Source: Minisyncoccota bacterium | GTDB taxonomy: Bacteria > Patescibacteriota > Minisyncoccia > Phycocordibacterales > UBA6899 | Assembly: GCA_035583355.1 (NCBI GenBank) | Contig: DATEZQ010000012.1 | Location: 24,683 to 88,682 of the forward strand | DNA: 64,000 nucleotides | Reading direction: 5' to 3' | Shown: one piece after another, positions 1 to 64,000 of the stretch | Layout of the letters: every line of letters starts with the position of its first letter | Position numbering within the stretch: the first letter of the stretch is position 1 | Notes under the pieces: generated by a model | The model's database searches: none | What the model was told of the DNA's origin: nothing | What the model saw: the letters and a program-made list of their open reading frames with translations, nothing else | Translations under genes and position numbers: made by a program

Positions 1-36
1 TACGCGTCCCGAGACCACCCGCAAGAATCACAACTT

Positions 37-1146
37 TCATGGGAGCCTCCCGCTCTGATTTTCGAAGGAAAAGTATTCCTCGATCTGCGCAAGCGTGAAC
101 TCGCGCATATTGACGCTGCCATCATAGTACGCCTGGTACCACTTGATGGTTTGCTCTAAAGCACGTTCCACTTTCCACTGCGAAACCCAACCGAGATGAA
201 CGAATGCTTTCGTCACATCGAGTGCGAGACGACTGGTCTCGTGCTTCTCATGGTCGGGGACAACGCGAAGCTCTCCCACACCTGCACAAGCGATGAGTTT
301 CCTCGTCACCTCACCCACAGAGACCCAAGCATCAACGCTCGGACCAAAGTTCCACGGACCTGAGCACTCCACCATTCCCTCTGCAAGTGACTTTCCAAGC
401 TGCAAATAACCGGAGAGAGGTTCAAGCACATGCTCCCAGGGTCGAATCGCATCGGGGTTGCGGAGTGCAACCACCCCATCTCCAGTAAAAATGGCACGAA
501 TAATATCAGGAACAAGACGGTCTTCAGACCAGTCGCCACCCCCGATGACATTCCCCGCACGCGCGATCGCGACAAGCGTCGAATGTTCAATGCCATATTT
601 TTCGGGATTGAAGTAGGAACGCAGATAGGACTGCGTCACGATATCTGCTGCAGCCTTACTCGCACTGTAGGGATCATATCCCCCAAGCGCATCAATCTCT
701 CGATAGGGATGGACCCACTCTCGGTTCTCATACACCTTATCGGTAGTAACGACCACCGCAGAGCGCACCGTCTGAGTCTCTCGAATACTTTCGAGAACGT
801 GCGTCGTGCCCATCACATTTGTCGAGATAGTCAGCAATGGCTCACGATAACTCCTGCGAACCAGGGGTTGCGCCGCGAGATGAAATACGATCTCTGGTTG
901 TGATTCGATCATGACCTCTCGAAGCGCGCCCCTGTCGCGCACATCGACAACGAAGTTGCGCAATGCCGACCGGAGTTCAAATGCGTCAAAGAGATTCGGC
1001 CCACTAGGTGGCGCGAGTGCGACACCAGTGACCTCGGCACCCCAAGAGGAAAGCAGTAGCGCAAGCCAGCCACCCTTAAAACCGGTATGGCCAGTGATGA
1101 GCACCCTCTTACCTCGATAGAACTCTGCGAGCGAATGACGATACAT
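37..1146 (-). CDS. rfbG: CDP-glucose 4,6-dehydratase
   Basis: 369-aa ORF. N-terminal Rossmann motif KRVLITGHTGFKGGWL and extended-SDR catalytic core (TTDKVY ... YDPYSASK), as in CDP-glucose 4,6-dehydratases (RfbG/DdhB). Confidence 0.75.
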   Translation of the reverse strand: MYRHSLAEFYRGKRVLITGHTGFKGGWLALLLSSWGAEVTGVALAPPSGPNLFDAFELRSALRNFVVDVRDRGALREVMIESQPEIVFHLAAQPLVRRSYREPLLTISTNVMGTTHVLESIRETQTVRSAVVVTTDKVYENREWVHPYREIDALGGYDPYSASKAAADIVTQSYLRSYFNPEKYGIEHSTLVAIARAGNVIGGGDWSEDRLVPDIIRAIFTGDGVVALRNPDAIRPWEHVLEPLSGYLQLGKSLAEGMVECSGPWNFGPSVDAWVSVGEVTRKLIACAGVGELRVVPDHEKHETSRLALDVTKAFVHLGWVSQWKVERALEQTIKWYQAYYDGSVNMREFTLAQIEEYFSFENQSGRLP

Positions 1147-1318
1147 GAATACCTCCCTAATGAACAGAACTTATCGAATACTGCATCAAAAGCAGTAGCG
1201 AGTCAATCTAGAAAATATAACCACACATGAGCAACTTTTGTCCCAATCCTTGTGTTTTACAATTAGATAATATGTGGTAGTGTTTGGCCAGTTCTTTCTT
1301 TTACACAAGGAGCAGTAT

Positions 1319-2518
1319 ATGCGCGTCCCCTACGCTTTTTCATTCCACGGCCAAGAAGAGATCGACGCAGTTGTGAATGTCCTCAAGACAGGTACGGCCG
1401 TCGGCAAAGCCACCAAAGCTTTCGAGGCTGATGTGGCCGTTCGTTTCGGCAAAGCTCATGGCATCATGGTGAATTCCGGTTCGTCCGCGAATCTCCTTGC
1501 CATGGAACTCCTCAACCTCCGGCCTGGCGACGAGGTCATCACACCTCTCCTCACCTTCAGTACGGTCGTGGCGCCCATCATCCAGAAGGGCCTTACCCCA
1601 GTATTCGTCGATGTCGAAGAGGGCACCTACGTTGTCGACCCCAAGCGGGTTGAGGCGGCGATTTCGCCCAAGACCAAGGCGCTCATGATCCCCTCGCTGC
1701 TCGGCAACATCCCGAATCTCCGTGAGCTGCGCGACATCGCGCATCTCCATGACCTCGCCCTCATCGAGGATTCCTGCGACACGCTCGGCGGAATGTTCGA
1801 GGGCGAACCGACTGGATCTTACTCGGACATCACCACCACAAGCTTCTACGGCTCCCACATCATCAATGGTGCGGGCGGTGGTGGTATGATCATGGTCCAC
1901 GACAAAAAACTCGCGGAACGCCTCTTGGTGCTCCGTGGCTGGGGCCGCCAATCTTCGCTCTTCGGCGAAGGTATGGAATCCGAGCGCCCCGAGAACCGCT
2001 TTAATGTGGAGCTCGAGGGTATCGCGTACGATCGCAAGTTCGTTTTCTCGGAAATGGGATACAATTTCCTACCGCTCGAGATCTCGGCAGCCTTCGGTCT
2101 CGAACAGCTCAAGCGTCTTCCGGGATTCATGGATACACGCAGAGAGTCCTTCGCTGACCTCCTGGAATTCTTCGGTCAGTACGAACACCTGTTCACGCTA
2201 CCGAAGCAGACCAAGGGCGCAGATGCGATCTGGCTCGCCTTCCCGATCACCATCAAGGAAGGAGCGCCATTCACACGACTCCAGCTCGCGACCTATCTCG
2301 AAGAGTGCGACATCCAGACGAGGCCCATCTTCACGGGCAACATCCTGAAACAGCCAGGCTTCAAGGATATTCCTCACCGCCTCGCCGAATCGGACTACCC
2401 CGTGACGAATCAGATTATGCGTAGTGGCCTCGTGCTTGCCGCGCATCAGGGCCTCACGAAGGAACAACTTTCGTATATGAAAAACTGCATCTCTGAATTC
2501 ATCGCGCGCAAGTCCTAA
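1319..2518 (+). CDS. rfbH: DegT/DnrJ/EryC1/StrS-family enzyme, E1-type CDP-6-deoxy-D-xylo-4-hexulose 3-dehydrase (RfbH/DdhC-like)
   Basis: ATG at 1319 is preceded by AAGGAG; the ORF track begins at 1274. It has the aminotransferase class V fold. The usual PLP-lysine motif SFxxxK is replaced by SFYGSH (His for Lys), the hallmark of E1 dehydrases of 3,6-dideoxyhexose pathways. Confidence 0.65.
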   Translation: MRVPYAFSFHGQEEIDAVVNVLKTGTAVGKATKAFEADVAVRFGKAHGIMVNSGSSANLLAMELLNLRPGDEVITPLLTFSTVVAPIIQKGLTPVFVDVEEGTYVVDPKRVEAAISPKTKALMIPSLLGNIPNLRELRDIAHLHDLALIEDSCDTLGGMFEGEPTGSYSDITTTSFYGSHIINGAGGGGMIMVHDKKLAERLLVLRGWGRQSSLFGEGMESERPENRFNVELEGIAYDRKFVFSEMGYNFLPLEISAAFGLEQLKRLPGFMDTRRESFADLLEFFGQYEHLFTLPKQTKGADAIWLAFPITIKEGAPFTRLQLATYLEECDIQTRPIFTGNILKQPGFKDIPHRLAESDYPVTNQIMRSGLVLAAHQGLTKEQLSYMKNCISEFIARKS

Positions 2519-2645
2519 TTTTTCTTGCAACGCAAAGACCCGCAACACGCGGGTCTTTTTTTACAAAAACGGTAGCCTTGCCATATCGTAATCAAGTGTT
2601 ATTGTGCTAACAGCACAGTACATTCACAGAAACAAGGAGCGCAAT

Positions 2646-3185
2646 ATGCGCATCGAAACGTTGCAAATTCCCAGCATTTTTCTCATCACCCCTCGCCTCC
2701 TGACCGACAATCGAGGAACGTTCGAGAAATCGTTCATCGCGAGTTTATTTAAGTCTCACGGCATGGATACAGAAATCCAGGAAGAATTTGCATCAACCTC
2801 CGAGAGCGGCGTCATCCGCGGAATGCACTTCCAATCGCCACCAATGGCGTGTGCAAAATATGTTTCCGTGACATCAGGAAGCATTCTCGACGTCGTACTC
2901 GACCTAAGGAGATCTGCATCAACGTACGGCACGCATATCACAATCTTGCTCAGTGCAGAAAATCACCAAATGCTTTATATCCCCCAGGGATTTGCTCATG
3001 GCTTTCTCGCCCTTGAAGACAAAACGGTCGTGCGTTATTTGCAGACGAGGGAGTTTTCACCCGACCACGACAAAGGGATTCACTTTGACTCCTTTGGTTG
3101 TGATTGGCAAGTAAGCAACCCCATCTTGTCGAATCGCGACAAGAGCCATCCCCCGCTTTCAGAGTTTGAAACTCCATTCAAGTAA
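2646..3185 (+). CDS. RmlC-like cupin sugar-nucleotide epimerase (dTDP-4-dehydrorhamnose 3,5-epimerase family; possibly CDP-hexulose 5-epimerase)
   Basis: ATG at 2646 is preceded by AAGGAG; the ORF track starts at 2604. It carries an RGMHFQ motif and size/conservation pattern like RmlC (RGLHFQ). Confidence 0.65.
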   Translation: MRIETLQIPSIFLITPRLLTDNRGTFEKSFIASLFKSHGMDTEIQEEFASTSESGVIRGMHFQSPPMACAKYVSVTSGSILDVVLDLRRSASTYGTHITILLSAENHQMLYIPQGFAHGFLALEDKTVVRYLQTREFSPDHDKGIHFDSFGCDWQVSNPILSNRDKSHPPLSEFETPFK

Positions 3186-3199
3186 TTCAGGGAGGTCAC

Positions 3200-4090
3200 A
3201 TGAAAATTCTAGTCACCGGAGCAACGGGTTTCATTGGCAGTAATCTTGTCGAACGATGCATTGAAAATGGCGACGAAATCACTGCACTCATTCGCCCTAC
3301 CACAAATACGACGAAACTCGACACTCGAGTGCGCACGCATAACTTCACGGGCGACATGTACTCAATCGAGGAACTCTTCGCAAAAAATTACTTCAACGGG
3401 GTGATTCACCTCGCGACGCATTTCCTAGCACAACATCGACCACAAGATATTACGCAACTCCTTGAGAGCAACATATCCTTCGGTACGAAGCTCTTGGATG
3501 TCGCCACGCGGCACGAAACGCCTTGGTTCATCAACACGAGTACGTTTGTGCAATACGCAGCAGACGGCACCTACGCCCCCATGAACCTGTATGCGGCGAC
3601 AAAGCAAGCATTTGCGGATATTGTGCGCTACTACGCAGAAACCTCACCGACGACAATCATTGACATCACACTCTTTGACACGTTCGGGAAGGGCGATACC
3701 CGCAGAAAGCTCGCGAATATCCTCCTTGAGGCTGCACAGAAGAAAATGCCACTTGATATGTCTCCGGGCGAACAGATCCTCGACATCAGCCCCATCGAGA
3801 ACATCATCGACGGATTCGAGAGGATGCTTGAGTTACTTTCAAGTCCAGCGCAGACCAATCTTCGAGGAAAGTCATTCGTGCTCTCGTCAGGGGAACAAAT
3901 GACATTGCGTGACTTCGTGGCGCTCTTTGGTCGCATTTGTGGCCACCCCATCGATGCGCGATTTGGCGCCTTGAACTACCGTCCAAGAGAAATCATGCTT
4001 CCACTACAGCATGGACTTATTGTCCCAGGATGGGAGCCACGACTCACCCTTGAGGAAGCACTGACTTCCTTTATCGGTGTGCAGAAATAA
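3200..4090 (+). CDS. NAD-dependent epimerase/dehydratase (SDR); candidate 4-reductase of the CDP-deoxyhexose pathway
   Basis: MKILVTGATGFIGSNLV Rossmann motif, 296 aa, GGAGG RBS. Confidence 0.65.
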   Translation: MKILVTGATGFIGSNLVERCIENGDEITALIRPTTNTTKLDTRVRTHNFTGDMYSIEELFAKNYFNGVIHLATHFLAQHRPQDITQLLESNISFGTKLLDVATRHETPWFINTSTFVQYAADGTYAPMNLYAATKQAFADIVRYYAETSPTTIIDITLFDTFGKGDTRRKLANILLEAAQKKMPLDMSPGEQILDISPIENIIDGFERMLELLSSPAQTNLRGKSFVLSSGEQMTLRDFVALFGRICGHPIDARFGALNYRPREIMLPLQHGLIVPGWEPRLTLEEALTSFIGVQK

Positions 4091-4145
4091 ACCACACATA
4101 CGGCCCTTCACGGGCCGTTTTTCTTATGTTCCTTCATAAGGCAGC

Positions 4146-5186
4146 ATGGGTGCGGAAACCCACACAGAATGCTATAATCGTCTGATGGAATCTCCAGAAT
4201 CTCCAATCCTCACGGTAGTTTTTCCGGTATATAAAGATCATGATTTTCTTAGGAGAGCACTCACCGCACTCAAGCGACAAACGTTTAGATCTTTCAAAGT
4301 GGTCATCATCGACAATGCATCCCCAGTTGGATTCGATGCACTCAGAGAAGAGTTTAAAGCGGAATTTCCCGTTGAAATCACTCGGAACGAAACAAATATT
4401 GGTGCAATGCCGAATATGCTCAAAAGCATCACCTTCCCTGTTGATACAAAATACATACTCTCTCAACATGCCGACGACTTCCTGAAGTCGGATTATCTTG
4501 AACAAGCAATACTACTCCTCGAAAAAAACCCATCCATCTCATGGGTCACAACTGGACCAGAATGGGTTTCGAAAGATATCACATTCACTGAAAAAAGGAT
4601 GGATAGTACTGAGTACATCACCTTCGATGCAGCTGAATTTGCGGAAGCAGTACTGAACTTCACTCCATTCATCTTTGGTGCGGTCATATATCGTAAGGAG
4701 CAGCGAATTTATGACTGGAAATTCAACCTCTACGATGTATTCTGTGATCGCTTCATGCTGGGGACCATTCTTGAACAGTTCAATGCTCATGGAGCTTTTT
4801 TCACAGGAAGGGGGATATTCGAACGTGACCACACACTTGATGTAAGAGACGATCGTGGCTCCACTCTAACCCCTACACATGCAATCAACCTACTTTCTTT
4901 CTATCGAGGCCTCCTCACAAAGAAGTTTCCCCGAAATAAAGTCGACGTTCTCAGTACGAACGCAGCGCTCTACTACCTTAGCACGTTCCCAAGAAGCTTC
5001 TCGCTTCGAGCATTTCTCAAAGAACAAAAGCCTCATCATCTCATAAGCATACATGCAATACGCGGACTCGGCTTATACGCACTTTTCACACGCCTTCTCT
5101 CAAACAGCGCGAAACTAGGATTACTGCGATTCCGAAAGCGTATAAAAAACCTTTTTCACTATAATCGAGTTATAGAAAACACATGA
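4146..5186 (+). CDS. family 2 glycosyltransferase
   Basis: VVFPVYKDHDFLRRALTALKRQTFRSFKVVIIDNASP motif (GT-A fold; DxD region follows). The start may be the ATG at 4185. Confidence 0.6.
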   Translation: MGAETHTECYNRLMESPESPILTVVFPVYKDHDFLRRALTALKRQTFRSFKVVIIDNASPVGFDALREEFKAEFPVEITRNETNIGAMPNMLKSITFPVDTKYILSQHADDFLKSDYLEQAILLLEKNPSISWVTTGPEWVSKDITFTEKRMDSTEYITFDAAEFAEAVLNFTPFIFGAVIYRKEQRIYDWKFNLYDVFCDRFMLGTILEQFNAHGAFFTGRGIFERDHTLDVRDDRGSTLTPTHAINLLSFYRGLLTKKFPRNKVDVLSTNAALYYLSTFPRSFSLRAFLKEQKPHHLISIHAIRGLGLYALFTRLLSNSAKLGLLRFRKRIKNLFHYNRVIENT

Positions 5187-6112
5187 AAGTCATTACACTA
5201 ATCCCAGTCAAAAATGAAGCATGGATCCTACCCTGGACGCTAAAGAATTTTTCTGACTTCTCTGATGTCATCATCATTGCAGACCAGCAATCAACGGATG
5301 CGACTCGAGCAATCTGTGCGCAATTCCCAAAAGTCAAAGTCATTGATAATAACAATCAAGGCCATTCGAACATGGTACGCTGGCTCCTCCTAGATGAGGC
5401 ACGTAAAATTCCAGGAGAAAAACTGATCGTTTTCCTTGATGCAGACGAACCGATTTCACCAAAGGCAATTGAAGCAATGAAAGCAGCATGCACAAGGAAG
5501 CCACTTGCGTTCGTTGCGGACTGGGTACAGCTCATGAACGATGGCACTGTTCATCGTGTTGATGGCGTATGGCGCAAGAGCCTAAAAGCCTTTGCATTCT
5601 ATGATGACGACAAGGTGAAATTTCCACAACAGGTGGTTATTAATGATCATACCGCACGAATCCCTCCAATCACCGACAGTATCTCGATAAGCCTCCCCAT
5701 CCTCCATCTGCACTTCATGGCACTTGAGAGAAATAAGATTAAGCAGGTTTGGTATATGTGTCATGAACTTGCTGCTGGCATACACCCTTATCGTGTGAAC
5801 AACAAGTATGCAATTGCAAAATTTGAAAAGATAGAAACTGAACCAGTTCCTTCGGAATGGCTCGAAGGAGTAACTCTTCCTCCTCATGATGCATTCAATG
5901 CACCAGATATCGAGAGAGAGGAGCGTATTCAAGAACTGTTCAAAGAAAAAGGCATCGCATTCTTTGAACCACTTGATATATGGAATAACATGACACTGCG
6001 AGCACAATTCGAAAAAGAAGTCGGGCGCGCTCCGAATCCCTCGTTGCCACCAAAGTGGCTCGTATCACTCAATGATATGAAAAACTATATCCGATATAAG
6101 CTTCTCAAATAA
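5183..6112 (+). CDS. GT2-like glycosyltransferase
   Basis: VITLIPVKNEAWILPWTL ... IIIADQQSTDAT ... FLDADE (DxD) pattern. The start overlaps the upstream stop (ATGA), indicating translational coupling. Confidence 0.5.
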   Translation: MKVITLIPVKNEAWILPWTLKNFSDFSDVIIIADQQSTDATRAICAQFPKVKVIDNNNQGHSNMVRWLLLDEARKIPGEKLIVFLDADEPISPKAIEAMKAACTRKPLAFVADWVQLMNDGTVHRVDGVWRKSLKAFAFYDDDKVKFPQQVVINDHTARIPPITDSISISLPILHLHFMALERNKIKQVWYMCHELAAGIHPYRVNNKYAIAKFEKIETEPVPSEWLEGVTLPPHDAFNAPDIEREERIQELFKEKGIAFFEPLDIWNNMTLRAQFEKEVGRAPNPSLPPKWLVSLNDMKNYIRYKLLK

Positions 6113-6133
6113 AAGAGGGCTAGTAATACTCAT

Positions 6134-6994
6134 ATGAAAAGAACCATTATCGCCCTTCTTGAGCGCATACTCAACAAAGCAATCCTTGTACTACCCCCAC
6201 AGGTTGTCCGTGGTAACCTTAAAACCGCCGTATACTCAAAACTCGGTTTTTGGTATGTTGGTAATGTATTTAGCGTAGCAGATATCGCATATGGCATTGC
6301 TTACAGCGGTGGATCCGTTGAAGAAAATGGTACGAAGCTCACAATTAACCTGCTTCGCCAGCTCAAACAAAAGAAACAACATCTTGTTTTCTACGATATC
6401 GGCGCAAATACAGGCTACTATGGAATTCTCGCTGCCGCACAAGACCAATCGATACAAGTGCACTCATTTGAACCGCTAGAGGAGCACCTTGAATGCCTTA
6501 CCGAAACTGTAAAACTCAACAACTTCTCTGACCGCATCACAATTCACCCTATTGCTATCGGAGATTCGAAAACGACCGCAGAAATCACGATTGCAGGATC
6601 AGGTTCCAGTCTCGTCAAAGGTTTCAATGGGGACATGAAACTTGCGAAGCGAAATATCACTGTAGAGACTCTTGATGGACTTTCACTTCCCCCTCCTGAT
6701 TTCATAAAGATTGACGTTGAGGGCTTCGAATACCGAGCATTGCTCGGTGGACGAAAGACGATCGCCGCGGCGCACCCTGTGCTTTATATCGAGATTGCAC
6801 ACTCACTCAGCAAGAGAGCGTATATCAATGAAGATTTCCAGAAAATTTTCGACCTACTCGGCGATGAAGGATACACCGCATATCTCCACAAGGGCGAAAA
6901 CCTTGTGAGTATTCCAGAGGTACCCATCGATGGGGCATATATGTACTTATTTATCCACAAAGAGACACCACTCGATCTTCCTTTCGTAAAGTAA
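6134..6994 (+). CDS. FkbM-family methyltransferase
   Basis: FYDIGANTGYYGILAA SAM-binding motif and FEP motif typical of FkbM methyltransferases. Confidence 0.6.
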   Translation: MKRTIIALLERILNKAILVLPPQVVRGNLKTAVYSKLGFWYVGNVFSVADIAYGIAYSGGSVEENGTKLTINLLRQLKQKKQHLVFYDIGANTGYYGILAAAQDQSIQVHSFEPLEEHLECLTETVKLNNFSDRITIHPIAIGDSKTTAEITIAGSGSSLVKGFNGDMKLAKRNITVETLDGLSLPPPDFIKIDVEGFEYRALLGGRKTIAAAHPVLYIEIAHSLSKRAYINEDFQKIFDLLGDEGYTAYLHKGENLVSIPEVPIDGAYMYLFIHKETPLDLPFVK

Positions 6995-7049
6995 TCAGAA
7001 GATAAGAACACCCGTCGAAAATACACATCTTTTAATCAAACTCATATTC

Positions 7050-8162
7050 ATGAAAAATCAAAATTTTTGGTACGGAAAGCGAGTCCTCGTTACTGGGGCA
7101 GACGGATTTGTTGCCGCAAACCTCATAAAGAAGTTACTTGGCCTTGGTGCCGTAGTTGTCGGAACAGTGCGTCATAATCGCCCAATCAAAACACTTGAGT
7201 TGCTCGACGAGGGAGAAGAGAAGAGCTCATCGCCGGATATTGAGTTCAACGATCTGCTCGACTTTGCTGCAACTCGTAGAATTTGTGATAGGCATCAGAT
7301 TGATACAATCTTCCACCTCGCAGCAATTTCAATCGTAAGTAATGCGGCGAATTCTCCCATCTCAACAATCGAGAATAATGTCGAGACTACCTTGAATCTC
7401 CTTGAGGTTGCCCGTACGAACAATATTCCACGTGTGGTTATTGTTTCAACTGACAAAGTGTACGGTGATCATGCAAATGATACCGAGGAAACACTCCCTT
7501 ATCGAGAACACTATGCACTCCGCGGATTGGACGTCTATAGTTCATCTAAAGTTGCAGCAGATATGATTGCACAAACGTACGCATATCAATACAAGCTCCC
7601 AGTGATGATTACACGAGCATGTAATATTTATGGCCCAGGAGACCTCAACTTCACAAGGCTTATACCAAGAACGATAATGCGTCTTATGGAGGGCAAGGCC
7701 CCTGTCATCAATATCGGCAACGAACATGTCCTTCGTGAATATATCTATGTTGATGATGTTGTTGACGCATATCTCTTGCTTGCAGAGAAGACGAATGAGT
7801 ATTATGGACAGAATCTTGAGAATATGCCCTCAAGCGGAGCAAAAACGTACGGATGGTCAGCCTTCAATATCGGCAATTATGACAAGAAGGATCTTGCGGA
7901 AGTCAAGAAGTGTGATCGCATCCAAAGTGTGACCGACATCATTGCACTCTTGGGTGCCCGTATCAAAAAGATAGAACCAGTCATCATTCCTAAGCCAGTG
8001 AATTTCATCGAAATTCCAGATCAATATGCTGATGCAAGCAAGATAAGACAGCTCGGCTTCAGTCCAAAGACGACGATGAGTGATGGAATCGCAAAAACGG
8101 TTGCCTGGTACACAAAGCACCAAGAGCAACTTGCCCCACTTGCAGAAAAATATATGAACTAA
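7050..8162 (+). CDS. NAD-dependent sugar-nucleotide 4,6-dehydratase/epimerase (extended SDR)
   Basis: GKRVLVTGADGFVAANL, STDKVYG, YSSSK motifs; 370 aa. Confidence 0.6.
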   Translation: MKNQNFWYGKRVLVTGADGFVAANLIKKLLGLGAVVVGTVRHNRPIKTLELLDEGEEKSSSPDIEFNDLLDFAATRRICDRHQIDTIFHLAAISIVSNAANSPISTIENNVETTLNLLEVARTNNIPRVVIVSTDKVYGDHANDTEETLPYREHYALRGLDVYSSSKVAADMIAQTYAYQYKLPVMITRACNIYGPGDLNFTRLIPRTIMRLMEGKAPVINIGNEHVLREYIYVDDVVDAYLLLAEKTNEYYGQNLENMPSSGAKTYGWSAFNIGNYDKKDLAEVKKCDRIQSVTDIIALLGARIKKIEPVIIPKPVNFIEIPDQYADASKIRQLGFSPKTTMSDGIAKTVAWYTKHQEQLAPLAEKYMN

Positions 8163-8163
8163 C

Positions 8164-9399
8164 ATGAGTCTTTCTTCCTTCATAAACACACACATGCATC
8201 GCGGAAAAATTTACTGGAACATTCGAGAAGCATATGTGCGTTCTTTCTCATTCATGAAGATGTTAATTGATAAGCCCAGAAAAAATACGAAGAAAAGATT
8301 GCTTTTCTATCATCTTGCTGGACTCGATTTTGGCGGTACCGAAAAATATCTCCAAATACTGGCAAAGCATCTTGATAAGAATAAATATGATGTATATTTT
8401 CTTCATCCCGAGCTCCATGAGGAAGGAGATAAAAGAAAGAGTCGTTTGAACTACATTCGAGATGGTAAGGTAATCGCGATCCCTTTTGCACACGAAAGGG
8501 CAGATGATGTGCCTCCCCACTTCGTTTCTGGTATGAATCCTGAAATTCATGAACTCATCAAAGCATTAAACATCGACATACTCGTAATGGCAGAGGTGGG
8601 TGGCGCGAACTACCCACTCACGACAGTTCGAAATATCCCCATCATCATGATCAATATTTTTGGTGTACCAAATGTGCAAAAAAATATTGTTTACCATATC
8701 TGCATTTCTGAAGAAGTCTCTGCAAAGCTTGAGGGAGTTGTATCAAAAGAAAAACGGGTCGTCTTTCCTGTCCCCTCTGAACCTCCCCTCCCCGAAATGC
8801 TTGCGCGAGGCAAAGCAATTCGAGAGAAATTTGGAATCAAGGATTCCGACTTTGTATTCGGAAGAATAGGTCGCCCATCAGATGGCATCTTTGACCCCAT
8901 CGGGATTAATGCGTTTGAGCTTATCGTGAAGAACCACCCCGAAGCACATTACATCATCATGGCCCCAATGCCTGCATTGAAATCGATTGTGAGCGAACGA
9001 AATATCCCAAATGTACATTACATTGACCCAAGCTACGAAGAAGAAGATATTTGGGGATTCCATGGATCACTCGATGCGCTTGCACACTTCAGATTCGACG
9101 GAGAATCATTCGGACTAAATATCGCAGAGTCAATGATTGCAGGAAATCCAATACTCTCCCACAAGTCGCACATCTGGAATGCACACCTTGAGTATCTCGA
9201 TAGCAATTTTAGTCTAGTAAGCGAGAAAGATGATTTCGCTACATATGCTAAAAATATGGAGTCATTCATTGCAAAGAAGAAAAATAGCGACTTCCAAAAC
9301 ATGCGACGCGCAGCAGAGAAGAAGGGACGTGAACTTTTTCTCATCGATACGACAATGAAGCGATTTGAAGAACTCATCGAGACGGCATTCAATAAATAG
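8164..9399 (+). CDS. group 1 (GT4-like) glycosyltransferase
   Basis: C-terminal FRFDGESFGLNIAESMIAGNPIL motif (E-x7-E-type GT-B donor-binding motif); 411 aa. Confidence 0.5.
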   Translation: MSLSSFINTHMHRGKIYWNIREAYVRSFSFMKMLIDKPRKNTKKRLLFYHLAGLDFGGTEKYLQILAKHLDKNKYDVYFLHPELHEEGDKRKSRLNYIRDGKVIAIPFAHERADDVPPHFVSGMNPEIHELIKALNIDILVMAEVGGANYPLTTVRNIPIIMINIFGVPNVQKNIVYHICISEEVSAKLEGVVSKEKRVVFPVPSEPPLPEMLARGKAIREKFGIKDSDFVFGRIGRPSDGIFDPIGINAFELIVKNHPEAHYIIMAPMPALKSIVSERNIPNVHYIDPSYEEEDIWGFHGSLDALAHFRFDGESFGLNIAESMIAGNPILSHKSHIWNAHLEYLDSNFSLVSEKDDFATYAKNMESFIAKKKNSDFQNMRRAAEKKGRELFLIDTTMKRFEELIETAFNK

Positions 9400-9402
9400 A
9401 TT

Positions 9403-10230
9403 GTGCACAGTCACCCACTTATGAAATTCAGAAAAGCACTCGACAACCCACTCGTTGTATTCTCCTACATCTGGAGACATACCTACCAAAGACTTGTTGC
9501 CGACAAGGATGCAGACATTTATGGAAAAGTACGTTTCTTAAGCGAAACAGAAACTCTTGATGAGCTAATGAACCATAGTCGCTCTATGATTCGTGCAGGA
9601 GATGGGACGTTTGGATATCTCATGGGGGCGAGTATCTATTTCAATAATTGGCACTTTCGCTACAATCGTGCATTTGCGAGAATCCTCCTCTCGTCCCTTA
9701 AAGAAGCTGAGGCTGAGGGTATACTACTTTGCTTTCCCCATGAACAAATAACCCGAAAGAAAGAAGAATACCGATTGGCGAATATTCCCCACGAGTGGTC
9801 CATCTGGATTTCTGCGAAAATTCTTGCGAGGAAACTGCTTCGCGAAGGGTCTACATATGGAAACTCAATGTGCTTTCATCCGAAACACAATAAACACATA
9901 GACTTCCCCAGAATAAAGCACTTCCTTTCGACGCGACATGTCTATATCGTCACTTCTGGTGTTGAACGATTTACCGATATTAAGCTTGGACTAAGCACAA
10001 CCTTCATCGAGGCACCAGCTAATGACGCGTGGAGAGTCTATACACAGCTTGAAGATTCCGTACTTAGAGTAATCAGGACCAACGGCCACCAAAAGAACGA
10101 GGTGCTCATCATGATCTCAGCCGCAGAGGCAGCAAAAGTCATGATCCTTGATCTGCACAGGCAAGGTTATGTGTGCTGGGACACAGGGCAGTTCTTCGAG
10201 CTTGCATGTAAGCAAATAGCGGCACTCTAA
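9403..10230 (+). CDS. putative GT-D (DUF1792-like) glycosyltransferase / hypothetical
   Basis: GTG at 9403 or ATG at 9421. The pattern ETLDEL...RSMIRAGDGTF resembles the R-x-GDGE-F signature I recall for the DUF1792/GT-D family. The gene sits inside the glycan locus. Confidence 0.35.
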   Translation: MHSHPLMKFRKALDNPLVVFSYIWRHTYQRLVADKDADIYGKVRFLSETETLDELMNHSRSMIRAGDGTFGYLMGASIYFNNWHFRYNRAFARILLSSLKEAEAEGILLCFPHEQITRKKEEYRLANIPHEWSIWISAKILARKLLREGSTYGNSMCFHPKHNKHIDFPRIKHFLSTRHVYIVTSGVERFTDIKLGLSTTFIEAPANDAWRVYTQLEDSVLRVIRTNGHQKNEVLIMISAAEAAKVMILDLHRQGYVCWDTGQFFELACKQIAAL

Positions 10231-10244
10231 AGATTCACACTACG

Positions 10245-10275
10245 CAAAAAAACGGCCACCGAGTGGCCGTTTTTG
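10245..10275. terminator. bidirectional intrinsic terminator
   Basis: aaaaaaacggccaccgagtggccgtttttgc between convergent genes. Confidence 0.6.
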
Positions 10276-10279
10276 CTAT

Positions 10280-11212
10280 CTAGAGCGCACGGATAGAATC
10301 AAGCAAGCCAACCGACGGCTCCCAGCCGAACATCTTTTTCGCAAGAGCACTTTCGACGACAACTGACGCAAGAGCTCCTGGTGTAGATTCTTGCACAACT
10401 AAGGAGACTTTTGTATCAGTGACTTCTTCAACTGCCGCAATGACCTGCTTGAGCGTCGTCGCTTTCCCAGAGCCGACATTGAAAGTACCAGACGGGGCAC
10501 CAGGGAGTAACTGCATGAGCCTCAGCACATCACGAATATCCACGAAATCTCTGGCCATTGAACCATCACTCGTCGGGTGATGAATGCCAGAAAGCGTAAT
10601 TGGCTTACCCTTGCGAGCAGCATCAAGCGCGATATCAAGGAAAGTATTCACGCCAGAAGCAGAGGGGGCTGGCCCTACAAGATTTGCCAGTCGAAGTATT
10701 TGAAAATCCGAAATCCACTTCTTCTCAGCATACTCTTGTATGAAACGTTCGCCGAGCAGCTTAGTGAGCGCATACGTTGATGCTGGACCAACAGGACTTG
10801 ATTCATTGAGTTGTGCAACAGGAGTACATGAAGCATAGACCGCCCATGTCGAAGCGAAAACAATATGCTGCACGCCTGCGGCTTTCATCGCCGATAGGAC
10901 AGCACGTGTTCCGTCGATATTCACCGAGCAATACTCCAATGGTATCCGCTCACTCTCGCCAACATTCTTCAGGGATGCAAAATGAAAAACAGAGTCAACG
11001 CTGTTTTCAGTCATTATCTCTGCCAAGCGGCTTTCGTCCCGAATATCAGCGGTAGCATAAACAGCACCACTAGGAAGCCAGGCTGGAATCACCTTACGGC
11101 GCCCAAGCGCGATAACCCTGTCTCCTCGGGCGCAGCAAGCAACGGTGGCCGCAGAGCCGAGTGTGCCATCTGCGCCAGTAATGAGAATAACGCGTGTTTT
11201 GGTCATATTCAT
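10280..11212 (-). CDS. NAD-dependent epimerase/dehydratase (UDP-glucose 4-epimerase-like SDR)
   Basis: RVILITGADGTLGSA Rossmann motif, 310 aa. A shared bidirectional terminator at 10245-10275 serves it and the convergent upstream gene. Confidence 0.65.
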   Translation of the reverse strand: MNMTKTRVILITGADGTLGSAATVACCARGDRVIALGRRKVIPAWLPSGAVYATADIRDESRLAEIMTENSVDSVFHFASLKNVGESERIPLEYCSVNIDGTRAVLSAMKAAGVQHIVFASTWAVYASCTPVAQLNESSPVGPASTYALTKLLGERFIQEYAEKKWISDFQILRLANLVGPAPSASGVNTFLDIALDAARKGKPITLSGIHHPTSDGSMARDFVDIRDVLRLMQLLPGAPSGTFNVGSGKATTLKQVIAAVEEVTDTKVSLVVQESTPGALASVVVESALAKKMFGWEPSVGLLDSIRAL

Positions 11213-11299
11213 ATGATACTCCTAAGTATCTCAAATGAATATACTCCACAAACACAAGCGTTGCAAACGATAATTCTATCTGCTATAGTTCGAATACTT

Positions 11300-12250
11300 A
11301 TGATTACGGGAGAGCACATTTTCATTACTGGTGGAGCTGGATTTCTTGGGAAAAATCTCGTCCGACGCTACTACAAGGATAATGAAATTACCATCTACAG
11401 TAGAGATGAGGCAAAGCATTATTTCCTGAAGAAGGAGTTCCCAAAAATCCACTGTGTCATTGGCGACGTGAGAGATTTTGAACGTCTCAATAATGCGGCC
11501 AGGGGGTGCACGATAGGAATTTTCACCGCATCACTTAAGCAGGTGGAAGCAGTGGACGAGAATCCCGAAGTTGCAATTGAGACGATTATTCAAGGAGGAA
11601 TCAACTCTCGAAAGGTTGCAATCGCAAACAACTTCAAAGCAGCAACATTCATCTCGACAGACAAGAGTCGTGCAGCAACGACCCTCTACGGAGCGATGAA
11701 ATTCGTTGGTGGAGAACTTTTCATTCTCAATGCTGAAAGAGAAAAGCCACTACTCTCGGCGGTCATCTATGGCAACGTATTTAATTCTACAGGCTCCATC
11801 ATCCCACTCATCTGGGATGCTATCGCAAAAAATTACGAGCTTGCGCTCTACGGAGAAGAAATGACACGTTTCATGATCGAGATTGAGGCTGCAATCGATT
11901 GTGTTGAAGTCGCACTCAAGGATACAGGCGCAAGTATTGTCCCCGCCCTCCACTCTATGCGCATAAAAGACCTCTTTGAGATCTATGCTGAGCGCTTTGG
12001 CCTTCGCTACCACGTCGGAGTACCACGTATCTCAGAAAAGCTCCACGAACAAATGATTGCGCATGCAGAAGCACCGCGAACAAGCTTCAATCCAAGTACA
12101 AATATGTACAGGATTCACTACAAGGAGATATCCGGAACCGTGACACTTCCCATTGAGGGATACAGCTCAGAGCACCACCTCCTCACAAAGCAGGAACTGG
12201 ATGCCTTGCTCAAAAAACACGACTATTACAAAGGGAGTCCGTTCATGTAA
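11300..12250 (+). CDS. PseB/CapD-like UDP-sugar 4,6-dehydratase (polysaccharide biosynthesis protein)
   Basis: In-frame ATG at 11300 gives MITGEHIFITGGAGFLGKNLVRRYYKDNEITIYSRDEAKH, typical of PseB/FlaA1/CapD. The ORF-track N-terminus (10982-) overlaps the convergent gene and is rejected. Confidence 0.6.
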   Translation: MITGEHIFITGGAGFLGKNLVRRYYKDNEITIYSRDEAKHYFLKKEFPKIHCVIGDVRDFERLNNAARGCTIGIFTASLKQVEAVDENPEVAIETIIQGGINSRKVAIANNFKAATFISTDKSRAATTLYGAMKFVGGELFILNAEREKPLLSAVIYGNVFNSTGSIIPLIWDAIAKNYELALYGEEMTRFMIEIEAAIDCVEVALKDTGASIVPALHSMRIKDLFEIYAERFGLRYHVGVPRISEKLHEQMIAHAEAPRTSFNPSTNMYRIHYKEISGTVTLPIEGYSSEHHLLTKQELDALLKKHDYYKGSPFM

Positions 12251-12260
12251 CGTTTCTAAT

Positions 12261-12328
12261 AAAAAACGAACATACCTGTTCGTTTTTTTATTTAGTGGAA
12301 ATAAAAACGCCCACACCATGTGGGCGTT
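12261..12328. terminator. two adjacent intrinsic terminators between convergent genes
   Basis: aaaaaacgaacatacctgttcgttttttt and aaaaacgcccacaccatgtgggcgtt. Confidence 0.55.
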
Positions 12329-12347
12329 AACTGAACAAGATCTGAAC

Positions 12348-13202
12348 CTAGAGGTTCGCGAGACTTTCAGTGATGTAATCCCGAATAGAGCGCTCAGCTT
12401 TCCATCCGAACTCACCACGTGCACGCGCCACCTCTACTGATGCACCCATACGGTTACCAGGACGTGGAGGGAGCATCTCGATCGGGCGATTGAACATCTG
12501 CGCGATTTCGAGCACAGTAAAGGCCTCATCGGAACCGAGGCCATAATCATCCCCCTCTCCCTGCTCACCGACACACACGAGTCCACGCACGATGTCTGCA
12601 ACGTGTGTAAAATTTCTCTGCTGCGTGCCTGGGGCGACTACGGGAAGAGGCTTCCCTTCACGCGCAAATGTAAGATACTTCGCGATCAATGTCGCATATT
12701 GCCCTTCAGCAATCTCTCGTGGGCCATAAGCGTTGTAAAAATACGTGATCGCATATCTCAGCCCGTACCAAGAGTGATAATTACGCACCAGTTCAGTGTT
12801 CGCTGCCTTTGTCCAAGCATACGGACTCTGATCACGACCGAGACCACCATCGCCAAACTTTGTACTGCTCCCCGCATAGACGATTTTTGCGCCATGCTTC
12901 CTGCAGAATTCCAGAACAGCGAAGGTACCTCTTACGTTATAGTGATGGACTAATTGTATATCAGCAAAACTTTGTTCCACGCGCGAATACTCACCAAGAT
13001 GGAACACCAACTCGGGCTTTTCGTCGATGAGTGTGGCGATATGCTCGGTGTCCCCGCGGACGTAACGGGCGCCAGAAAAATGATTTGCCTGCGTGCCCGT
13101 GAAGTAATTGTCCAAAACGGTCACCTCATGCCCACGCGCAAGCATTGCCTCGACAAGATGTGAGCCGATAAAACCGGCGCCACCAGTAATGAGTACTTTC
13201 AT
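12348..13202 (-). CDS. NAD-dependent epimerase/dehydratase (SDR)
   Basis: MKVLITGGAGFIGSHLVEAML motif; 284 aa. Confidence 0.65.
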   Translation of the reverse strand: MKVLITGGAGFIGSHLVEAMLARGHEVTVLDNYFTGTQANHFSGARYVRGDTEHIATLIDEKPELVFHLGEYSRVEQSFADIQLVHHYNVRGTFAVLEFCRKHGAKIVYAGSSTKFGDGGLGRDQSPYAWTKAANTELVRNYHSWYGLRYAITYFYNAYGPREIAEGQYATLIAKYLTFAREGKPLPVVAPGTQQRNFTHVADIVRGLVCVGEQGEGDDYGLGSDEAFTVLEIAQMFNRPIEMLPPRPGNRMGASVEVARARGEFGWKAERSIRDYITESLANL

Positions 13203-13294
13203 GTGTTCTCCTTATAAAGATTATCTACCCCAATAACTACCGCATATAGAGAAAAGTTGCAAGACACTTAGCAAAATGCGAACAGACACATACC

Positions 13295-14197
13295 TCAAGA
13301 ACCCTCAGGGAATTGGACCCCATAGACCTCACCAAGCAGATCGAGGTCCTTCTTACTCTCTCTAAGGTACTGACAATTGCGAGCTTCCATTGCACGCAGT
13401 ATTGCTAAGGTTTTATCGTCATTTGGCAACGACCGCTCAAACATTTCCCGTAGTGCCGCAAAATCTTTAATAAAGCAATGACCACCTGCACCCCTACCCT
13501 GCGCTGCACCTGGATGACCACTCGTATCCATGATACGCAAATGTGACGGACCAATGCGTGGATCAGTACCGATTCCTTTCATAATATTTTCCCAACCAAC
13601 ACCATTCGCCGCAGCAAGATCAGCAATGAGATTTGCATAAAGCACTTTTGTAAAAAGAAAACAATTCGCAGCATACTTTATGAGCTCGGCTTCCTTTGCT
13701 GCACAGATCAGTGTAAAAGGAGAAGCAGGAAGTATCGAGAGTACCTGCTCAGCTTTTTGTCGATACTCGACAGTATCTTTTGGAATGCCAATGATATTCC
13801 TCGTTGGATGAGCAGCATCGTATGCAGCTGTCTTCTCAGCGAGAAATTCTGGTGAATGCATAATAAAGAGATCTGGGTATTCTTTCTGTATAGACTCTGT
13901 AGCACCCACCGCCAACGTCGACTTGATCACAACGATCGTTCCTGGGGCGACGAGTCCAACTGCATTGCGCACAATAGAGTCATCGAATCCATCCGGCGTT
14001 GTAGGCGTCGGGACTGCAATGAATATAATCTTACAATTTTTCAACTTAGCCTTATTCTGCACATACGGTTCCTCAAGCGCATAACGTACTACTGCTATTC
14101 CTCGATTTTCAAAATCATTTGAATAATTTTTTCCAATGAACCCTTGTCCTATAAAACCAACGAACTCAGCTCTTGAATCAACGATTTCAGTTGTCAT
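13295..14197 (-). CDS. UDP-glucose/GDP-mannose dehydrogenase family protein (short, 300 aa)
   Basis: Motifs FIAVPTP, EFLAEKTA and the catalytic-Cys motif GGHCFIKD (GGxCxxKD). It lacks the usual C-terminal UDP-binding domain. Confidence 0.5.
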   Translation of the reverse strand: MTTEIVDSRAEFVGFIGQGFIGKNYSNDFENRGIAVVRYALEEPYVQNKAKLKNCKIIFIAVPTPTTPDGFDDSIVRNAVGLVAPGTIVVIKSTLAVGATESIQKEYPDLFIMHSPEFLAEKTAAYDAAHPTRNIIGIPKDTVEYRQKAEQVLSILPASPFTLICAAKEAELIKYAANCFLFTKVLYANLIADLAAANGVGWENIMKGIGTDPRIGPSHLRIMDTSGHPGAAQGRGAGGHCFIKDFAALREMFERSLPNDDKTLAILRAMEARNCQYLRESKKDLDLLGEVYGVQFPEGS

Positions 14198-14269
14198 ATA
14201 TGTATCATAACATGATACTTCATTCTAAAGTCACGCATGAAACACAGCGCCGGAGCGATGTTTTTCAAC

Positions 14270-14941
14270 CTATTCTTGTAACCACTCGATCTCGCCTCTT
14301 CCTTTTTCCCTTAACCAAATATTTGCCTTGCTAAAATGTTTGGAGCCGAAGAAGCCACGATAGGAGGAAAGTGGTGAAGGGTGCGGGGCGGTCAAAATGA
14401 GATGCTTTATTGGGTCAATGTACTGCGCGTACTGCCCGGCGGGCTTTCCCCAGAGCATAAAGACAGCGGGGTTATTTTGGGCTGAAAGCTTTCTGATGAT
14501 TGTTAGGGTGAAGTCCTCCCAACCCTTCTTGGCATGGGAATTCGCTTTATCTTTCACAACTGATAGCACCGTATTGAGTAGCAGCACGCCTTGCCCTGCC
14601 CAGGGGGTCAAATCGCCCGTTTGTGGCGTTTTTAGGCTCAAATCGGAGCTTACCTCGGAAAGGATATTACGAAGCGAGGGAGGCTGTTTTACGCCCTTTT
14701 GGACCGAAAACGCAAGCCCATGAGCCTCACCCTCCCCATGGTATGGATCCTGCCCAAGAATAACTACTTTCACAGACTTTGGTGGACAGAGATTAAGTGC
14801 GGTAAACAACTGTTCGCGCGGAGGGTAAACTTCACCCTTCCTATATTCCCCATCCAAAAAATCACTCAAATCCATTTCGGTCTTCTTGAGTACTTCCTCT
14901 CCAAGAAATTCCTTCCACTCCTGACTGAGATAACTAAACAT
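14270..14941 (-). CDS. ung: uracil-DNA glycosylase (family 1)
   Basis: VVILGQDPYHGEGEAHGLAFSV motif (GQDPYH water-activating loop); 223 aa. Confidence 0.85.
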   Translation of the reverse strand: MFSYLSQEWKEFLGEEVLKKTEMDLSDFLDGEYRKGEVYPPREQLFTALNLCPPKSVKVVILGQDPYHGEGEAHGLAFSVQKGVKQPPSLRNILSEVSSDLSLKTPQTGDLTPWAGQGVLLLNTVLSVVKDKANSHAKKGWEDFTLTIIRKLSAQNNPAVFMLWGKPAGQYAQYIDPIKHLILTAPHPSPLSSYRGFFGSKHFSKANIWLREKGRGEIEWLQE

Positions 14942-15140
14942 CCCTTCATCCTAACAGATAATAAAAGTGCAACAAGTTCGCATTTTGTATTTCATACCTC
15001 GCGTGTCTAGAAATGTAAAAACCGCAGATTTGAGATGTAATTGTGCTGGCTGGAGCAGTGCCGACCGTCGGAGCCGTAGGTGTTCTACGGTGACGAGGCG
15101 GCACTGGGAAGCCAGTGCAAGTACGCTCAAATATGCGGTT

Positions 15141-16604
15141 TTAAGTTATGTCTTCCAAGTTGGAGTCCAACTCTATAAACGTATATTTCTCTGCTTCCGC
15201 ATCTACTTCCCTATTCGGATTAAATCCTTTCGAGAGTGCAATAATGAGTCCCGCAGCGCCGACAAAGAATGCGGCGAGGACCCAATATCCCCACACAGGA
15301 AAACGAAAGCCTTTTGTTACACTCGACATACTCCAGTCACCGAGTGAGGTTGCTGTCGTTGTCGCTGCCTTCCCCAAGACAGGTGGTTGCAGCGCAGAGC
15401 GTGCAAGCGCAAGCTGTGCTGAAGGATAACTATCAACAACAAGCTCCGCTTCGTCATCACTTCCTACAGCAGACATCAGTCTTCCATCAGCACGGAAGAG
15501 TGCGAGCGTCTGCTGCACATACATACCAGTGATGGCATTTGGAAATGTTGCCGCAACCTTCCCAAAGAGTTGTGTCTGCGGAGGAAAAGCAAATGACACA
15601 TTTCCATCACGAAGTGTCCAGCCGGAGATATCTATATCAACAGGAGAAATAATGGACACGTATCCATCAATCCCGGGAAGTGCGGTCACAATATGCACAT
15701 CTTGTGCAATCACTTGCGCTCGCGCGCGTACTTGTGTGCTCAGTCCCTTATATGCCGCAGTGACGATCACAGGATAGGTCCCTGGAAAACGATACGTATG
15801 TGTCACCGCAGTGCCTGTCGCAACCGCGCCGTCACCAAAGTTCCAAGTCACTACCGCATCAGGAAGCATTTCATCATGGAGACCACTTACACTTGCACGT
15901 AAAGCGGTTGGGATGTCTTTGTATATGCGCTCGTTTGAATGCACGACAATACGATAACTTTCACGAGTGACGGTAGTTTTATTTGTAGCAGAGGCACTGC
16001 CCGAAGAAGTACCTGAAACAGTGATGTCCTGCACATTATCTGGAGTATTCGTTGCACTCGATTCAATGACTGGAGTCGTATTATCACCACTTGTATTGTC
16101 CGAAACAGAAGAAGGAGTTGGTGCACCAGGTGTCCCCGCTGCGGTCACCCAGCCTGAGGTGCTGCGCTGCGCAGTTTCCTTCGAAGAGACACTGCCTCCA
16201 ATATTTTTCCAACTTACTCCCCCGATTACCTCATCCACGACTGCACCACTCGCATCGAGCAGATTGAGGGTCATGCCATCATTACTGAGGCCTGTCGAAA
16301 AAGAGGCAATAAGATCAGCAGGAATTTCTGGGATGACATTATCATTCGAACGTTCGATGAGATAGTAGCCGTCAGCCGCAATGGAACCAGTGAGCGCAAT
16401 AGAAATTTTTGCAGGCACGGAAACAATCTTCCAACCTGAAAGAGTAACATCAGAATTACCAGTATTGTGTAATTCAATCCATTCATTTGAAGAACCTGCA
16501 GAGGTTCCCATCCATGCGATCTCATTTATTTCGACAGCTGCAAAACAAACGCTTGGCAGCAAAAAGAGAACGCTCATCGCCAACATTCGATGTAACATAC
16601 ACAA
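15141..16604 (-). CDS. secreted lamin-tail-domain (LTD) protein with C-terminal TM anchor
   Basis: Signal peptide MLAMSVLFLLPSVCFA; the LTD signature is INEIAWMG...EWIELHN. It has Thr/Ser-rich linkers and a C-terminal hydrophobic helix. Confidence 0.45.
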   Translation of the reverse strand: MCMLHRMLAMSVLFLLPSVCFAAVEINEIAWMGTSAGSSNEWIELHNTGNSDVTLSGWKIVSVPAKISIALTGSIAADGYYLIERSNDNVIPEIPADLIASFSTGLSNDGMTLNLLDASGAVVDEVIGGVSWKNIGGSVSSKETAQRSTSGWVTAAGTPGAPTPSSVSDNTSGDNTTPVIESSATNTPDNVQDITVSGTSSGSASATNKTTVTRESYRIVVHSNERIYKDIPTALRASVSGLHDEMLPDAVVTWNFGDGAVATGTAVTHTYRFPGTYPVIVTAAYKGLSTQVRARAQVIAQDVHIVTALPGIDGYVSIISPVDIDISGWTLRDGNVSFAFPPQTQLFGKVAATFPNAITGMYVQQTLALFRADGRLMSAVGSDDEAELVVDSYPSAQLALARSALQPPVLGKAATTTATSLGDWSMSSVTKGFRFPVWGYWVLAAFFVGAAGLIIALSKGFNPNREVDAEAEKYTFIELDSNLEDIT

Positions 16605-16747
16605 ATTATAGCATGCGTGTAATTCATAGAAAATAGCAAACGGTCAAGAAAATCAATAATACTTTATTTTTTTGCAGTAGACCATAATATATTTTAAGTG
16701 GCAAGAATATTGCAAATAAAAAACCACGATTGCTCGTGGTTGTCTTG

Positions 16748-18163
16748 CTAACCCTCTATCTCTACGATAGGAGGAATTTTCACTTTTATGGGACGAAATT
16801 CGCACTTCGGCGATCCTCCTCCCGCGCACTCCTTATCAACGATTACCTTCTTCAAGCGCGAGTTCTGCAACTTGAGATCGGGAACCGTAAATAAAACACT
16901 TTGCAGCCTCGCCTCGAGTGCTCCGCGGAGCCCGCGTGCCCCCATCTTCTTCGAGACCGCTTCTTCAACAACACTTGCAAGCACTTCTTCAGTGATTTCG
17001 AGTTCAACCCCAGCAATACGGAAAAGTTTTTTGTACTGCTTCACGAGTGAACTCTGTGGCTCGATGAGTACACGTTCGAGGTCTTGTCTTGAAAGCGCAT
17101 CGAGTGTTTCAATAACCGGAAAACGGCCACAGAACTCCTCAATGAAACCGTATTTGACAAGGTCCTCAGGAAGTACCTTCTTGCACGATTCCTGCTCTTC
17201 TGTTTTCTTCACAGACGAACTCATGAAGCCGATCTCTTTTGACGATTTTGGCGCACGCTTGATTTTATTAAGACCAGGAAATGCACCACTTCCGATGAAA
17301 AGAATATTTCTCGTATCCATGACACGCTCGAGCTTCGCGCCACTCGGGAGTGGCACTTCAAACGGAACATCCGCTCCTTCGATGATCTTGAGGAATGTCT
17401 GCTGCGCACCGATGCCGCCGACATCAGCGCCGCTGGTTGTTTCCTTGGCGACGATCTTATCGATCTCGTCAACACAAATGATTCCTCGGCCTGCAAGTGC
17501 GAGGTCACCCTCGGCCTGATAGAACAGCTGCCGGAGCGCATCGTTGGAATTCGCCCCAACATATCCTGATGCGGTCACCATGGATGCATCGATGGTTGCA
17601 AACGGGACTTCGAGGTACCGCGCGATTGCCTGCACGAGCAGCGTCTTTCCGCAGCCCGTCGGACCAATGAGGAGGACGTTCGATTTCTCGATGTTCACCT
17701 CCGCTCCTTGAGCCTTTGGATGCTTCAGGTCTTCGCTCTTGGCACGAATGCGCATGTAATGCTGCCAGACGGCGATTGAAAGTGCCCTCTTGGCACGCTC
17801 TTGTCCAATCACAATCTTGTCGAGCATGGCTTGAATGCGACCCGGAGTCATCTTCACGCTTTTGGCGCGAATCTGATTCGCATCTTCCTGAACCGCTTCG
17901 TCATCGAACCACTCAGCAAGACCATAGACGCAGTCCGCGCAAATGAGCGCGAAGCCCGTTGATTGTGCAACCTTCTTCTCTGGGTCGTACAATCCGACGA
18001 GTGTCAGCGCATCAAGAATGTACTGCTTCGCTTCTCCCTGAAAATTCTCTGCGATACAGGGTCCGCGCATCATTGCCTCTGAATCACTGCCACAGAAATA
18101 ACAGCGGCCGAATTGCGGTGGCACCATATCGACAGGTTCGATCTCGGGTAGGCCATCGTGCAT
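16748..18163 (-). CDS. clpX: ATP-dependent Clp protease ATP-binding subunit ClpX
   Basis: N-terminal zinc-binding CYFCGS...CADC, Walker A LIGPTGCGKTLL, IGF-like loop. The start is likely the Met at 18163, because GGAGGA lies within the first four codons of the 18175 ORF. Confidence 0.88.
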   Translation of the reverse strand: MHDGLPEIEPVDMVPPQFGRCYFCGSDSEAMMRGPCIAENFQGEAKQYILDALTLVGLYDPEKKVAQSTGFALICADCVYGLAEWFDDEAVQEDANQIRAKSVKMTPGRIQAMLDKIVIGQERAKRALSIAVWQHYMRIRAKSEDLKHPKAQGAEVNIEKSNVLLIGPTGCGKTLLVQAIARYLEVPFATIDASMVTASGYVGANSNDALRQLFYQAEGDLALAGRGIICVDEIDKIVAKETTSGADVGGIGAQQTFLKIIEGADVPFEVPLPSGAKLERVMDTRNILFIGSGAFPGLNKIKRAPKSSKEIGFMSSSVKKTEEQESCKKVLPEDLVKYGFIEEFCGRFPVIETLDALSRQDLERVLIEPQSSLVKQYKKLFRIAGVELEITEEVLASVVEEAVSKKMGARGLRGALEARLQSVLFTVPDLKLQNSRLKKVIVDKECAGGGSPKCEFRPIKVKIPPIVEIEG

Positions 18164-18285
18164 GTTGTCCTCCAAAAAGTACGCTCTATGCTAAAACTAC
18201 AAGGTTATTGGAGAGCGTCAAGAAAATATGCAGTACACATCACTATTTCAATGGTTAAAAAAACAATAGTCTTGCGACTATTGTT

Positions 18286-20742
18286 TTATTCATTATCTCC
18301 GAGCACCGATCTGAGCTGATCGAGCGGAACCTCTTTCGGCTGCTGCTTCTCCTCAACTGGAGTAGCAACAAGCTGCACTGGTGGCTCTACTCCATCACCC
18401 TCGAGAGCAGGTGCCGCTGCGGTTTTTTCCTGAAGTTTCTTTAGTGCTTCAGCAAGTGCATCAAGCTTCTCTGGGGTGGGACTCTTGTTATCAACACGGG
18501 GCGCCACATTGCGCGCCTCTGACTTTGCAAGTTCACGTTTGAGATTCTCCGTACGCGTGCGATCGACAGGACGTTCTGTACGCATGGAGTCCTTACGCTC
18601 TTCTTTCTTGCCATCATCACGGCGAGTATCCTCTCGTCGAGACTCCTCCCTACGGGGCTCGCGACTAGGAACTGACGGCGGTGCAACATGTTGCTGCGTA
18701 TGTGTCTTTGGACTTACTGGCACCACTACATATTGCGGCCCAAAGGCATGAGGTGACGGGAGCGGAGCTTGTGCAGGAGGATACGGATACTGCATCTGCT
18801 GCGAAGGATATTGCGGATACTGCGGCGCGTAATGCTGCGGATAATATGATTGTTGCGGCGGCGCAGGATACGGATACTGCGGCATTGGCTGCGGAGGATA
18901 ATAGTGTCCCGGCATAGCAGGTGGCAATGCGTAAGGATATCCCGGATGCTGAGGCTGCGCATAAGGAGCAGGATGATATTGCTGTGGCGGTGCGTACTGC
19001 TGCGGAGGCTGCTGCTGGTATTGCGGCGGCATCTGTTGCTGCGGCGCGGCATACTGCTGCTCCTGCTGTGGTTGTTGAGACGGGCGCTGCTGATCATATG
19101 AACCAAAGTTGTCTCGTGATCCCGCAGGAGCTGCATTCACGCGTGCAAGTGCATCACGCAATGCAGGGCCTCCCGGCATTGGTCGCTCACTCTGACGCGG
19201 TGCATACTGTGGTCGATCCTGTCCACCTCGATCATCACTACGCGGAACATAAGAAGGACGATCACCACGGTCGCGATCATTATCACGAGGAGGATATGAC
19301 GGGCGGGGACCTTGTCCACCACCATCACGTGACCCCGAAGAAGATCCTTCATAACGTGGTCGATCAGGACGTGCACCCGGAGAATATTTCTGCGTCTTTG
19401 GCGCATCACTAGTACTCCCCCCTTCTTTTACTGGCCTGAACCACACATTGATGTCGGCATCAACCTGTTCGCGTGGTCTTCCAAACTGCTTTCGGGAAGC
19501 ATCGATGACTTCTGCAAGATAGGTATGCTCGGGCATTGGCGGACGGTCTTCAGTGCGTGCGGAAAACGGAGCGGAACTTGCTCCACGGATCATGAGCTTA
19601 AGGTAGATCTGCGCAAAACCAAGGCTCACGAAATCATCAACAACGAATACTGGCGCAAATTCTTTCTCCAAAACTTCGGCATCCGTAGAACCCACACGGA
19701 AGGTGATCATTGTACCAACGTTTCCAAACACCGCGGAGCGCACTTCGTCCGTCATCTGATCAATATATTGATGTGCGATTGTGAGACAAAGTTTATACTT
19801 ACGTGCCTCAGAGAGAATATCCGCAAACGACTCATTCGCAAAGGATTGAAACTCATCGACATAAAGATAGAATGGTGGGAGTTCCTTGAGCTCTCCTGGC
19901 GTTACTTCGGCGCGGCTCATTGCAGCCAAATACATCTTCGTGATGAGCATAGCACCAAGGAGCGCAGCATTTCCTTCACCAATGCGGCCCTTACTCAAGT
20001 TCACAATGAAGATCTTTCGATTATCCATCATCCAACGAATATCGAATGTGGACTTCTCTTGTCCAACAATGTTACGAATGAGTGGATTTGCAGAAAATTG
20101 TCCAACCTTGTTTTGGATAGCAGATGCAGCTTCTGTTGCGAACTTCTCGGTATACTTCGCAAACTCATCTACCCAGAATGAACGCACAGAGGCATCTTTC
20201 ACGTTATTCACCACCATTTCACGAAAATCCTTGTCAGCGAACATACGATTCACACCAAGGAGTGTCGAGCCGGGAGTTTCAAGTAGTGCAAGGAGTGCAT
20301 TCGAGAGCAAGTATTCCATACGAGCACTCCATGCATCCACCCACACCTTCTTGAAAGCACCCATGAGCCCTGACGCAATGAGTGGTCGCTTCTCTGGTCC
20401 CATATCCTCAAGCACATTCATCGCAAGTGGATACTCCACATCAAATGGTGCAAAGTAGACGACATCATTCACACGTTCCTTTGGAACATACTGCAAAAGC
20501 GCCTCAGCGGTGCCTCCGTGAGGATCGATAAAACAAACTCCTTCCCCATTCTGAATATCTTGAATTGCGAGGTTTTCGAGCAAGGTAGATTTACCCATAC
20601 CCGTCTTACCGATGATGTACATGTGACGCGCACGATCCTCAGCACGAATGCCGAATTTCACGCGTTGTCCACGGAAGTCAGTTTCAGCGAAATAGGTAAT
20701 CTTTTCTTTGTCGTATTTCCAGCTCATAGTGGCGTTATACAT
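18286..20742 (-). CDS. TraD/TraG/VirD4-like (type IV coupling protein / HerA-FtsK superfamily) ATPase with long P/Q/Y-rich C-terminal tail
   Basis: Walker A IIGKTGMGKSTLLENL is followed by CFIDPHG. The C-terminal ~330 aa are a low-complexity proline/glutamine/tyrosine region (PQQYAPPQQYHPAPYAQPQHPGYPY...). Confidence 0.5.
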   Translation of the reverse strand: MYNATMSWKYDKEKITYFAETDFRGQRVKFGIRAEDRARHMYIIGKTGMGKSTLLENLAIQDIQNGEGVCFIDPHGGTAEALLQYVPKERVNDVVYFAPFDVEYPLAMNVLEDMGPEKRPLIASGLMGAFKKVWVDAWSARMEYLLSNALLALLETPGSTLLGVNRMFADKDFREMVVNNVKDASVRSFWVDEFAKYTEKFATEAASAIQNKVGQFSANPLIRNIVGQEKSTFDIRWMMDNRKIFIVNLSKGRIGEGNAALLGAMLITKMYLAAMSRAEVTPGELKELPPFYLYVDEFQSFANESFADILSEARKYKLCLTIAHQYIDQMTDEVRSAVFGNVGTMITFRVGSTDAEVLEKEFAPVFVVDDFVSLGFAQIYLKLMIRGASSAPFSARTEDRPPMPEHTYLAEVIDASRKQFGRPREQVDADINVWFRPVKEGGSTSDAPKTQKYSPGARPDRPRYEGSSSGSRDGGGQGPRPSYPPRDNDRDRGDRPSYVPRSDDRGGQDRPQYAPRQSERPMPGGPALRDALARVNAAPAGSRDNFGSYDQQRPSQQPQQEQQYAAPQQQMPPQYQQQPPQQYAPPQQYHPAPYAQPQHPGYPYALPPAMPGHYYPPQPMPQYPYPAPPQQSYYPQHYAPQYPQYPSQQMQYPYPPAQAPLPSPHAFGPQYVVVPVSPKTHTQQHVAPPSVPSREPRREESRREDTRRDDGKKEERKDSMRTERPVDRTRTENLKRELAKSEARNVAPRVDNKSPTPEKLDALAEALKKLQEKTAAAPALEGDGVEPPVQLVATPVEEKQQPKEVPLDQLRSVLGDNE

Positions 20743-20809
20743 GCATTATAGCACAATTGCATTATGGAAATAACAAAAAACCCGACCGAGAGGTCGTGTT
20801 TTTCTATCA

Positions 20810-22120
20810 CTATTGTGCAGCGGAAATCGGATTTGCGGGCTGGATATATGCAGCATCAGTATAACGATTCGATGGATCCCAAGCCATGTAGCTTTTTACA
20901 CCCACTTTCACACTGCTATTTATTTCTGCACGCACATCAGCCGCAGTATAAATCTTTCCATAATTGAAATCCTGAATCCAAGTTCTATACTTTTCGGGAC
21001 CAAAGCCCTTCGCCTTTGCACGTTCTACTGCCTTACCCATAACGAATTCCGTCAGTGGTCCGGGCACAGTATTTGGATCTTTCCAGTTATTGAAACCCTT
21101 TGGATAATGTGATGGATAGACCATAGGCGCAACAAAATCAAAGTGTGGGAGTATATCTTCGAGATATTGCCCAATACCAAGATCGTCACTTGCAGTCGTC
21201 ACCATACCAAAGATATCCACAGAAGTTGGGATCTTTCGAGAACGCATCTCCTCACCGATATAAGTGAAGAATGTCTTCATGACCATTTGCTTCGTTGTTG
21301 AACTATTGTGTGCAAAGGACATGTTTGCAAGATTTCCATCAGTTGGGAAGCGTACGTAGTCGAAGTTTACTTCATCGAATCCCGCATCATATGCGGCGAC
21401 AGAGACATCACGAATGTATTTCCAGAAATCTTTTGAACTTGGATCAACAAATGCGAGTCCTTTATTATCCTTCCATATTCCCCCGTTATCTTTGCGCTTC
21501 ACTGCCTCATTAGGATGATGATCAGCATAGTAAGGATCCTGCATCACTGCAACACGAGCAATGCGATAAATACCCTTTGCTCCAAGCTCAGCAAGGAACT
21601 CATGCATATCCTTCACAAGACAAGACTTGCCTCCAGTAGGAAAATTTGGATTCCCTAAGTCAACGGAGATGTACCCCGTATAGTCCTTCACATCGATAAC
21701 CAGTGCATTGAGGCTTGAATCTTCGAGCAGCTTTAACATAGGTGCACGCAAACCCGCACCACTTGCGATACAACTTGTCATATACGCTGCACGCACTACA
21801 TCTGGCGTTTTTTGGTGCACAACTATCGGGCGAGTCTTCGGCGAAGTAGTGCCTGAACTTGTGATACTTTGCGCAGAAATAGGAGCAACACCATCGGTTT
21901 TTACATCGATTGGCGTGACTGAGTTTTGTGTTGTCGATGCAGTCGACGATGCGTTCATTGCGGCATTGCGCGCCTCTTCTGCTGCAATCTCTTTTGCGAC
22001 CGCTGTGCGGTCATACGTTACTGTTGCGCCGCCACCAAACGCCATAGAGATCATCAAAAGTGCTGCCAGGATAAGTACTCCCAGCACAAAGTGCTTCATT
22101 GTAGAGGTTTCAGGTTGCAT
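20810..22120 (-). CDS. secreted putative glycoside-hydrolase-like TIM-barrel protein (DUF4015/GHL-like)
   Basis: N-terminal TM/signal sequence and Ser/Thr-rich linker. The conserved core (YxxxVDVKDYTG ... DEVNFDYVRFP) resembles DUF4015 putative glycosyl hydrolases. Confidence 0.35.
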   Translation of the reverse strand: MQPETSTMKHFVLGVLILAALLMISMAFGGGATVTYDRTAVAKEIAAEEARNAAMNASSTASTTQNSVTPIDVKTDGVAPISAQSITSSGTTSPKTRPIVVHQKTPDVVRAAYMTSCIASGAGLRAPMLKLLEDSSLNALVIDVKDYTGYISVDLGNPNFPTGGKSCLVKDMHEFLAELGAKGIYRIARVAVMQDPYYADHHPNEAVKRKDNGGIWKDNKGLAFVDPSSKDFWKYIRDVSVAAYDAGFDEVNFDYVRFPTDGNLANMSFAHNSSTTKQMVMKTFFTYIGEEMRSRKIPTSVDIFGMVTTASDDLGIGQYLEDILPHFDFVAPMVYPSHYPKGFNNWKDPNTVPGPLTEFVMGKAVERAKAKGFGPEKYRTWIQDFNYGKIYTAADVRAEINSSVKVGVKSYMAWDPSNRYTDAAYIQPANPISAAQ

Positions 22121-22128
22121 GAGGAATA

Positions 22129-22746
22129 TTACGAGTGAGTCTCTGCACGCGAGTCCTCAAATGAATTTGTATTTGGCTGAAAGGGTACATCTGCGGGCTG
22201 TACCTGTGCTTCTTCGCTTAACGTGACACGGGCTACATTCTTTCGTACGCGACGCGGTGTCGTCGGATGCGCATATGGGAGTGTACTCGTTGCTGCAGGA
22301 ATCTCATATTGCGGAGTTGCGGGCTGTGCCATGCGTGCGCGCTTGCGGACAGGCGTTTCGATTGGTGATGGAATCACATACTCAGACTGTCGCTCTGCGA
22401 CAATGACGGGAGTGAAAGCTTCTTCCTTCGGATGCGCAACGGGAAGCTCCTGCATCGATGGAACAAAAGGTGAAGGTTTTGCATCGGGGAGAGCATTAGT
22501 TTTTTCCTGCGGAAGCATCTTTGGGCGCTTCGAAAAAAGCAATACTGCGGCCATAAAAAGTCCGAGCACTGTAGTTACGTAGGTATCGATGGAATGGGAA
22601 AATCCAAACCAAGGAAAAGCAGCGATAACGAGTGCGATGCCGATGAGAAGTTTGCGTGCCATACTCGTATTATAGAGTATGTTCTTGTTTTCTTCTAATG
22701 TGGATAGCGCACGTCCATAGGATAAATGAGTTCCGTCAATGACCAA
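22129..22746 (-). CDS. hypothetical membrane protein
   Basis: Hydrophobic helices (LLIGIALVIAAFPWFGF...LGLFMAAVLLF); no recognisable motifs. Confidence 0.35.
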   Translation of the reverse strand: MVIDGTHLSYGRALSTLEENKNILYNTSMARKLLIGIALVIAAFPWFGFSHSIDTYVTTVLGLFMAAVLLFSKRPKMLPQEKTNALPDAKPSPFVPSMQELPVAHPKEEAFTPVIVAERQSEYVIPSPIETPVRKRARMAQPATPQYEIPAATSTLPYAHPTTPRRVRKNVARVTLSEEAQVQPADVPFQPNTNSFEDSRAETHS

Positions 22747-22789
22747 TTTTCATGTAACAAAAATGTTCTCCGTGGGGAGAACATTTTTA

Positions 22790-23470
22790 CTACATTTGAT
22801 TGATTGCGACCACGAATTCACCTCGGACTTTGTCCGGATGGGCAGCGTAATAGGCACGCACTTCCGCTGCGGTACCAATCTGTACTTCCTCAAACATTTT
22901 TGTGAGTTCTCGGCAGGCCGCAACTTTCCGATCTGCGGGAAGATACTTCTCGAGCGACTCAAGTGTCTTTTCGATACGGTGCGGAGATTCGTAAAATACT
23001 ATCGTGCGCTCTGTTTCTGCTATTTCTTTAAAGAGTGTCTCTCTCCCCTTCTTGTGCGGGAGAAAACCGAGAAAAAGAAACTGTGCTGAAGAGAATCCTG
23101 TCGAGACAAGCGCGGTGAGGAGTGCGGAAGCACCCGGAATTGCAATCACCTGCACGTCGGGCAGATGCTCACGTACAAGCTGGACAAGGAGTACCCCAGG
23201 ATCTGAAAGCGTCGGAGTGCCCGCATCAGATACAAGTGCGAGATCTTGACCGTCACGGAGAAGCTCAAGGATATCATCATGTTTCCCTGAACTACTCTGT
23301 GCGTGGTAGCTCATCGTCGGTACATGGATATCATATTTCGCGAGCAGATTCCTCGTCACGCGCGTGTCCTCACAAAGGATCTTATTGACCGATTTGAGGA
23401 CATTTAGCGCCCGCAGCGTGATATCTTCGAGGTTGCCAATTGGAGTAGAGACTATATATAGTGTCGCCAT
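22790..23470 (-). CDS. rsmI: 16S rRNA (cytidine1402-2'-O)-methyltransferase RsmI
   Basis: LYIVSTPIGNLEDITLRAL...ILCEDTRVT motif of the tetrapyrrole-methylase-fold RsmI. Confidence 0.85.
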   Translation of the reverse strand: MATLYIVSTPIGNLEDITLRALNVLKSVNKILCEDTRVTRNLLAKYDIHVPTMSYHAQSSSGKHDDILELLRDGQDLALVSDAGTPTLSDPGVLLVQLVREHLPDVQVIAIPGASALLTALVSTGFSSAQFLFLGFLPHKKGRETLFKEIAETERTIVFYESPHRIEKTLESLEKYLPADRKVAACRELTKMFEEVQIGTAAEVRAYYAAHPDKVRGEFVVAINQM

Positions 23471-23568
23471 AGAGGCATGTTAGCACAATATCCCAATAAT
23501 CAAAAACAAATATTGTGTGCTAAAAAACTCATATTTGTACACATTGTGCGCATGCCAAGACTCGAACT

Positions 23569-23692
23569 TTCTCGTCTTTACCCGTGAACGACTCAGCGCA
23601 GCTGAATCGTGAGTTGATAGCCGCACGGTGGCGCGACCTTGTCGGGCAAGCCAGCCCCGGTGCCCGAAGGGCCTGGCTTTTCAGTGATGCGC
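23569..23692 (-). ncRNA. structured repeat element, copy A (unclassified family)
   Basis: Shares the core GTCGCGCCACCG(Y)GCG(K)C(W)ATCAACTC plus downstream hairpins with copies B (23756-23850) and E (26871-27010). Hairpin stems differ by compensatory changes. Confidence 0.35.
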
Positions 23693-23755
23693 AAATAAAA
23701 AAGCCTTAAATAGATTCATTGATTTACAAGGTGCGCATGCCAAGACTCGAACTTG

Positions 23756-23850
23756 GGACCTCGTTTTACTGGATAGGGCTAGTGCGCAGCAATAGCCCGA
23801 GTTGATTGCCGCGCGGTGGCGCGACCTTGACCAGCAAGCGAGCCTGGTGT
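23756..23850 (-). ncRNA. structured repeat element, copy B
   Basis: Same conserved core. Hairpin GGGCTA-TTGCTGCGCAC-TAGCCC versus AAGCCA-CTGCTGCGCAT-TGGCTT in copy E, indicating covariation. Confidence 0.35.
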
Positions 23851-23883
23851 AAAGAAAAATCCCTATCAAATATTTATGTTCAA

Positions 23884-23959
23884 GGTGCGCATGCCAAGAC
23901 TCGAACTTGGGACCTCGTCATTATCAGTGACGCGCTCTAACCACCTGAGCTACACGCGC
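23884..23959 (-). tRNA. tRNA-Ile (anticodon GAT)
   Basis: The reverse complement folds as a cloverleaf. Acceptor GCGCGTG/CATGCGC, D-arm GCTC-AGGTGGTTA-GAGC, anticodon arm CGTCA-CTGATAA-TGACG, T-arm CCAAG-TTCGAGT-CTTGG, discriminator A. Confidence 0.8.
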
Positions 23960-24010
23960 ACTTTGAACACAAATATTTAATTGGGATCGATTTTTCTTTA
24001 CCTCGCTTTT

Positions 24011-24047
24011 CAGTGACGCGCTCTAACCACCTGAGCTACACGCGCAC
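24011..24047 (-). other. tRNA-Ile(GAT) 5'-half fragment (acceptor 5' strand to anticodon loop)
   Basis: 37 nt identical to positions 1-37 of the adjacent tRNA-Ile, followed by diverged sequence (CACTGAAAAGCGAGG). Confidence 0.6.
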
Positions 24048-24217
24048 TTTGTAAACCAATGAATATATTTAAGACCTAAATCACTCGCTTTCGCGTAGAG
24101 GCAATATACCAAAAATTCAGTGGAAACGCAATAGGTAAAGGCGCAATTCAGGATTACCCTTGACGCACTAATCTGGTCTGTTATGGTTAAAACAGAACTT
24201 CACCACAAGGAGTCCAT

Positions 24218-24553
24218 ATGGACAACCCCTCACTGCTCCTTTCAGGACTTCGCCTCAACAAAGCCCTCCAAGTTTGTGCTCCCGAAGAGCACAAAGCACT
24301 ACACCGAGCGATTGAAAAATTACTCGAAAGTGCAGGCCTCGAGCGCCCTCCCGGGAAAGAGTATGTCGTCACACTGACTGAAATACTCACCACGAGAGAA
24401 ATCACTGGGTCAGTTCGTGGAATGGTGACACTCGACCTTGCGCTCGACGGATTCTTCGATGCGCTCTTCAAGTTTACCCAGAACCGCTCGGACATCAGCG
24501 CGCTTTGCTGCGCTATCGGCCTCTACCGCTCGCGGATCAATCCGCGATCCTAA
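24218..24553 (+). CDS. hypothetical protein
   Basis: 111-aa ORF with AAGGAG RBS, followed by intrinsic terminator 24550-24583. Confidence 0.45.
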   Translation: MDNPSLLLSGLRLNKALQVCAPEEHKALHRAIEKLLESAGLERPPGKEYVVTLTEILTTREITGSVRGMVTLDLALDGFFDALFKFTQNRSDISALCCAIGLYRSRINPRS

Positions 24554-24583
24554 TCAAAAGCCCCATACGTGGGGCTTTTTCTC
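24550..24583. terminator. bidirectional rho-independent terminator
   Basis: aaagccccatacgtggggcttttt hairpin between convergent ORFs. Confidence 0.6.
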
Positions 24584-24585
24584 TA

Positions 24586-25044
24586 TCACGAACGAATGAT
24601 GAGTTCCGGGAATTGTGCTTGTACGAGCGCTGCAGTGCGCTTGCGATTTTCTTCTGCACCAAACTCACTACTCTTACCTTGCACCGCCCACTGCATATCT
24701 TTATCAACATAGGGATCGATCTTTTCAAAATAGCCTCCACCAATACAAGTCACCTTCTCACCCAATTCACCCCCAAGGATATTTACAATATCAGAGTGCA
24801 ATTCTGCCCTCCTGCGCGGAAGCGTAGCAAACAACTCTTCTCCTGTTGCTGTGCGTACAATAACATACTTCCCATCCACAGGCCCCTCATCCTCTTCTGC
24901 AAAATGATAAAAACTAAGCTCGGGCACTACCTCCTTCACTTCGTGCTTCACGTCCTCCTCTGCATTAAGCATCTGCCCTTCAGACACCTCTTCATTTCCT
25001 ATTCTTTCCATCCTGTAATTGTAGCATATACGGTTATTGTGCAT
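24586..25044 (-). CDS. hypothetical acidic protein
   Basis: 152-aa ORF (the alternative start MERIGNEE is 11 codons in); no recognised domain. Confidence 0.35.
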   Translation of the reverse strand: MHNNRICYNYRMERIGNEEVSEGQMLNAEEDVKHEVKEVVPELSFYHFAEEDEGPVDGKYVIVRTATGEELFATLPRRRAELHSDIVNILGGELGEKVTCIGGGYFEKIDPYVDKDMQWAVQGKSSEFGAEENRKRTAALVQAQFPELIIRS

Positions 25045-25137
25045 ACAAATTCTCGCTAGCCAAAGTACACACTTTGCTTGACATTTAATACAACTATGTC
25101 ATAATTTCCATAGACCACATTTCAACAAGGAGACACC

Positions 25138-25545
25138 ATGTCCACCAGTGATTCGCCCGCTCTCGTCAACACAAGGGATTTCCTCGCCAAGCAAGTTCGT
25201 GCACTGCTCATCTGCCTCGCCGTGCTCACAGCAATCCTCCTCCTCGGTCGACCCGACGGAAGGCATCTTTTCCTGCTGGCGCTCTGGGGATTCACCATGT
25301 TTTTTACCTTTAGCGCGACGGCCGGCTTCATCGCAAATCTCATCTCCATCACAGTCCTACTGACTGGCGGAGAAGTGCATCGTAAGACGATACATGCGTT
25401 CACTGCGATTCTGTCTGTCTTCATCGCAATCACTGCGAGCGTGCTGTTCACTACCCTCCTCGGGAAACCAGCTAACCCCACAATCGCCTTCTTCATGATC
25501 ATCTTCGCGGAGCTCGCTGCACACATCAGTGCATTTCAGGACTAG
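25138..25545 (+). CDS. hypothetical membrane protein
   Basis: AAGGAG RBS and three to four hydrophobic helices. Terminator caaaaacgcccacccgggcgtttttt follows at 25555-25585. Confidence 0.45.
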   Translation: MSTSDSPALVNTRDFLAKQVRALLICLAVLTAILLLGRPDGRHLFLLALWGFTMFFTFSATAGFIANLISITVLLTGGEVHRKTIHAFTAILSVFIAITASVLFTTLLGKPANPTIAFFMIIFAELAAHISAFQD

Positions 25546-25609
25546 CTCCCCCTCCCCAAAAACGCCCACCCGGGCGTTTTTTCTTTTACACTCTCTTCGA
25601 CATTATGAC

Positions 25610-26680
25610 CTAATCGCCCGTATCATACTTTTCGAGATACGTATTTAGTTGTCTGTTAACCATGATGAAGGTTGCGCGCTTTGGGAGCTCCTTGAGGAAG
25701 CTTGCGCCAAGATAGGTTGCAGTGCTACGCAACGCACCAAGGAGATCCTGAACGAAAATATGCAGATCTCCCTTGTGGGGAAGCAGTACATAGCGCCCCT
25801 CGCTCGCACGATGCGCATCTTTTTTCCCATAATGTTCGATCATTGCCTTATTTGAAGAGGAGCCGAAATACTCCTTATAGAGCTTTCCATTCTTCTCGAC
25901 TGTTTCTCCCCCACTCTGTTCAAATCCTGAAAAGAGTGAGCCGCACATATTGAAATCAGCACCACCACAAAATGCTTTTGCGATGTCGGAGATATATTGC
26001 TGTCCGCCATCGGCAATGATTCTCCCCACTCCTTGTGCATTTCGAATACCGTGCGCTGCATCCGCGCATTCAATGACCGCAGAGAGTTGCGGATAACCGA
26101 CACCGGTCATGCGCCTAGTAGTACATGCGGCACCTGAGCCAATACCTACCTTAACGATATCCGCACCCGAGAGAATGATCTCTTCAGCCATTTCGTTGGT
26201 CACGATATTCCCTGCGACGATGATATGTTCAGGAAACATTGCACGCACTGACTTGATCGCATCGATGAAACGCTGCAAATATCCATTGGGCACGTCGAGA
26301 CAAATGAATGAAAAATTCTTCATGAGACCAGCGGCATCCATATCGCGGAGTTTCTGCATGTCTTCGTCTCGTATACCTAGGCTGTACGCAACATAATCAG
26401 GGTTATTGAATTGAGCAAAGAATTCCTTGAAATCATCCACCGTATAATACTTATGGAACGTTGTAATGATCTTATATTCTGAGAGCACCCTCGCCATCTC
26501 AAATGTCCCCGAAGAAGCCATGTTTGCGGTCATGATCGGCATACCAGTCCACTCCTTTGGCGAATGATAGAACGTAAACGTTCGCTCCAGTACAACGTCC
26601 TTTCGTGATTCGAGTGTACTTCGCTTTGGCTTGAGGAGTACATCTGCGTAATCCAACTTCATGTCATTATCTATGCGCAT
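25610..26680 (-). CDS. guaC: GMP reductase
   Basis: Near-collinear similarity to GuaC (MRIxxDxKLxxxDVLxxPKRSTLxSRxDVxLERxFTF ... GADIVKVGIGSGAACTTRRMTGVGYPQLSAVIECADAAHG). Confidence 0.8.
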   Translation of the reverse strand: MRIDNDMKLDYADVLLKPKRSTLESRKDVVLERTFTFYHSPKEWTGMPIMTANMASSGTFEMARVLSEYKIITTFHKYYTVDDFKEFFAQFNNPDYVAYSLGIRDEDMQKLRDMDAAGLMKNFSFICLDVPNGYLQRFIDAIKSVRAMFPEHIIVAGNIVTNEMAEEIILSGADIVKVGIGSGAACTTRRMTGVGYPQLSAVIECADAAHGIRNAQGVGRIIADGGQQYISDIAKAFCGGADFNMCGSLFSGFEQSGGETVEKNGKLYKEYFGSSSNKAMIEHYGKKDAHRASEGRYVLLPHKGDLHIFVQDLLGALRSTATYLGASFLKELPKRATFIMVNRQLNTYLEKYDTGD

Positions 26681-26870
26681 ATATCGCCATTATAGCAGTT
26701 GCGGCAAAAGAAAACATGTAAAAACCTACCGCAATCATGAAATACAACATGTAAAGCCCCCATTCATCGAGTATTTAAATATTTGAAAATTTCAAAAATT
26801 TAATAAAAACCATCCAGTTCTTCCCTACTTTGAATCTAGGCGTATGCAAGTACTTGATCAATTCTTGATG

Positions 26871-27010
26871 TCTACCCGTGAACGACTCAGCGCATGAAAT
26901 TCTCTATCGGAAAAAGCCAATGCGCAGCAGTGGCTTGAGTTGATAGACGCGCGGTGGCGCGACTCCTACCGGTATCAGCGCCTGGTGCCGAGTTCTCGAG
27001 GCCGCTGATA
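26871..27010 (-). ncRNA. structured repeat element, copy E (in 16S downstream spacer)
   Basis: Same core and loop motif CTGCTGCGCA. It shares TGCGCTGAGTCGTTCACGGGTA with copy A. It is present in only one of two duplicated spacer units. Confidence 0.35.
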
Positions 27011-27384
27011 TTGCCTCATTTTACTTCAAATAGCGAGACGTTCCCAAAGGGAACGCCCCGAGCGTTGAGAATTCCCATAACCAATATTTAAACATTTGAA
27101 AATTTAAATATTTAACAAAAAGAAAAACACCCTTCCGGGTATTTCTTTACATTGACTACTGAGTGTTACGCAAGTTCTTAATCAATTCTTGATTCACTAT
27201 CAAGATAAGGTTGGAGAATATAAAATTCTCTATTGCCTCATTTTACCCCCTCGCTAACGTATTTGCGAGGAAATCCGACGTGCGACACCAGCACGTTAGG
27301 TCATGACTTAAATGGAATTTCATGATATCCATGTTTCTTGAAGAAACAATCGACGATCAGTGATCATATAAATATGAATCACGC

Positions 27385-28898
<1,514 letters not shown>

Positions 28899-29417
28899 TA
28901 ATTAAAAGTAAAATGAGACAAGAGAGAACTTTCTTTCTTGACCCAACTTTCAATGCTCTTGATTATTACTGTGTTATCGATTACTCGATTTCTCAAAACT
29001 GGAATTACAAATTGATTATGAAATTTGTTATTTTGGTCATTGCCTTTCGTATTACTCATACGGCAGGTTTGACCAGGATCTTGCGTAACACTCAGTTGTC
29101 AAAGTTCTTTACGTCTTTTCGGGGTTTTTGCTTTCGCTGAACTTCGATTGACGTAAGATGCAGTATATACGAATGCCAGGAATAGTCAAGCGATTTCTCC
29201 CCTTTCTTTTTACTGCCCTAGGACTTTATCACACTGAAATACCTATGTCAATACCTTTCTGTTAGTCACTCTATAGAGTACTTTCATAAGCATACTGACT
29301 GACCATTTGAACCACCCTACGCACCTGCATTTCCTCTCCATATATATGTATGTTTGCTGGTGCAAATTCCATGCAGCTGAGCATGAGAAAAACAAAAAGA
29401 ACGCTCATGCGTTCTTT

Positions 29418-29714
29418 TTAATCGGTGAATGGATTCTTGCGGCCGATCGGCTCATCAGGAATAGTAGCCTGACTAAACTTGAGCGATTTGAATTCCGTCA
29501 GCGAGAAGATAGAGCTATCAAGTTGAATCTTATCAAGCTCATTAAGTGCAAGCGTTGTGCGTGCACCAGGCTCATCTGCCTTTGGAACGTTACCACCGGT
29601 AATAGTTTGGATCAACTCCTGTGTACCACCGATATTGTGCATCGTGATATATCCCACAAATATAAGTGCGGGGACCACCATCACGATAAGCATATCAAAG
29701 AGTGTTTGCTTCAT
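29418..29714 (-). CDS. small pilus-assembly-associated protein (PilP-like position)
   Basis: 98 aa with an N-terminal TM helix; the last gene after the pilM-N-O-like genes on the same strand. Confidence 0.3.
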   Translation of the reverse strand: MKQTLFDMLIVMVVPALIFVGYITMHNIGGTQELIQTITGGNVPKADEPGARTTLALNELDKIQLDSSIFSLTEFKSLKFSQATIPDEPIGRKNPFTD

Positions 29715-29715
29715 A

Positions 29716-30237
29716 TTAGTGGAGTGCGTACGTTACGAAACTAATCGAAATTCTCATTGGAGAAGAAAGTGTTTCGCCCGGAGTAATGGACAGCGACGTA
29801 ATATCACGAATCTGTAACCAATACTGAATATCATTCAGGAAATTACGGAAGGTAACATACGGGGCCTCTATCGAGAATGATACATCGTACTGCTGCAACT
29901 GGCTGCTCTTGTCCACTGAAAGCTTCTTGATTGAAGGGTTTGCGAGTGAGAGACCGTGCGATGCTGCAAGATTAGTGAGGTCCATCGTAAGGCGCACATC
30001 ATCCACAGACTCGGGAATCATGATAGCCATACGCTCACTTGCCCCATCAGGGAACTTACTGTAGATGCTATCGAGATTATTAATCTTATCTTGGGCGCGT
30101 GAAGCCTTCTGAATATAGTCTTGTAGCTCAACTTGGCGTGCCTTTTGCTCTCCGATCTTTTGGTACGTCGGATATGCGTATGCAACAATGAGGCCTGCGG
30201 CAAGCGATGAAAATAGGATTGCGGTAATGTAGCGCAT
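29716..30237 (-). CDS. PilO-like type IV pilus assembly protein
   Basis: 173 aa, N-terminal TM then coiled-coil; position after the pilN-like gene. Confidence 0.4.
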   Translation of the reverse strand: MRYITAILFSSLAAGLIVAYAYPTYQKIGEQKARQVELQDYIQKASRAQDKINNLDSIYSKFPDGASERMAIMIPESVDDVRLTMDLTNLAASHGLSLANPSIKKLSVDKSSQLQQYDVSFSIEAPYVTFRNFLNDIQYWLQIRDITSLSITPGETLSSPMRISISFVTYALH

Positions 30238-30238
30238 A

Positions 30239-31054
30239 TTATTGTCCTACGGGTGTTACTGCGGGCTTAGTAATTGGTGCGACCGCTGGCTTTGTGGTAG
30301 TCGACGGAGACGTCTGTGCAGGTGTTGTCGTTGCAGGTTTAGGAGCAACGGGGGTCACTTGCGTTGGAGGAGTGATGATTACGGGAGCTGCTGCAGGCGC
30401 TGCTGCGGGAGCGGGAGCTGCGACAGGTGCCTCCGAGGCAGCAGCACGCTCACGGACCGTTGCAAAGGTTGCATATGTTGGACGAAGCACGAGCCTCATC
30501 GCGATTGCGACGACACCCGTACGGGGGTCAATATGAAAACTTGAAAGTTCGGTATAGAGAATCACGCGATTCTGCGCACGGAAATGTGCGAGCTGCTGAT
30601 AGAGTGCTCCATACCCAATGGCTTCACCAGTGAGTTCCAATGTGTCTCCTGCGGGCACTCCTTCGGGACTCGCTTTCGCATCAGCAACCATCTTCTTATA
30701 TGAGAATTGCGTCCACCTGATTGAAGAAACCGTATGGTCGCTTAAGTAATCAATCACCAGAGAAGGCATTGAATGCTTGTTGAATATTTCACGAGCGAGA
30801 TTTATGCGTTTATCGAGTTGTGCAAGCGTTGCGATCTTATCGAGATCGAAATTCTTTTCTGTACTCTGCAGTGCTGCAGCATAAGCATCAACCTTTCGCT
30901 TTTCCGCACGCAATGCCCACCAGACATATGCGGTTGCACCAATCGCGATGACCGTAATGAATACCGCAAAAATGGTTGCAGCATAGGATCTGCGCGCGCC
31001 ATACTGATAGGTACCTCCCTGCTCGGGGATAAAGCTTGTTTCGATGTTAGCCAT
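30239..31054 (-). CDS. PilN-like fimbrial assembly protein with Pro/Ala/Thr-rich C-terminus
   Basis: Start MANIETSF at 31054; the ORF-track extension to 31156 is rejected. It has a single TM, a PilN-like periplasmic domain and a PAAAPAAAP/TTP-rich tail. Confidence 0.45.
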   Translation of the reverse strand: MANIETSFIPEQGGTYQYGARRSYAATIFAVFITVIAIGATAYVWWALRAEKRKVDAYAAALQSTEKNFDLDKIATLAQLDKRINLAREIFNKHSMPSLVIDYLSDHTVSSIRWTQFSYKKMVADAKASPEGVPAGDTLELTGEAIGYGALYQQLAHFRAQNRVILYTELSSFHIDPRTGVVAIAMRLVLRPTYATFATVRERAAASEAPVAAPAPAAAPAAAPVIITPPTQVTPVAPKPATTTPAQTSPSTTTKPAVAPITKPAVTPVGQ

Positions 31055-31100
31055 AATATACGTATATATTATAACATAAGAGAACGAGGAATATGATACA

Positions 31101-31265
31101 AATGCGAGGGAATAAGGGGATAAGGGAATGAGGTTATGAGGGTATAAGGCAAACATAAAAACTTCATACGCTTAGCGCATGAAGTTTTATACTGTCTAAA
31201 AATTGTATTTATTTCAAACCTTATCCCCTTATTCCCTTATTCCCTTATTCCCTTATTCCCTTGGA
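31101..31265. repeat. imperfect inverted repeat flanking a hairpin, with tandem 8-mer (cccttatt) x4-5
   Basis: gagggaataaggggataagggaatgagg (31101-31128) versus ccttatccccttattcccttattcccttattcccttattccc (31221-31262). The central hairpin is aaaacttcatacgcttagcgcatgaagtttt. Confidence 0.5.
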
Positions 31266-31278
31266 TTTAGTCTTATCC

Positions 31279-32397
31279 TCACTTCCCCATCTTGCGCAAC
31301 GCAAGACCGAGGGAAACGGCAAATTCTGGACCCGCATCAGCAAGATATGGAGCAAGTGCAGGAGGAGTGGTTAAACGTGAGAAACTATCACTGTAGACAA
31401 TTTCACAATCAAAACCTCCACGGGCTACGTCGGGGAGCCCCTTAATAAGTGAGCCTGCACCACAGAGAATCACACGACTCATAGTGACATGATGCTGTTG
31501 CGCATAGCGACGAACGATACGGACTGCTTCACCCAAGATACGCTCGATTGCAAGGCGTGCGATTTCGGCGATTGCGGGATCATTCGGATCTCCGATAAGA
31601 CCATACTCACGCTTCATCTCTTCTGCTTGGAGGAGCGTCACTCCATGCGCACGTGCAAGTGCCTGGGTCACTTCCTGCGAACCAACGGAGAGTAAGTGTG
31701 CGCCACGCACCACGCCATCTTCAACAAGCACAAGCTTCGAGGATGCGGCACCGATATCGAGAATGGCAACAGGCTGACTTTCGCGACCCATGACGGCGCG
31801 AATCGTACTGAATGCCTCGATCTCAAAGGAAGCGGTTTTTGCACCGAGCCCTGTAGCGATGTCTTGGAAGCGCTTCAAAATGTCGTTGTGCACTGCCGCG
31901 AGGAGCACGTCTACCTTTGGTGGACCATTCTTATTGCGTTCTTCTTCATCAGGATCAACATAGTTACGGACGGCCTTTGGAATCACCCAGTGCGAAAGTG
32001 AAACTTCGTTCACATTCATTGGAATATATTTGCGCGCTTCAATAGGCACAATCTCTGCGAGCCGCTTCTCACCAACATCAGGAAGTTCGATCACCGTAAG
32101 CAATGTCGAAGAAAGTGGAAGCGAAAACACCATGTCAGTCGAAGTCACGTTCGCCTCCTTAAAGAGTCCGCGCAATGCTTCAACAATAGTAGGGACAGGA
32201 AGATTGAGTGCTGCCTGGCCGACTTCTACGCCGGCATAAGGTCCAAGTGCAATCTCACCATAGGTCTCAAGAATTGGCTTTGGACTACCGCGCTTTACCT
32301 GCAATACCTTCGCCGAAGAACCGCCGATGTCCACACCGACGACGCTCGCACTCGATTTGTCTCCAAATAAATTACCAAGTTGTTCGAGAAAGCTCAT
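31279..32397 (-). CDS. pilM: type IV pilus assembly ATPase-fold protein PilM
   Basis: Start MSFLEQLGNLFG at 32397. The actin/FtsA-like motif VVGVDIGGSSAKVLQV is typical of PilM. Confidence 0.75.
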   Translation of the reverse strand: MSFLEQLGNLFGDKSSASVVGVDIGGSSAKVLQVKRGSPKPILETYGEIALGPYAGVEVGQAALNLPVPTIVEALRGLFKEANVTSTDMVFSLPLSSTLLTVIELPDVGEKRLAEIVPIEARKYIPMNVNEVSLSHWVIPKAVRNYVDPDEEERNKNGPPKVDVLLAAVHNDILKRFQDIATGLGAKTASFEIEAFSTIRAVMGRESQPVAILDIGAASSKLVLVEDGVVRGAHLLSVGSQEVTQALARAHGVTLLQAEEMKREYGLIGDPNDPAIAEIARLAIERILGEAVRIVRRYAQQHHVTMSRVILCGAGSLIKGLPDVARGGFDCEIVYSDSFSRLTTPPALAPYLADAGPEFAVSLGLALRKMGK

Positions 32398-32507
32398 TTG
32401 TACTCTATTATACAGGGAGAAAATGCAGAATGCCAGTGAAAATCCAGTCATGAGACATGAGCTTGAGTCATGAGGGAATTCAAAAGTAGACATCACCCAC
32501 TTCAAAT

Positions 32508-32639
32508 CATGAAACGGCGAGGATTTTTGTCGGAGGCATTGGATTCGCGCACCTCACCCTACCCCATGAAACAGCGAGGAATTTTTATCCTCATTCACAC
32601 GCTGAATGTACCTTAATGAAACGGCGAGGATTTTTTGGA
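32508..32639 (-). promoter_or_regulatory. three direct repeats (CATGAAACRGCGAGGAWTTTTT) upstream of pilM operon
   Basis: Copies at 32508-32529, 32565-32588 and 32616-32639, spaced 57 and 51 bp, in the comF-pilM intergenic region. Confidence 0.3.
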
Positions 32640-32828
32640 AAGATGCCATGGTCGGACCGAGGAGCGCCAGCGAGGTGTATAGATATACATTGAGCGCGCA
32701 CCGCAGGGAGACCATGGCAGATTTACGAAAAAGACCGCCGCCACTGTAACGGAGACAGAACAAAGCAGTAGCGCAAGCGGGTACGCAGTACCGCTTAAAA
32801 CAAAAGCAGCTGAATACAGCTGCTTTTG

Positions 32829-33479
32829 TTAATGCGCTACTGCGATACCTATCACTTTTTTGGCTCCTGCCTTCTTAAGCAACGCCCGTGCTGCCCGCAT
32901 CGTCTCCCCCGTCGTCACCACATCATCAATGATGACCACATGCTTACCCTGCACGCGCTCAGGATGTTCGACAACAAATGCATCTTTCATATTCATCTCA
33001 CGTGCGCCACGACTCGCGGTCTTCACCTGCTGCCCCGCGCAACATGCCTTCTTTAGCACATCAATCTCCGCAACAATATTAAGGTCATGGGCCTTTGCCG
33101 CCTTCACTACGCCAAGCGCAATCTCAGCGGCATGGTTGTACCCCTTACGCTGATTGCCCTCAATACTTCCAGGAATTGGAATAAGTACAATCTCACCCGC
33201 CTCCTCGGGCTTACGTGCCAACGGTGAAAAGAATTCACGATACAGTGCATTACCAAAGTAATCAGATACTCCGCGGCAGTGACGATATTTGAGATCCTTA
33301 ATCGCCTTATTCACAATCGGTTGACGATACTCAAAGAGCGCAACAAGCCAATCCCCAAGCATCGTCGGCTTCGTAATGATTGTGCGCTCACAAAAAGCGC
33401 AAAGGCTTGCGCCCTTACGGTTACATGCGATGCATTGCTCAGGATAGAGCGCTTCCACAATCTCCGACCACCAACTCAT
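32829..33479 (-). CDS. comF: ComF-family competence protein (phosphoribosyltransferase domain)
   Basis: Start MSWWSEIV at 33479. It has an N-terminal double Cys zinc-ribbon (CIACN...CAFCE) and a C-terminal PRTase motif VVIIDDVVTTGETM. Confidence 0.7.
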   Translation of the reverse strand: MSWWSEIVEALYPEQCIACNRKGASLCAFCERTIITKPTMLGDWLVALFEYRQPIVNKAIKDLKYRHCRGVSDYFGNALYREFFSPLARKPEEAGEIVLIPIPGSIEGNQRKGYNHAAEIALGVVKAAKAHDLNIVAEIDVLKKACCAGQQVKTASRGAREMNMKDAFVVEHPERVQGKHVVIIDDVVTTGETMRAARALLKKAGAKKVIGIAVAH

Positions 33480-33582
33480 ATAGATAGAGCATACGACAAA
33501 AATAGAACGGCGCAAGTTTTCCCAGCAAAAGGAGCAAATGAAAAAACAGAATGCATTGCATTCTGTTTTAATCATACATAGA

Positions 33583-34422
33583 TTAGCGTCCAAAGAGTCG
33601 GAACATCCAACCAAAGACACTGAATCCACCCTCATGAACGGTAAGTGACGTACTTGCAGCAAGATTCACGTCTTGAAGCAATTTGATCTGCGTATCAATA
33701 ACTGCTTGATCTGTACCTGTAGCCATGCGCGTCTTCAGATCTGCAAGCAACTTGATCTGTGCCTCATTGCTTGCGACAAGCTGCTTTGCACTCTCGATCT
33801 CTGCCTGGTCTGGACCAAAGAAGAACTTACGAATCGCTCCGCGCTCCTCTACCTTCTTGAGGCTCTCGCTGATCTTCTCATGATTATCCTCTTGAGACTT
33901 TGCGATTGTGCGCACCTGCGCTCCGATACCCCCTTCGCGATCAGCAACGCTCAAGAGCTCCTGTACTGCCTTTGCAACAGTACTGCGATGCTCTTCGCGC
34001 GTACGTTCACCTCTTGTTGAAGTTGCGGAGTCATCCTCATCATCCTCACGTGAGGACGTAGCGAACTTATCATCATCACGCTCTCGAGATGAGGTTGCCG
34101 ACTTACGACCCTCTTCTCGCTCACGCGTTGAGGTCCCCTGGACATCATCGTCATTACCATCATCACCACGCCTCTCTCTATTCTCCATCTCGACGCGAGC
34201 TCTTGTTGTTGTCGCAGTGAGGCGAACATCAACACGATCCTCATCGTCACGCTCACCCACCTCTTGTGGTCGTGGAGTGCGTCCTTCGACAGAAATATTC
34301 GTCTTAACCTCGAGGTCTCCCTCGACTTTTGTCTGCGTGAGTGTGCGCTCCGCAGCAAGCGCGCTGCCTGCAGCAAAAAGCGCAACACCGAGTAACCCGC
34401 TAATGAATATTGTATTTTTCAT
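33583..34422 (-). CDS. secreted highly charged (R/E/D-rich) low-complexity protein
   Basis: Signal peptide MKNTIFISGLLGVALFAAGSALAA, then a long R/E/D-rich region; no known domain. Confidence 0.4.
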   Translation of the reverse strand: MKNTIFISGLLGVALFAAGSALAAERTLTQTKVEGDLEVKTNISVEGRTPRPQEVGERDDEDRVDVRLTATTTRARVEMENRERRGDDGNDDDVQGTSTREREEGRKSATSSRERDDDKFATSSREDDEDDSATSTRGERTREEHRSTVAKAVQELLSVADREGGIGAQVRTIAKSQEDNHEKISESLKKVEERGAIRKFFFGPDQAEIESAKQLVASNEAQIKLLADLKTRMATGTDQAVIDTQIKLLQDVNLAASTSLTVHEGGFSVFGWMFRLFGR

Positions 34423-34546
34423 GTGTTTTAAGTTAATGCAAAAGAAGGCTCGTAAGCACGCTCCTTCTCAGGTAGTGCTCGCCCTCTCTACACTATCCCT
34501 ATTATAGCACTATCGTGCGAAATAGGGATAGAAAGAAAATGCGAAC

Positions 34547-35323
34547 TTATTTAACACCAAATGCGGTCTTGAGATCTGCAGTTGCCTTCTGCATATCGGT
34601 CTTGAAGGTTGCGAGTGCAGCCTCCACTGCTGCCTTACGTGTCTTGTTCAGCGCCTCGATGCCCGTCTTGATTGCAGCATCGTTACGATTTGCCTTGAAG
34701 ACATTCTGTGCGGCCTTCGCTGCAGCCATGAGCTGTGTGCGCACGGTTGCTGGGGACACATTTGCAGCACAATCTGCCTTTGCCTTTGCGATTGCAGCTT
34801 CAACAGCAGTCCTCAGTGTTGCAGCGCCTGTATCAAGTGAAGTGAACTTCGACTTAATGAGTGCGTCGACACCATCGCGATACGCCTTCACTGCAGCATC
34901 TACTGCGGCAACGCGCTTTGTGGTTGCGGCACCAACTGCATTCTTGTATGCAGTCACTGCGGCCTTCTTCGCATCAGTATCTGCCTTATTCATCAATGCA
35001 TCGTAGCGTGTATCACGCTTCACCTTTGCATCCTCACGATTCTCTGAGCGCTTTAGGTCATGATCAACACGGAGCCCTGCGAGCTTCTGGATACGTGCCT
35101 TCTCCTTTTCATCCTGCTTAGTAGTACGCTCATCCATCTTTGGCTCAAAGCCACGGAGGAGCTTCTGACTATCTGCCACAAGACGAACACAGAAATTATT
35201 CTTATCGATACGTGGCTTCGTACTCGTTGAACTTGTCGACTCTGCAAATACTGCAAGCGGTGAAAGCAGTGCACTGAGCACCACTGCGCCGACGACTGTT
35301 TTATTAAATTGCGATTTCATATG
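34547..35323 (-). CDS. secreted Ala/Lys-rich coiled-coil protein
   Basis: Probable start MKSQFNKT; signal peptide, then A/K-rich helical repeats. Confidence 0.4.
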   Translation of the reverse strand, partial: HMKSQFNKTVVGAVVLSALLSPLAVFAESTSSTSTKPRIDKNNFCVRLVADSQKLLRGFEPKMDERTTKQDEKEKARIQKLAGLRVDHDLKRSENREDAKVKRDTRYDALMNKADTDAKKAAVTAYKNAVGAATTKRVAAVDAAVKAYRDGVDALIKSKFTSLDTGAATLRTAVEAAIAKAKADCAANVSPATVRTQLMAAAKAAQNVFKANRNDAAIKTGIEALNKTRKAAVEAALATFKTDMQKATADLKTAFGVK

Positions 35324-35840
35324 CGGTTGTTTTAACGGTATCATAATTTGAGAGCTCTGCGTTCACTGCAATCTGATCAGACTGATCGCCGAGCACCGTA
35401 GCGGCATCCATATTCGCATCTGCAAGGAATCCTGCAGTGATGCTATCTATTGACGAGGTGTCGACATTCGCAACCGGTCGTGGTGCGACAGGGGCTGGAG
35501 TTGGTGCTGCTGCCGTAGGAGTCACTGATTCCTCAGCAACTGGTGCAACCGCAACCTTATTATTTTCGCCTACGTTATTAGTAACGTTTGGCTTTAAGAC
35601 GAACATGAGCGCGATCACCGCAACAACGGCAACCGGCACTCCAATGAGCATTGTTTTATTCATTATGAATGATACTACAGACTGATAAGGAGAAGGTATT
35701 GGAGCCTTCTCTAATATATGACGACGAAGCATTTCATTTGTGACAGCATCCTTCGTTTCCTTGAAAGACGATGGCGGTGGCACGATCCGTGCAAGTCGTT
35801 CCTTCAATTGTACCTCAATTTTTTGGTCTTCTTGTTCCAT
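35304..35840 (-). CDS. putative anti-sigma factor (membrane-anchored)
   Basis: Immediately downstream of the ECF sigma gene. It has a cytoplasmic N-terminus, a single TM (MLIGVPVAVVAVIALMFVL) and a Pro/Ala-rich extracytoplasmic part. Confidence 0.35.
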   Translation of the reverse strand: MEQEDQKIEVQLKERLARIVPPPSSFKETKDAVTNEMLRRHILEKAPIPSPYQSVVSFIMNKTMLIGVPVAVVAVIALMFVLKPNVTNNVGENNKVAVAPVAEESVTPTAAAPTPAPVAPRPVANVDTSSIDSITAGFLADANMDAATVLGDQSDQIAVNAELSNYDTVKTTAYEIAI

Positions 35841-35846
35841 GGTCTT

Positions 35847-36377
35847 TTATGTAAGGAAATCATGTGGATTGAGCATCCCACCGACTTTCTTGAGCGCTCG
35901 TGAATAAATCTGACGGGCATTAGCAACAGAAACCCCCGCAACCTCTGCGATCGTCTCATGGCTGACGTCTCCCGAAAGCCGCAAGGATACGATGTCTGCT
36001 TCGAGATGCGATAGTTGTGCGAGCGCTGCACTAATAAATTGCTTATCCTCGTTCTTAATCGCCTCCTCCTCGGGGTTCGGCGAATCACTTGCGAATTCAG
36101 GGACCGTGTCGATGCTCACGGTAACCCTCCTCCCGCGGACACGATAATGATCAATCAATGTCGTGCGCGCAATGGTAAACAATAAGCGATGTGCGGGCTC
36201 TCTTTCTCTTGGCCGCTCTTTTTGAAGGAGGAACTTGAGAAAGACCGCTTGCGTCAAATCATTCGCCACCTCATGATCGCTCGTACGGAAAAATAGGTAA
36301 CGAAAAAGCGGCATGAAGAGCTCTCTATAGAGGGCTTCATCTTCTGAAACGTCCGTGCTTAATCCATTCATTTGCAT
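35847..36377 (-). CDS. RNA polymerase sigma-70 factor, ECF subfamily
   Basis: Region 2 (LTQAVFLKFL ... LFTIARTTLIDHYR) and region 4 HTH (SHETIAEVAGVSVANARQIYSRALKKV). Confidence 0.75.
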   Translation of the reverse strand: MQMNGLSTDVSEDEALYRELFMPLFRYLFFRTSDHEVANDLTQAVFLKFLLQKERPREREPAHRLLFTIARTTLIDHYRVRGRRVTVSIDTVPEFASDSPNPEEEAIKNEDKQFISAALAQLSHLEADIVSLRLSGDVSHETIAEVAGVSVANARQIYSRALKKVGGMLNPHDFLT

Positions 36378-36409
36378 AGCAGTGGGACGCGATCTTCCTC
36401 ACATAAAGT

Positions 36410-37609
36410 ATGACGACAAAGACCGCGCAATGTGACAACTCCATTGTAGCAAACATTAGCGAATATGCCTTGCGCTCACGTTTTGAATATATATTCATTA
36501 TATGGTATGCTCTCCCCTATATGCTATTGTTTTCACTTGAACTCACATTCCTCATCATATTCGCAATTTTGCAGCTCCCACAGTTTGGAAAAGCACCTGG
36601 CGGAAGGCGCAAGAGTCGCATGCTACAGTCAGAGAACTATAAACGCGGGAAATTCCACAATCTTGAACCGACTCCGATGATGATCAAGACCGGTGACCAA
36701 ATCGACATCTTCAAGAAATTCTTTTTCAAGAACGTGGGCGATGCGAAACCAAAGACGCGCATGCCGGGAGTAAAGATTGATCTCCATGCATTCGACCCAA
36801 AAGCGAACGTTATGGTCTGGTTCGGACACTCCTCGTATTTCATCCAACAAGATGGGAAGCGTTTTCTCATTGACCCCGTACTTTCGGGATATGCGTCACC
36901 CTTCTCCTTTGCGGTGAAGAACTTCGCAGGTTCAAACGAGTACAGTGCTGCAGATATTCCCGACATTGATTATCTCGTCATCACTCATGATCATTACGAC
37001 CACCTCGATTATCACACTGCAAAAGCACTCAAGGGTAAAGTGGCCATGATCATCACAGGGCTTGGTGTTGGTGCACACCTCGTACACTGGGGATATAAAG
37101 AGTCGCAGATTAAGGAACTCGACTGGCATGAAGAGCTAAAACTTGATGAAGGATTCACCATCCGTGCACTTCCCTCCCGTCACTTTTCGGGCCGTACGTT
37201 CTTCCGCAATCGCACGCTCTGGTGTGCGTTTGCACTCAGTACCCCTAACAAGAAATTCTTCCTTGGTGGCGATGGTGGGTATGGCAAACATTTCAAGATG
37301 ATCGGAGAAAAGTACGGACCATTTGATGTTGCAATACTTGAGAATGGGCAATATAACGAGAGCTGGCGCTACATCCATGCGATGCCCGAAGAGACTGCAC
37401 AAGCGGGGCTCGACCTTGGCGCAAAACTCCTTATGCCTGTCCACTGGGGTAAATTCATCCTTTCTATTCACAGCTGGGATGAACCGATCCGCCGCATCAC
37501 CAAAGCAGCAACTGCAAAAAACATTCCCCTCCTCACTCCCCGCATCGGAGAGAAGATCAACCTCGACCACCCCGCACATACGCATCCTTGGTGGGATGAA
37601 GTAAAATAA
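36410..37609 (+). CDS. MBL-fold metallo-hydrolase (Lactamase_B_2 / NAPE-PLD-like)
   Basis: HDHYDHLD zinc-binding motif and conserved QFGKAPGG N-region. The true start may lie downstream of an N-terminal TM at 36533. Confidence 0.65.
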   Translation: MTTKTAQCDNSIVANISEYALRSRFEYIFIIWYALPYMLLFSLELTFLIIFAILQLPQFGKAPGGRRKSRMLQSENYKRGKFHNLEPTPMMIKTGDQIDIFKKFFFKNVGDAKPKTRMPGVKIDLHAFDPKANVMVWFGHSSYFIQQDGKRFLIDPVLSGYASPFSFAVKNFAGSNEYSAADIPDIDYLVITHDHYDHLDYHTAKALKGKVAMIITGLGVGAHLVHWGYKESQIKELDWHEELKLDEGFTIRALPSRHFSGRTFFRNRTLWCAFALSTPNKKFFLGGDGGYGKHFKMIGEKYGPFDVAILENGQYNESWRYIHAMPEETAQAGLDLGAKLLMPVHWGKFILSIHSWDEPIRRITKAATAKNIPLLTPRIGEKINLDHPAHTHPWWDEVK

Positions 37610-37874
37610 AACCAAGACAAGCGGCCGCAAGGTCACTTGTCTTGGTTTTATATTTGGGTTTGTATCTACTATCTTCCAATTTTACTTATTCCAAAAATAT
37701 GCTAAAGTAACACCACAAAAGCAAGGAATAACCGACCTTATTCAACCGATTGCTATTTGGAGGAAACAATGCGTGGAATTGCTAAAGTGGTCGCGACGAC
37801 CACTCAGCCACTCTGCTATTTACCTTCCTCGTTAGCGGTACTTTCGCAAGAAAGCGCAGGCTAATAAAATATAC

Positions 37875-37961
37875 GGAGACGTGGCTGAGTGGTCGAAAGC
37901 ACCTCACTGCTAACGAGGCATCCCTTTACCGGGATCATGAGTTCGAATCTCATCGTCTCCG
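37875..37961 (+). tRNA. tRNA-Ser (anticodon GCT)
   Basis: Acceptor GGAGACG/CGTCTCC, anticodon loop CTGCTAA, long variable arm (ATCCC-TTTACC-GGGAT), T-arm ATGAG-TTCGAAT-CTCAT, discriminator G. Confidence 0.8.
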
Positions 37962-38020
37962 CAAAAAGAAAAACAACACGCAAGTGTTGTTTTTCTTTTT
38001 GCGGAGACGATGAGATTCGA
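37940..38020. repeat. 81-nt perfect palindrome spanning the tRNA-Ser 3' end, a terminator hairpin and an inverted copy of the tRNA 3' end
   Basis: gttcgaatctcatcgtctccgc + gcaaaaagaaaaacaacac-gcaa-gtgttgtttttctttttgc + gcggagacgatgagattcgaac. Confidence 0.7.
37959..38003. repeat. 43-bp direct repeat DR-left (second copy 39657-39704)
   Basis: gcaaaaagaaaaacaacacgc(a/g)agtgttgttttt(c/g)ttttt is about 40/43 identical between the two copies. Together they bracket a 1.65-kb two-gene module. Confidence 0.55.
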
Positions 38021-38023
38021 ACG

Positions 38024-38200
38024 GATAGGGGTCGGGAAAGGAAGCCCTTTCCCGTCTAGGAGAGCAGGAACCCCTCTTCCCCGAAGAGGGGTTCCGTCGA
38101 GAACCGTGGGTTCTCGAAGCCTTTGGCAGCGCGAGGCTCCTCCGGAGTGCGCCAGCCAAAGGCTGTGAGATTCTCACCCCTTATTAAACAAAAATCTGTC
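38024..38200. ncRNA. GC-rich multi-hairpin element (candidate small RNA or island-border element)
   Basis: Consecutive near-perfect hairpins: gggaaagg-aagc-cctttccc; ggaacccctcttc-ccc-gaagaggggttcc; tcgagaacc-gtg-ggttctcga; gcctttggc...gccaaaggc. The GC content is far above that of the adjacent AT-rich island. Confidence 0.3.
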
Positions 38201-38246
38201 ACTAGTAGCTCTCCAATTCTCTTAGTCTTAACTAGCCTCCTTGCCT

Positions 38247-38690
38247 CTATGAAATCACTTCTTCCACAATTCTTCCGTCTCTATAAACCCAGACGACGTG
38301 CACGCATCTTTTAAGTACTCCAACGAAGATGCCAATTTGGTAATTTAGATTTCTGTAACTCCTTATTTTATTGATATCCGCTACCCCCAATATTGAGCTC
38401 GGGGAGCATTTTTTTATTTCAAATATTGCAAGATTGCGTTCATTTGAACCTCTTCTGTGAATTATTATATCAGGTCGAACAACTGTTCCATCATCATTCA
38501 TTTTTGGTCCAGCTAAGCTTTTGCTATATTCACAGTCTATGTTAAATTCTTGCCCAAAATTACTTTCTAGATACAGAGCAATCCTATGGCTCAGGGTCGG
38601 CTCGTAGATTTTTACATTCATTAGTTCTACCCAGTCATTATCCATAAATAATCGAATTGCGGAACGAATTCCATTTTTTGTATCCTCCAT
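38247..38690 (-). CDS. hypothetical protein with PD-(D/E)xK-like motif
   Basis: 147 aa. RPDIIIHRRG...NLAIFEIKK fits hD-x(n)-E-x-K of restriction-endonuclease-fold nucleases. It lies in AT-rich DNA. Confidence 0.35.
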   Translation of the reverse strand: MEDTKNGIRSAIRLFMDNDWVELMNVKIYEPTLSHRIALYLESNFGQEFNIDCEYSKSLAGPKMNDDGTVVRPDIIIHRRGSNERNLAIFEIKKCSPSSILGVADINKIRSYRNLNYQIGIFVGVLKRCVHVVWVYRDGRIVEEVIS

Positions 38691-38694
38691 ATTA

Positions 38695-39471
38695 CTAGTT
38701 TTCTAATTTGACATATTTCTCTAGTTCAAGTGCAGCATCTCTAATCCCAGATATTTCATATATTAAATCACTGAGTCTATATATCATATCTGATGTTGCC
38801 ACAGACCACTGTTCGCACTGCTTACTCTGGAGGCTCCACAATTCTTTCTCTTTATCTAGGTTTTCTACGGCCTTCTCTTCCTTCTCCCTCAATAATATAT
38901 TTGCGTAATCCCAGTTAATAGTGTCTTTCAATCCATCTGAATGAAGGATCGAACTAAAGTTTTTTAGAATTTCTACCTCAGTAGCAGGTGCATTTATGTA
39001 GTAGCCAAAATCTCCCTTATTACCACCATGCTTATGATTGTTGCCAATATCTGTTATAGGTTTAAATTGAATATCTATTCTATCAATAAGTCCATTTAAC
39101 GACTCAACAACTTCCTCATCACGAGGGATATTCTTTTTAATAAATTTGATAAATCTTAATAATCTTTCTTTATATGCATACACATCAGCATAATATGAGT
39201 GAATATGGTATTGGAGAGCGTCTCCATCAGGTATTGCATCCAGTTCAACGTAAAAGTATTTAAAATATACAGTATACTTTTTTAATTTATTTTCGAACCA
39301 TTCGATTTCAGTTAATCTGTTTATACACTCATTTATATTAACTGTGTTAACGGTCAATAAAAGTGGTCTAATCTTCTGATTGATTTCTGAGATCATATAT
39401 TCTGTTCCCACATTCGTATCTCTAGATATTGAAAGTATACTTTTTATTCTTTGCAAGTGGCTTATTAACAT
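38695..39471 (-). CDS. hypothetical protein
   Basis: 258-aa ORF in AT-rich DNA. It lies 4 nt upstream of, and in a different frame from, the PD-(D/E)xK-like gene; no known domain. Confidence 0.35.
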   Translation of the reverse strand: MLISHLQRIKSILSISRDTNVGTEYMISEINQKIRPLLLTVNTVNINECINRLTEIEWFENKLKKYTVYFKYFYVELDAIPDGDALQYHIHSYYADVYAYKERLLRFIKFIKKNIPRDEEVVESLNGLIDRIDIQFKPITDIGNNHKHGGNKGDFGYYINAPATEVEILKNFSSILHSDGLKDTINWDYANILLREKEEKAVENLDKEKELWSLQSKQCEQWSVATSDMIYRLSDLIYEISGIRDAALELEKYVKLEN

Positions 39472-39656
39472 ACTTAAATTCTATCATGTACTTGCATAAT
39501 CTAAAGTCTAGAATTATTGCGCACCAATCTATTGAATTAGAAGTGCTACGGCCTTTTTGAAAGTGTGGCTAGAAATACCGACCCGCGAGCCTCATAAAAC
39601 GGATCAATATAATCCAAAATAACCTTACAGTACCTACGCCCACGATTACCTCACTC

Positions 39657-39704
39657 ATATGGCCTGCAAAAAGAAAAAACAACACGCGAGTGTTGTTTTT
39701 GTTT
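39657..39704. repeat. 43-bp direct repeat DR-right
   Basis: See DR-left. Confidence 0.55.
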
Positions 39705-39797
39705 TTCCACAGAATCCAATTAATACGAATACCCTCCTTGTTCAGAAACAGCAATTAAATACTTAAGGAATAAAATATTTCACGTACACAGAGAGTT

Positions 39798-41564
39798 CTA
39801 ATCAATTTCACTGTATACGACTTCCCTAAGGAATCTATCTTTTCGAGTAAACGTTGCCCTGGTATGCGCCTGTATGTCGAGCTTGATTTCTTTAGTCCTC
39901 TCTTCATTCTCAATTTTATCCCTATTTAACGTAAGAATATATTGAAAGTTTGACTTTTCCTCTTGCTCTGCGAGAAAATTAAGGCTCTGCACTAGCGTAT
40001 CTTGGTCCACATCAAAAATATTATCATGCACCAATATTGATGGATGTCGCTTCTTCGTATGATTATTAATCATCAATGCAATGTCATAAATAAATACCTT
40101 TTCCCTATCAACGCTATGACTCCCATCTTCAGGAATACGAAAATCGAATTGAACAATTTTTTTACCCTTACCAGACTTTACCGCGGATATATCAAAAGTA
40201 ATTTTGGCATTGCCCATTATATACGAGTGAATATCAGCAAGTGTCCTGTTGAAATCATCGATAACGCTGTTGTAGGACATTATTTCATCTTCAAGGGCAG
40301 ACACGTAGCCATCTCTCTTGCGTTTTAAGACGTTTATCTCATACTCAACACTCTCATGTTCACGCAAATTTGCTTGAGTAATTGATAAATTTTCTTTCCT
40401 CCTAGACATTAATGCGTAACTTTCTTTTAATGAATCAAGGGAACCATTGAAATTTATCATCACAAGCAATGACGACCTTCTCGCGTCTAAAACACTCAAA
40501 CGACTCTGGATTTTTTGCACCTCACTTCTAATCTCGTGAGCACGACCGTCTATAAGGATCTTTTGATAATTCTCAATTTTTTGCTTAAACGCGACAACAT
40601 CACTAATTGACCTTGCAACCAAATCACCAAGCCCCTTTGCAAATTTGTTATACACAAATTGAACTTCGCTAGTATCAATAATTTCCAACTTAGGTATAGA
40701 TTCAATTCTCTGAAGTTCAAACCTTAATGCCGCCCTCTTAATTCGCAGCTGTTCACATTCTAAATCAATATTCCCAAGCTCCTCTTGGTTATTTTGGAAA
40801 ATTGGTTCCATCTTATATTCATCAAGAAGTGAGTTTATTTTTCCGAGCTCAAGCTCAGAATCATTAACTTCGGCCTTGATGTCAGAAATATTTTGATTCC
40901 CAGAACCAGTCAACCTTTTTGTAATATGATTTTTAGTTTTCTGCTTTTCATCAATTTCCTTAAATACCTTTTTTATTCTCCTTATATAGCTAGGATTAAT
41001 TCCGAAAAGGTATAAATGTGGCTTGGTGAGATCTTGGTCAGGGATCTTTTCCCTCAAATCGTAGCAATTTAAAATACTCTTAAATTCTGAATCCTCAGAC
41101 CGTATTAATGGGCCCATAAACTCTCTGAAACTCGGCCTTTCTATATCATCTCCTGAATTGCTGAAAAGCAAATTTCCTAGGTAGGTAGTCGCATCTGCCA
41201 TATTCTTAAACTTTGTAATCTGGCCCTCACATACAATTTCCGGCTTATTCGGCTCTTTTATGGTTCTCCTCAATGTTAACTCCTTCCCGCCGATTGAAAC
41301 GTCAAGACAAATTATTGCGTTATGCGAAAATTTATCAAGCGGGATTTTCATAACCCTGCTATCACTCGAGTCCTTTAAAAGGCAAAAGTTGATAAATTCG
41401 ACTGAGAGCGACTTTCCGACTCCATTTGTTTTTTTATCCTTCCTGGACGTAGACCTTGATTCTGAATCCGGGACCTTCTCTCCAAGAATAATATTTATAC
41501 CATCATAAAAACTGATGGGCTTGAAAGTCTCTGGTTGGCTATATAGCTTATGTAGACGAATCAT
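39798..41564 (-). CDS. SMC/ABC-type ATPase (ABC-three-component-like / DUF2326-like) with coiled-coil insert
   Basis: N-terminal P-loop KKTNGVGKSLSVEF (xxNGxGKS), then about 300 aa of coiled-coil-like sequence. The C-terminal region has a Walker-B-like SILVHDNIFDVD with D-loop. The start overlaps the upstream stop. Confidence 0.5.
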   Translation of the reverse strand: MIRLHKLYSQPETFKPISFYDGINIILGEKVPDSESRSTSRKDKKTNGVGKSLSVEFINFCLLKDSSDSRVMKIPLDKFSHNAIICLDVSIGGKELTLRRTIKEPNKPEIVCEGQITKFKNMADATTYLGNLLFSNSGDDIERPSFREFMGPLIRSEDSEFKSILNCYDLREKIPDQDLTKPHLYLFGINPSYIRRIKKVFKEIDEKQKTKNHITKRLTGSGNQNISDIKAEVNDSELELGKINSLLDEYKMEPIFQNNQEELGNIDLECEQLRIKRAALRFELQRIESIPKLEIIDTSEVQFVYNKFAKGLGDLVARSISDVVAFKQKIENYQKILIDGRAHEIRSEVQKIQSRLSVLDARRSSLLVMINFNGSLDSLKESYALMSRRKENLSITQANLREHESVEYEINVLKRKRDGYVSALEDEIMSYNSVIDDFNRTLADIHSYIMGNAKITFDISAVKSGKGKKIVQFDFRIPEDGSHSVDREKVFIYDIALMINNHTKKRHPSILVHDNIFDVDQDTLVQSLNFLAEQEEKSNFQYILTLNRDKIENEERTKEIKLDIQAHTRATFTRKDRFLREVVYSEID

Positions 41565-41782
41565 ATCTTGAAAATATAAGGCTCCGAAAAATCAACTACT
41601 CCAGATTGATATAGAAATATCAAAGTAAAAATCAATTGGCGATGATTAACTAAACCAACTTGATCTTTCAAACTCAAAACAAGCTCATCGAGGGTGATTT
41701 TTTTTCTTTTTTGAATTCTCTTCAAAATAAGAAACCCTAGATAAGGGGGCGAAACTCCTATTTTTTCATCTTTTGTAATCAT
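41561..41782 (-). CDS. small hypothetical protein (73 aa), middle gene of three-gene cassette
   Basis: Both ends overlap its neighbours by 4 nt (ATGA), indicating translational coupling. Confidence 0.4.
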   Translation of the reverse strand: MITKDEKIGVSPPYLGFLILKRIQKRKKITLDELVLSLKDQVGLVNHRQLIFTLIFLYQSGVVDFSEPYIFKI

Positions 41783-42738
41783 GGAGCGTTCGGGAAAACA
41801 TTACACTTCACCAATTCGTCGAGTAAGTAAAACCTGATTGCCTGATAATCATACTTTTTCTTTGAATTTTTGGAAATTTCATTCTCGAAATATTCAGTGA
41901 GATTAACAAGTGCAACCTCCGCATCCCCATCAGCCTGGGTAAGAAAATCATCACTTCTAATTCGTAGAAAATTCCTCATATACTCGACCTTGGCAGTATC
42001 AAGGCCTAAGGCTCTATCGACTTCAACTCTTGCTGCGCAGTAAATAGGAAGAAGAGAGACTAGTTGCGATTTTAGAAATTCAGATTTCGAAGAGAATCGC
42101 TGCTCGATTTTCCCCTGAGGGTCTGGCTCCTCGCGATACTGTCCATTCGTTAATTCCTTTTTTTCACTAATGTACAGAACCAAATCTGCGATAGTCTCAA
42201 CCTCAGATGCAATTTTGTTTTCAGTTTTAGAATGAGAGCCACCCGAAAATTCCTCCTCAAAAATTTGTAAAATCCTCATGATCTCCCCAGGGGATCCTTT
42301 TGCCCGAACTAAACCTAAGATATCTGTCAAATCCATAATATCCCCTGAATCAAACTTTATTCCTTTAGGGGCAGTAATTGATTTAATTTTACGCTTTTTA
42401 TCTGCAATAATAATAAATTTCAATGTATCATACGAGGAAGAAAGCCCATTGGCGTCAAAAGCTTTTATTGTTTTATCAATTTTTGTTTTACTATTCTCGG
42501 ATGTAACTTGAACGGAAACGCGTTTCTCTTCATCCCCCAGGTCAATAGAGGGGAAGTTCATTCTTAGAATATTTTTATTTTCGAGATTTAAAGCGAGAAT
42601 TTCATTAAGCAGGCGACAGAAAAAATCTTCTAGGTGACTATTTATATCCGTTAGGCCATTTCCATTACTTATCTTAGTTTGCACTTTTATGCGAGCAAGA
42701 TATGCTGTCACCTCATTAATTAAATCTTGCCTATCCAT
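41779..42738 (-). CDS. SMEK-like domain protein (first gene of cassette)
   Basis: The N-terminal region EVTAYLARIKV...LTDINSHLEDFFCRLLNEILALNL...MNFPSIDLGDEEKRVSVQVTS resembles, from memory, N-termini annotated as SMEK domain in ABC-three-component-type conflict systems. Confidence 0.35.
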   Translation of the reverse strand: MDRQDLINEVTAYLARIKVQTKISNGNGLTDINSHLEDFFCRLLNEILALNLENKNILRMNFPSIDLGDEEKRVSVQVTSENSKTKIDKTIKAFDANGLSSSYDTLKFIIIADKKRKIKSITAPKGIKFDSGDIMDLTDILGLVRAKGSPGEIMRILQIFEEEFSGGSHSKTENKIASEVETIADLVLYISEKKELTNGQYREEPDPQGKIEQRFSSKSEFLKSQLVSLLPIYCAARVEVDRALGLDTAKVEYMRNFLRIRSDDFLTQADGDAEVALVNLTEYFENEISKNSKKKYDYQAIRFYLLDELVKCNVFPNAP

Positions 42739-42843
42739 GCTGCAATTATATCATAATTGAAATTGAATTCTCCTTAGCACGTAGTAATATTGTCGAAAAA
42801 ACCGCCAACGCGGTTTTTATTACCTCTTGCATCCTCCTACTCT

Positions 42844-43443
42844 TCAAAAAGTCCCCGTCTTTACTTCTCCAACACGCTCATAGTTAGCAAAGATCACTCC
42901 GCTCGGGGAAACCTTACTGTCTGTGAGCTTAAAGGCTGCAGGAATCGTCCCCTCAGCGAAAAGACGTTTACCTGTGCCCAGGGTAATTGGGAATATTTTT
43001 AGCCAGAGTTCATCAACCAAGTCGTGCTTCCAGAGAGTCTGGGCAAGGTTGCCACTCCCGTACACATGCAGATCGGGACCATCTTGTTTCTTTAGTTCCT
43101 GAATTTTTTCAACCACAGAAGCACCCGAAATCACTACTGAATTTTCCCAAGTTGGATCAAAGAGTGAATGCGATACAACATACTTTTTCATCGTATTTAT
43201 CCCCTGCCATCCATCCGCATGTGTCGGCCAATAGGAAGCAAAGATGTCGTACGTTTTCCTCCCCAAGAGAAGCTCTGATGGTCTGTTCATCTGCTCTGCC
43301 ATAACCGCGTTCCCCAATTCATCAAAATAGGGGACGGTCCAACCGCCGTACTTGAATCCACCGGAAGTATCTTCCTGCGGCCCTCCCGGAGCCTGCATAA
43401 CACCATCGAGTGTTATAAATGTTAAAACAATAATTTTTCTCAT
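42844..43443 (-). CDS. dihydrofolate reductase family protein (RibD C-terminal domain-like)
   Basis: MRKIIVLTFITLDGVMQAPGG...GGWT...LLLGRKTY pattern of YwjB/RibD_C family. Confidence 0.65.
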   Translation of the reverse strand: MRKIIVLTFITLDGVMQAPGGPQEDTSGGFKYGGWTVPYFDELGNAVMAEQMNRPSELLLGRKTYDIFASYWPTHADGWQGINTMKKYVVSHSLFDPTWENSVVISGASVVEKIQELKKQDGPDLHVYGSGNLAQTLWKHDLVDELWLKIFPITLGTGKRLFAEGTIPAAFKLTDSKVSPSGVIFANYERVGEVKTGTF

Positions 43444-43516
43444 ATATATTGACTGCGCTACATTGATAAAAAGGCTTTGAAAGAGACGAGGCTCCTTACA
43501 ATCCGCTCACTGCTCT

Positions 43517-43756
43517 CTACTTCCTCCACCTCGGCGCAAACCTCACGAGCCACGTGAAAAACCTCGCCTTTATCTCCCCCACCCCATTAGCCCTCATCCC
43601 CTCATAACACCTCTTCTGAAACTCCTTCAAATCATTCCCCTCATAACAAAGCTTCCCATCCTTAAAACAATAACTACAATATTTATCACTCCCACTTACC
43701 CCAGGATCCTTGTCCAAAGGCATCAAGCAACTTTCACACATGGGTTTCTTTTTCAT
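43517..43756 (-). CDS. zinc-ribbon domain protein
   Basis: 79 aa with CESC...CSYC cysteine pairs. Confidence 0.4.
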   Translation of the reverse strand: MKKKPMCESCLMPLDKDPGVSGSDKYCSYCFKDGKLCYEGNDLKEFQKRCYEGMRANGVGEIKARFFTWLVRFAPRWRK

Positions 43757-43769
43757 ATGATTATTATAT

Positions 43770-43797
43770 CAAAAACCAGCACGAGGTGCTGGTTTTT
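43770..43797. terminator. conserved-stem terminator hairpin (AAAAACCAGCAC-loop-GTGCTGGTTTTT family)
   Basis: Other members: 47683-47709, 48866-48889, 49356-49390, 49989-50016. CAACAC variants: 37962-38002, 39660-39703, 51402-51428, 52367-52394. Confidence 0.55.
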
Positions 43798-43799
43798 TA

Positions 43800-44264
43800 T
43801 TATGCAACTTTCTTCAGTTCCTTAAAACGCATCCAGATCAAAACGATATATACTACGAACGGAATCCAAGATACAAACAATGAGAAGAAGAAAAGATACG
43901 CAAATAAAGGGGCAAGCGGTGACATAAGGACCATATAGTACACATTACGCAACACAATAAGGCCATAGATTTTACCATCAAATCGCGATTCCGATGTGGT
44001 GAATTTTTTTCTGAATACGAAACTTTCCAAAACAATAAAAATCAAGAAATTTCTTATGTCTGAAGATATCGAACTAAAGTACGAACTTAATTGAACCGTT
44101 CGATCATGCATTATAATAGTGTCCGCAAGTAACATCACTGCAACCAGAATAAAGGTAATGATGTTTAGTCGAGGAATCTTCTCTGTCCAAAATACATTTT
44201 TGATTGGTGCAGCATTTTCTACTGCACTCGCAGCTGGCACTGCAGTCGCGTTTTCATTTTCCAT
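43800..44264 (-). CDS. hypothetical membrane protein
   Basis: 154 aa with four predicted TM helices. Confidence 0.4.
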   Translation of the reverse strand: MENENATAVPAASAVENAAPIKNVFWTEKIPRLNIITFILVAVMLLADTIIMHDRTVQLSSYFSSISSDIRNFLIFIVLESFVFRKKFTTSESRFDGKIYGLIVLRNVYYMVLMSPLAPLFAYLFFFSLFVSWIPFVVYIVLIWMRFKELKKVA

Positions 44265-44326
44265 AACACTATTATATCAAAAAAATACAGGCATCCTCAG
44301 GATGCCTGTAATCGATTGCAGTATTT

Positions 44327-44521
44327 CTAGTCCTTCATGTAGTTCCACTCGAGATCCTCGGGCGGCTCGCCGAGCACCTTCTTGAGCTCCTCGAGCTTCT
44401 CCTTACAACCCTTGGGCATCACGAACGCACCGACATTATCGGCGCCGCTCGCATTCCAGCGCGGATCGGACTTGCTGTACAGCGTCCAAGTGCCTGGGCG
44501 GAGCAATGGAATGAGTACCAT
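44327..44521 (-). CDS. small hypothetical protein (64 aa)
   Basis: MVLIPLLRPGTW... begins 17 nt after the upstream stop, with an AAGAGAGG RBS. The longer ORF-track version (to 44716) is the alternate frame of the upstream gene. Confidence 0.25.
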   Translation of the reverse strand: MVLIPLLRPGTWTLYSKSDPRWNASGADNVGAFVMPKGCKEKLEELKKVLGEPPEDLEWNYMKD

Positions 44522-44537
44522 GTCGTAACCTCTCTTT

Positions 44538-45101
44538 CTAAAACTTCGTTGAAATATGTATTCGCAATGAACGGTACTTCGCCTTTTCTTTCCCGAAGAG
44601 CAATTCGAGTGAGGCCACCTTAATTCTGAACCACAAGAGGAGCCAAAAGATGAAGATCGTGCTTTCGTGCTCGTAGCCAAAGTGCTCGGGCTCGAAGGTC
44701 TTTGGATCATAGCCAAGGTGATACACCTCGGGCCTGTCCTCCGCCTCGATTTGCGTCGTGAGATCTGACTTCCAGAAGTGATGGAACTTCAGCAGTCCTT
44801 CACCAGATTTCCAAATCTTGTAATGCCCTACGCGGTCTTTCTTGATGCCGTAGGAGTGCTCCTTGTGCGTCTCAGCTTCCTTGTCTTCGATACTGACATT
44901 CCCCTGCTCGGCAGTGTGTCCTGAAATGGCGTCTCCACCAGACTTCGTAGTGACACTACTCTCGAGTGCGAAGAATTTCTCCTTATCGAGCGTATCGCCA
45001 TAGGCGATAATCGTCCGCATGGCTGAGCAGTCGCTGTCTTCGCCTGCGATCAGGCGCTCGAGCGCTGCGTTGAGCATGAGCTTATCGACTACAGGATCCA
45101 T
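44538..45101 (-). CDS. hypothetical protein
   Basis: 187-aa ORF with an acidic N-region and a hydrophobic C-terminal stretch. Confidence 0.4.
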   Translation of the reverse strand: MDPVVDKLMLNAALERLIAGEDSDCSAMRTIIAYGDTLDKEKFFALESSVTTKSGGDAISGHTAEQGNVSIEDKEAETHKEHSYGIKKDRVGHYKIWKSGEGLLKFHHFWKSDLTTQIEAEDRPEVYHLGYDPKTFEPEHFGYEHESTIFIFWLLLWFRIKVASLELLFGKEKAKYRSLRIHISTKF

Positions 45102-45193
45102 GAAACCTCCGTAATATTCCTAGAGTAATATACAATATATACTGCCAATTGTCAATTACATTCTTGTATGATCAATCCTTTATAATATATAGC

Positions 45194-45571
45194 ATGAACT
45201 CAATAACATATTTTGAAATCCAAGCCTCGAACCCTCCCGCACTCGTAAAATTCTACTCTTCTATCTTCAACTGGCATTTTGCGCGCGTAGATGGGCTCCC
45301 CATCGAGTATTACCACATCAGCAATGCAGGTATCAACGGCGGACTCCTCCAGCGCCCCATGAAAGTTCCTCCAATGGAATACGGCACCAATGCATTCACC
45401 AACTCAATCGAGGTCGAAAACTTCGACGCAACCGCAAAACTTATCTTGGAGCATGGCGGAACAATCGCCATGGAAAAATTTGCAATCCCCGGAAAATGCT
45501 GGCAGGGATATTTCCTCGATACCGACAATAACGTTTTCGGATTAGTACAAGTCGACCCCAATGCAAAGTAA
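45194..45571 (+). CDS. VOC (glyoxalase/bleomycin-resistance) family protein
   Basis: Start MNSITYFEIQ; beta-alpha-beta-beta-beta paired-module pattern (YFEIQ...FNW...GG...GT...FGL). Confidence 0.5.
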   Translation: MNSITYFEIQASNPPALVKFYSSIFNWHFARVDGLPIEYYHISNAGINGGLLQRPMKVPPMEYGTNAFTNSIEVENFDATAKLILEHGGTIAMEKFAIPGKCWQGYFLDTDNNVFGLVQVDPNAK

Positions 45572-45851
45572 ACAAGTTATCTGTTCTCGTGGACACGAAT
45601 TCACCAAAACACCTGCGACTCCTGTCTGTCCTATCTGCTGGCCCGGATACAAAAAGAATCAACGCATAGACCTCCCTACCGACCTCTCCGCTCCCGCATA
45701 TCGTGCACTGACCGATGCGAACATAACGACCCTCAAGAAACTTGCACAGTACACGGCAGAAGATATTCTTTCATTACATGGAATTGGACCGAGCTCACTC
45801 CCTAAATTGAAACGAGCCTTAGCAGAAAATAATCTTGCATTCAAGCAATAG
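45561..45851 (+). CDS. hypothetical protein (helix-hairpin-helix-like C-terminus)
   Basis: 96 aa; CxxGH...CPIC zinc-ribbon-like N-terminus and an LHGIGPSSLPKL HhH-like motif. Confidence 0.35.
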   Translation: MQSKQVICSRGHEFTKTPATPVCPICWPGYKKNQRIDLPTDLSAPAYRALTDANITTLKKLAQYTAEDILSLHGIGPSSLPKLKRALAENNLAFKQ

Positions 45852-45854
45852 CAT

Positions 45855-46322
45855 ATGCAAAAAATTACCCCTTATCTCTGGTTCGACAGCAATCTCAAAG
45901 AAATCACGGACTACTATCTCTCAGTCTTCCCTGAAGCAACGCTCCATACGAATGGAACGCTCTCCGATACACCTTCGGGTGAAGTCGAGCTCGCAACACT
46001 CACCATCTTCGGACAAGAATTGAACCTCATGACTGCAGGTCCGATGTTCAAATTCACTGAGGCAATCTCTTTTATGATTCACTGTGACACACAAGAGGAG
46101 ATCGATTACTACTGGGAGAAACTTTCCGCGGTTCCTGATGCTGAGCAGTGCGGCTGGTGCAAAGACAAATATGGCCTCTCATGGCAAGTCGCACCAACCG
46201 CCTTGGAGGAGATGCTCGCGTGTGGCGACAAGAAAAAAGTTGCAAGCGTCACCCAAGCATTTCTCAAGATGAAGAAATTCCATATCAGTTTGCTCGAAGA
46301 AGCATTCAATAATCCACAATAA
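45855..46322 (+). CDS. VOC family protein (PhnB-like)
   Basis: ITPYLWFD ... QCGWCKDKYGLSWQV signature of the PhnB/3-demethylubiquinone-9 methyltransferase-like glyoxalase family. Confidence 0.6.
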   Translation: MQKITPYLWFDSNLKEITDYYLSVFPEATLHTNGTLSDTPSGEVELATLTIFGQELNLMTAGPMFKFTEAISFMIHCDTQEEIDYYWEKLSAVPDAEQCGWCKDKYGLSWQVAPTALEEMLACGDKKKVASVTQAFLKMKKFHISLLEEAFNNPQ

Positions 46323-46323
46323 T

Positions 46324-46746
46324 ATGCCACTCAATGTTCTCGCAATATTTATTGCAGCAATTACCGCATTCGTGCTTGGCTTCATGTTCCATGGACCTCT
46401 CCTCGGGAAGCTCTGGATGCGCCTTGCAGATATCCATCCTACCGGCAACGAAAAGCTCAGTGACATGCTCCCGCAGCTCGGATGGAATTTCCTCACAAAT
46501 CTTATTACTGCAGCAATGCTCGCCGTCCTCTATGCATTCACGGAAACTTCGCCTTATCTCTCTGGAGATGGCGCAATCCGCGGCGCACACTTAGGCGTCA
46601 TGGTCTGGGGAGGATTCATCGCGACCTCGTCCGCAGTCGAGGTCATCTGGATGGGGCGCAAGTTCAACCTCTGGCTTTTTGAAGCATGTTGCTCTATGGT
46701 CATCATGGCAATCATGGGTGCAATCATCGCAAGCATGCCCGCATAA
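46324..46746 (+). CDS. DUF1761-family membrane protein
   Basis: The N-terminus VLAIFIAAITAFVLGFMFHGPLLGKLW matches the DUF1761 pattern; four TM helices. Confidence 0.5.
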   Translation: MPLNVLAIFIAAITAFVLGFMFHGPLLGKLWMRLADIHPTGNEKLSDMLPQLGWNFLTNLITAAMLAVLYAFTETSPYLSGDGAIRGAHLGVMVWGGFIATSSAVEVIWMGRKFNLWLFEACCSMVIMAIMGAIIASMPA

Positions 46747-46779
46747 AAGAAAACCCCGCACTTGTGGTGCGGGGATTTT

Positions 46780-47031
46780 TTATGCCTTCGGACGAGTGAG
46801 CCGTGGGACGATGTACTTCTTCGTGATAAGGAAGACGAGGCCTGAGCTGAGCGCGAAGGACGTGACGACGACGATCAACGGACCATGCTGCCCGAGATAG
46901 CCGGTAACGAACTCGTCGAAGGAAGAGGGTGGCAGAAGCAGCTTCCCGTACAGGAAACCGAGGCCGAAGATGGCGGAGAGCGAGACAATCGTGAAGAACA
47001 AACTTGCGAGCAGAAACTGCTTGATATTCAC
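46780..47031 (-). CDS. small membrane protein
   Basis: 83 aa with two hydrophobic helices. Confidence 0.3.
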   Translation of the reverse strand: MNIKQFLLASLFFTIVSLSAIFGLGFLYGKLLLPPSSFDEFVTGYLGQHGPLIVVVTSFALSSGLVFLITKKYIVPRLTRPKA

Positions 47032-47182
47032 TGTACCTCCAAGTCCCCTGAGGGAAATATGAGCAATCTATTCGTAGACTAATAGATATCACCACAGCAG
47101 TCAATGAGCGCTTTTGTTATTGACAAATATGTTATGTGTGGTACGGTTTTCACAGTTGCACCACTTACCTACAGGAGCCCAC

Positions 47183-47656
47183 ATGCGGCGACAACAGTAC
47201 TTCAGGCGTCTTTACCAAAGCATCTCATGCCTTGCTCAGAAGTCCATGCAAACCACGCATGAACTCGACTACCTCGAATCACTCTGCAGCGCCCTACTCC
47301 GGGATGGCAAAAGAGCGACGGACTTCAAGTTCGTCTATGCTCATGCTCGTCCTCGGTCGCAGTCCCGCGTGCAGGCGTACCGAAATCTGCGTCGCCTCGC
47401 GATGCAGCAGAGCATCCGTGCAGGAAGCGTGGGTGAAATCAAGAAGATCTTCGCGGACACTCCGACTGACGTCCGCCCCGTGGTCATCGAGCACTGGATT
47501 GGCCTCGCACGCACGCGAAATGACTTCATGGAGGCATACCGCGCAACCGAAAAACGCGGCATCGCGAACGAAGTCATGCTCCGCAGAAAATTCATTGCGG
47601 CCGCGAGTGCAGTCGGTGTCCTGCTCACCTTCCCCAAGCTGGCGCAAGTCATCTAA
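47183..47656 (+). CDS. hypothetical protein
   Basis: Reading frame with normal composition, followed by a conserved-stem terminator at 47683-47709. The overlapping 237-aa ORF in another frame is S/R-rich and rejected. Confidence 0.3.
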   Translation: MRRQQYFRRLYQSISCLAQKSMQTTHELDYLESLCSALLRDGKRATDFKFVYAHARPRSQSRVQAYRNLRRLAMQQSIRAGSVGEIKKIFADTPTDVRPVVIEHWIGLARTRNDFMEAYRATEKRGIANEVMLRRKFIAAASAVGVLLTFPKLAQVI

Positions 47657-47714
47657 TGCTCCTCGGCTCGAGAAGGCTCCAGCAAAAAACCAGCACTATG
47701 TGCTGGTTTTGAAT

Positions 47715-48818
47715 TTACGCAAGCCTGCGCATCATGTTCGCGCGATACGCATTGAAATCGATAGTCATGAGCGGTCCAGTTTTTGCAAGGCCAACAGGAA
47801 CACCTACCTTCTCCTCGAGCTCATGAATGAATTCGAGTGCGGAGGGTGAAAGCATTTCCTTGTTGTACAACTGTGCATCGAGGTGATCGAGGAAGGTAAG
47901 TGCGATCTCACTCACTCGATTCACCATACATGCGCGTCGCACATTCTCATAACTGAACGTTGCAACCCTTCGCACGGAGCCCGTCACTGAAGTACGCTCC
48001 GTAATGTCATGTACATTTCCTGCACGCCTTGCGACGGCATCCCAAGAAATCTCTTGCGAGCCTGTGCCAAAGCTTCCGCTTGGGCCACCGACACGAATAG
48101 GATACGTCCGCGCGACACCAATGACTTCAACGTCAAAGCCGTAGGGATTCACGCCGCAGCCTGAAAAGAGCGCTTGTGCTGTAGTGTCCCTGCTCGTCAC
48201 ATAAGGGAAATTCCCATGTTCGAGACTAAGGCCAAATCCTTGCGTACCCTCAAAGATGATGAGCTGGTCGCTGTCGAGTTCCCTGTTCAGGAGTTCAACA
48301 GTATCGACAATGAATGGCCGCAGCACGGGAATATCTTTTGCAAACGTGCAGCGGTCACTACGCATGACTTTGTCAGACATTGCCATGCCGATACCGAGAC
48401 CACTCTTTGCAGAAGTGCTCGAGATTCTCTCGGCAAGCGTTGTCGCCTGCTCGTCACGGATTTGCGCGTCAGTAATGACATGCGCGTGCGCGTCGATGAA
48501 GAGACGGTGCCTGATGGGCTCTATCTTTTCAATGAGTGTGATTTCCTTGAGCAGCACAGGAAGACTAATGATGGAAGAAATTCCAATCACGAGCTTCGTG
48601 AGCGGGTTCACCCAACCACAAGGAATCGTACGCATAACATATGGCACGCCATTGTACATGACAGTATGTCCGGCATTCGCCGCACCAATACGTACACATA
48701 CAGAGGCTGCCGCAGAGAGGTAAGCAGCGATTGCACCCTTCCCCTCAGAGCCGAACTGTAGTCCTACGATGGCGATCGCACGCCCTGCTTTTTCAAGTAT
48801 TCGCATGAGTCGCTCCAC
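47715..48818 (-). CDS. purA: adenylosuccinate synthetase (short, archaeal-type)
   Basis: GLQFGSEGKGAIAAYL P-loop, GHTV motif, and the GDEGKG-family architecture; only 367 aa. Confidence 0.75.
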   Translation of the reverse strand: MERLMRILEKAGRAIAIVGLQFGSEGKGAIAAYLSAAASVCVRIGAANAGHTVMYNGVPYVMRTIPCGWVNPLTKLVIGISSIISLPVLLKEITLIEKIEPIRHRLFIDAHAHVITDAQIRDEQATTLAERISSTSAKSGLGIGMAMSDKVMRSDRCTFAKDIPVLRPFIVDTVELLNRELDSDQLIIFEGTQGFGLSLEHGNFPYVTSRDTTAQALFSGCGVNPYGFDVEVIGVARTYPIRVGGPSGSFGTGSQEISWDAVARRAGNVHDITERTSVTGSVRRVATFSYENVRRACMVNRVSEIALTFLDHLDAQLYNKEMLSPSALEFIHELEEKVGVPVGLAKTGPLMTIDFNAYRANMMRRLA

Positions 48819-48903
48819 GGGAACTGATCTTCTTCCATCATAAGCAAAGCACTGTTCGTGTCAACAAAAAAACCAGCACAGTGTGCTGGCGTGTTTCACT
48901 AGT

Positions 48904-49263
48904 TCACACTGTGCTGCCACCATTAGCCAACTTTGAGACACGCACCAAGTCAAGCAAGATGCGATTAAAATCGCGATGGAGCGCACCCCAACTCTTCGTG
49001 CGAGAAGTGGTTGCGGAATTAACATACTCAAGAGATTCCTTGATAAGCTTTGCAAATGCGGTACGTGCCTCTCGGTGGGCCTCGCTATCCGTAAGCTGTA
49101 AGCCAACCACATTAAAATAGCGTAGTATCACACAACGAAGTTCTAATGCGAGCTCACGCTCCTTTTGATTGCGGGCGATCTTGCGGGCTACGGCCACACC
49201 GATCACGATACTGGCAAGTGCAAGCAAATTCGGAAACCAGGCTGATGCGAAAATATTACTCAT
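48904..49263 (-). CDS. hypothetical protein
   Basis: Probable start MSNIFASAWFPNLL; a single TM then a helical region. Confidence 0.3.
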   Translation of the reverse strand: MSNIFASAWFPNLLALASIVIGVAVARKIARNQKERELALELRCVILRYFNVVGLQLTDSEAHREARTAFAKLIKESLEYVNSATTSRTKSWGALHRDFNRILLDLVRVSKLANGGSTV

Positions 49264-49386
49264 CTCCCTCTCCCTCAAATATGTGGCACAAGGACCACAA
49301 AAACCTTCGTCACAATACCACATAATTCATATTTGGCAATACTCTTCTCATTATGTAAAAAACCAGCACATTGTGCTGGTTGTATT

Positions 49387-49929
49387 TTATCGCCCCGCTT
49401 TAAGCAGTGCAGCACAGACGGTCTCTTCCATCGTTCCGTAAATTGGAAAATTGGAATTCGTTCCTCTACAATAATTGCGCGTAATCTGCTTGAGCCCCGG
49501 AAAGCCTGCCTCGGCGCCGATGACGATGCGCAACTTTGGATTGTGCATAAGGTGCCCCCGCCATTCGGCAATCTCACCGTAGGTCTCGAGCGCGTACGGC
49601 TCACCATTCCCACGTGGACGCTCCTTTGATTCCTCAGGGAGCCAGAATACGAGGCAACCTTTCTCGGCAGCGATTTCGATATAGTGTCGCTCCCAGTATT
49701 GCTGGTGTTCGAACTCCCCCATGTGACCATAGATGGAGTGAGGGAGGAGTGGATGATCCTCGGGATACCTGCACGGAAGTGCGGCAGTGAAATGCGGGAT
49801 ATACCCACGCAAGATCGTGCAGAATTTCTGCTGCCAATCATCGCCACCACGGACGGGGCCAGCAAGAAAAAAGAACGGACCATAACTGAAGTCCACAGGA
49901 CTTACCCGTTTCGGTAAATAGATACGCAT
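49387..49929 (-). CDS. nucleoside 2-deoxyribosyltransferase-like protein
   Basis: PFFFLAGPVRGGDDW near the N-terminus resembles the Rossmann-like NDT/DUF4406 family. Confidence 0.45.
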   Translation of the reverse strand: MRIYLPKRVSPVDFSYGPFFFLAGPVRGGDDWQQKFCTILRGYIPHFTAALPCRYPEDHPLLPHSIYGHMGEFEHQQYWERHYIEIAAEKGCLVFWLPEESKERPRGNGEPYALETYGEIAEWRGHLMHNPKLRIVIGAEAGFPGLKQITRNYCRGTNSNFPIYGTMEETVCAALLKAGR

Positions 49930-50018
49930 AAGACCTCCTTTGCTTCTCCCCCTAAAATACAGGACTTTCCTGAATTGGTCGAGGAAATAAAAACCAGCAC
50001 ATATATGCTGGTTTTTGA

Positions 50019-51367
50019 CTACATCTTCATGGCATCGAATGCCTTATCGAGAATGCCGAGCATCGTTTCGTGCATCGAAGGCTTTGCGTCCTTGCCCTCA
50101 CCTGCTGCTTTTACAATAAAGGAGAGTGGACCACTCACTGCACTACTTTTTGCATCAGTTGCCAGATACAGGGTGTTCCCGACCACTTCCATGGTGAGCT
50201 CAAACGGTAATTCCATGATCTGCTCCATGAAGTCAGGAGTAAGGAGTTCAAATGTCTCCATTGAATCACGTTCATCAGCATACACTTCGAACTCTTTGAT
50301 GAAAGCATTACTTTCCATCTCATGCTTTACCAAGCCACTTGGACCAAACTGGAGCAGGTGCTTGCGGCGTACAAGAATATCATTGTGATGGATTGGAAGA
50401 ATAGCTTGCGCAATGAAACAGCTCTTTACCACTTGCCTATTACTATTCATGATATCCATCGTATAGAACTCGACAATCTTGTCGCGGTAATAGCCAACAA
50501 CATGATTGTTGATATCCGTATTCCCGAATCGTGAGTCCTTAAAGAGCTGGCCCTTGTTCGGTAGCATGAGCCAGCCGAAATCAGGATTGTAGTAGAATCC
50601 GTGCTTCTGTGCAAAATGCGCAATGTTTCCATCAAGACTGAATGGATTCTCGGTAGCCTGATGAATAGCATAGAGCTTCCACGTATCCCCACTACGAATG
50701 AAATCCCAAGTCTCCGTAAAGGAGCTATTATCCACAAAGAGCTTCTCTCCTGTCTCCTTTTCAATCAGTTCATCTTTTGCGTCTGCAGAAAACTCTACAG
50801 AGAATGTATCTTTATTATTGTCCGTTTCGTCAGAGAAATATGAAATGGCAGCGCGATTTATCGATTTGATTGTCGTCGGATTCCTGCGCCCTTCATTGTT
50901 GAGCACCGCAAGCTCAAGTGCGATGCGCTTATACATTGAGGGTTCGAGAATCTTCTCGAGTGCGGGGACATCTATTTCACCCCATGCGCGCTGAAACTCA
51001 AGGAATATTTCCTTCGCAAGCGTAACAAGATGTTCTCTGTTCCATGCAGGGTCGCTACTTGCGACAGCATCGACAGAAGCATTCACTGCAGCATCTCTTG
51101 CATCGCGTGCTTTCTTCACATGGATTGCACTATAGATAACAAGCGCAGCGATACCAAAGACAAAAAGCAGCATGAACCATATACATGCGGGGGACGTACA
51201 ACTTCCGCCGGCTCCACCACCACCGCTATATGAACCGCCACCACCACCTCCGCCTCCACCCCCGCCACCACTTGAGCCGCCACCTCCCGCTCGAGCCCAG
51301 GCAATGACCGGCAATACGCCGAGTACAAACAAAGTTGCCCCCAGCTGATATGCGCGTGTTTGTTTCA
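50019..51367 (-). CDS. Tim44-like domain membrane protein with poly-Gly N-region
   Basis: Start MKQTRAYQL at 51367; the ORF-track extension overlaps the pilin gene. It has a TM, a Gly-rich run (GGGGSSGGGGGGGGGGGG), a second TM, then a Tim44-like block DPAWNREHLVTLAKEIFLEFQRAWGEIDV. Confidence 0.45.
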
Positions 51368-51423
51368 TTTTTCTATTTTCGCATGATTTCGCCCTAGGAG
51401 CAAAAACAACACCGAAGTGTTGT

Positions 51424-51918
51424 TTATTGGCAAGGCGCTGGTGCTCGGTAATCAATGCGTGTGACGGTGTTGGTGAGCTCAGAAGGATACCAAAGGGTGA
51501 CTGTATCAAAACCCGCAAAAGGGTTACTTCCATGGGCAGGCGGATAGCAGTAATAGCCGTATGCATATCCATTCGCTGTCGTTGCCGCAGAGCCAGTATT
51601 ATTATTAATCGGATCTCGAGGAACTTTTGAGAATATACTTGATGTTGCGAGAAATGGAATGAAGTCACCTTGCGCGCTGCTATCGATTCCACTCGTGTTT
51701 GACTCACCATAAGCAGAAGTCTGCGGAAGAAATCCTTTCAAGTCAGCATATATTTCGAGTGCAATCTTTATCTGATCGATATCGTGCTTGCGCCGTGCAT
51801 CTCGTGCTTTCGCGCGCGCAGACGTGAGGGTCGACGTGATCATACTCGAAAGCAGCGCGATAAGCGCAATGACGACAAGCAATTCAATCAATGAGAATCC
51901 CTTGGAGTACCTCTTCAT
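51424..51918 (-). CDS. type IV pilin-like protein (prepilin N-terminal cleavage/methylation domain)
   Basis: MKRYSKGFSLIELLVVIALIALLSS class III signal. Confidence 0.7.
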   Translation of the reverse strand: MKRYSKGFSLIELLVVIALIALLSSMITSTLTSARAKARDARRKHDIDQIKIALEIYADLKGFLPQTSAYGESNTSGIDSSAQGDFIPFLATSSIFSKVPRDPINNNTGSAATTANGYAYGYYCYPPAHGSNPFAGFDTVTLWYPSELTNTVTRIDYRAPAPCQ

Positions 51919-51935
51919 ATGATGAGTGTAATATA

Positions 51936-52325
51936 TTAATTCTGCTCTCGTGCTGCGAACAATGGATGTAATTTCTCGTAGCTAAGATACGATACGACGA
52001 GTAGAGCGAATGCACCCACAGAGTAGAGTATCTCAACCTCAAGACCTTCAACGACCAAATGACTAATGAATGCGGAAATGAAATCGAACGCAAATCCAAC
52101 ATATGCCCACTCTCGAATGCGTCGTGGTGTCTGTGGGAGTATGAGCGCTATTGCACCGAGCACCTTGAACGCCATCAGCATGAATGCAAAATAAATAGGA
52201 TAGCCCAGGCTCATAATATCGGTAAGCGCCTCAGGTGACTGCCAATTAATGACCGTGAGTACACCCTCGAAAAATACGAGTGAGGCCGTTGCAATCCAAA
52301 ACAAAGTATAGTACTTCTGCATCAC
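51936..52325 (-). CDS. DoxX-like family membrane protein
   Basis: 129 aa, four TM helices with DoxX-like pattern. Confidence 0.45.
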   Translation of the reverse strand: MMQKYYTLFWIATASLVFFEGVLTVINWQSPEALTDIMSLGYPIYFAFMLMAFKVLGAIALILPQTPRRIREWAYVGFAFDFISAFISHLVVEGLEVEILYSVGAFALLVVSYLSYEKLHPLFAAREQN

Positions 52326-52390
52326 TCTATTTTACACTATAAAATGGAAAAGTTTGATAATAATGCAAAAACAACACCTCCGTGTTGTTT

Positions 52391-53146
52391 TTACAATTTT
52401 CGCCACAAGAGCTCGAATATCTTCTTCTGAAACATTGCTACGGTCTTATTTTGGATAACAGTTGCAGTCTCCGTGTTGTAGTCGATGACCGCCACCTTAT
52501 CTCCATAGATAACTTGGGAGACATTATATTCAAAAAGATCGAAGTCCGGAGGAACCACTTTCACCTCCCTGTCTAGATTGAGCAACTTCGAATTCTTGTT
52601 TTGCTCGTTAGTGATCACGAGCCGCTCGAGCTGCTTCTTATTGCGCAAGAGTCGATATTTCTTTGAAATATATGTCCCTCCCTCGCGCTCGCCATTACGC
52701 ACCTTCGTAGAGCTGTAGCGATAATAGGTGTCTCCAGGATGAAGGCTCATGGCAACATCATCATAGATTGCCTTTATTGCCTCACGCCCCTCACTGTACT
52801 CAACGATTGGTTTCGCACTTCCCTCCCTATGTGCGAGTGCAGTGAGCGTAGCAATATGCTCGTCAAACTTATTGGAGAGCTGCACAAAACGATCCTCGAG
52901 TTTGCGGGGTGGAGCTGCCGCATAGACTTTGTATTTTCCTTTCGGGCGCACAACAACCAGTCCCTCCTGCATGAGCTCTTCGAGTGTTGCGTAGATGACC
53001 ATACGTGTGAGCTTCATTGCACGCGCAATCTCAGAAACACCCGCGGCGCCACTTTGGAGGAGATGCAAATATATCTGACTTCCCCGAACAGTAAGCCCCA
53101 TATTCGCTAAAAACTCTTCGTGTGCTTTTTGTGGATTGATTTCCAT
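52391..53146 (-). CDS. TrmB-family-like HTH transcriptional regulator
   Basis: The N-terminal winged HTH (IYLHLLQSGAAGVSEIARAMKLTRMVIYATLEELMQEGLV) resembles TrmB sugar-responsive regulators. Confidence 0.45.
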   Translation of the reverse strand: MEINPQKAHEEFLANMGLTVRGSQIYLHLLQSGAAGVSEIARAMKLTRMVIYATLEELMQEGLVVVRPKGKYKVYAAAPPRKLEDRFVQLSNKFDEHIATLTALAHREGSAKPIVEYSEGREAIKAIYDDVAMSLHPGDTYYRYSSTKVRNGEREGGTYISKKYRLLRNKKQLERLVITNEQNKNSKLLNLDREVKVVPPDFDLFEYNVSQVIYGDKVAVIDYNTETATVIQNKTVAMFQKKIFELLWRKL

Positions 53147-53302
53147 AAGTTGTATAATTTATATACAACTTAATTAAAGCATAATACCTATATTTATCAA
53201 CGAATTAATTTTGTCTTAATGGAAATTAGTACATATCTGTATATTTTGTGAGCAGATTTCTCTAGTGGTGTTAATATAAAACCAAGAAATAACACCATTT
53301 AT

Positions 53303-53857
53303 ATGAATACCACAGACCCACTCACCATTCTTGTTGATATGGACGGCGTACTCTGCGATTACGCAGGAGCACACATGACAAAGGTCGCGGAGCGCTACCC
53401 ACACCTTACTCCATATATTGGGCAGGCACAGCAGTTCTGGAGCAGCGAACTCGCCTTCCCTGAGGAACACCGTGAAGCAATCGAAGCCATTGCACTCGAA
53501 CCCGGTTTCTTCGAGAACCTTGCGCCAATCGACGGAGCCATCGAGGCTCTACAAGCACTTGTAGCGAAGGGGCACAATGTACGCATCTGTACAGCACCGA
53601 AGAAAATTCATACCTACTGTGTACCCGAGAAATATAACTGGGTCAGAAACCATCTTGGACAAGCATTCGTTGAGCGCGTTATAATGACACGTGACAAAAC
53701 GCTCACCCATGGTGATCTCCTTATTGATGACAAGCCAGTAATCACTGGAGCAGTGAAGCCTCGCTGGGAGCACATCGTCTTCAATCAGCCGTATAATAAG
53801 GAGGTGCCGAATCGACGTATTGACTGGTCAAACTACAAGGATGTCCTCGGAGTCTAA
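53303..53857 (+). CDS. 5'(3')-deoxyribonucleotidase (HAD superfamily, NT5C-like)
   Basis: ILVDMDGVLCD motif I and LLIDDKP motif of NT5C-type deoxynucleotidases. Confidence 0.6.
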   Translation: MNTTDPLTILVDMDGVLCDYAGAHMTKVAERYPHLTPYIGQAQQFWSSELAFPEEHREAIEAIALEPGFFENLAPIDGAIEALQALVAKGHNVRICTAPKKIHTYCVPEKYNWVRNHLGQAFVERVIMTRDKTLTHGDLLIDDKPVITGAVKPRWEHIVFNQPYNKEVPNRRIDWSNYKDVLGV

Positions 53858-53920
53858 AAAATCTGCACTATGCAGATTTTTTGATTGAATTTTCTCATGA
53901 CTTTCACTCATGACTCATGA

Positions 53921-54427
53921 CTATTGCTTGATGGGGCATTTCCCAAACCAGTACGCAGTAGCATCACAGACCTCACTGCTTCCCGGTGGCGTGCAGGTAC
54001 CTACTTCCGTACGTACATCTCCGGGCTTGATTGTCGTATAGGTACCACCATGAATCACGCAATAACGTCCTGCAGGAGACTTGAGCGATGCAACGTTCGC
54101 GCCGGCTTTGGGACATTGGCCTCGACTGAGTGCCCATTCTTCGCATTGATTGCCATTAGGGAAAATACAAACTCCATATTGTGCACCATTAGGATCCGAC
54201 TCTATCTTGAGCACTCCCCCGAGTTGCACACAGTTCTCTGATGCGGGATTTGCCCTATTGACGCCTCCACGAACTACACCTGAGGGCTTCCAGTGCACTG
54301 CAATCGATGGAGTATTCTGCTCGATCTCTGCAACTTGATCCGCTATCTGCCCATAGACAAGTACTGTTAACAATACACCGGAGATAACAAGCACCGCCCA
54401 GCGCGCTTTATCTGAATTAAGGTTCAT
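53921..54427 (-). CDS. DUF333 (putative hemolysin-like) domain protein
   Basis: Signal anchor followed by two Cys-containing DUF333-like repeats (ANPASENCVQLGG...CIFPNGNQCEEWALSRGQC; AGRYCVIHGG). Confidence 0.45.
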   Translation of the reverse strand: MNLNSDKARWAVLVISGVLLTVLVYGQIADQVAEIEQNTPSIAVHWKPSGVVRGGVNRANPASENCVQLGGVLKIESDPNGAQYGVCIFPNGNQCEEWALSRGQCPKAGANVASLKSPAGRYCVIHGGTYTTIKPGDVRTEVGTCTPPGSSEVCDATAYWFGKCPIKQ

Positions 54428-54780
54428 AATAATAAGTTAGATAATAATTAATTGAGTATTATGCGAGTGATGCATACACGAGCAAGCAAAGTGCAAGAAT
54501 AATGACCGATCCAACTGAAAAGACGATAATAAAGTATGGCCTTCGAGAGCTCCATTCTTCGCGCAATTGCACAATGAATGAGGGCTGCGGCGCGCGACTG
54601 ATGTTCTTGCGTAGCTGCAAGCGTTGTCCATTTGTATGCGTACCAAGGTCAACAAAAGCAACGCCAGTTTTGTCTTGCCAGGGTCTGGGATTATAAGAGC
54701 GCGACATAATACTATTCTATTATATAGTGACGAAGGCGCAAGGGGATAGCGTTTTTGAAAAACAAAAATTCTAGCTTACG

Positions 54781-55041
54781 CTAGAATTTTGCAGTACGTA
54801 GAAACTCCGGAATAAGGAACCCGAAACCGATAAGCGGAAGAATCACCAGCGCGGCGATTAGGTAAGATTTCAGTAAACGCTCGCGCCTATAGAGCACGAG
54901 TTCATGCTCGATTCGGCCCAGCATTTCGAGCACGGCACCCAAATCATGCTTCTCGGGCATTGGATCTTCGATGGCAACAAGGGATTTCGCAAATTCCTTT
55001 AGCGGTCCATCATTCCCCTCCTCATGTAACTCCTCTTTCAT
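54781..55041 (-). CDS. small membrane protein
   Basis: 86 aa with a C-terminal TM (LIAALVILPLIGFGFLI). Confidence 0.25.
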   Translation of the reverse strand: MKEELHEEGNDGPLKEFAKSLVAIEDPMPEKHDLGAVLEMLGRIEHELVLYRRERLLKSYLIAALVILPLIGFGFLIPEFLRTAKF

Positions 55042-55217
55042 GCATATATTATACCCTAGGAAGAAGAGGAGAACTAGAGTTTCATCCTTACTTGACCACG
55101 ATTACACTTGTGCTAGTTTCGGTGAAGAACTTTCACAGAGGAGGGTATACGCGAAAAGCCAAAATACACTCTCAAAAACCCAGGTGGCGGAATACCGCAG
55201 TGTTCCGCGGAATACCG

Positions 55218-55625
55218 ATGAATCTCGAGCAGCTCCACGCCCACAAGGCACATCTCAAGAAAATACATAACGACACAATGAGCGCGATCAATATACAGAT
55301 TGCTGCCGCCATAAAGAAGCGTAAAGCAACGTGTGCTATGTGCAATTTCAAGGGAACCCTCGAAGACTGGATCTTCGTACAGACGTTCCGAAATTCCCCA
55401 GGCGAGGGCGTACTGTGCGATACTTGGGAAAAGCTTCCCCCTACCGCATGCATCGTAATCTGCCCCGCCTGTGACGCACACGTTAATGTTGCGGACCACC
55501 TCTTTCATACCGAGTTCATCGAAACGATTGAGGAGGAGGATGTTTCTCCCGATATGGTCTTCTGGAAGCTCTTCGAAAAGTACGGGGATCAACCCATCGA
55601 AACACCAATTCCCGATTCCGACTAA
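55218..55625 (+). CDS. hypothetical Cys-rich protein
   Basis: Start MNLEQLHAHK; CAMC...CPAC pairs suggest a zinc ribbon. Confidence 0.3.
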   Translation: MNLEQLHAHKAHLKKIHNDTMSAINIQIAAAIKKRKATCAMCNFKGTLEDWIFVQTFRNSPGEGVLCDTWEKLPPTACIVICPACDAHVNVADHLFHTEFIETIEEEDVSPDMVFWKLFEKYGDQPIETPIPDSD

Positions 55626-55648
55626 CAAAAACCGCCCCAGGGCGGTTT

Positions 55649-57838
55649 TTATTCATGGTGCGATTGCCCGCGTGCAGCAAGCACTTCGAGAATTGTAGGA
55701 TACTTTTTCAGATTGATATCTGCAGCAAGCATCGCTTTCGCTTCATTGCGTGCCGCTTCCACCATCTTGATATTCTTGATGGCTTCCATACCAATATCTG
55801 AGATACCCCACTGCTTTCCACCACCAAGCTCTCCTGCTCCGCGGAGCATAAGATCCATTTCAGAAAGTTCAAAGCCATTCTTCGCAGTCGTCATGGCTTT
55901 TAATCGTTCGAGTGTCTTTCCCGTCTTTGACTCAGTAAACAAATAACAATGCGCCTGATGTGTACCGCGAATAACGCGACCACGCAATTGATGTAACTGC
56001 GCAAGACCGAAACGCTCAGCGCCTTCAATAAGGATAATCGTTGCATTCGGCACATTCACTCCGACTTCGACGACACTCGTTGCAACGAGAATATCAATCT
56101 TGTGCTTCGAAAACTCATCCATCACCTTATCTTTTTCCGCAGGTTTCATCTTGCTATGTAGTATGCCAATGCGTTTTCCAGGAAAAACGGACTTTCGGAG
56201 ACGCTCGGCTTCTGACTTCACATTACGCATCTGCAAGGCTCCCTCCTTTGCCTCATCTGGCTCATCAATGCGAGGACAAATGACATATGCCTGCCTGCCC
56301 TCGGTCATCAATTCCCGCATATGTTGATAGACGTTCTCTCTATCTTGTGGCGCGACAACATTCGTGATGATCGGCTTACGTCCACTCGGCATCACATCAA
56401 GTAACGTAAGGTCGAGATCACCGTAAAGCGTAAGCGCAAGCGTACGCGGAATCGGCGTCGCCGTCATCGACAAAAGATGCGGGATACGCCCATCTTTCTG
56501 CAAAAGTTTCGCACGCTGATTGGTGCCGAAGCGGTGCTGCTCATCAATAATGACATAGGCGAGATGTTCGAATTCCACCGTCTTAGTCATGAGTGCATGT
56601 GTACCGATGACTACGGCAATCTCGCCATTGGCCACCCACTTAAGGAGTTGCGTGCGTGATATATCGGTCCAACCACTCGGATTCACTTTTGAGGGGAATT
56701 TACGACAGCCTGATCCCGTCATGAGCGCGATTTGAATCCCTGTACCGACGAAATATTTAATGAATGATTCGAAGTGCTGCCCCGCGAGAATTTCTGTTGG
56801 GCACATGTAGGCGACCTGAAGTGTGCCAAAGTTCTGCTGCGGTGGGCGTGTCTTGATGGCTGCGAACACCGTCGCAGCAGCCACTGCAGTCTTTCCTGAG
56901 CCCACGTCTCCCTCAAGAAGGCGGAGCATTGGATGCTCTGAGGCAAAGTCATGAAAGATTCCATCAATTGCGCTTTGCTGTGCATCCGTCAGTGGGAATC
57001 CAAAACACTTCACAAAGTTCGCAACATCCTTTTTGGGAATATCAATTTTCCATGAAGGTGATGCGGCATACTCCATACGTGCCTTCCAGCGCTCGAGTTG
57101 AATAAGGAATATCTCCTCGAATGCGAAACGCTTGCGTGCAACTTCTGCGTGCTTGAGCTCACGTGGCGTATGCAGCCAAATGAGTGCGGTTCCAAGAGGT
57201 GGAAGATTATAACGGGCGAGAATTTCCTCGGGTATTGGATCAACAATACTATCTGCAACACCAGAGGCGAGGATCTTTTTGATCTTATGATAGATCCATG
57301 TCGAAGTGATGCCCTTAGTCTCTGGATAGACAGGGAAAAATCGATCATCACTCGCAAGGCCACCATCGGCAAAAAGTGAAGGAACAAGTCCATTGGGAAT
57401 TTCGGCGATCTTTTCAATCTCCGGATTAATAAGTGTCATGACTCCACTCCTCTGCGAAAGCTCCCCTGATGCGCGCACCTTATCGCCGACCGCAACAAGC
57501 TTTGCCATATAGGGTTGATGGAACCATACGAGTTTTATCTTTCCCGAAAGTTCGCGCATTGTCGCCTCACCCATTGGGACTTTGCTACGGAAACTTTTCT
57601 TCGTTTCTACTTTTTCGATTTGTCCGTAAAGACTGACACGTGTACCGAGCGCAGCGAGATCTGCGGAGGTAGCCTTCCCTGCATCGACATGTCGCGCTGG
57701 GAAATGATAGAGAATATCGCGGACCGTCAAAATTCCTAAGCGCTTTAGTGCAGTTAATTGAGCGGGAGCAATACGGCCAGTTTTTGAAATCGGGTCATCG
57801 GGATGCATGATAATCCTATTATACATGACGGCAATCAT
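55649..57838 (-). CDS. recG: ATP-dependent DNA helicase RecG
   Basis: Wedge domain, SF2 helicase motifs (GDVGSGKT, DEQHRFG, TATPIPRT) and 729-aa length. Confidence 0.85.
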   Translation of the reverse strand: MIAVMYNRIIMHPDDPISKTGRIAPAQLTALKRLGILTVRDILYHFPARHVDAGKATSADLAALGTRVSLYGQIEKVETKKSFRSKVPMGEATMRELSGKIKLVWFHQPYMAKLVAVGDKVRASGELSQRSGVMTLINPEIEKIAEIPNGLVPSLFADGGLASDDRFFPVYPETKGITSTWIYHKIKKILASGVADSIVDPIPEEILARYNLPPLGTALIWLHTPRELKHAEVARKRFAFEEIFLIQLERWKARMEYAASPSWKIDIPKKDVANFVKCFGFPLTDAQQSAIDGIFHDFASEHPMLRLLEGDVGSGKTAVAAATVFAAIKTRPPQQNFGTLQVAYMCPTEILAGQHFESFIKYFVGTGIQIALMTGSGCRKFPSKVNPSGWTDISRTQLLKWVANGEIAVVIGTHALMTKTVEFEHLAYVIIDEQHRFGTNQRAKLLQKDGRIPHLLSMTATPIPRTLALTLYGDLDLTLLDVMPSGRKPIITNVVAPQDRENVYQHMRELMTEGRQAYVICPRIDEPDEAKEGALQMRNVKSEAERLRKSVFPGKRIGILHSKMKPAEKDKVMDEFSKHKIDILVATSVVEVGVNVPNATIILIEGAERFGLAQLHQLRGRVIRGTHQAHCYLFTESKTGKTLERLKAMTTAKNGFELSEMDLMLRGAGELGGGKQWGISDIGMEAIKNIKMVEAARNEAKAMLAADINLKKYPTILEVLAARGQSHHE

Positions 57839-57909
57839 TCTCTAGCTATATATATTTATAGCCGTTTCTGGGCATTTTGTGATAAAAGTACATGCTATAC
57901 TGTTGCATT

Positions 57910-58494
57910 ATGGACTGTACAAATAGAAAAAAGGGATTCACGCTCATTGAACTCCTTGTCACCATCGCGATCATTTCCCTACTCTCCTCCATCGTCCTTG
58001 CAACACTGAGGACCGCAAAAGATAAGGCGAAGGTTGCGCAGACTATTGCACAGGTACATCAAATAGAAACGGCATTTAATCTTATCTATGATAAGTATGG
58101 ATGCTGGCCGCTGGAAGCGACAACCTCGGCTGCATGCGCGAGTACGACAATCATCAACCCTTGGATCTACACGGAACTCTACCCCACCAATGTCTGGTCT
58201 ATTCGTGATTACATGACCACAAAGACCTCATTCCCTTTTGATCCTACAAAAGAGTGGGCATACAGTAATAATGGGACAGACGAAACGGACTGCACGAGTG
58301 AAACCGATGGGGTTATCATCTATGTGCTTGATGCTCCGTACACCGCATACGAGAAACTTGAAACCGCTATCGACGAGACTACTGAAGCGAATCTCTATTC
58401 TGCGCAAGCGAAATATTGTGGACACATACAGTTCGAGTGGGCGAATGCGAGTGGAGGAAATATCTACTATCAGATATCGAGAACAACAAGATAA
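57910..58494 (+). CDS. type IV pilin-like protein
   Basis: KGFTLIELLVTIAIISLLSSIVLATL prepilin signal; start MDCTNRKKG. Confidence 0.7.
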   Translation: MDCTNRKKGFTLIELLVTIAIISLLSSIVLATLRTAKDKAKVAQTIAQVHQIETAFNLIYDKYGCWPLEATTSAACASTTIINPWIYTELYPTNVWSIRDYMTTKTSFPFDPTKEWAYSNNGTDETDCTSETDGVIIYVLDAPYTAYEKLETAIDETTEANLYSAQAKYCGHIQFEWANASGGNIYYQISRTTR

Positions 58495-58533
58495 AGAAAA
58501 CGCCCCCAATTGGGGGCGTGTTTTCGTGTTGTA

Positions 58534-59964
58534 CTACTTCATCGCGAGCAACTGGCTCGCCTTTTCGGACAGCGGTGAGCGTTCCGACTTCTCGAGCGTG
58601 ATGTGCGCGAAACGAGTGGTGCCGCGGAACCTGCTGATCAGGAACGAGAGCCCGCTCGTGTGTTCGGAAACGTAGGCGGTCTCGTCAATCTGCGCGAGGT
58701 TGCCTTCGATAACGAACTTCGTACCCTTTCCTGCACGAGTAATGAGCAGTTCGATATCCTGGGGAGTTCGGTTCTGCGCTTCGCCAACAATAACATAGCG
58801 GCGATGCCTCGTCCGTCCGCGCTCATGCGCGATTGCTTCGGAGGTAATGTAGGCCTCCTCGGTAGCCTTACGAGTAACGTTACGCACGCCATCATCAGGG
58901 TCGAAGAGCACGTCGAGACTGTCCGCGTACGGGGCCATCCACGGCTTCAGCTTATCCCCCACGTCTCCGGGGAGGAATCCGAGCTCCTTGCGCCCGACGA
59001 CATCCTGGGAAAGCATGATATTGATTTCGTCGTAACGCTCAGGGCGATCCCCTCCTTCAGCAGTCTGTTCGAGACCTGCGGCGAGAGAGAGGAGTGTCTT
59101 GCCTGAACCAGGCAATCCGTTGAGCACCACGATGTCGATTTCCGGATTCATGAGTGCCCACATTGCCAAACCCTGCCTCAGATTCTTTTCCTTGAGGCCG
59201 AAGACGCGATGGCCGTTTGAATACGACCAGACCGTGACGAGCTCGACGCCGACCTCAGTAGAGGAGAGCACGAATGCTCTCTTGAAAGGGGCGCCGGGAT
59301 CGGCCGAGATGGCGAAGTTGCCGGTCAGGAAACGCGGATCAGGTGGCAGGAAATAGTGCTCGATCGAGTTGATGTTCTCGGTCCTGAAGTCAAGACCTTG
59401 GAAATACCCAATCGGGAGCTCTTCGACACCAGAACCGAGCAGCACGCTGTCATCGAAAACTGCGCCCGTCGAATATTCTTCGGCGACGAATCCGAGCAGT
59501 CCGCACTTGATGCGGAAGTTGGTGTCCATGGATACCACGATGATTTTGTGGTCCTGGAAACGGGCTTCTTTCTGAAGCCCATCGACGATGCTCAGAATGA
59601 GGTTATCCTTCTTGCGCTCGTCGAAACATTCGAGTAGGCTGACGCGCACGCGCACGTCTTGGAAGAAGATCTTGCCGGTGGCATCGCCCGCACGTTCGTG
59701 TTCGGTGATCGAGATTCCTGCGGTAGCGGGAAGTTTTTCCCTCACGGCGATCGCGCGGAACTGGTCCAGCGAATTTGCGGACATGCGCGCATGGCGCTGA
59801 GCCATCGTGCCGCCCTTCTTGTTGTTGTCGAGTTCTTCGATAACCGGGAGGCAGATGAAAATATCATTGTCCTGGAAATGGAATAGAGACAGCGGATTGT
59901 GCATGAGCACATTCGTATCGAGAACGAACAACTTCTTGCGATCAGCGGCCGGAGTCTTGGGCAT
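58534..59964 (-). CDS. PhoH-like ATPase with N-terminal PIN domain (YlaK/PhoL-like)
   Basis: PIN motif LFVLDTNVLMHNP...EELD; P-loop LNGLPGSGKTLLSLAAGL. Confidence 0.8.
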   Translation of the reverse strand: MPKTPAADRKKLFVLDTNVLMHNPLSLFHFQDNDIFICLPVIEELDNNKKGGTMAQRHARMSANSLDQFRAIAVREKLPATAGISITEHERAGDATGKIFFQDVRVRVSLLECFDERKKDNLILSIVDGLQKEARFQDHKIIVVSMDTNFRIKCGLLGFVAEEYSTGAVFDDSVLLGSGVEELPIGYFQGLDFRTENINSIEHYFLPPDPRFLTGNFAISADPGAPFKRAFVLSSTEVGVELVTVWSYSNGHRVFGLKEKNLRQGLAMWALMNPEIDIVVLNGLPGSGKTLLSLAAGLEQTAEGGDRPERYDEINIMLSQDVVGRKELGFLPGDVGDKLKPWMAPYADSLDVLFDPDDGVRNVTRKATEEAYITSEAIAHERGRTRHRRYVIVGEAQNRTPQDIELLITRAGKGTKFVIEGNLAQIDETAYVSEHTSGLSFLISRFRGTTRFAHITLEKSERSPLSEKASQLLAMK

Positions 59965-60118
59965 GGTCGGAATCCTCTAGAAAGCGCTGGTCACTACTGT
60001 GGCTCAGCGGGGTTGTTGGGAAAGTACGATTTACTGCATTAGTTCTACCACCATCACCGAACCTGGCAAGGGATAATTTGTATAGCTAAAAAGACACTGT
60101 GGTATACTTCTTTATACC

Positions 60119-60589
60119 ATGTCTTCCATCCACAACTTTGAAGAGCTCGCTATGTGGCAAAAAGCACGCCTACTTACCAAGGGTGTATATATCGCACTAC
60201 GAGAATGCCGCGATGGTGGATACAAAGACCAAATACAGAGAGCGAGTGTTTCGGTCATGAGCAACATTGCGGAGGGATTCGAGCGGGGAACGAAAAATGA
60301 ATTTATTAATTATCTCTATATCGCAAAAGGGTCTGCGGGTGAAGTACGTGCGCAGCTCTATGCAGGGCTTGATATCGGATATTTAAATATTGAAACATTT
60401 GAATATTTAAAGGATCTCGCGACGCAATGCTCAAAGCTCATACATTCGTTCACGGAAAAAGTAAAAGCGAATGATAGAAGCGGCATTCAATACAAACGCC
60501 CAGAATACATAGACCCGATGGAATCCATTACGAAGGAGCATGATCCGGCGTTGTGGGAAAAGCTGTATGGGAAGAAAGGGTCTACATAA
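60119..60589 (+). CDS. four-helix-bundle protein (23S rRNA intervening-sequence protein family)
   Basis: Signature WQKARLLTKGVY...QIQRASVSVMSNIAEGFERGTKNEFINYLYIAKGSAGEVRAQL. Confidence 0.65.
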   Translation: MSSIHNFEELAMWQKARLLTKGVYIALRECRDGGYKDQIQRASVSVMSNIAEGFERGTKNEFINYLYIAKGSAGEVRAQLYAGLDIGYLNIETFEYLKDLATQCSKLIHSFTEKVKANDRSGIQYKRPEYIDPMESITKEHDPALWEKLYGKKGST

Positions 60590-60627
60590 AACCAAGGAAA
60601 TGCTTTCGCATTTCCTTGGTTATTTTG

Positions 60628-60676
60628 TCCATCCAGCACGACTCGAACGTGCGACCGGCCGTGTATAACATCGGCC
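60628..60676 (-). other. partial tRNA 3' copy (anticodon arm through acceptor 3' strand), diverged from adjacent tRNA-Ile(TAT)
   Basis: TTATACACGGCC-GGTC-GCACG-TTCGAGT-CGTGC-TGGATGG parallels the 3' two-thirds of the neighbouring tRNA. It lacks a D-arm and a matching 5' acceptor strand. Confidence 0.45.
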
Positions 60677-60682
60677 ATTTTG

Positions 60683-60755
60683 TCCGCCCTGCAGGACTCG
60701 AACCTGCGACCAGTCGTGTATAAGACGACCGCTCTACCAACTGAGCTAAGGGCGG
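60683..60755 (-). tRNA. tRNA-Ile (anticodon TAT; AUA-decoding)
   Basis: The reverse complement folds as a clean 73-nt cloverleaf. Acceptor CCGCCCT/AGGGCGG (C1:G72), D-arm GCTC-AGTTGGTA-GAGC, anticodon arm GTCGT-CTTATAC-ACGAC, T-arm GCAGG-TTCGAGT-CCTGC, discriminator A. Confidence 0.6.
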
Positions 60756-61012
60756 ATATATTTGAGAAAGGGCGGACAATGACGCCAGGCGATGTTGCTG
60801 GTCACAGTCTCGCCACCGCGAGGCAAATCAACTCACGGTAATGCATACATTACCGTTTTCCAGTAAGACGCTGCACCTTATTTGCGAAAGAATACCTCGA
60901 TTTCTCTTGGATGCTTTGTAGTTTAGCAGAATACGCAAACCTCGCAACCTGAATCCCCTCCCAATCCACACCCATACATCCTCCATAGTATTTTATGTTA
61001 TACTAATGGCAT

Positions 61013-61699
61013 ATGGAAAATGACATTCAAACCCCACGCGACGAGGTGACCGAAACCTCATCAGTCGCACAGAGTCTCACTAAGGAGCTCGCTATTACGC
61101 GCATCACAAAGGAGTTCGCAGCACAGATTGCACGCGAGGTAACCGCAGCGGAGATTATTCTCTTTGCAGCAGCATTCGCTACATTGCCACTCATGGATTT
61201 CATTGCAAAGGCATTTGGCTCACTCGGTAGCGCAACACAAGTTCTGTATGCAATCGTTCCAGCAGCAGCATTTGCACTTGGCTACTGGTTCTCAAAGGAT
61301 AAAGTAACCGCGGTTGGAGTATTCCTCCATTCAATCGCTGCGATTGCACTCCTCATGGCCGCAATCGCACTCCTTCCTATGGTTCCAGGAATGCAGCAGG
61401 TACTCACTGGTCCAGGCACCATCGCACTTGGCATGCCAATCTTGACCTTTATCTTCCTTTTCGCAGCAGCACGTGTACCAAACACAGGCGCAAGCTACAT
61501 CTTTGCTTCTATCGCAGCAATGATGATCTTCTTCCTTTCTGCAGCACAGCTCCTTGGCATTCCATGCAACAATGCACTCCTCAGCAACTCAGATAAGGCA
61601 GCACAGATCTGTTCTGCAACTCCTTATGTCCAGAACACACTCATCCCTGTAGCGATCTTCATCCTTGGCTACTTCACGTTCCAAGCAAAGAAGGCATAA
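61013..61699 (+). CDS. hypothetical membrane protein
   Basis: 228 aa, about five TM helices, followed by a terminator at 61700-61738. Confidence 0.4.
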   Translation: MENDIQTPRDEVTETSSVAQSLTKELAITRITKEFAAQIAREVTAAEIILFAAAFATLPLMDFIAKAFGSLGSATQVLYAIVPAAAFALGYWFSKDKVTAVGVFLHSIAAIALLMAAIALLPMVPGMQQVLTGPGTIALGMPILTFIFLFAAARVPNTGASYIFASIAAMMIFFLSAAQLLGIPCNNALLSNSDKAAQICSATPYVQNTLIPVAIFILGYFTFQAKKA

Positions 61700-61735
61700 T
61701 AAAAAATAACCACTCATGTGAGTGGTTATTTTTTA

Positions 61736-63958
61736 TTATTGATTCATATCATTACGCTTCACCCGCTTTTGCGTTCGTGACGCATTTGGGGTAATAGTGT
61801 GTTCCACTGAATCATGACGTACAACAGGTACGACCGGTTGTTCTCCGGGAGGGATGACGTGCTCCTCTGGTGCGCGCTCTACCGCCTCTGGAGTAGGTAC
61901 TTCATCCACTGAGGCAGATTTAATGACCTGCGTGCGCTCATTTTTTGCGGGTGCGATTGGCTTCGCTACACCAGCAATACCGCTACGCGAAATCAAATAT
62001 GCTTCTTCACCATGGCGCTTCTTTGGACGAATGCCTGAGAGAATAAGAATCTGCTCGTACTCTTCACGCTCCATCGTCTCCTTCTCCACAAGTGCAGTCG
62101 CGATTGCATCAAGTACGTTCTTATACTGCGCAAGAAGTGCACGCACGCGCTTTAATTGTTCATTCATGATACGCGACACCTCAGAGTCTATGCGAGATGC
62201 AACCTCTTGAGAGTAATCACCGTCATATCCTCTGCGGTTAAGCATCGGTACTCCACCTTGTTCAAAGGCAACGGGCCCAATGAGTGCGGACATGCCGTAC
62301 TTCGAAACCATGTCTCGTGCAAGATTTGTCGCAACCGCAAGATCATTTGATGGACCAGTAGTAAGGTCATCGAACATCATCTCCTCAGCGACATATCCCC
62401 CAAGTGACACTGCAATATCATCGAGAAATTCGTTACGCGTATGGAAACGACGTTCCTCTGTGGGAAGCTTGAGTGTATAACCCGCAGCATGGCCACGAGA
62501 AATGATTGAGATCTTATGGACAGGATCAGCATACGGAAGCAGTGATGCAACAAGTGCATGACCTCCCTCGTGATACGCAGTCACCTTCTTCTCATCCTCA
62601 GAGAGAATATGACTCTTACGCTCTGGACCAATCATTACCTTCTCTATCGAACGAATGAAGTCGAACTGTGCGACATGCTTGCGATTCTCTCGCGCAGCCA
62701 AGATTGCTGCTTCATTCACGAGCGAATAGAGGTCAGCCCCTGAGAATCCAGGTGTACGCTCTGCAACCGTACGCAGCACCACATCTTCTGCGAGTTTCTT
62801 GTTACGTACATGGACGCCGAGAATTTCCTCACGGTCCGCAAGATCAGGAAGATCGAGCGTCACGCGACGATCGAAGCGACCGGGACGGAGCAGCGCAGTG
62901 TCGAGCACATCAGGGCGATTCGTTGCAGCCATGACGATAACTTTTTCGTTTGGCTCAAAACCATCCATCTCAACGAGGATCTGATTGAGCGTTTGCTCGC
63001 GCTCATCATTACCACCACCCATACCTGCACCACGCGCACGACCTACGGCATCGATTTCATCAACGAAGATGATGGCGGGAGCCTCTTTCTTTGCAAGACG
63101 GAAAAGGTCACGTACGCGACTTGCGCCGACTCCGACAAACATTTCAACGAACTCCGAACCAGAGAGATGGAAGAATGGTACCCCTGCCTCACCTGCAACT
63201 GCACGCGCAAGCAACGTCTTTCCTGTTCCTGGTGCGCCCATGAGCATGACACCCTTTGGAATCTGCGCACCAATATCGAGGAACTTCTTCGGCTCTTTAA
63301 GGAAATCCACGATCTCTCGCAATTCCTCCTTCGCCTCCTTCGCACCTGCGACATCTGCAAAGGTGATGCGCTGCGCAGTATCATCAGGATAGATGATGCG
63401 TGCCTTGCTCTGACCAAATGAGAATGCCTGCATTGGACCTCCTTGTTTTGACTGTCTCGTCATGAACCAAAGAATTCCAAAGAGAAGTAGTATAGGGAAA
63501 AGGAATGGCGCAAGTGCCATGAACCAATATCCAAATCCAGATGGCTCTACAAGCGTGAGTTTGAATGTCGCAAGATCCTCAGCAGTAAGGCCGAAGTTCT
63601 TGAACGTCTCAGTGAGTGATGACTCGAGCTCTTTCTTTGCAGTCTTCTCGATAGACTTTCCTGTAGCGGGATCACTCTCGTGATAGATAACGGTAAGTGC
63701 GTCACCATCTACCTTCACTTCACTCACTGCCTGATGATGAATATCAAGAGCAAGCTGCGAAAGCGGAATGACACTATTATCTGCCGTCTTACGATGATCC
63801 GTAAAATATGAATATCCCCAAGCAAAGAGGAGGAATACGATAATCAAGGTCAACAAATTCGAAAGAAAAGGAGCGGGGGTCGGAAGCTGCGGCTGCTTGC
63901 CATTTCCATCTTCACCCTGCCCCTTTTTCATTGGGTTTGGTAGCTGCATATGTGGCAA
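61736..63958 (-). CDS. ftsH: ATP-dependent zinc metalloprotease FtsH
   Basis: Two N-terminal TMs, AAA module ([17 protein letters not shown], second region of homology) and zinc-binding HEGGHA. Confidence 0.9.
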
Positions 63959-64000
63959 TTATAACACAGGAGTTTCTTGGCGCGTAAGGTGTTTATATCA

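Follow-up and report, generated by a model that had tools for sequence, protein, structure and literature searches.

The tRNA-Ile and 16S rRNA loci of a Patescibacteria bacterium carry repeated, folded segments, and the question they raise is whether these represent a functional RNA or a small non-autonomous mobile element. This pair of alternatives, put forward by a preliminary description of the locus, is supported by our analysis of the window (the whole stretch of 64,000 nucleotides under study), and the evidence leans to mobility. The segments are GC-rich folded insertions of ~100 nt that form a previously undescribed family in this bacterium and its close relatives (Table 1).

With three occurrences on the minus strand (23611-23637, 23799-23825 and 26937-26963) and none expected from shuffles, the conserved core GTCGCGCCACCGYGCGKCWATCAACTC claimed at the outset was confirmed. 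The three copies then listed (A, B and E) are real, while a fourth one, copy F on the plus strand, had been missed; together with a 22-nt remnant these are the representatives of the family in the window. A covariance model detected 14 copies at E<1e-5 across seven related Patescibacteria assemblies, and three of the 14 (L103, L098-B and L095) are model matches from outside the training set. Two independent Logan assemblies, L088 and L089, contain a copy identical to A. Simple local segmental duplication, named in the preliminary description as the competing explanation, does not account for the family: further copies were found in the window and in six related assemblies, the structure is conserved, and the four unrelated sites occur as filled and empty alleles. 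The Rfam search proposed there was run at gathering thresholds on the window and on L090, L092, L095, L098, L099 and L101 and matched only tRNA and SSU rRNA, with no family for the elements, while cmscan of 23400-27400 at E<=10 matched tRNA alone and gave no match to the group I model RF00028. Scans of sequence collections revealed nothing above chance, and the family was sampled in one small clade.

All copies share a fold of four helices composed of Pa, Pb, Pc, the joiner AUCAACU and Pd. Full-length elements measure 100-109 nt and contain no pseudoknot, copy B being longer as detailed below. Pa is a 6-bp helix whose loop contains a variable hairpin and a conserved NCCRGG bulge, and it is directly followed by Pb, in which an internal 6-mer pairs with the last 6 nt of the element. 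Pc, a GC hairpin, has CNCC as its loop and the conserved joiner on its 3' side, while Pd is a hairpin with the conserved tip GC-UGC-GC. Since the 3' strand of Pa and the 5' strand of Pb are contiguous, both element termini lie adjacent to each other on a 12-nt internal splint. The last six plus the first six nucleotides were paired with this contiguous 12-mer at 12/12 positions in seven of ten full-length copies, and the pairing was kept across seven different sequences. The hairpin stems that were said to differ between copies do so: Pa and Pd vary and are unrelated to each other, and the central Pc alone keeps its form.

The compensatory stem changes were likewise borne out by covariation far above slid-partner controls. 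Paired cells reached 83.7-84.5% compared to 35-51% in these controls, the value of 84.5% standing against 36-47%, changes on both sides (double compensatory) were observed in 15-17 of 24 pairs, and the covariation score was attained by 0 of 500 shuffles. The three modelled helices as well as Pa exhibited such extensive double compensatory changes, and RNAalifold independently predicted Pb, Pd and two Pc pairs. The Pa variants AGCGAG/CTCGCT, AGCCAG/CTGGCT, AGCAAG/CTTGCT and AGCAAA/TTTGCT are compensatory, the latter two even within the close pair L098/L103, and in Pc of copy F a compensatory U-A replaces G-C. The fold of copy A has a z of -3.1 to -3.4. One conserved G.U pair in Pb adjoins the 3' end of the element; beyond this pair G.U (12 cells) and A.C (13 cells) are equally common, so that the strand specificity of the fold is putative.

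Table 1. Features of the element family and its surroundings, with positions counted from the first nucleotide of the window.
Feature	Position	Strand	Details
Outer tRNA-Ile(GAU) 5' half	24008..24045	-	acceptor 5' strand, D arm, anticodon-stem 5' strand, loop CTGAAA
Copy B, Pa 5' strand AGCGAG	24002..24007	-	element 5' end; pairs with CTCGCT 23837-23842
5' arm of nested tRNA's processing stem	23960..24001	-	inverted repeat I1
Intact tRNA-Ile(GAU), nested	23884..23959	-	ARAGORN; Rfam tRNA 69 bits
3' arm of helix flanking nested tRNA	23849..23883	-	inverted repeat I1
Copy B core	23767..23848	-	covariance model 100.3 bits, E 2e-20; ACCAGG bulge; Pa 3' strand; Pb TGCTGG/CCAGTA; Pc CGCGC-CACC-GCGCG; joiner AATCAACTC; Pd GGGCTA..TAGCCC
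Outer tRNA-Ile 3' half	23730..23766	-	AAACGAGG...GCGCACC; anticodon-stem 3' strand damaged
Outer tRNA's flanking helix, 3' strand, and T-run	23693..23729	-	
Copy A left flank	23679..23692	-	5'-truncated tRNA remnant GCGCATCACTGAAA: anticodon-stem 5' strand and loop
Copy A, complete element	23579..23678	-	100 nt, 23678->23579; covariance model 85.7 bits; Pa AGCCAG/CTGGCT with inner hairpin GCCC-TTC-GGGC; Pb TGCCCG/CGGGTA; Pc; joiner; Pd ACGATTCAGC/GCTGAGTCGT
Degenerate tRNA-Ile 3' half after copy A	23546..23578	-	
Copy E, complete element	26905..27008	-	104 nt, 27008->26905; covariance model 87.7 bits
3' remnant of second element	26873..26894	-	Pd 3' strand, linker, Pb 3' strand
U1, element-free 16S processing-stem 3' strand (context)	27150..27262	-	
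Copy F	60784..60865	+	5'-truncated, begins at GCCAGG bulge; 74 bits, E 1e-14

Copies A and B are insertions in anticodon loops, because tRNA-Ile sequence is present on both sides: the left flank consists of the anticodon-stem 5' strand and loop, and the right flank runs from the 3' strand of the anticodon stem up to the acceptor end. Three occurrences of the tRNA-Ile 3' end were confirmed, and the fusion of two copies to such ends had been recognized correctly, while the 5' tRNA junction and a nested tRNA gene had escaped notice. The element limits given at the time (23569-23692 for A, 23756-23850 for B and 26871-27010 for E) had to be replaced by the ends in Table 1. Copy B interrupts an outer tRNA-Ile, and its helix Pa encloses an intact tRNA-Ile(GAU) together with the processing stem of that tRNA, which Pa continues; because the whole tRNA gene lies inside, copy B spans 241 nt (24007->23767). 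The nested gene is the sole complete copy at the tRNA-Ile locus of the window, and the duplex of the two arms around it reaches -48.1 kcal/mol, compared to -17.4 +/- 3.6 for shuffles. The outer 5' half stops at position 37 and matches the 5' portion of the intact gene at 33/33 positions; when the composite is folded (MFE), this half pairs with the outer 3' half and the outer cloverleaf arms are kept. In L090 and L099 an uninterrupted tRNA-Ile is enclosed by the same outer flanks, including the sequence of 23693..23729 on its 3' side, which pairs with the upstream flank. The nested arrangement was found in four genomes (the window, L098, L103 and L105), and a truncated left flank as in copy A also in L090, L092, L099 and L102. 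Copy F adjoins tRNA-Ile(UAU) and is followed by an internally deleted tRNA-Ile(GAU) 3' half. A plain duplicate reaching from the anticodon arm to the 3' end is present after tRNA-Ile(UAU).

As described initially, the third copy is an insertion in one of two duplicated units downstream of 16S. Copy E follows GGCAATA in U2, the second copy of the 16S 3' processing-stem strand, while the corresponding site is empty in U1, L092 and L103 and filled in L098 by a strongly diverged, fully paired copy. The duplex of U1 with the 16S leader reaches -75.7 kcal/mol, as opposed to -35.1 +/- 3.8 for shuffles. The motif gaaattctct, suspected to be an insertion-site duplication, is not one: it is sequence that the two duplicated 16S-trailer units share by homology. 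The 22-mer TGCGCTGAGTCGTTCACGGGTA thought to be shared by copies A and E does occur twice (23579-23600 and 26873-26894), but the second occurrence lies outside of E. It is the remnant of another element, because L092 has a complete element (3163-3262) at the same position relative to ATCAAGAATTG, with 2990-3010 as the empty counterpart. This remnant occupies a neighbouring hairpin-loop site and is identical to the 3' end of copy A.

The four unrelated insertion sites comprise tRNA-Ile(GAU) pseudo-copies at 37/38, two sites in the duplicated 16S 3' processing-stem strand and the 3' end of sua5, where the L095 copy follows the stop codon and L101 provides the empty site. Elements are located directly 3' of ATA, with GATA at three of the four sites; the left flanks observed were CTGATA, TTGATA, GCAATA and GGATA, as well as flanks ending in AAA in two window copies. 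The element 3' end is TA, and TA is present on both sides of the element at every site. As the 3' TA forms U-A and G.U pairs within the conserved helix Pb, it may belong to the element. Across the L092 junction (CTGATA/ATGACG) the tRNA sequence is re-established exactly: the L092 copy A lies between CACTGATA and ATGACGAGG, which yields the loop CTGATAA and is consistent with insertion at 37/38, with 35/36 and 36/37 equally possible. The family is also mosaic, the 5' part of copy A being 88% identical to an L092 copy located elsewhere compared to 65% to its positional counterpart. The locations of the copies, either past terminator-like stems or within pseudo-tRNAs, are safe havens. Variable cassettes, with a PaaX-like gene in L092 and L102 and Bro-N in L099, were observed between the array and rsmI.

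These elements are, with a probability of roughly 0.45, non-autonomous, lineage-restricted mobile elements that depend on their fold. They would be moved in trans by machinery that reads the fold of one strand, through a putative single-stranded intermediate for which the nearest analogy is the ssDNA 'peel-and-paste' of IS200/IS605, and they may recombine among themselves. The B lineage, in which Pa encloses an entire tRNA-Ile(GAU) and the processing stem of this tRNA, would follow a 'carry your own tRNA' logic; because this complete gene lies inside Pa, the lineage could occupy a tRNA-Ile gene, destroy it and at the same time provide the substitute. Several observations argue against mobility. 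No transposase, integrase or reverse transcriptase was found in the 64-kb window or among the called genes of the related loci, terminal inverted repeats are absent (the first and last 10-15 nt are not complementary), and helices that vary between copies make poor sites for a sequence-specific protein. In addition, well-folded E copies occupy the same site in the window and in L098, whose RsmI proteins are just 80% identical, a persistence that agrees equally well with repeated replacement and with long-term selection acting on the fold in place.

Elements of the IS200/IS605 type insert 3' of a short motif, lack inverted termini and have miniature, palindrome-associated derivatives that are moved by the Y1 HUH TnpA. 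Our elements resemble such miniatures in their size of ~100 nt, in a folded single strand with hairpins near the ends and no terminal inverted repeats, in insertion right 3' of a short motif with fixed, strand-specific orientation and no clear target duplication, and in a 3' end that carries a similar short motif paired to an internal guide. They differ in that neither the window nor the precomputed Pfam lists for the related loci yielded a Y1 transposase (TnpA), similar subterminal hairpins at both ends are absent, with Pa and Pd unrelated and freely varying, and the guide pairing spans 6 bp to the 3' end, as opposed to 4-nt guides at each end, with ATA/GATA as the target. IVS of bacterial rRNA are single extended stems inside mature rRNA helices and are cut by RNase III. 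Like IVS, our elements are structured insertions at helix tips or strands of stable-RNA precursors and sporadic among relatives, but they are branched and located in trailers or pseudo-tRNAs.

Archaeal and eukaryal tRNA introns share the compatible position 37/38, and the split tRNAs of Nanoarchaeum resemble copy B, whose 5' and 3' halves with their trailing and leading sequences are joined by a long complementary helix. Unlike in those systems, the host is a bacterium, the halves, which flank an intact tRNA in cis, are decaying, and there is no bulge-helix-bulge: two 3-nt bulges with a 4-bp helix are absent, by inspection the loop nucleotides CUGA (32-35) cannot pair with the CGGG ahead of the 3' end, and the partner that covariation supports for the 3' end is the internal Pb strand. 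No splicing endonuclease is known from the host bacterium, and neither such an enzyme nor a ligase was seen within the 64-kb window. Correia MITEs of Neisseria and GC clusters of yeast mitochondria (PMC4478555) are similarly small, GC-rich, folded and multi-copy, with insertion polymorphism and TA at both junctions, while our elements differ in the lack of terminal inverted repeats, the position of the terminal TA in conserved Pb and the strict orientation. A defining feature of TA-duplicating (IS630/Tc1-like) MITEs is missing, since there are no terminal inverted repeats and the termini pair with the internal 12-mer. Group I introns occur in anticodon loops of bacterial tRNA genes, including those of Patescibacteria (PMC13011429), and have phylum, site, tRNA orientation and the pairing of an internal sequence with a terminus in common with our elements. 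They are set apart by a length of about 200-300 nt versus 100 nt and by a P3-P9 core (~200 nt or more) that is missing from elements of 100-109 nt, as is a match to RF00028. In the three boundary registers that the TA repeat leaves, the junctions CTGATA/A...GGGTA/ATGACG permit A/G, U/U or A/A but never U/G, so that U(-1) and terminal G are never satisfied together, and a group I intron in a gene that needs splicing disagrees with hosts that are pseudogenes, with copies outside genes and with the intact tRNA-Ile.

Among the other readings, an RNA-level intron of a new small class is unlikely, even though insertion exactly within the anticodon loop (registers 35/36, 36/37 and 37/38), co-orientation with the host transcript at all four independent sites, termini juxtaposed on a guide-like 12-mer with the conserved G.U beside the 3' end, the outer cloverleaf arms retained in the composite and the richness of Patescibacteria in tRNA introns (PMC13011429) speak for it. 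The canonical 37/38 position is compatible as well, because the TA ambiguity leaves the boundary register free. Such an intron would be transcribed as part of its host RNA, fold with its splice sites at the Pa/Pb stack, be excised at UA by itself or by a host nuclease and ligase, spread either via reverse splicing or via homing accompanied by exon co-conversion, and release the nested tRNA after excision. In every genome, however, the interrupted tRNA copies are 5'-truncated or damaged in anticodon stems, T stems or 5' halves while an uninterrupted tRNA-Ile is always retained, so these genomes have no need of splicing and apparently do not depend on it. The size, the missing group I core, the empty Rfam result at E<=10 and the bulge-helix-bulge that cannot be drawn count against it too, and in the 16S-trailer and post-sua5 copies, which lie beyond the mature RNA or ORF, splicing would be purposeless. 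We are equally doubtful of a new class of small intron-like mobile RNA/DNA elements that would home to tRNA-Ile 37/38 via the end-abutting fold and be excised perhaps by a ribozyme or nuclease-ligase pathway, with one lineage turned into an addiction module, a 'tRNA inside an intron inside a tRNA', by its captured tRNA-Ile.

Somewhat less probable still is a cis-acting structured module in precursors of stable RNAs, such as a domain for docking or protection in tRNA-Ile and 16S processing, that would be under selection and spread by local duplication and gene conversion. In the close clade all copies reside in the tRNA-Ile(GAU) unit or the 16S trailer beside processing-stem strands, Pa extends the processing stem of the nested tRNA with compensatory change even between L098 and L103, and genomes whose RsmI proteins are 76-95% identical have kept the fold at the same sites, all of which would suit such a module. 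It accords poorly with the decay of several copies (the joiner motif is lost in L098-B and L103-B, and decay or truncation affects L099 at site 3, L095 and copy F of the window), with L103, which has no copy behind its 16S, with copies A and E lying downstream of terminator-like stem plus T-run structures, with the L095 copy behind a protein gene and with similarity between copies that is independent of position. That the copies are passive leftovers of integrase insertions at the tRNA-Ile 3' half and of segmental duplications, free of any structure-dependent function or mobility, is quite improbable. The direct repeats of the tRNA 3' part are a classic footprint of tRNA-targeted integration, and the cassettes before rsmI and the duplicate after tRNA-Ile(UAU) would agree with this origin, but it leaves unexplained the double compensatory changes in 17 of 24 pairs, the precise junctions after ATA and TA at four unrelated sites and the location of the element within the anticodon loop, not beside an att core.

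If the elements are mobile, they represent compact parasites, defined by their fold, that exploit the stable-RNA loci of genomes regarded as nearly transposon-free, and a natural case of a selfish insertion that brings a substitute for the essential tRNA gene into which it inserts. Excision at the level of RNA would make them a new type of bacterial tRNA intron at the archaeal/eukaryal position, with a bearing on the long-standing question of the origins of tRNA introns and split tRNAs. On the practical side, the fragments confuse tRNA annotation, and the elements break assemblies at the tRNA-Ile and 16S loci, as in L090, where the contig ends within a copy, and in L098, which has a scaffold gap at this place.

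We place the total number of copies of the structured repeat in the window at four plus one 22-nt remnant, since the next best covariance-model score was only 16 bits (E 0.1, filters off). The preliminary description had recognized copies A, B and E, and its observation was real: the claimed core is repeated (a 27-nt core three times and a 22-mer twice, with none expected from shuffles), the tRNA-Ile 3'-end repeats occur three times in the window, and the fold is strongly supported. A repeat finder showed that the tRNA 5' half is duplicated as well (repeat D4) and that the left edge of copy A is similar in sequence to the end of this duplicated half (repeat D8). The fourth copy, F, lies beside a tRNA-Ile(UAU) gene and was detected by a composition-guided motif scan followed by covariance-model confirmation. 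On the minus strand, the 16S rRNA gene is followed by its trailer, four protein genes (IMPDH/GMP-reductase-like, an Ocnus-like gene and two small ORFs), the tRNA-Ile(GAU) locus and rsmI. The usual location of tRNA-Ile(GAU) is the 16S-23S spacer; here it lies 3.4 kb downstream of a solitary 16S rRNA gene, and neither a 23S nor a 5S gene is present in the 27 kb to one side or the 35 kb to the other. For the rsmI gene adjoining copy A, the best homologues come from Paceibacterota, Yonathbacteria and Minisyncoccia MAGs, and the source of the window is a Patescibacteria (Paceibacteria-like) genome. The organism is represented in metagenome runs SRR5133178 and SRR5177929.

The Rfam search proposed in the preliminary description returned tRNA and 16S only and matched the elements to no family (gathering threshold and E<=10). 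In species-representative genomes the core pattern matched 87 times, all in high-GC non-Patescibacteria and judged to be chance from taxonomy alone, while two metagenome scans gave none and three, the latter being chance because they had neither a tRNA nor a model match, and viral contigs gave none. As these collections yielded chance matches or nothing, relatives were gathered through rsmI homologues (RsmI identity to the window: L102, 95%; L090, 93%; L092, 88%; L103, 81%; L098 and L099, 80%; L105, 76%; L095, 74%; L numbers denote loci from related Patescibacteria assemblies). Copies of the element family were present in each of these relatives, and the tRNA-Ile(GAU) gene had the same sequence in every relative locus containing one. 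No previous description was found in Rfam 15 or the searchable literature, and as far as these show the family is undescribed.

Coordinates of element copies and associated features (window numbering, or numbering of the related locus named)
Feature	Locus	Position	Strand
Copy A	window	23678-23579	minus
Copy B	window	24007-23767	minus
Copy E	window	27008-26905	minus
Copy F	window	60784-60865	plus
3' remnant, trailer hairpin site	window	26873-26894	
Trailer hairpin site, filled	L092	3163-3262	
Trailer hairpin site, empty	L092	2990-3010; ~3750	
CTGAAA, left junction of A	window	23679-23684	
CTGAAA, left junction of B	window	24008-24013	
tRNA-Ile(GAU) locus	window	~23546-24045	minus
Flank helix arms (homologous flanks in L090, L092, L098, L099, L103, L105)	window	23960-24001 / 23849-23883	
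16S rRNA gene	window	27389-28905	minus
Element-free unit U1	window	27150-27262	
16S processing stem, with tandem copies	window	26840-27262; 28906-29110	
Tandem processing-stem copies	L092	2950-3900	
Tandem processing-stem copies	L098	1159-1560	
Cassette between tRNA-Ile array and rsmI	L092	9200-9990	
Cassette between tRNA-Ile array and rsmI	L102	120-900	
Cassette between tRNA-Ile array and rsmI	L099	8560-9900	
N run	L098	3229-3369	
Contig end inside element copy	L090	1	
tRNA-Ile(UAU)	window	60682-60755	minus
Region of tRNA-Ile(UAU)	window	60620-60755	
Partial duplicate of tRNA-Ile(UAU)	window	~60625-60680	
PF05635 gene	window	60119-60589	plus
DUF2326 and SMEK_N genes	window	39798-42738	

In the orientation of the host RNA, every complete copy begins with the 5' strand of helix Pa (6 nt), a variable inner hairpin, a conserved NCCRGG bulge and the Pa 3' strand. 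The 5' strand of Pb (6 nt) directly abuts the latter, and a 5-nt link leads to Pc, a GC hairpin with a CNCC loop. The joiner (N)AUCAACU(C), Pd with its conserved GC-UGC-GC tip and a 3-nt link follow, and the Pb 3' strand forms the final 6 nt. This structure is not in doubt, because single-sequence folds, RNAalifold, the proportion of paired cells, double changes and the variants of Pa and Pb all agree. The helices were recovered in single-sequence folds, and unguided RNAalifold on a plain MAFFT alignment of 11 copies predicted Pb, Pd and two Pc pairs, with 10 of 18 pairs remaining paired through changes on both sides. For the full Pb/Pc/Pd structure on the MAFFT alignment, 83.7% of cells were paired compared to 35-51% when partners were slid by 1-3 columns, double changes occurred in 15 of 24 pairs and the covariation score was reached by none of 500 shuffles. 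An alignment of 14 copies, three of them outside the training set, gave 84.5% paired cells and double changes in 17 of 24 pairs, values that lean towards structure because this alignment was fitted to the model. The model covers Pb, Pc and Pd and leaves out Pa. Variants of Pb were TGCCCG/CGGGTA, TGCTGG/CCAGTA, TGCCTG/CAGGTA, TGTCAG/CTGATA and TACCGG/CCGATA, and those of Pa AGCCAG/CTGGCT, AGCGAG/CTCGCT, TCAGCG/CGCTGA, ACCGCG/CGCGGT, GGACCG/CGGTCC, AGCAAG/CTTGCT and AGCAAA/TTTGCT.

Four mutually unrelated sites are occupied. In the anticodon loop of tRNA-Ile(GAU), the L092 flanks CACTGATA and ATGACGAGG rejoin to the exact tRNA sequence, so the element interrupts the tRNA at 37/38, although the TA ambiguity also permits 35/36 or 36/37. 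The loop of the 16S-trailer hairpin TCTTGGT-AGTGA-ACCAAGA is filled once and empty twice within the same L092 locus, and only a 3' remnant is left in the window. A further trailer site, between GGCAATA and GAGAAT, carries copy E in the window and a copy in L098 that differs from it in nearly every helix with pairing kept, as well as a degenerate copy in L099; U1 of every genome lacks an insertion there, as do L092 and L103. Past the sua5 stop codon of L095, a copy lies between GGATA and A, and L101 has a plain terminator hairpin as its homologous spacer.

The Pa 3' and Pb 5' strands are contiguous and constitute a single internal 12-mer, so that the 3'-terminal and 5'-terminal 6 nt of an element pair side by side on it. 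This pairing was 12/12 in seven of ten full-length copies, with six different 12-mers; window copy A and L092 copy E have the same one. Left flanks terminate in ATA, except for AAA at window copies A and B, and elements terminate in TA. The change from CTGATA to CTGAAA shared by the left junctions of A and B suggests gene conversion between both copies within the genome. The motif 'gaaattctct' near copy E, proposed earlier as an insertion-site duplication, is homologous U1/U2 sequence and was rejected as a target duplication. The joiner AUCAACUC was also rejected as a complement of the 16S 5' end, as the 16S start AGAGTTTGATCC is one base out of register, and their complementarity is treated as coincidence. 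As a lead, AUCA of the joiner might serve as a guide for a GAU target, which fits three of the four sites and fails at GGCAATA.

The most remarkable single feature is a tRNA gene nested in an element nested in a tRNA gene. On the minus strand of the window, an outer flank, a tRNA 5' half ending in CTGAAA, the Pa 5' strand and a 5' arm precede the complete tRNA-Ile, which is followed by a 3' arm, ACCAGG, the Pa 3' strand, the Pb/Pc/Pd core, the tRNA 3' half and an outer flank, and then by copy A within a 5'-truncated tRNA remnant. As expected, the 338-nt composite folds (-138.5 kcal/mol, z = -6.7) into a structure with outer acceptor, D and T arms and the arm helix, together with the inner cloverleaf region and the core. 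The same nesting was found in L098, L103 and L105, where the outer halves are visibly decaying and Pa and the arms are still complementary, with a compensatory G-C to A-T change in Pa between L098 and L103. The flanks of every intact tRNA-Ile(GAU) in the clade prolong the acceptor stem, at -27 to -54 kcal/mol versus about -15 +/- 3.5 for shuffles in all but L105, whose flanks pair weakly (-18.7 versus -12.9 +/- 3.0). This helix of about 15-45 bp resembles an rRNA-type processing stem, and its sequences vary by genome with complementarity kept. L090 and L099 contain an uninterrupted tRNA within the same outer flanks as the window. Two histories would account for this: a tRNA-carrying element inserted to create the window-type locus, or the duplicated halves recombined to leave the uninterrupted form. 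In L092 and L099 the 3' arm and B core persist and the 5' part is gone, which is what recombination joining the two 5' halves would leave.

In three relatives, variable cassettes occupy the interval from the tRNA-Ile array to rsmI. Those of L092 and L102 contain a PaaX-like gene, bounded in L102 by perfect palindromes of about 40 nt (GCACATTGCTCAAATGCGACGGCCGTCGCATTTCAGCAATGTGC), and that of L099 contains a gene with a Bro-N domain; the window has no cassette there. The tRNA-Ile/rsmI locus looks like an integration hotspot. Assemblies also break at tRNA-Ile, L098 with an N run inside the outer tRNA 5' half that has the same 40 nt on either side, and L090 at the end of a 193-kb contig.

Unit U1 constitutes the 3' strand of the 16S processing stem, its duplex with the 16S leader reaching -75.7 kcal/mol versus -35 +/- 4 for shuffles. 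Two to four copies of this strand stand in tandem after 16S, with an element or remnant in every extra copy. The elements sit in these extra units (U2, and U3 and U4 in L092), after a terminator-like hairpin, and L103 has neither extra units nor elements behind 16S. The tandem copies are more alike within a genome than between genomes, a pattern of concerted evolution.

Similarity between copies did not track position. The 5' part of window copy A is 88% identical to the 16S-trailer copy of L092 and 65% to the L092 copy at its own site, while its 3' part follows the opposite pattern; copies thus swap segments or replace one another faster than genomes diverge. Others are decaying (window F, L095, L099 at the GGCAATA site, and the B copies of L098 and L103). 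Small, fold-dependent, non-autonomous mobile elements are the likeliest nature of the family, with a probability of about 0.45. The closest junction logic is that of IS200/IS605-type miniature elements, which likewise insert 3' of a short motif in fixed orientation, lack inverted repeats and bear at their own 3' end a similar motif paired to an internal guide. In contrast to these, the end hairpins of the present elements are not alike and no transposase (nor integrase or reverse transcriptase) was found in the window or the called genes of related loci. They differ from MITEs in having no terminal inverted repeats, and the TA at both junctions can be read either way.

The direction of the element equals that of the host transcript at all four sites. 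A count for strand/RNA asymmetry gave similar numbers, 12 G.U versus 13 A.C cells, apart from one conserved Pb G.U; the fold may act as RNA or as single-stranded DNA. An RNA-level intron is a less likely, though credible, reading. Group I introns are common in Patescibacteria tRNA genes at positions 33/34 to 36/37, always with U preceding the intron and G at its end (PMC13011429); identification as such was rejected on size, covariance model and this U/G rule, and the present elements differ in sitting in pseudogenes. A bulge-helix-bulge intron was rejected because the motif cannot be drawn. That the elements are a processing module is likewise credible and slightly less probable still. The strands of a hammerhead-like three-way junction (ACAAG, UAUCAACUC, UCA) do not match CUGAUGA / GAAA / UH. 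On these comparisons, the family is assigned to no known one.

Elsewhere in the window, behind tRNA-Ile(UAU), lies a diverged repeat of its anticodon arm, T arm and acceptor 3' strand, and this partial duplicate is the footprint of integration at a tRNA. A nearby gene belongs to the '23S rRNA intervening sequence protein' family (PF05635, E 3e-30), and the arrangement of neighbouring genes with DUF2326 and SMEK_N domains is reminiscent of defence or abortive-infection modules.

Follow-up and report, generated by a model that had tools for sequence, protein, structure and literature searches.

Members of the CPR/Patescibacteria have tiny genomes and few recognisable mobile elements, and their routes of gene exchange are largely unknown. 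The locus described here, a tRNA-Ser(GCT) gene and the AT-rich island next to it, lies within a 64-kb stretch of DNA that was analysed as a whole (the window). Among described systems, the Prochlorococcus tycheposons and their cargo-only remnants (bioRxiv 10.1101/2020.12.28.424599) resemble it in several ways: a tRNA gene is followed directly by deviant, variable cargo, the module boundaries carry scattered partial tRNA copies, successive modules are stacked at one site, and the identity blocks start in the T-loop. Partial tRNAs scattered in tRNA-linked islands are a known signature of repeated integration (bioRxiv 10.1101/2020.12.28.424599). Tycheposons are tyrosine-integrase elements, whereas this locus has no integrase nearby and no distal tRNA direct repeat; instead it carries an inverted tRNA-proximal copy, tiny modules (0.9-3 kb) and a four-hairpin element between tRNA-derived sites. 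Compared with classical tRNA-integrating islands, the position 3' of a tRNA gene, the composition and the variable content agree, but an integrase and an attR were not found.

Integron attC sites and XerC/D pdif modules offer a second comparison. As in those systems, small units with or without a promoter lie between structured, imperfectly conserved sites, site structure is better conserved than sequence, the recombinase would act in trans and the cargo is defence-related; as in pdif modules, the sites alternate in orientation. The locus differs from integrons in having no intI or attI, only one to two cassettes and a link to a tRNA gene, and the element is ~180 bp long with four internal hairpins, unlike the single bulged hairpin of attC. 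By eye, the element ends TTCGAAC and GTTCGAT differ from attC RYYYAAC and GTTRRRY by one mismatch each, at an inner rather than outer stem position. The locus does not qualify as an integron; no intI-like gene was found by Pfam annotation or a crude motif scan. MITEs and REP-like repeats (Correia, ERIC) share with the element a non-coding unit of ~180-200 bp, 22-bp terminal inverted repeats and strong secondary structure. In contrast to MITEs, the terminal repeats copy the adjacent tRNA, and the element copies differ by compensatory changes, not random decay. No target-site duplication was seen by inspection, and the copy number is low (one in the 64-kb window, two in 21 kb of the relative L086). 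We found no description in the literature of an inverted tRNA-end palindrome or of the element at 38001-38177.

The tRNA-Ser(GCT) gene and the palindrome at its 3' end

The tRNA-proximal features are as follows.
37680-37768, plus strand: non-coding block of ~90 nt upstream of tRNA-Ser (alignment with L004)
37786-37811, no strand assigned: hairpin AGTGGTCG-CGA-CGACCACT (inverted-repeat search)
37875-37962, plus strand: tRNA-Ser(GCT) (ARAGORN; Rfam tRNA, 57.5 bits; CCA not encoded)
37941-38022, no strand assigned: perfect 82-nt palindrome (39+4+39 nt)

The ~90-nt block is near-identical in relatives with 70-82% protein identity, is also found in L085, L086 and L087, and may be a promoter plus leader. 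The hairpin at 37786-37811 extends to an exact reverse complement of tRNA-Ser nt 7-21 (37797-37811). L086 has two sites like this hairpin, flanking an insert of ~125 nt, and L085 carries the reverse complement of tRNA nt 1-21.

The first-pass annotation had described an 81-nt perfect palindrome ending at 38020. The palindrome is indeed perfect; it is 82 nt long and ends at 38022. Its arms (37941-37979 and 37984-38022) are 39 nt each and 100% complementary around a 4-nt loop. It consists of segment X (37941-37962, the tRNA from T-loop to 3' end), a bidirectional terminator hairpin (37963-38000) and inverted X (38001-38022), and it is perfect because the inverted tRNA copy abuts the bidirectional terminator of the tRNA. 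Its centre is exactly the terminator loop. In one arm the outer 22 nt are tRNA nt 67-88 and in the other they are the exact reverse complement of these, as had been claimed for the sequence beyond the terminator, and such a match was obtained in 0 shuffles. The layout is the same in L004 and L086. The same-strain assemblies L001-L003 break at the palindrome. Unitigs from short reads end there too, but the palindrome is the same in three independent assemblies.

A four-hairpin element with tRNA-derived ends

Next to the terminator is a structured element, of which the part at 38023-38177, with its decayed direct T-arm copy, was missed in the first pass.
38001-38177, no strand assigned: structured element with tRNA-derived ends (fold z-score -10.5; homologues in L086)
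38001-38022: inverted X, the 22-nt inverted copy of the tRNA 3' end
38033-38054: hairpin P-a
38067-38095: hairpin P-b
38097-38117: hairpin P-c
38119-38163: hairpin P-d
38165-38177: decayed direct copy of the tRNA T-arm, GTGAGATTCTCAC, at the right end

The four hairpins are GC-rich and perfectly paired. Between the window and L086, 10 of 64 pairs show compensatory (double) changes, compared with 4.0 +/- 1.6 in shuffles (0/500 as high) and 0-2 in slid controls; P-d alone has them in six of its 15 pairs. Besides the stems, the loops and linkers of P-c and P-d are kept between the lineages. Watson-Crick pairs fill 134 of 142 stem cells on both strands, and the wobble pairs (three on the minus strand, two on the plus strand) give no strand signal for a putative RNA. 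With Rfam 15 covariance models at gathering thresholds, only tRNA and 16S passed and the element was unmatched; the comparison took in tmRNA, group I intron and IS605/IscB guide RNAs. At E<=10, the region 37600-38400 gave only spurious miRNA-hairpin matches to the palindrome.

Two other identities were rejected. A tmRNA or a second, minus-strand tRNA was not found by ARAGORN in the window or in L004, and the T-stem is not formed. The coding ORFs at 37950-38177 (minus) and 38123-38314 (plus) were ruled out by 2-nt indels and compensatory stem changes among the copies. Covariance model R1, built for the element, found no further copy in the 64-kb window; its 26-bit matches at 31.1 kb are an unrelated heptamer-repeat palindrome. 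Viral contigs (four scans) and phages and plasmids (blastn) gave no match. A metagenome scan with a 22-nt conserved motif returned one chance match within a coding region, and a scan of genome contigs with the MBL-fold protein (36410-37609) returned one CPR relative and 79 irrelevant Bacteroidota loci. It was concluded that this is a conserved, previously undescribed four-hairpin DNA element at the tRNA-proximal edge of the island. Together with the decayed T-arm copy it carries the real evidence for recombination.

Variable cargo in a relative and a mosaic element in the window

The proteins of L086 are ~70% identical to those of the window. By tblastx, window 27.1-38.19 kb is collinear with L086 0.66-12.64 kb, and collinearity resumes only at about 43503 (L086 15634). 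Between these blocks the window carries a two-gene unit, an ABC-3C operon and RibD_C, while L086 carries another ABC-3C system on the opposite strand, only 24-28% identical, whose effector counterpart has CTD10. The inserts are AT-rich in both. L004 is likewise collinear on both sides with different cargo. Different cargo at the same site in a relative of ~70% identity therefore marks a hotspot. Divergence between the large islands of the two lineages sets in exactly at the right-hand, tRNA-like end of the element.

The island boundary at the tRNA gene proposed in the first pass is borne out by the foreign-looking AT-rich cargo and by the collinear flanks in L086 and L004. The island (38.2-42.8 kb, 35% GC) begins ~230 nt past the tRNA-Ser end. 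Its low-GC tract spans ~38250-42790 (GC 0.29-0.40, against 0.42-0.55 elsewhere in the window), in line with the AT-rich DNA noted earlier up to about 42.7 kb, and ends at the following feature.
42797-42818, minus strand: terminator hairpin of the RibD_C gene (42844-43443)

An integrase gene was not found here either: Pfam annotation showed none among the island genes, the genes called downstream of the island or the flanking ORFs, and a crude scan for Tyr/Ser-recombinase motifs was negative over the whole window and 21 kb of L086. At the far end (42.7-43.5 kb), no tRNA-derived repeat with <=3 mismatches in 15 nt was detected. A direct copy is seen only in the decayed T-arm at 38165-38177, which lies at the proximal end. 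With no distal tRNA-derived repeat, integration of the large island itself is conjectural. Scars of tRNA fragments are general in this genome: nt 1-36, 42-76 and 52-75 of tRNA-Ile(GAT) recur close to that gene as exact direct copies, and nt 33-61 of tRNA-Ile(TAT) recur in a degenerate copy.

In L086 the element is present twice, at 11566-11757 and 12455-12652, and these copies, c1 and c2, lie on either side of an 895-bp GIY-YIG cassette. Both lineages keep the inverted tRNA copy at 22/22 nt, but the terminator that separates the arms has diverged. In alignment columns 121-220 the window is identical to c2 at 98 of 100 positions and c1 is ~75% identical; in the left part (terminator and inverted X) it is c1, not c2, that the window matches. 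The single window copy is thus a mosaic of the left part of one L086 copy and the right part of the other. A maximum chi-square test placed the breakpoint at 38034-38036, with informative sites split 30:11 on the left and 8:37 on the right (0/10,000 permutations as extreme), and the T-loop core GATTCGA is the only block common to all three copies at the breakpoint. The likeness to c2 ends inside the T-arm-like remnant, after GATTCTC, where c1 retains a 20/22 direct copy of the tRNA end. The terminal inverted repeats of c1 are 22 nt long and 20/22 complementary (91%); in the displaced copy c2 the inverted tRNA segment has decayed and is no longer palindromic with the tRNA. Inverted and direct tRNA copies both start at the last T-stem base before the T-loop. 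This comparison covers two independent lineages only, and the mosaic is equally compatible with a deletion in the lineage of the window and with an insertion in that of L086. If the element belongs to the host, purifying selection, not mobility, could account for the 98% identity to c2.

Defence genes in the island

The cargo in the window comprises two units, all on the minus strand.
38247-38690, minus strand: 147-aa PD-(D/E)xK nuclease, PD-Lambda-3_A-like
38695-39471, minus strand: 258-aa all-alpha protein (AF2 pLDDT 92)
39478-39505, minus strand: promoter-like site TTTAGA-16-TGnTAGAAT before the two-gene unit (consensus match only)
39798-42738, minus strand: ABC-3C defence operon of overlapping ORFs (Pfam, PADLOC)
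41779-42738, minus strand: SMEK_N effector (Pfam SMEK_N 1e-38)
41561-41782, minus strand: small middle component, 73 aa (MC6 E=0.017, 15.5 bits, below the 27.2 cut-off)
39798-41564, minus strand: DUF2326 ABC ATPase (PF10088 E=7e-24, above cut-off; PADLOC PDC-M68B 7e-57)

Both ORFs of the two-gene unit exist as first annotated. The 147-aa protein matches PADLOC PD-Lambda-3_A (E=1.7e-14, residues 11-125), the profile for component A of a two-gene abortive-infection system, and its homologues P0125 and P0126 match it too. The PD-(D/E)xK-like motif seen in the first pass is invariant in the family (P73-D74, E91, K93) and the predicted fold is restriction-endonuclease-like. By this motif and the predicted alpha/beta core, the protein is assigned to the PD-(D/E)xK nuclease superfamily. 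Its homologues are found in type I R-M operons without the 258-aa partner.

The 258-aa protein has ~60 remote homologues of ~240 aa, with Y66, F70, H89 and H146 invariant and R143 and H148 nearly so. No Pfam, PADLOC or NCBIfam family was found for it, and its AF2 model gave only generic helical-bundle matches. Single members gave weak hints of HEPN or Csx1, which the fold search did not bear out. The pair differs from PD-Lambda-3 in this partner: neither the 258-aa protein nor 30 of its homologues have any PADLOC match at E<0.1, PD-Lambda-3_B included, and co-occurrence of homologues of the two proteins is not conserved elsewhere. A 41%-identical homologue of the 258-aa protein adjoins a retron-type RT, an unrelated neighbour.

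The second unit has the ABC-3C order of SMEK_N effector, small middle component and DUF2326 ABC ATPase in overlapping ORFs, the 73-aa ORF overlapping both neighbours by 4 nt. It departs from described ABC-3C systems in a middle component that matches MC6 only below threshold and in an effector for which no C-terminal CTD family was detected. What the island carries is defence cargo, made up of a nuclease gene and its helical partner together with an ABC-3C system.

Proposed exchange of cassettes at tRNA-derived sites

The best explanation, which we put forward tentatively and which falls a little short of probable, is that the tRNA-derived ends are cassette recombination sites at a tRNA-Ser hotspot, served by a recombinase in trans. 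We favour it because cargo varies between conserved flanks, because a second lineage has kept both the element and the inverted tRNA copy, with changes that preserve the structure, because the window copy is a mosaic of c1 and c2 with its breakpoint at the T-loop core and the second junction in the T-arm-like remnant, because tRNA-fragment scars are general in the genome, and because the cargo is defence-related. Under this model, small anti-phage cassettes would be gained, lost and replaced at tRNA-Ser(GCT) in this Paceibacterota (CPR) lineage. The ~180-bp element forms the tRNA-proximal edge of the hotspot, with its four hairpins between two T-loop-to-3'-end copies of the tRNA. The tRNA-derived ends, with the T-loop core GATTCGAA, would serve as sites for a site-specific recombinase encoded elsewhere, and circular cassettes would be joined to the chromosome by Campbell-type integration and excision. 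Exchange would then be site-specific rather than homologous, and a trans-acting recombinase should exist. The hairpins could be binding sites for the recombinase or accessory proteins, or a functional RNA restored by incoming cassettes.

Several observations speak against cassette exchange. Pfam annotation of the neighbours and the crude scan turned up no recombinase gene, neither in the window region nor in the 21 kb of L086, and the distal end of the island has no tRNA-derived repeat. The element was not found in the viral contigs, phages and plasmids scanned and occurs once in the 64-kb window. An inverted tRNA copy is unlike what classical tRNA-integrating elements leave, and a fold-back or template switch at the terminator hairpin could create the palindrome without a recombinase.

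A more specific version of the model seems somewhat unlikely: that the element is an undescribed CPR cassette-exchange site, integron-like and tRNA-Ser-anchored, or else a new tRNA-Ser-mimicking RNA that cassettes target and restore. As an exchange site, each defence cassette may carry a structure-conserving copy of the site, and the trans recombinase may recognise the symmetric T-arm core.

Alternatively, the element could be a host ncRNA gene on the minus strand, running from the four hairpins to a 22-nt mimic of the tRNA-Ser 3' end and then to a terminator shared with the convergent tRNA, with islands merely inserting beside it. The palindrome would then be a by-product of convergent genes with identical 3' ends and one bidirectional terminator. 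We consider this unlikely. The very stable fold (z = -10.5), the compensatory changes between lineages and the ~98% sequence identity to c2 in a relative with proteins of only ~70% identity would suit an RNA gene, as would the 2-nt indels, which exclude coding. On the minus strand all three copies keep the same order of hairpins, tRNA-end-like segment and hairpin with a T-run, and the incoming L086 cassette brings a structure-preserving replacement copy, like elements that target functional genes. However, no Rfam family matches even at E<=10, sequence inspection found no consistent promoter upstream of the three copies, and stems that are almost purely Watson-Crick on both strands have unusually few G-U pairs for an RNA. 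The T-stem is unformed in the mimic, which is therefore not a tRNA-like domain, and ARAGORN detects neither a tRNA nor a tmRNA there. The two mosaic L086 copies are also not explained by a host RNA gene alone.

More doubtful still is an origin as non-functional scars, in which the palindrome arose by one fold-back or template switch and was kept perfect by intra-palindrome correction, the hairpins are REP-like selfish or neutral repeats, and island variation is due to unrelated illegitimate recombination. The exact centring of the palindrome on the terminator loop fits this account, as do the perfect Watson-Crick stems on both strands, the decay of the inverted tRNA segment in c2 once outside a palindrome with the tRNA, and the failure to find a recombinase. 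Against it, the inverted and direct copies both begin at the same tRNA position (last T-stem base), which points to a site-specific boundary. Other points against it are that P-c and P-d have conserved loops and linkers besides their stems, that variable DNA abuts tRNA-like ends on both sides, and that the mosaic breakpoint adjoins the T-loop core.

Terminator hairpins and the proposed att duplication

The first-pass annotation had reported a 43-bp direct repeat containing the tRNA terminator hairpin and had read it as the att duplication of a tRNA-targeting element, with 38001-39668 as one inserted module. The second copy is real, although the repeat is a 41-nt hairpin with one gap.
39666-39706, no strand assigned: second A-tract/T-tract terminator hairpin (38/41 to 37961-38000, one gap)

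Within their family the two hairpins resemble each other most (38/41 over 41 nt, as against a core of ~22-25 nt that the remaining two copies share with them); the alignment favours direct orientation (score 65 vs 55; loop GCAA vs GCGA), and the pair brackets an AT-rich unit with its own promoter-like site. These points would fit the att model. However, the stem AAACAACAC-N4-GTGTTGTTT has four copies in 64 kb (37971, 39677, 51404, 52369), those at 51404 and 52369 lying directly downstream of ordinary minus-strand genes. A second terminator stem family, AACCAGCAC, also has four copies in the window, and 40 perfect hairpins were found where 4 were expected, mostly of the A5-stem-T5 type. The flanks of the two hairpins aligned locally no better than shuffles in either orientation (p about 0.5), with no remnant of the tRNA 3' end before the second copy; no part of the tRNA is duplicated. 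The second copy lies where the ABC-3C terminator is expected, 92 nt downstream of the operon stop, and was scored as a terminator on both strands. L086 lacks such a repeat, and the terminators that it has at the corresponding places are not related to one another. Finally, the bracketed segment begins with ~180 bp of ancestral, conserved DNA that is not module-specific. The hairpin at 39666-39706 is the terminator of the ABC-3C operon and a member of a recurrent terminator family. The first pass had itself named a common genome-wide terminator as the finding that would speak against duplication, and this is largely what we see, since the stem occurs four times, twice at ordinary gene ends, and a second family exists. 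With these unrelated flanks and neither a tRNA remnant nor a distal tRNA repeat, an att duplication around the two-gene unit is very improbable. For annotation practice, a repeated terminator stem can pass for an att duplication where genomes reuse terminator stems.

Implications for gene exchange in CPR bacteria

The locus shows anti-phage cassettes apparently changing places beside a tRNA gene, with no integrase found nearby. If the element is a recombination site, it would represent a compact, integron-like shuffling of defence genes in CPR bacteria, and its covariance model would provide a sequence and structure handle for finding such hotspots in thousands of MAGs. If the element is an RNA instead, it would be a new family with a tRNA-mimicking end.

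The tRNA-Ser locus and its variable island

The window belongs to a MAG that the NCBI name of an identical MBL-fold protein assigns to Candidatus Paceibacterota (CPR). It contains genes for one 16S rRNA and three tRNAs, and its GC content is 0.42-0.55 throughout, except at 38.2-42.8 kb, where it is 0.29-0.40. This AT-rich island lies next to the following features:

37875-37962, tRNA-Ser(GCT)
37941-37979 and 37984-38022, arms of an 82-nt perfect palindrome (39 nt each, 100% complementary, 4 nt between)

The first-pass annotation had reported the palindrome, two ORFs and how far the AT-rich tract extends; ORF and GC analysis agreed with the latter two, and a repeat search moved the palindrome by 1-2 nt and set its length at 82 nt. 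Its inner 38 nt form an A-tract/stem/T-tract hairpin. Its outer 22 nt on one side are tRNA-Ser nt 67-88, which begin at the last T-stem base, include the T-loop and end one nt past the discriminator; on the other side stands the exact reverse complement of this stretch.

We compared the window with CPR relatives: contigs L004 and L086 of one species (MBL protein 70-72% identical to that of the window) and two short contigs. The comparison comprises two independent lineages (the window and L004/L086). In tblastx, the window and L086 are collinear up to window 38190 (L086 12640), and collinearity resumes at window 43503 (L086 15634) and 45660 (17053). The L086 segment in between is also AT-rich, and its ABC-3C operon is a different one, encoded on the opposite strand (effector 28% and ATPase 24% identical to those of the window). 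With different defence cargo between collinear flanks, the tRNA-Ser site is a replacement hotspot for defence genes, and the proposed tRNA-adjacent island of variable DNA is borne out. Directly after its ABC-3C operon, L086 has a short remnant (15634-15732; window 43503-43601) matching the 3' end of the window Zn_ribbon_2 gene. Since only this 3' remnant is kept, the variable DNA must end on the right inside or next to Zn_ribbon_2. A tRNA-derived repeat was not found at the distal island end, nor a recombinase gene by annotation of island, flanking and L086 genes or by motif scan of the window and L086.

Cargo proteins

The window ABC-3C operon consists of three overlapping genes:

41779-42738, minus strand, gene 1, SMEK_N (profile match, 1e-38)
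41561-41782, minus strand, gene 2, small middle component (sub-threshold MC6 match)
39798-41564, minus strand, gene 3, DUF2326 ABC ATPase (7e-24; PADLOC PDC-M68B, 7e-57)

The 147-aa PD-(D/E)xK protein matches PADLOC PD-Lambda-3_A (1.7e-14), and its residues P73-D74, E91 and K93 are invariant among six homologues. PD-Lambda-3 serves as an abortive-infection control (PMC13190303). The order hsdM/147-aa homologue/hsdS occurs in type I R-M operons: PD-(D/E)xK homologues lie between hsdM and hsdS in L088 (5001-5486), L090 (5001-5495), L091 and L092. The hosts of such inserted homologues are Acidobacteria and metagenomic contigs, and some adjoin GmrSD and Abi_C genes. The 258-aa protein had no close relatives in the homologue search and matched no family profile (Pfam, PADLOC and NCBIfam included). 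About 60 remote homologues are of similar length with conserved His and Arg residues. Its model is all-helical and confident (pLDDT 92), with structure matches to generic bundles only. Homologues of the two proteins were not found side by side at the other loci examined.

A common terminator accounts for the direct repeat

The first-pass annotation had read 43-bp direct repeats bracketing these two genes as a duplicated att site. A second hairpin copy does exist (39666-39706; 38/41 identical, one gap, direct orientation preferred). However, the stem AAACAACAC-N4-GTGTTGTTT is present at four places in the 64-kb window (37971, 39677, 51404 and 52369), and ordinary minus-strand ORFs end immediately before the last two. 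Another family, with the stem AACCAGCAC/GTGCTGGTT, likewise numbers four (43771, 47686, 49361 and 49989); terminator-stem reuse is therefore habitual in this genome. Within each family the stem is identical and the loops differ. Counting stems of 8 bp or more, the window has 40 perfect hairpins (about 4 expected), most of them symmetric A5-stem-T5 terminators. The likeness of copies 1 and 2 stops at the hairpin edge: on neither side, whichever the orientation, do their flanks align better than shuffles (p 0.43-0.93), and local alignment of the flanks found no tRNA-end-like sequence upstream of copy 2. The ABC ATPase gene stops 92 nt before copy 2, which scores as a terminator on both strands. 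At the matching positions L086 has unrelated hairpins. The four-copy stem, unrelated flanks, terminator position and unrelated L086 hairpins led us to reject the duplicated att site; the 41-nt repeat is a common terminator.

Partial tRNA copies and other window features

Partial copies accompany all three tRNA genes:

23884-23959, minus strand, tRNA-Ile(GAT)
24045-24010, minus strand, exact direct copy of its nt 1-36, upstream
23764-23730, minus strand, exact direct copy of its nt 42-76, downstream
23569-23546, minus strand, exact direct copy of its nt 52-75, downstream
60682-60755, minus strand, tRNA-Ile(TAT)
60640-60668, minus strand, degenerate direct copy of its nt 33-61, 13 nt after the gene
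37797-37811, exact inverted copy of tRNA-Ser nt 7-21, upstream of tRNA-Ser

The order 5' fragment/full gene/3' fragments at tRNA-Ile(GAT), where about 120 nt of GC-rich spacer follow the gene, resembles a tRNA split by an element with an intact copy. The tRNA-Ile(TAT) copy runs from the anticodon towards the 3' end and has a compensatory T-stem change (GCAGG/CCTGC to GCACG/CGTGC). Reverse complements of the tRNA-Ser 5' part also lie upstream in the relatives (nt 1-21 in L085; in L086, two sites with an insert of about 125 nt between them). Some 90 nt of non-coding sequence form a block upstream of tRNA-Ser (within 37680-37868; L085 3430-3585; L086 11106-11437) that is near-identical across lineages despite proteins 70-82% identical. 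Hairpins containing these reverse complements follow it; a small ORF from 37770 is not conserved.

Partial tRNAs around tRNA genes are a classical residue of repeated site-specific integration (bioRxiv 10.1101/2020.12.28.424599). The copies seen here support an activity at tRNA genes across the lineage. What remains unusual is that the tRNA-Ser copy is inverted. The tRNA-Ser T-arm is nearly symmetric (ATGAG-TTCGAA-T-CTCAT). Tyrosine recombinases lose control over orientation when the core is symmetric, and such a core could account for sites in both orientations.

Three other features were recorded:

27389-28905, minus strand, 16S rRNA gene, 3.4 kb from tRNA-Ile(GAT) (interval 23959-27389)
31100-31268, purine-rich repeat of about 7 nt in two inverted arrays (AGGGAAT / AAGGGGAT vs CCTTATTCCCTTATT; 50-nt arms, 84% complementary, 69 nt apart; local GC dip)
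61696-61739, AT-rich perfect palindrome (20-bp stem, 4-nt loop, GC 0.20)

At Rfam gathering thresholds the window showed no 23S rRNA gene; its rRNA genes either are unlinked or form an interrupted operon.

A structured element bounded by tRNA ends

Between palindrome and island lies a GC-rich tract (38023-38177) that was absent from the first-pass annotation:

38033-38054, perfect hairpin P-a
38067-38095, perfect hairpin P-b
38097-38117, perfect hairpin P-c
38119-38163, perfect hairpin P-d
38165-38177, GTGAGATTCTCAC, T-arm-like hairpin with a shortened loop, right end of the element

The fold z-score of the four-hairpin DNA is -10.5. L004 and L086 show the same order after tRNA-Ser: terminator, inverted tRNA end, four hairpins, direct tRNA end. 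Their inverted 22-nt copy is exact, plus the CCA that the tRNA gene encodes there, and the closing direct copy matches at 20/22; the unit is thus bounded by tRNA-derived 22-bp inverted repeats. The inverted copy is 22/22 in both lineages, yet the terminator between the arms has diverged. This shows only that the inverted copy is maintained; either selection or intra-palindrome correction could do so. The palindrome itself might have been born from a fold-back event at the terminator.

Across lineages, 92% of the 64 stem pairs are paired, and 10/64 carry double changes (column shuffles, 4.0 +/- 1.6, with 0/500 reaching 10; slid partners, 0-2). In P-d, 6/15 pairs are compensated. Stems are Watson-Crick on both strands in 134/142 cells (wobble pairs, 3 vs 2); the pairing fits a palindrome acting as DNA no less well than an RNA, and favours neither strand. 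Coding sequence is excluded by two-nucleotide indels between copies. Rfam gave no match.

Two element copies and a mosaic junction

L086 has the element twice: c1 comes first, and c2 (about 12455-12652) follows 895 bp downstream. A 104-aa GIY-YIG gene lies between them in AT-rich DNA, and the ABC-3C operon comes after c2. The GC-rich stretch from c1 to the GIY-YIG gene (L086 11757-11900) contains T-loop-like fragments, CGAATCTCA direct and TAGATTCGAAC inverted.

In the three-copy alignment, the left part of the window element (terminator and inverted tRNA end) is c1-like; the left part of c2 is degenerate, with a different terminator. From P-a/P-b rightward, the window element is 98/100 identical to c2 and about 75% to c1. 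In a maximum chi-square scan, 100 informative sites placed the switch at window 38034-38036 (30:11 left, 8:37 right; 0/10,000 permutations as extreme), and the T-loop sequence GATTCGA is the sole block common to all three copies near it. The c1-like left and c2-like right parts make the 895-bp segment (c1-right, GIY-YIG gene, c2-left) an insertion or deletion with an element copy at each boundary. A circle with its own element copy would integrate by a single crossover (Campbell-type), and excision would be the reverse reaction; either would give the 895-bp layout. Selection on a host element, instead of transfer, might have kept the c2 identity. The incoming copy is divergent in sequence yet has kept its hairpins, which argues that the hairpins matter; it is like the replacement tRNA end brought by tRNA-targeting elements. 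The likeness between the window and c2 ends within the T-arm-like remnant, after GATTCTC, with unrelated island DNA beyond in each. With the switch near the T-loop and the divergence in the T-arm remnant, both tRNA-derived ends of the element coincide with variable-DNA junctions.

The island boundary proposed in the first-pass annotation is real and goes beyond an ordinary boundary; the reason offered for it fell with the 41-nt repeat. We file the locus with tRNA-linked integration hotspots, as a variant form. That the element is a recombination site or an RNA of a new type has a low but appreciable probability. The tRNA-bounded, structure-constrained conserved element marks cassette exchange at a CPR defence hotspot, and apparently mediates it.

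Follow-up and report, generated by a model that had tools for sequence, protein, structure and literature searches.

Nine near-identical hairpins, in which a core stem of 6-8 bp and a loop of 3-4 nt are framed by an A-tract and a T-tract, occur in a 64-kb window (the whole stretch of DNA analyzed, 64,000 nucleotides) from a member of Candidatus Paceibacterota (Parcubacteria, CPR). They are a genuine short palindromic repeat family and not nine unrelated terminators. On balance, it is probable that these terminators form one paralogous family, which was multiplied locally at a tRNA-Ser-linked insertion hot spot during the gain of gene cassettes, and local re-use during cassette gain is the best reading of the recurrence of the same stem. 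The terminator would have been copied or re-used at each new junction as cassettes arrived, and selection on the RNA hairpin would afterwards have held the stem while the loops drifted. A local copying process is what we infer, and its mechanism is conjecture because neither duplication junctions nor target-site signatures were found.

Anatomy of the hairpin family

An earlier note on this DNA had placed nine hairpins with a conserved stem in this region, and all were recovered where it put them or within a few bases, with the loops that it gave (GCAA, GCGA, GAG, TAT, AGT, ATT, (C)ATATA, CGAA and CTCC for hp1 to hp9), of which no two are alike (Table 1). Two sub-types, CCAGCAC (n=5) and CAACAC (n=4), have the family core C-A-R-C-A-C in common; what separates them is the compensated exchange of one G:C for an A:U pair, together with an additional C:G pair. 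In hp7, one top pair is broken and the unpaired centre of 6 nt is longer than in the other copies. The literal consensus of the earlier note, AAAAAC(C/A)A(G/A)CAC-loop-GTG(C/T)TG(G/T)TTTTT, describes a real family but is matched exactly only by hp3, owing to variation in the A/T tracts and at the outermost pairs; it was replaced by mismatch-tolerant and arm-only searches. Allowing up to three mismatches, AAACCAGCACNNNGTGCTGGTTT was found at 4 sites (0.00 expected) and AAAACAACACNNNNGTGTTGTTTT at 4 sites (0.01 expected) in the 64-kb window, and AAACCAGCAC and AAAACAACAC are among the commonest 10-mers of the window other than plain A-runs. The arm AAMCARCAC occurs 18 times in the window compared to 1.99 +/- 1.47 times in shuffled sequences. 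Sixteen of these occurrences are hairpin arms and the isolated arms are at chance level (2 seen, 2.0 expected). Four of the hairpins (hp2, hp3, hp8 and hp9) were reproduced in independent Logan assemblies.

The repeat unit is the hairpin of about 26 nt alone. The flanking proteins are not paralogous, and DNA likeness among the copies extends over 19-28 nt and stops at the A/T tracts, with the exception of one 41-nt pair (hp2 with its flanks, 39666-39706, is 93% identical to 37961-38000). Segmental duplication was rejected as the source of the copies on the grounds of these unrelated flanks. Rfam gave no match for the hairpins or for positions 38022-38200. Next to hp1, positions 67-88 of the tRNA-Ser match 38022-38001 (blastn-short).

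Table 1. Positions in the window of the nine hairpins (hp1 to hp9) and of associated features; folding energies are for RNA, in kcal/mol.
Feature	Coordinates	Strand	Stem-loop or type	Context	Energy
tRNA-Ser(gct)	37875..37962	+		ARAGORN and Rfam; variable island begins at its 3' end	
Perfect palindrome, 39-nt arms	37941..38022			tRNA-Ser 3' end, hp1 and inverted copy of the tRNA end; repeat search, 100% complementary	
Strain-variable island	37963..52397			GC profile, PADLOC hits, blastn against relatives L157 and L159, gene tables	
hp1	37969..37994	+	AAAAACAACAC-GCAA-GTGTTGTTTTT	6 nt past tRNA-Ser	-22.6 (extended stem)
hp2	39675..39700	-	CAACAC type	97 nt past stop of DUF2326/PDC-M68B gene (39798-41564)	-12.4
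hp3	43771..43797	-	AAAAACCAGCAC-GAG-GTGCTGGTTTTT	2 nt past stop of 154-aa gene; followed by TGATATAAT, then start of Zn-ribbon gene	-16.2
hp4	47686..47710		CCAGCAC type, bidirectional	Between convergent genes: 180-aa, + strand (end 47656), and adenylosuccinate-synthetase-like, - strand (end 47715)	-14.8 / -15.3 (two strands)
hp5	48866..48890 (stem 48873-48889)	-	CCAGCAC type	14 nt past stop of 139-aa gene; T7 run on - strand; promoter-like site TTGACA-16-TATGAT directly after (48864-48837)	
hp6	49361..49381	-	AACCAGCAC-ATT-GTGCTGGTT	5 nt past stop of 180-aa gene	
hp7	49989..50016	-	AAAAACCAGCA-loop-TGCTGGTTTTT	2 nt past stop of 449-aa Tim44-like gene	
hp8	51404..51425	-	CAACAC type	UUCG loop on transcribed strand; overlaps stop of pilin-like gene (51424-51918)	
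hp9	52367..52392	-	AAAAACAACAC-CTCC-GTGTTGTTTTT	Overlaps stop of TrmB-like gene (52391-53146)	

Terminator features

All nine hairpins are stable stem-loops (-11.1 to -22.6 kcal/mol in RNA folding) located just past the 3' end of a gene or RNA, and on the strand of the upstream gene each is immediately followed by a run of 5-7 U. The gap from the upstream stop codon or the tRNA-Ser end is 0-30 nt in eight of the nine and 97 nt in hp2. Each hairpin would end a separate small transcription unit of unrelated genes, and promoter-like sites follow hp3, hp5 and hp6. We read the nine as putative intrinsic (Rho-independent) terminators, mostly bidirectional, and it is from this anatomy that we infer actual termination activity.

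The A-tract, the stable stem, the short loop (including UUCG and GNRA tetraloops) and the U-tract are those of known intrinsic bidirectional terminators, as is the position directly past stop codons or a tRNA, or between convergent genes. What distinguishes the family from such terminators is that nine copies with a common core of 6-8 nt stand behind unrelated genes, and only inside one variable island of 15 kb.

Location in a strain-variable island

The island is linked to the tRNA-Ser and contains low-GC defence genes at 38.2-42.7 kb as well as accessory cassettes, which are mixed in orientation and carry promoter-like sites of their own. Family stems are present in 9 of the 12 terminator-like hairpins between 37.9 and 52.4 kb compared to none of 23 elsewhere in the window (Fisher p=3e-6), which bears out the earlier observation that the motif is concentrated in the accessory region. 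It was likewise correct that the other terminators have unrelated stems, as none of the 26 other terminator-like hairpins in the window has a family core. The distribution covers the 64 kb and about 10 kb more of the genome (L162): no copy lies in the approximately 49 kb of core sequence of the window, no family-stem hairpin in the roughly 10 kb of L162 past its left edge, and no copy decayed by up to three mismatches elsewhere in the 64 kb. In the rest of the genome, further copies may exist.

Most hairpin-flanked genes are missing from relatives. The close relative L157 (RecG 92% identical) lacks 43774-45668, 47042-49350 and 49898-52397 according to blastn, and in the relative L159 the tRNA-Ser lies about 1 kb from RecG. 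Family hairpins are absent from L159 and from the relatives L164, L167 and L168. A joint import of the hairpins from a single donor was rejected, since the same hairpin is shared by genes with GC3 values between 0.38 and 0.66. The cassette at 37960-39710 found no match in phage or plasmid collections. A 258-aa protein is an orphan.

Evolution of stems and loops

The earlier note had regarded a conserved stem with a variable loop as unusual for terminators, but this premise is weak, as the orthologous terminators of the lineage behave in exactly this way: in relatives the stem is kept and the loop changed, in one case with compensatory changes. The 180-aa gene preceding hp6 has an ortholog in L157 with the same stem and a loop that differs by one base, and the neighbouring gene is about 70% identical. 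In L157, the terminator of the TrmB gene reads CGGCAC/GTGCCG, compared to CAACAC/GTGTTG in the window; these two compensated G:C to A:U changes and the stem kept at hp6 speak for selection at the level of the RNA. The stem base ACCAGC is also present at two of four terminators at the same hot spot in a third relative, L163. The hairpin does not follow the kinship of the neighbouring gene, as the exact stem of the window is found in L157 (flanking protein 67% identical), whereas the stem in L163 (85% identical) varies at its top.

Within the genome, the copies are more alike than orthologs are. The five CCAGCAC copies show zero compensatory changes, although their loops have almost nothing in common. 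With simple descent and drift, some divergence of the stems would be expected, and the uniformity may reflect sequence-specific selection, a spread that happened very recently, or copying in which the loop is skipped. If the plain reading holds, the family provides an example of terminator evolution in reduced CPR genomes, with the stem kept, the loop free and G:C to A:U changes compensated, and of a variable or defence island composed of insulated one-gene units, which helps annotation and is not surprising.

Less likely readings: recombination sites, mobile palindromes or operators

It is conceivable, if unlikely, that cassettes are inserted, swapped and excised at the hairpins, which would serve as recombination sites or portable homology and have termination as a second function. 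The agent could be a recombinase whose gene lies elsewhere, or natural transformation followed by RecA-dependent recombination, and analogues would be integron attC and plasmid pdif sites, where unrelated cassettes are likewise separated by palindromes with conserved arms and a variable centre. Recombinase core sites typically have conserved arms around a free centre. Each of the unrelated cassettes of the island has the repeat at its borders, all copies lie at a tRNA-linked hot spot, and the homogeneity within the genome described above would fit. The 41-nt repeat brackets a PD-Lambda-3-like two-gene cassette (37961-38000 and 39666-39706). Hairpins hp9 and hp7 stand on either side of the insertion 49898-52397, and the sequence past hp7 resembles that past the single TrmB terminator in L157; however, these two hairpins are of different sub-types, and the insertion 47042-49350 has no hairpin at its right end.

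In detail, the hairpins differ from integron sites. An attC site measures 57-141 nt and carries R''/L''/L'/R' boxes (RYYYAAC ... GTTRRRY), and the tyrosine recombinase IntI and attI are adjacent to the array, whereas the sites described here are perfect palindromes of about 26 nt with arms that do not fit these boxes, and no integrase was found next to the array in the ORFs scanned. Xer/dif-like sites consist of two 11-nt arms and a central region of 6-8 nt. The unpaired centre of the hairpins is 3-4 nt (6 in hp7), and a spacer of 3-4 nt would not suffice for a tyrosine-recombinase or Xer core site. Scans of window ORFs revealed no integrase (Phage_integrase-type), serine recombinase, transposase, HUH or Y1_Tnp/RAYT domain. 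The separate promoter-like sites and the mixed orientation of the cassettes also speak against this reading, and the former differ from an integron or pdif array. A more specific form of this idea, which we consider distinctly unlikely, is that the hairpins are dual-purpose cassette junctions, in which the terminator of about 26 nt would also act as recombination site or portable homology in an integron-like capture of self-contained promoter-gene-terminator cassettes without a neighbouring integrase, in a CPR host that depends on DNA uptake. To our knowledge, little is known about how Patescibacteria gain genes; if the shared stem reflects a mechanism, a cassette-junction repeat at a tRNA-linked hot spot would offer a testable handle on this process.

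A REP- or MITE-like mobile palindrome, spread by RAYT or a similar transposase from elsewhere in the genome and landing at gene 3' ends by chance, is an improbable source of the copies. Like REP/REPIN elements, the hairpins are short extragenic palindromes repeated without flanks, are located at gene 3' ends and are more uniform within than between genomes. They differ in the perfect A/T-tract terminator layout, the length of only about 26 nt and the lack of dispersal in the sampled DNA, given that none of the 23 terminator-like hairpins outside the island belongs to the family and that relics were not seen. No RAYT was found in the window ORFs scanned, a REP-type conserved 5' tetranucleotide and target duplications are not visible, and selection for termination would explain better than random insertion why the copies sit so precisely 0-30 nt past stops with the U-run in the right orientation. 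The dispersed REP-like repeat put forward in the earlier note is tenable only in a loose sense, with no dispersal seen outside the island and no RAYT or transposase domain in the ORFs scanned.

The palindromes might also be DNA operators of the TrmB-family regulator of the island, with the neighbouring cassettes as its regulon, which we regard as quite improbable. For seven of the nine hairpins, the next gene starts 15-204 nt further downstream, and hp3 is immediately adjacent to a -10-like box, but no gene start lies downstream of hp1 or hp4. TrmB and the hairpin family occur together in L157, L163 and the window and are jointly missing from L159, L164, L167 and L168, a co-occurrence that is confounded by phylogeny and locus. 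The sites of archaeal TrmB-family proteins are also inverted repeats, such as TATCAC-N5-GTGATA. However, the spacing of the ACCAGC half-sites varies from 6 to 8 nt among the copies and relatives, a variation that would ill suit a dimeric DNA-binding protein, and all copies have terminator-type A/T tracts and stop-codon proximity.

Comparison with DNA uptake sequences

Patescibacteria are thought to be dependent on DNA uptake. The earlier note had compared the hairpins to the uptake-sequence pairs of Neisseria (DUS) and Pasteurellaceae (USS). On this reading, the arm of 10-12 nt would be recognized by the type IV pilus uptake machinery and inverted pairs would double as terminators. Such pairs are similar in their fixed arm, free spacer and terminator role, and inverted pairs with free spacers are a frequent form of DUS (PMC2397512). 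The ACCAGC-type stem is common to three related genomes. Type IV pilus genes (N_methyl, PilM) are indeed present in the window; a ComF-type domain, mentioned in the note along with the pilins, was not detected in the ORFs scanned.

The distribution is nevertheless opposite to that of DUS, which have a density of about 1 per 1.1-1.5 kb, are enriched in the core genome and are missing from genes that were acquired recently (PMC2397512). The hairpins are confined to recently gained genes and, with not one copy in the core DNA of the window (approximately 49 kb) or in the roughly 10 kb of L162 beyond it, remain far below 1 per kb; single arms are not in excess, and core copies are lacking. Among the matches listed, the same hairpin shape is found singly in very many unrelated phyla and in phages. 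An uptake sequence is thus not supported and largely refuted for the sampled DNA, and we consider it extremely improbable. Inverted-pair terminators by themselves are no evidence for an uptake sequence.

Related hairpins elsewhere

The CPR-specific structured RNA 'X' ends in an A5-CAGCAC-N4-GTGCTG-T5 hairpin at nine CPR loci. Similarly, hp1 directly follows a tRNA and mirrors its 3' end, and it differs from the X hairpin by one compensated base pair, but the body of the X RNA is not detectable in the window. A homolog of X RNA in the window is not supported, as the score of 31.6 bits is at the level of hairpin-only matches. Related to the idea of dual-purpose junctions is the possibility of a CPR-wide factor that would recognize the A5-CARCAC stem in both settings.

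In a metagenome search, no relative of the adenylosuccinate-synthetase-like protein exceeded 52% identity, and the terminators of these distant relatives were different. Viral collections contained four matches to the CCAGCAC hairpin (related contigs without the genes of the window), two to the CAACAC hairpin and 38 to the CAGCAC hairpin, most of the latter with common flanks, which look like one conserved site in related contigs; all are unrelated to the locus. A scan of genome contigs with a degenerate hairpin pattern returned at least 120 stretches, which belong to very diverse phyla and with few exceptions contain a single copy per 8-kb block, and shows that the hairpin shape is generic.

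Nine hairpins in a variable island

The window belongs to a Candidatus Paceibacterota (Parcubacteria, CPR) MAG; one of its proteins matches NCBI HXK38394.1 (locus tag VJ579_04995) at 100% identity, and the RecG homologs have a Paceibacterota/Lloydbacteria-like affinity. The hairpins hp1 to hp9 are situated in a variable stretch between tRNA-Ser(gct) (37875-37962) and a TrmB-like gene. The closest relative found is L157 (RecG 92% identical), which has no counterpart of the window segments 43774-45668, 47042-49350 and 49898-52397, and in the relative L159 (RecG 80% identical) only about 1 kb lies between tRNA-Ser and RecG. A low-GC block of the island carries defence candidates (see table), and the remainder encodes unrelated small accessory proteins, including adenylosuccinate-synthetase-like, Tim44-like, pilin-like and DoxX proteins.

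All nine hairpins claimed in the earlier note were found at their positions, and the claimed divergence of the loops was confirmed, no two being alike. The common layout is A4-7, core stem, 3-4 nt loop, complementary core and T4-7; the literal consensus proposed earlier holds exactly for hp3 and fails for the other eight. Allowing up to three mismatches, four regular members of each of the two sub-types were recovered in the window (0.00 and 0.01 expected), and the arm AAMCARCAC occurs 18 times compared to 1.99 +/- 1.47 in shuffles. The arms rank among the commonest 10-mers of the window other than plain A-runs. Independent Logan assemblies carry hp2, hp3, hp8 and hp9 unaltered, so the hairpins are no assembly quirk. 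The observation itself is genuine, with solid statistical backing. Family stems make up 9 of the 12 terminator-like hairpins inside 37.9-52.4 kb and none of the 23 outside it (n=35 in the window; Fisher p=3e-6).

Hairpins, structured RNA X and defence candidates with their positions
Feature	Locus	Position (strand)	Description
hp1	window	37969-94	CAACAC/GTGTTG sub-type
hp2	window	39675-700	CAACAC/GTGTTG sub-type
hp3	window	43771-97	CCAGCAC/GTGCTGG sub-type
hp4	window	47686-710	CCAGCAC/GTGCTGG sub-type
hp5	window	48873-89	CCAGCAC/GTGCTGG sub-type
hp6	window	49361-81	CCAGCAC/GTGCTGG sub-type
hp7	window	49989-50016	CCAGCAC/GTGCTGG sub-type
hp8	window	51404-25	CAACAC/GTGTTG sub-type
hp9	window	52367-92	CAACAC/GTGTTG sub-type
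Non-family terminators	window	10248-10274, 46754-46774	CAC...GTG-topped
Non-family terminator	L157	15343-15370	CAC...GTG-topped
Non-family terminators	L167	9936-9952, 12149-12177	CAC...GTG-topped
X	L028	73-197 (+)	
X	L082	1-126 (+)	
X	L079	6152-6279 (+)	
X	L062	4030-4153 (-)	
X	L073	2484-2625 (+)	
X	L120	93-225 (-)	
X	L015	203-337 (-)	
X	L071	6375-6494 (-)	
X	L080	7546-7658 (-)	
Low-GC defence-candidate block	window	38.2-42.7 kb (38247-42738)	GC 0.32-0.38
PD-Lambda-3_A-like protein	window	low-GC block	147 aa; candidate anti-phage defence
Partner of PD-Lambda-3_A-like protein	window	low-GC block	258 aa; orphan
PDC-M68B/DUF2326 protein	window	low-GC block	588 aa; candidate anti-phage defence
SMEK-domain protein	window	low-GC block	319 aa; candidate anti-phage defence

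Predicted intrinsic terminators

The first hairpin starts 6 nt past the end of tRNA-Ser; a stop codon lies 2-14 nt upstream of hp3, hp4, hp5, hp6 and hp7 and 97 nt upstream of hp2, and is overlapped by hp8 and by hp9. Convergent genes flank hp4. Read in the direction of the upstream gene, each hairpin has a U-run after it, the folds range from -11.1 to -22.6 kcal/mol (n=9), and stable UUCG or GNRA tetraloops are found among the loops. The nine hairpins are best read as predicted intrinsic terminators, most of them bidirectional because the stem sits between an A-tract and a T-tract. A promoter-like site, TTGACA-16-TATGAT, starts 5 nt past the stem of hp5, and another, TGATATAAT, comes directly after hp3. 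Since hairpins close genes and promoter-like sites follow directly, the island appears to consist of self-contained promoter-gene-terminator units. A role as TrmB operators is quite improbable, as no gene follows two of the copies and the distance between half-sites ranges from 6 to 8 nt. The predicted terminators are best regarded as one paralogous family restricted to this locus, a tRNA-linked variable/defence island of a CPR bacterium.

The earlier note had considered a conserved stem with a free loop unusual for terminators, but orthologous terminators of this lineage do just that. Between the window and L157, the loop of AAAATTCTAGC changes from -GTAA to -GTAC and that of ACGCCCCC from -AATT to -AACA, and hp6 (ACCAGCAC-ATT) differs by one loop base beside a gene of about 70% DNA identity; such variation is therefore the normal mode here and no anomaly. 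The TrmB terminator reads CGGCAC/GTGCCG in L157, whereas the window has CAACAC/GTGTTG; the difference amounts to two compensated G:C to A:U changes, the route that an RNA helix is expected to take when mutation is AT-biased. Judged from the stems, CAGCAC is the intermediate of the series from CGGCAC to CAACAC and connects both sub-types. At the same hot spot, the relative L163 has ACCAGC-based stems at 2 of 4 terminators (ACCAGCG-CTCG and ACCAGCC-TCGC), which are more alike mutually than like the window versions. The family thus belongs to this hot spot in the genus, with copies within a genome exceeding orthologs in likeness.

In this lineage, roughly 10% of the terminators outside the family likewise close the loop with CAC...GTG, for example A5-CGGCCAC-CGA-GTGGCCG-T5, which suggests a lineage-wide preference for this stem top that may narrow terminator sequence space.

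Comparison with uptake sequences

Neisseria DUS are spaced at about 1 per 1.1-1.5 kb, are concentrated in core DNA and lacking in newly acquired genes, and often form inverted pairs (PMC2397512); of these features, the window shows the inverted pairing alone. The DUS/USS-like reading proposed earlier is unsupported here: isolated arms occur at chance (2 versus 2.0 expected), and the hairpin copies are located exactly in recently gained genes. No family copy, even at 3 mismatches, is present in about 49 kb of core sequence in the window, and none was found in about 10 kb of L162, a locus of the same organism past the window, or in the relatives L159, L164, L167 and L168. That the arms are a DNA-uptake sequence is hardly credible. 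Among the matches listed, the same hairpin shape is seen singly in many unrelated phyla and phages, as expected because it is that of a simple terminator.

Origin of the shared stem

The genes adjoining hp1 to hp9 are not paralogous to one another, DNA similarity among copies ends at the A/T tracts (span 19-28 nt), and the GC3 of the flanked genes ranges from 0.38 to 0.66. The copies therefore do not trace back to one duplicated segment, an origin that the earlier note had raised; the hairpin alone is repeated. The GC3 spread also rules out a joint import from one donor. A REP-like element is an unlikely identity for this short repeat. Recombination sites, equally low in probability, would fit the insertion 49898-52397, which has hp9 and hp7 at its two ends, but the insertion 47042-49350 has a hairpin at one end only and the 3-4 nt centre is unlike tyrosine-recombinase, Xer or attC sites. 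No integrase, transposase, Y1/HUH or serine-recombinase domains were found among the window ORFs scanned.

The most likely account, favoured with moderate confidence, is that one terminator was locally re-used while cassettes accumulated and that its stem was then held by RNA-level selection. The five CCAGCAC copies have zero stem substitutions despite unrelated loops, and the hairpin departs from the phylogeny of the neighbouring gene, as L157 (67% protein identity) has the exact stem of the window and L163 (85%) does not. Neither feature is predicted by simple duplication and drift. Recent local spread or homogenisation may be the cause; alternatively, a protein or recombination partner may impose selection on the sequence as such, or the copies may arise by a process in which the arms, unlike the loop, are regenerated.

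A structured RNA with a similar hairpin

A structured RNA some 125 nt long, X, was identified at loci drawn from the CPR matches of a genome scan with the hairpin pattern. The hairpin A5-CAGCAC-N4-GTGCTG-T5 is the predicted terminator of X (written AAAAACAGCAC-GCAG-GUGCUGUUUUU), which occurs in at least 9 CPR loci among the matches listed; the invariance of this terminator in part reflects ascertainment, as that very pattern was used to find the loci. X is convergent to a tRNA of genome-dependent identity (Ala, Ile-tat, Arg, others), and its 3' tail ..UCCA mirrors the tRNA 3' end. Four covarying helices were detected, with 15 pairs changed on both sides and 89.7% of alignment cells paired, compared to 41-48% in slid controls. 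A search of Rfam gave no matching family. The 95 remaining, mostly non-CPR loci among the matches listed gave no convincing match; their one match, at a marginal 39.5 bits, came from an Acinetobacter locus and was probably driven by the hairpin. Among the matches listed, X is a CPR-specific structured RNA. The setting of hp1 is alike, with a tRNA, a hairpin and then mirrored tRNA-end sequence, and hp1 is one compensated pair apart from the X terminator; no X body is detectable in the window.

In most of 38 viral contigs (L171-L208, IMG/VR), many of which span just 4-14 kb, there is a terminator that appears to be orthologous, A6-CAGCAC-AATAA/TTATT-GTGCTG-T6, with flanks conserved on both sides. 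It is an independent case of the same hairpin kept across related phage contigs.

tRNA and rRNA loci

The stretch 37941-38022 is a perfect palindrome with 39-nt arms, comprising the last 22 nt of tRNA-Ser, hp1 and an inverted 22-nt copy; both independent Logan contigs stop near it. The adjoining GC-rich stretch 38022-38200 has five stacked near-perfect hairpins within a closing helix GGAGAGC/GCUCUCC; its fold z-scores are -9.0 on one strand and -10.6 on the other. Rfam gave no convincing match for it, and relatives, phages and plasmids yielded no counterpart; the stretch may be an undescribed RNA or a DNA-palindrome cluster. One repeat extends beyond the usual span: a 41-nt, 93% repeat (37961-38000 and 39666-39706), an extended hairpin with AAAAAG/CTTTTT shoulders, flanks both sides of the PD-Lambda-3-like two-gene cassette and the structured stretch, an arrangement suggestive of a small insertion at the terminator of tRNA-Ser. 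In L159 (12966-13307), two partial 5' tRNA-Ser copies separated by an N run lie ahead of tRNA-Ser and may reflect either a recombination hot spot or a collapsed-repeat scaffold.

Directly downstream of tRNA-Ile(tat) (60682-60755) and adjoining a 23S-rRNA-IVP-family gene lies a partial copy of the 3' half of this tRNA (60627-60668), anticodon region included, whose 29-nt core is 90% identical; it looks like an integration scar. A tRNA-Ile with anticodon UAU is uncommon in bacteria; it is conserved in L157, L159 and L079, one of the loci with X. The 16S rRNA gene (27389-28905) has no 23S gene after it, and protein ORFs, including an IMPDH/GMP-reductase-like gene, precede tRNA-Ile(gat) (23884-23959), 3.4 kb downstream of 16S; the rRNA operon is therefore unlinked.
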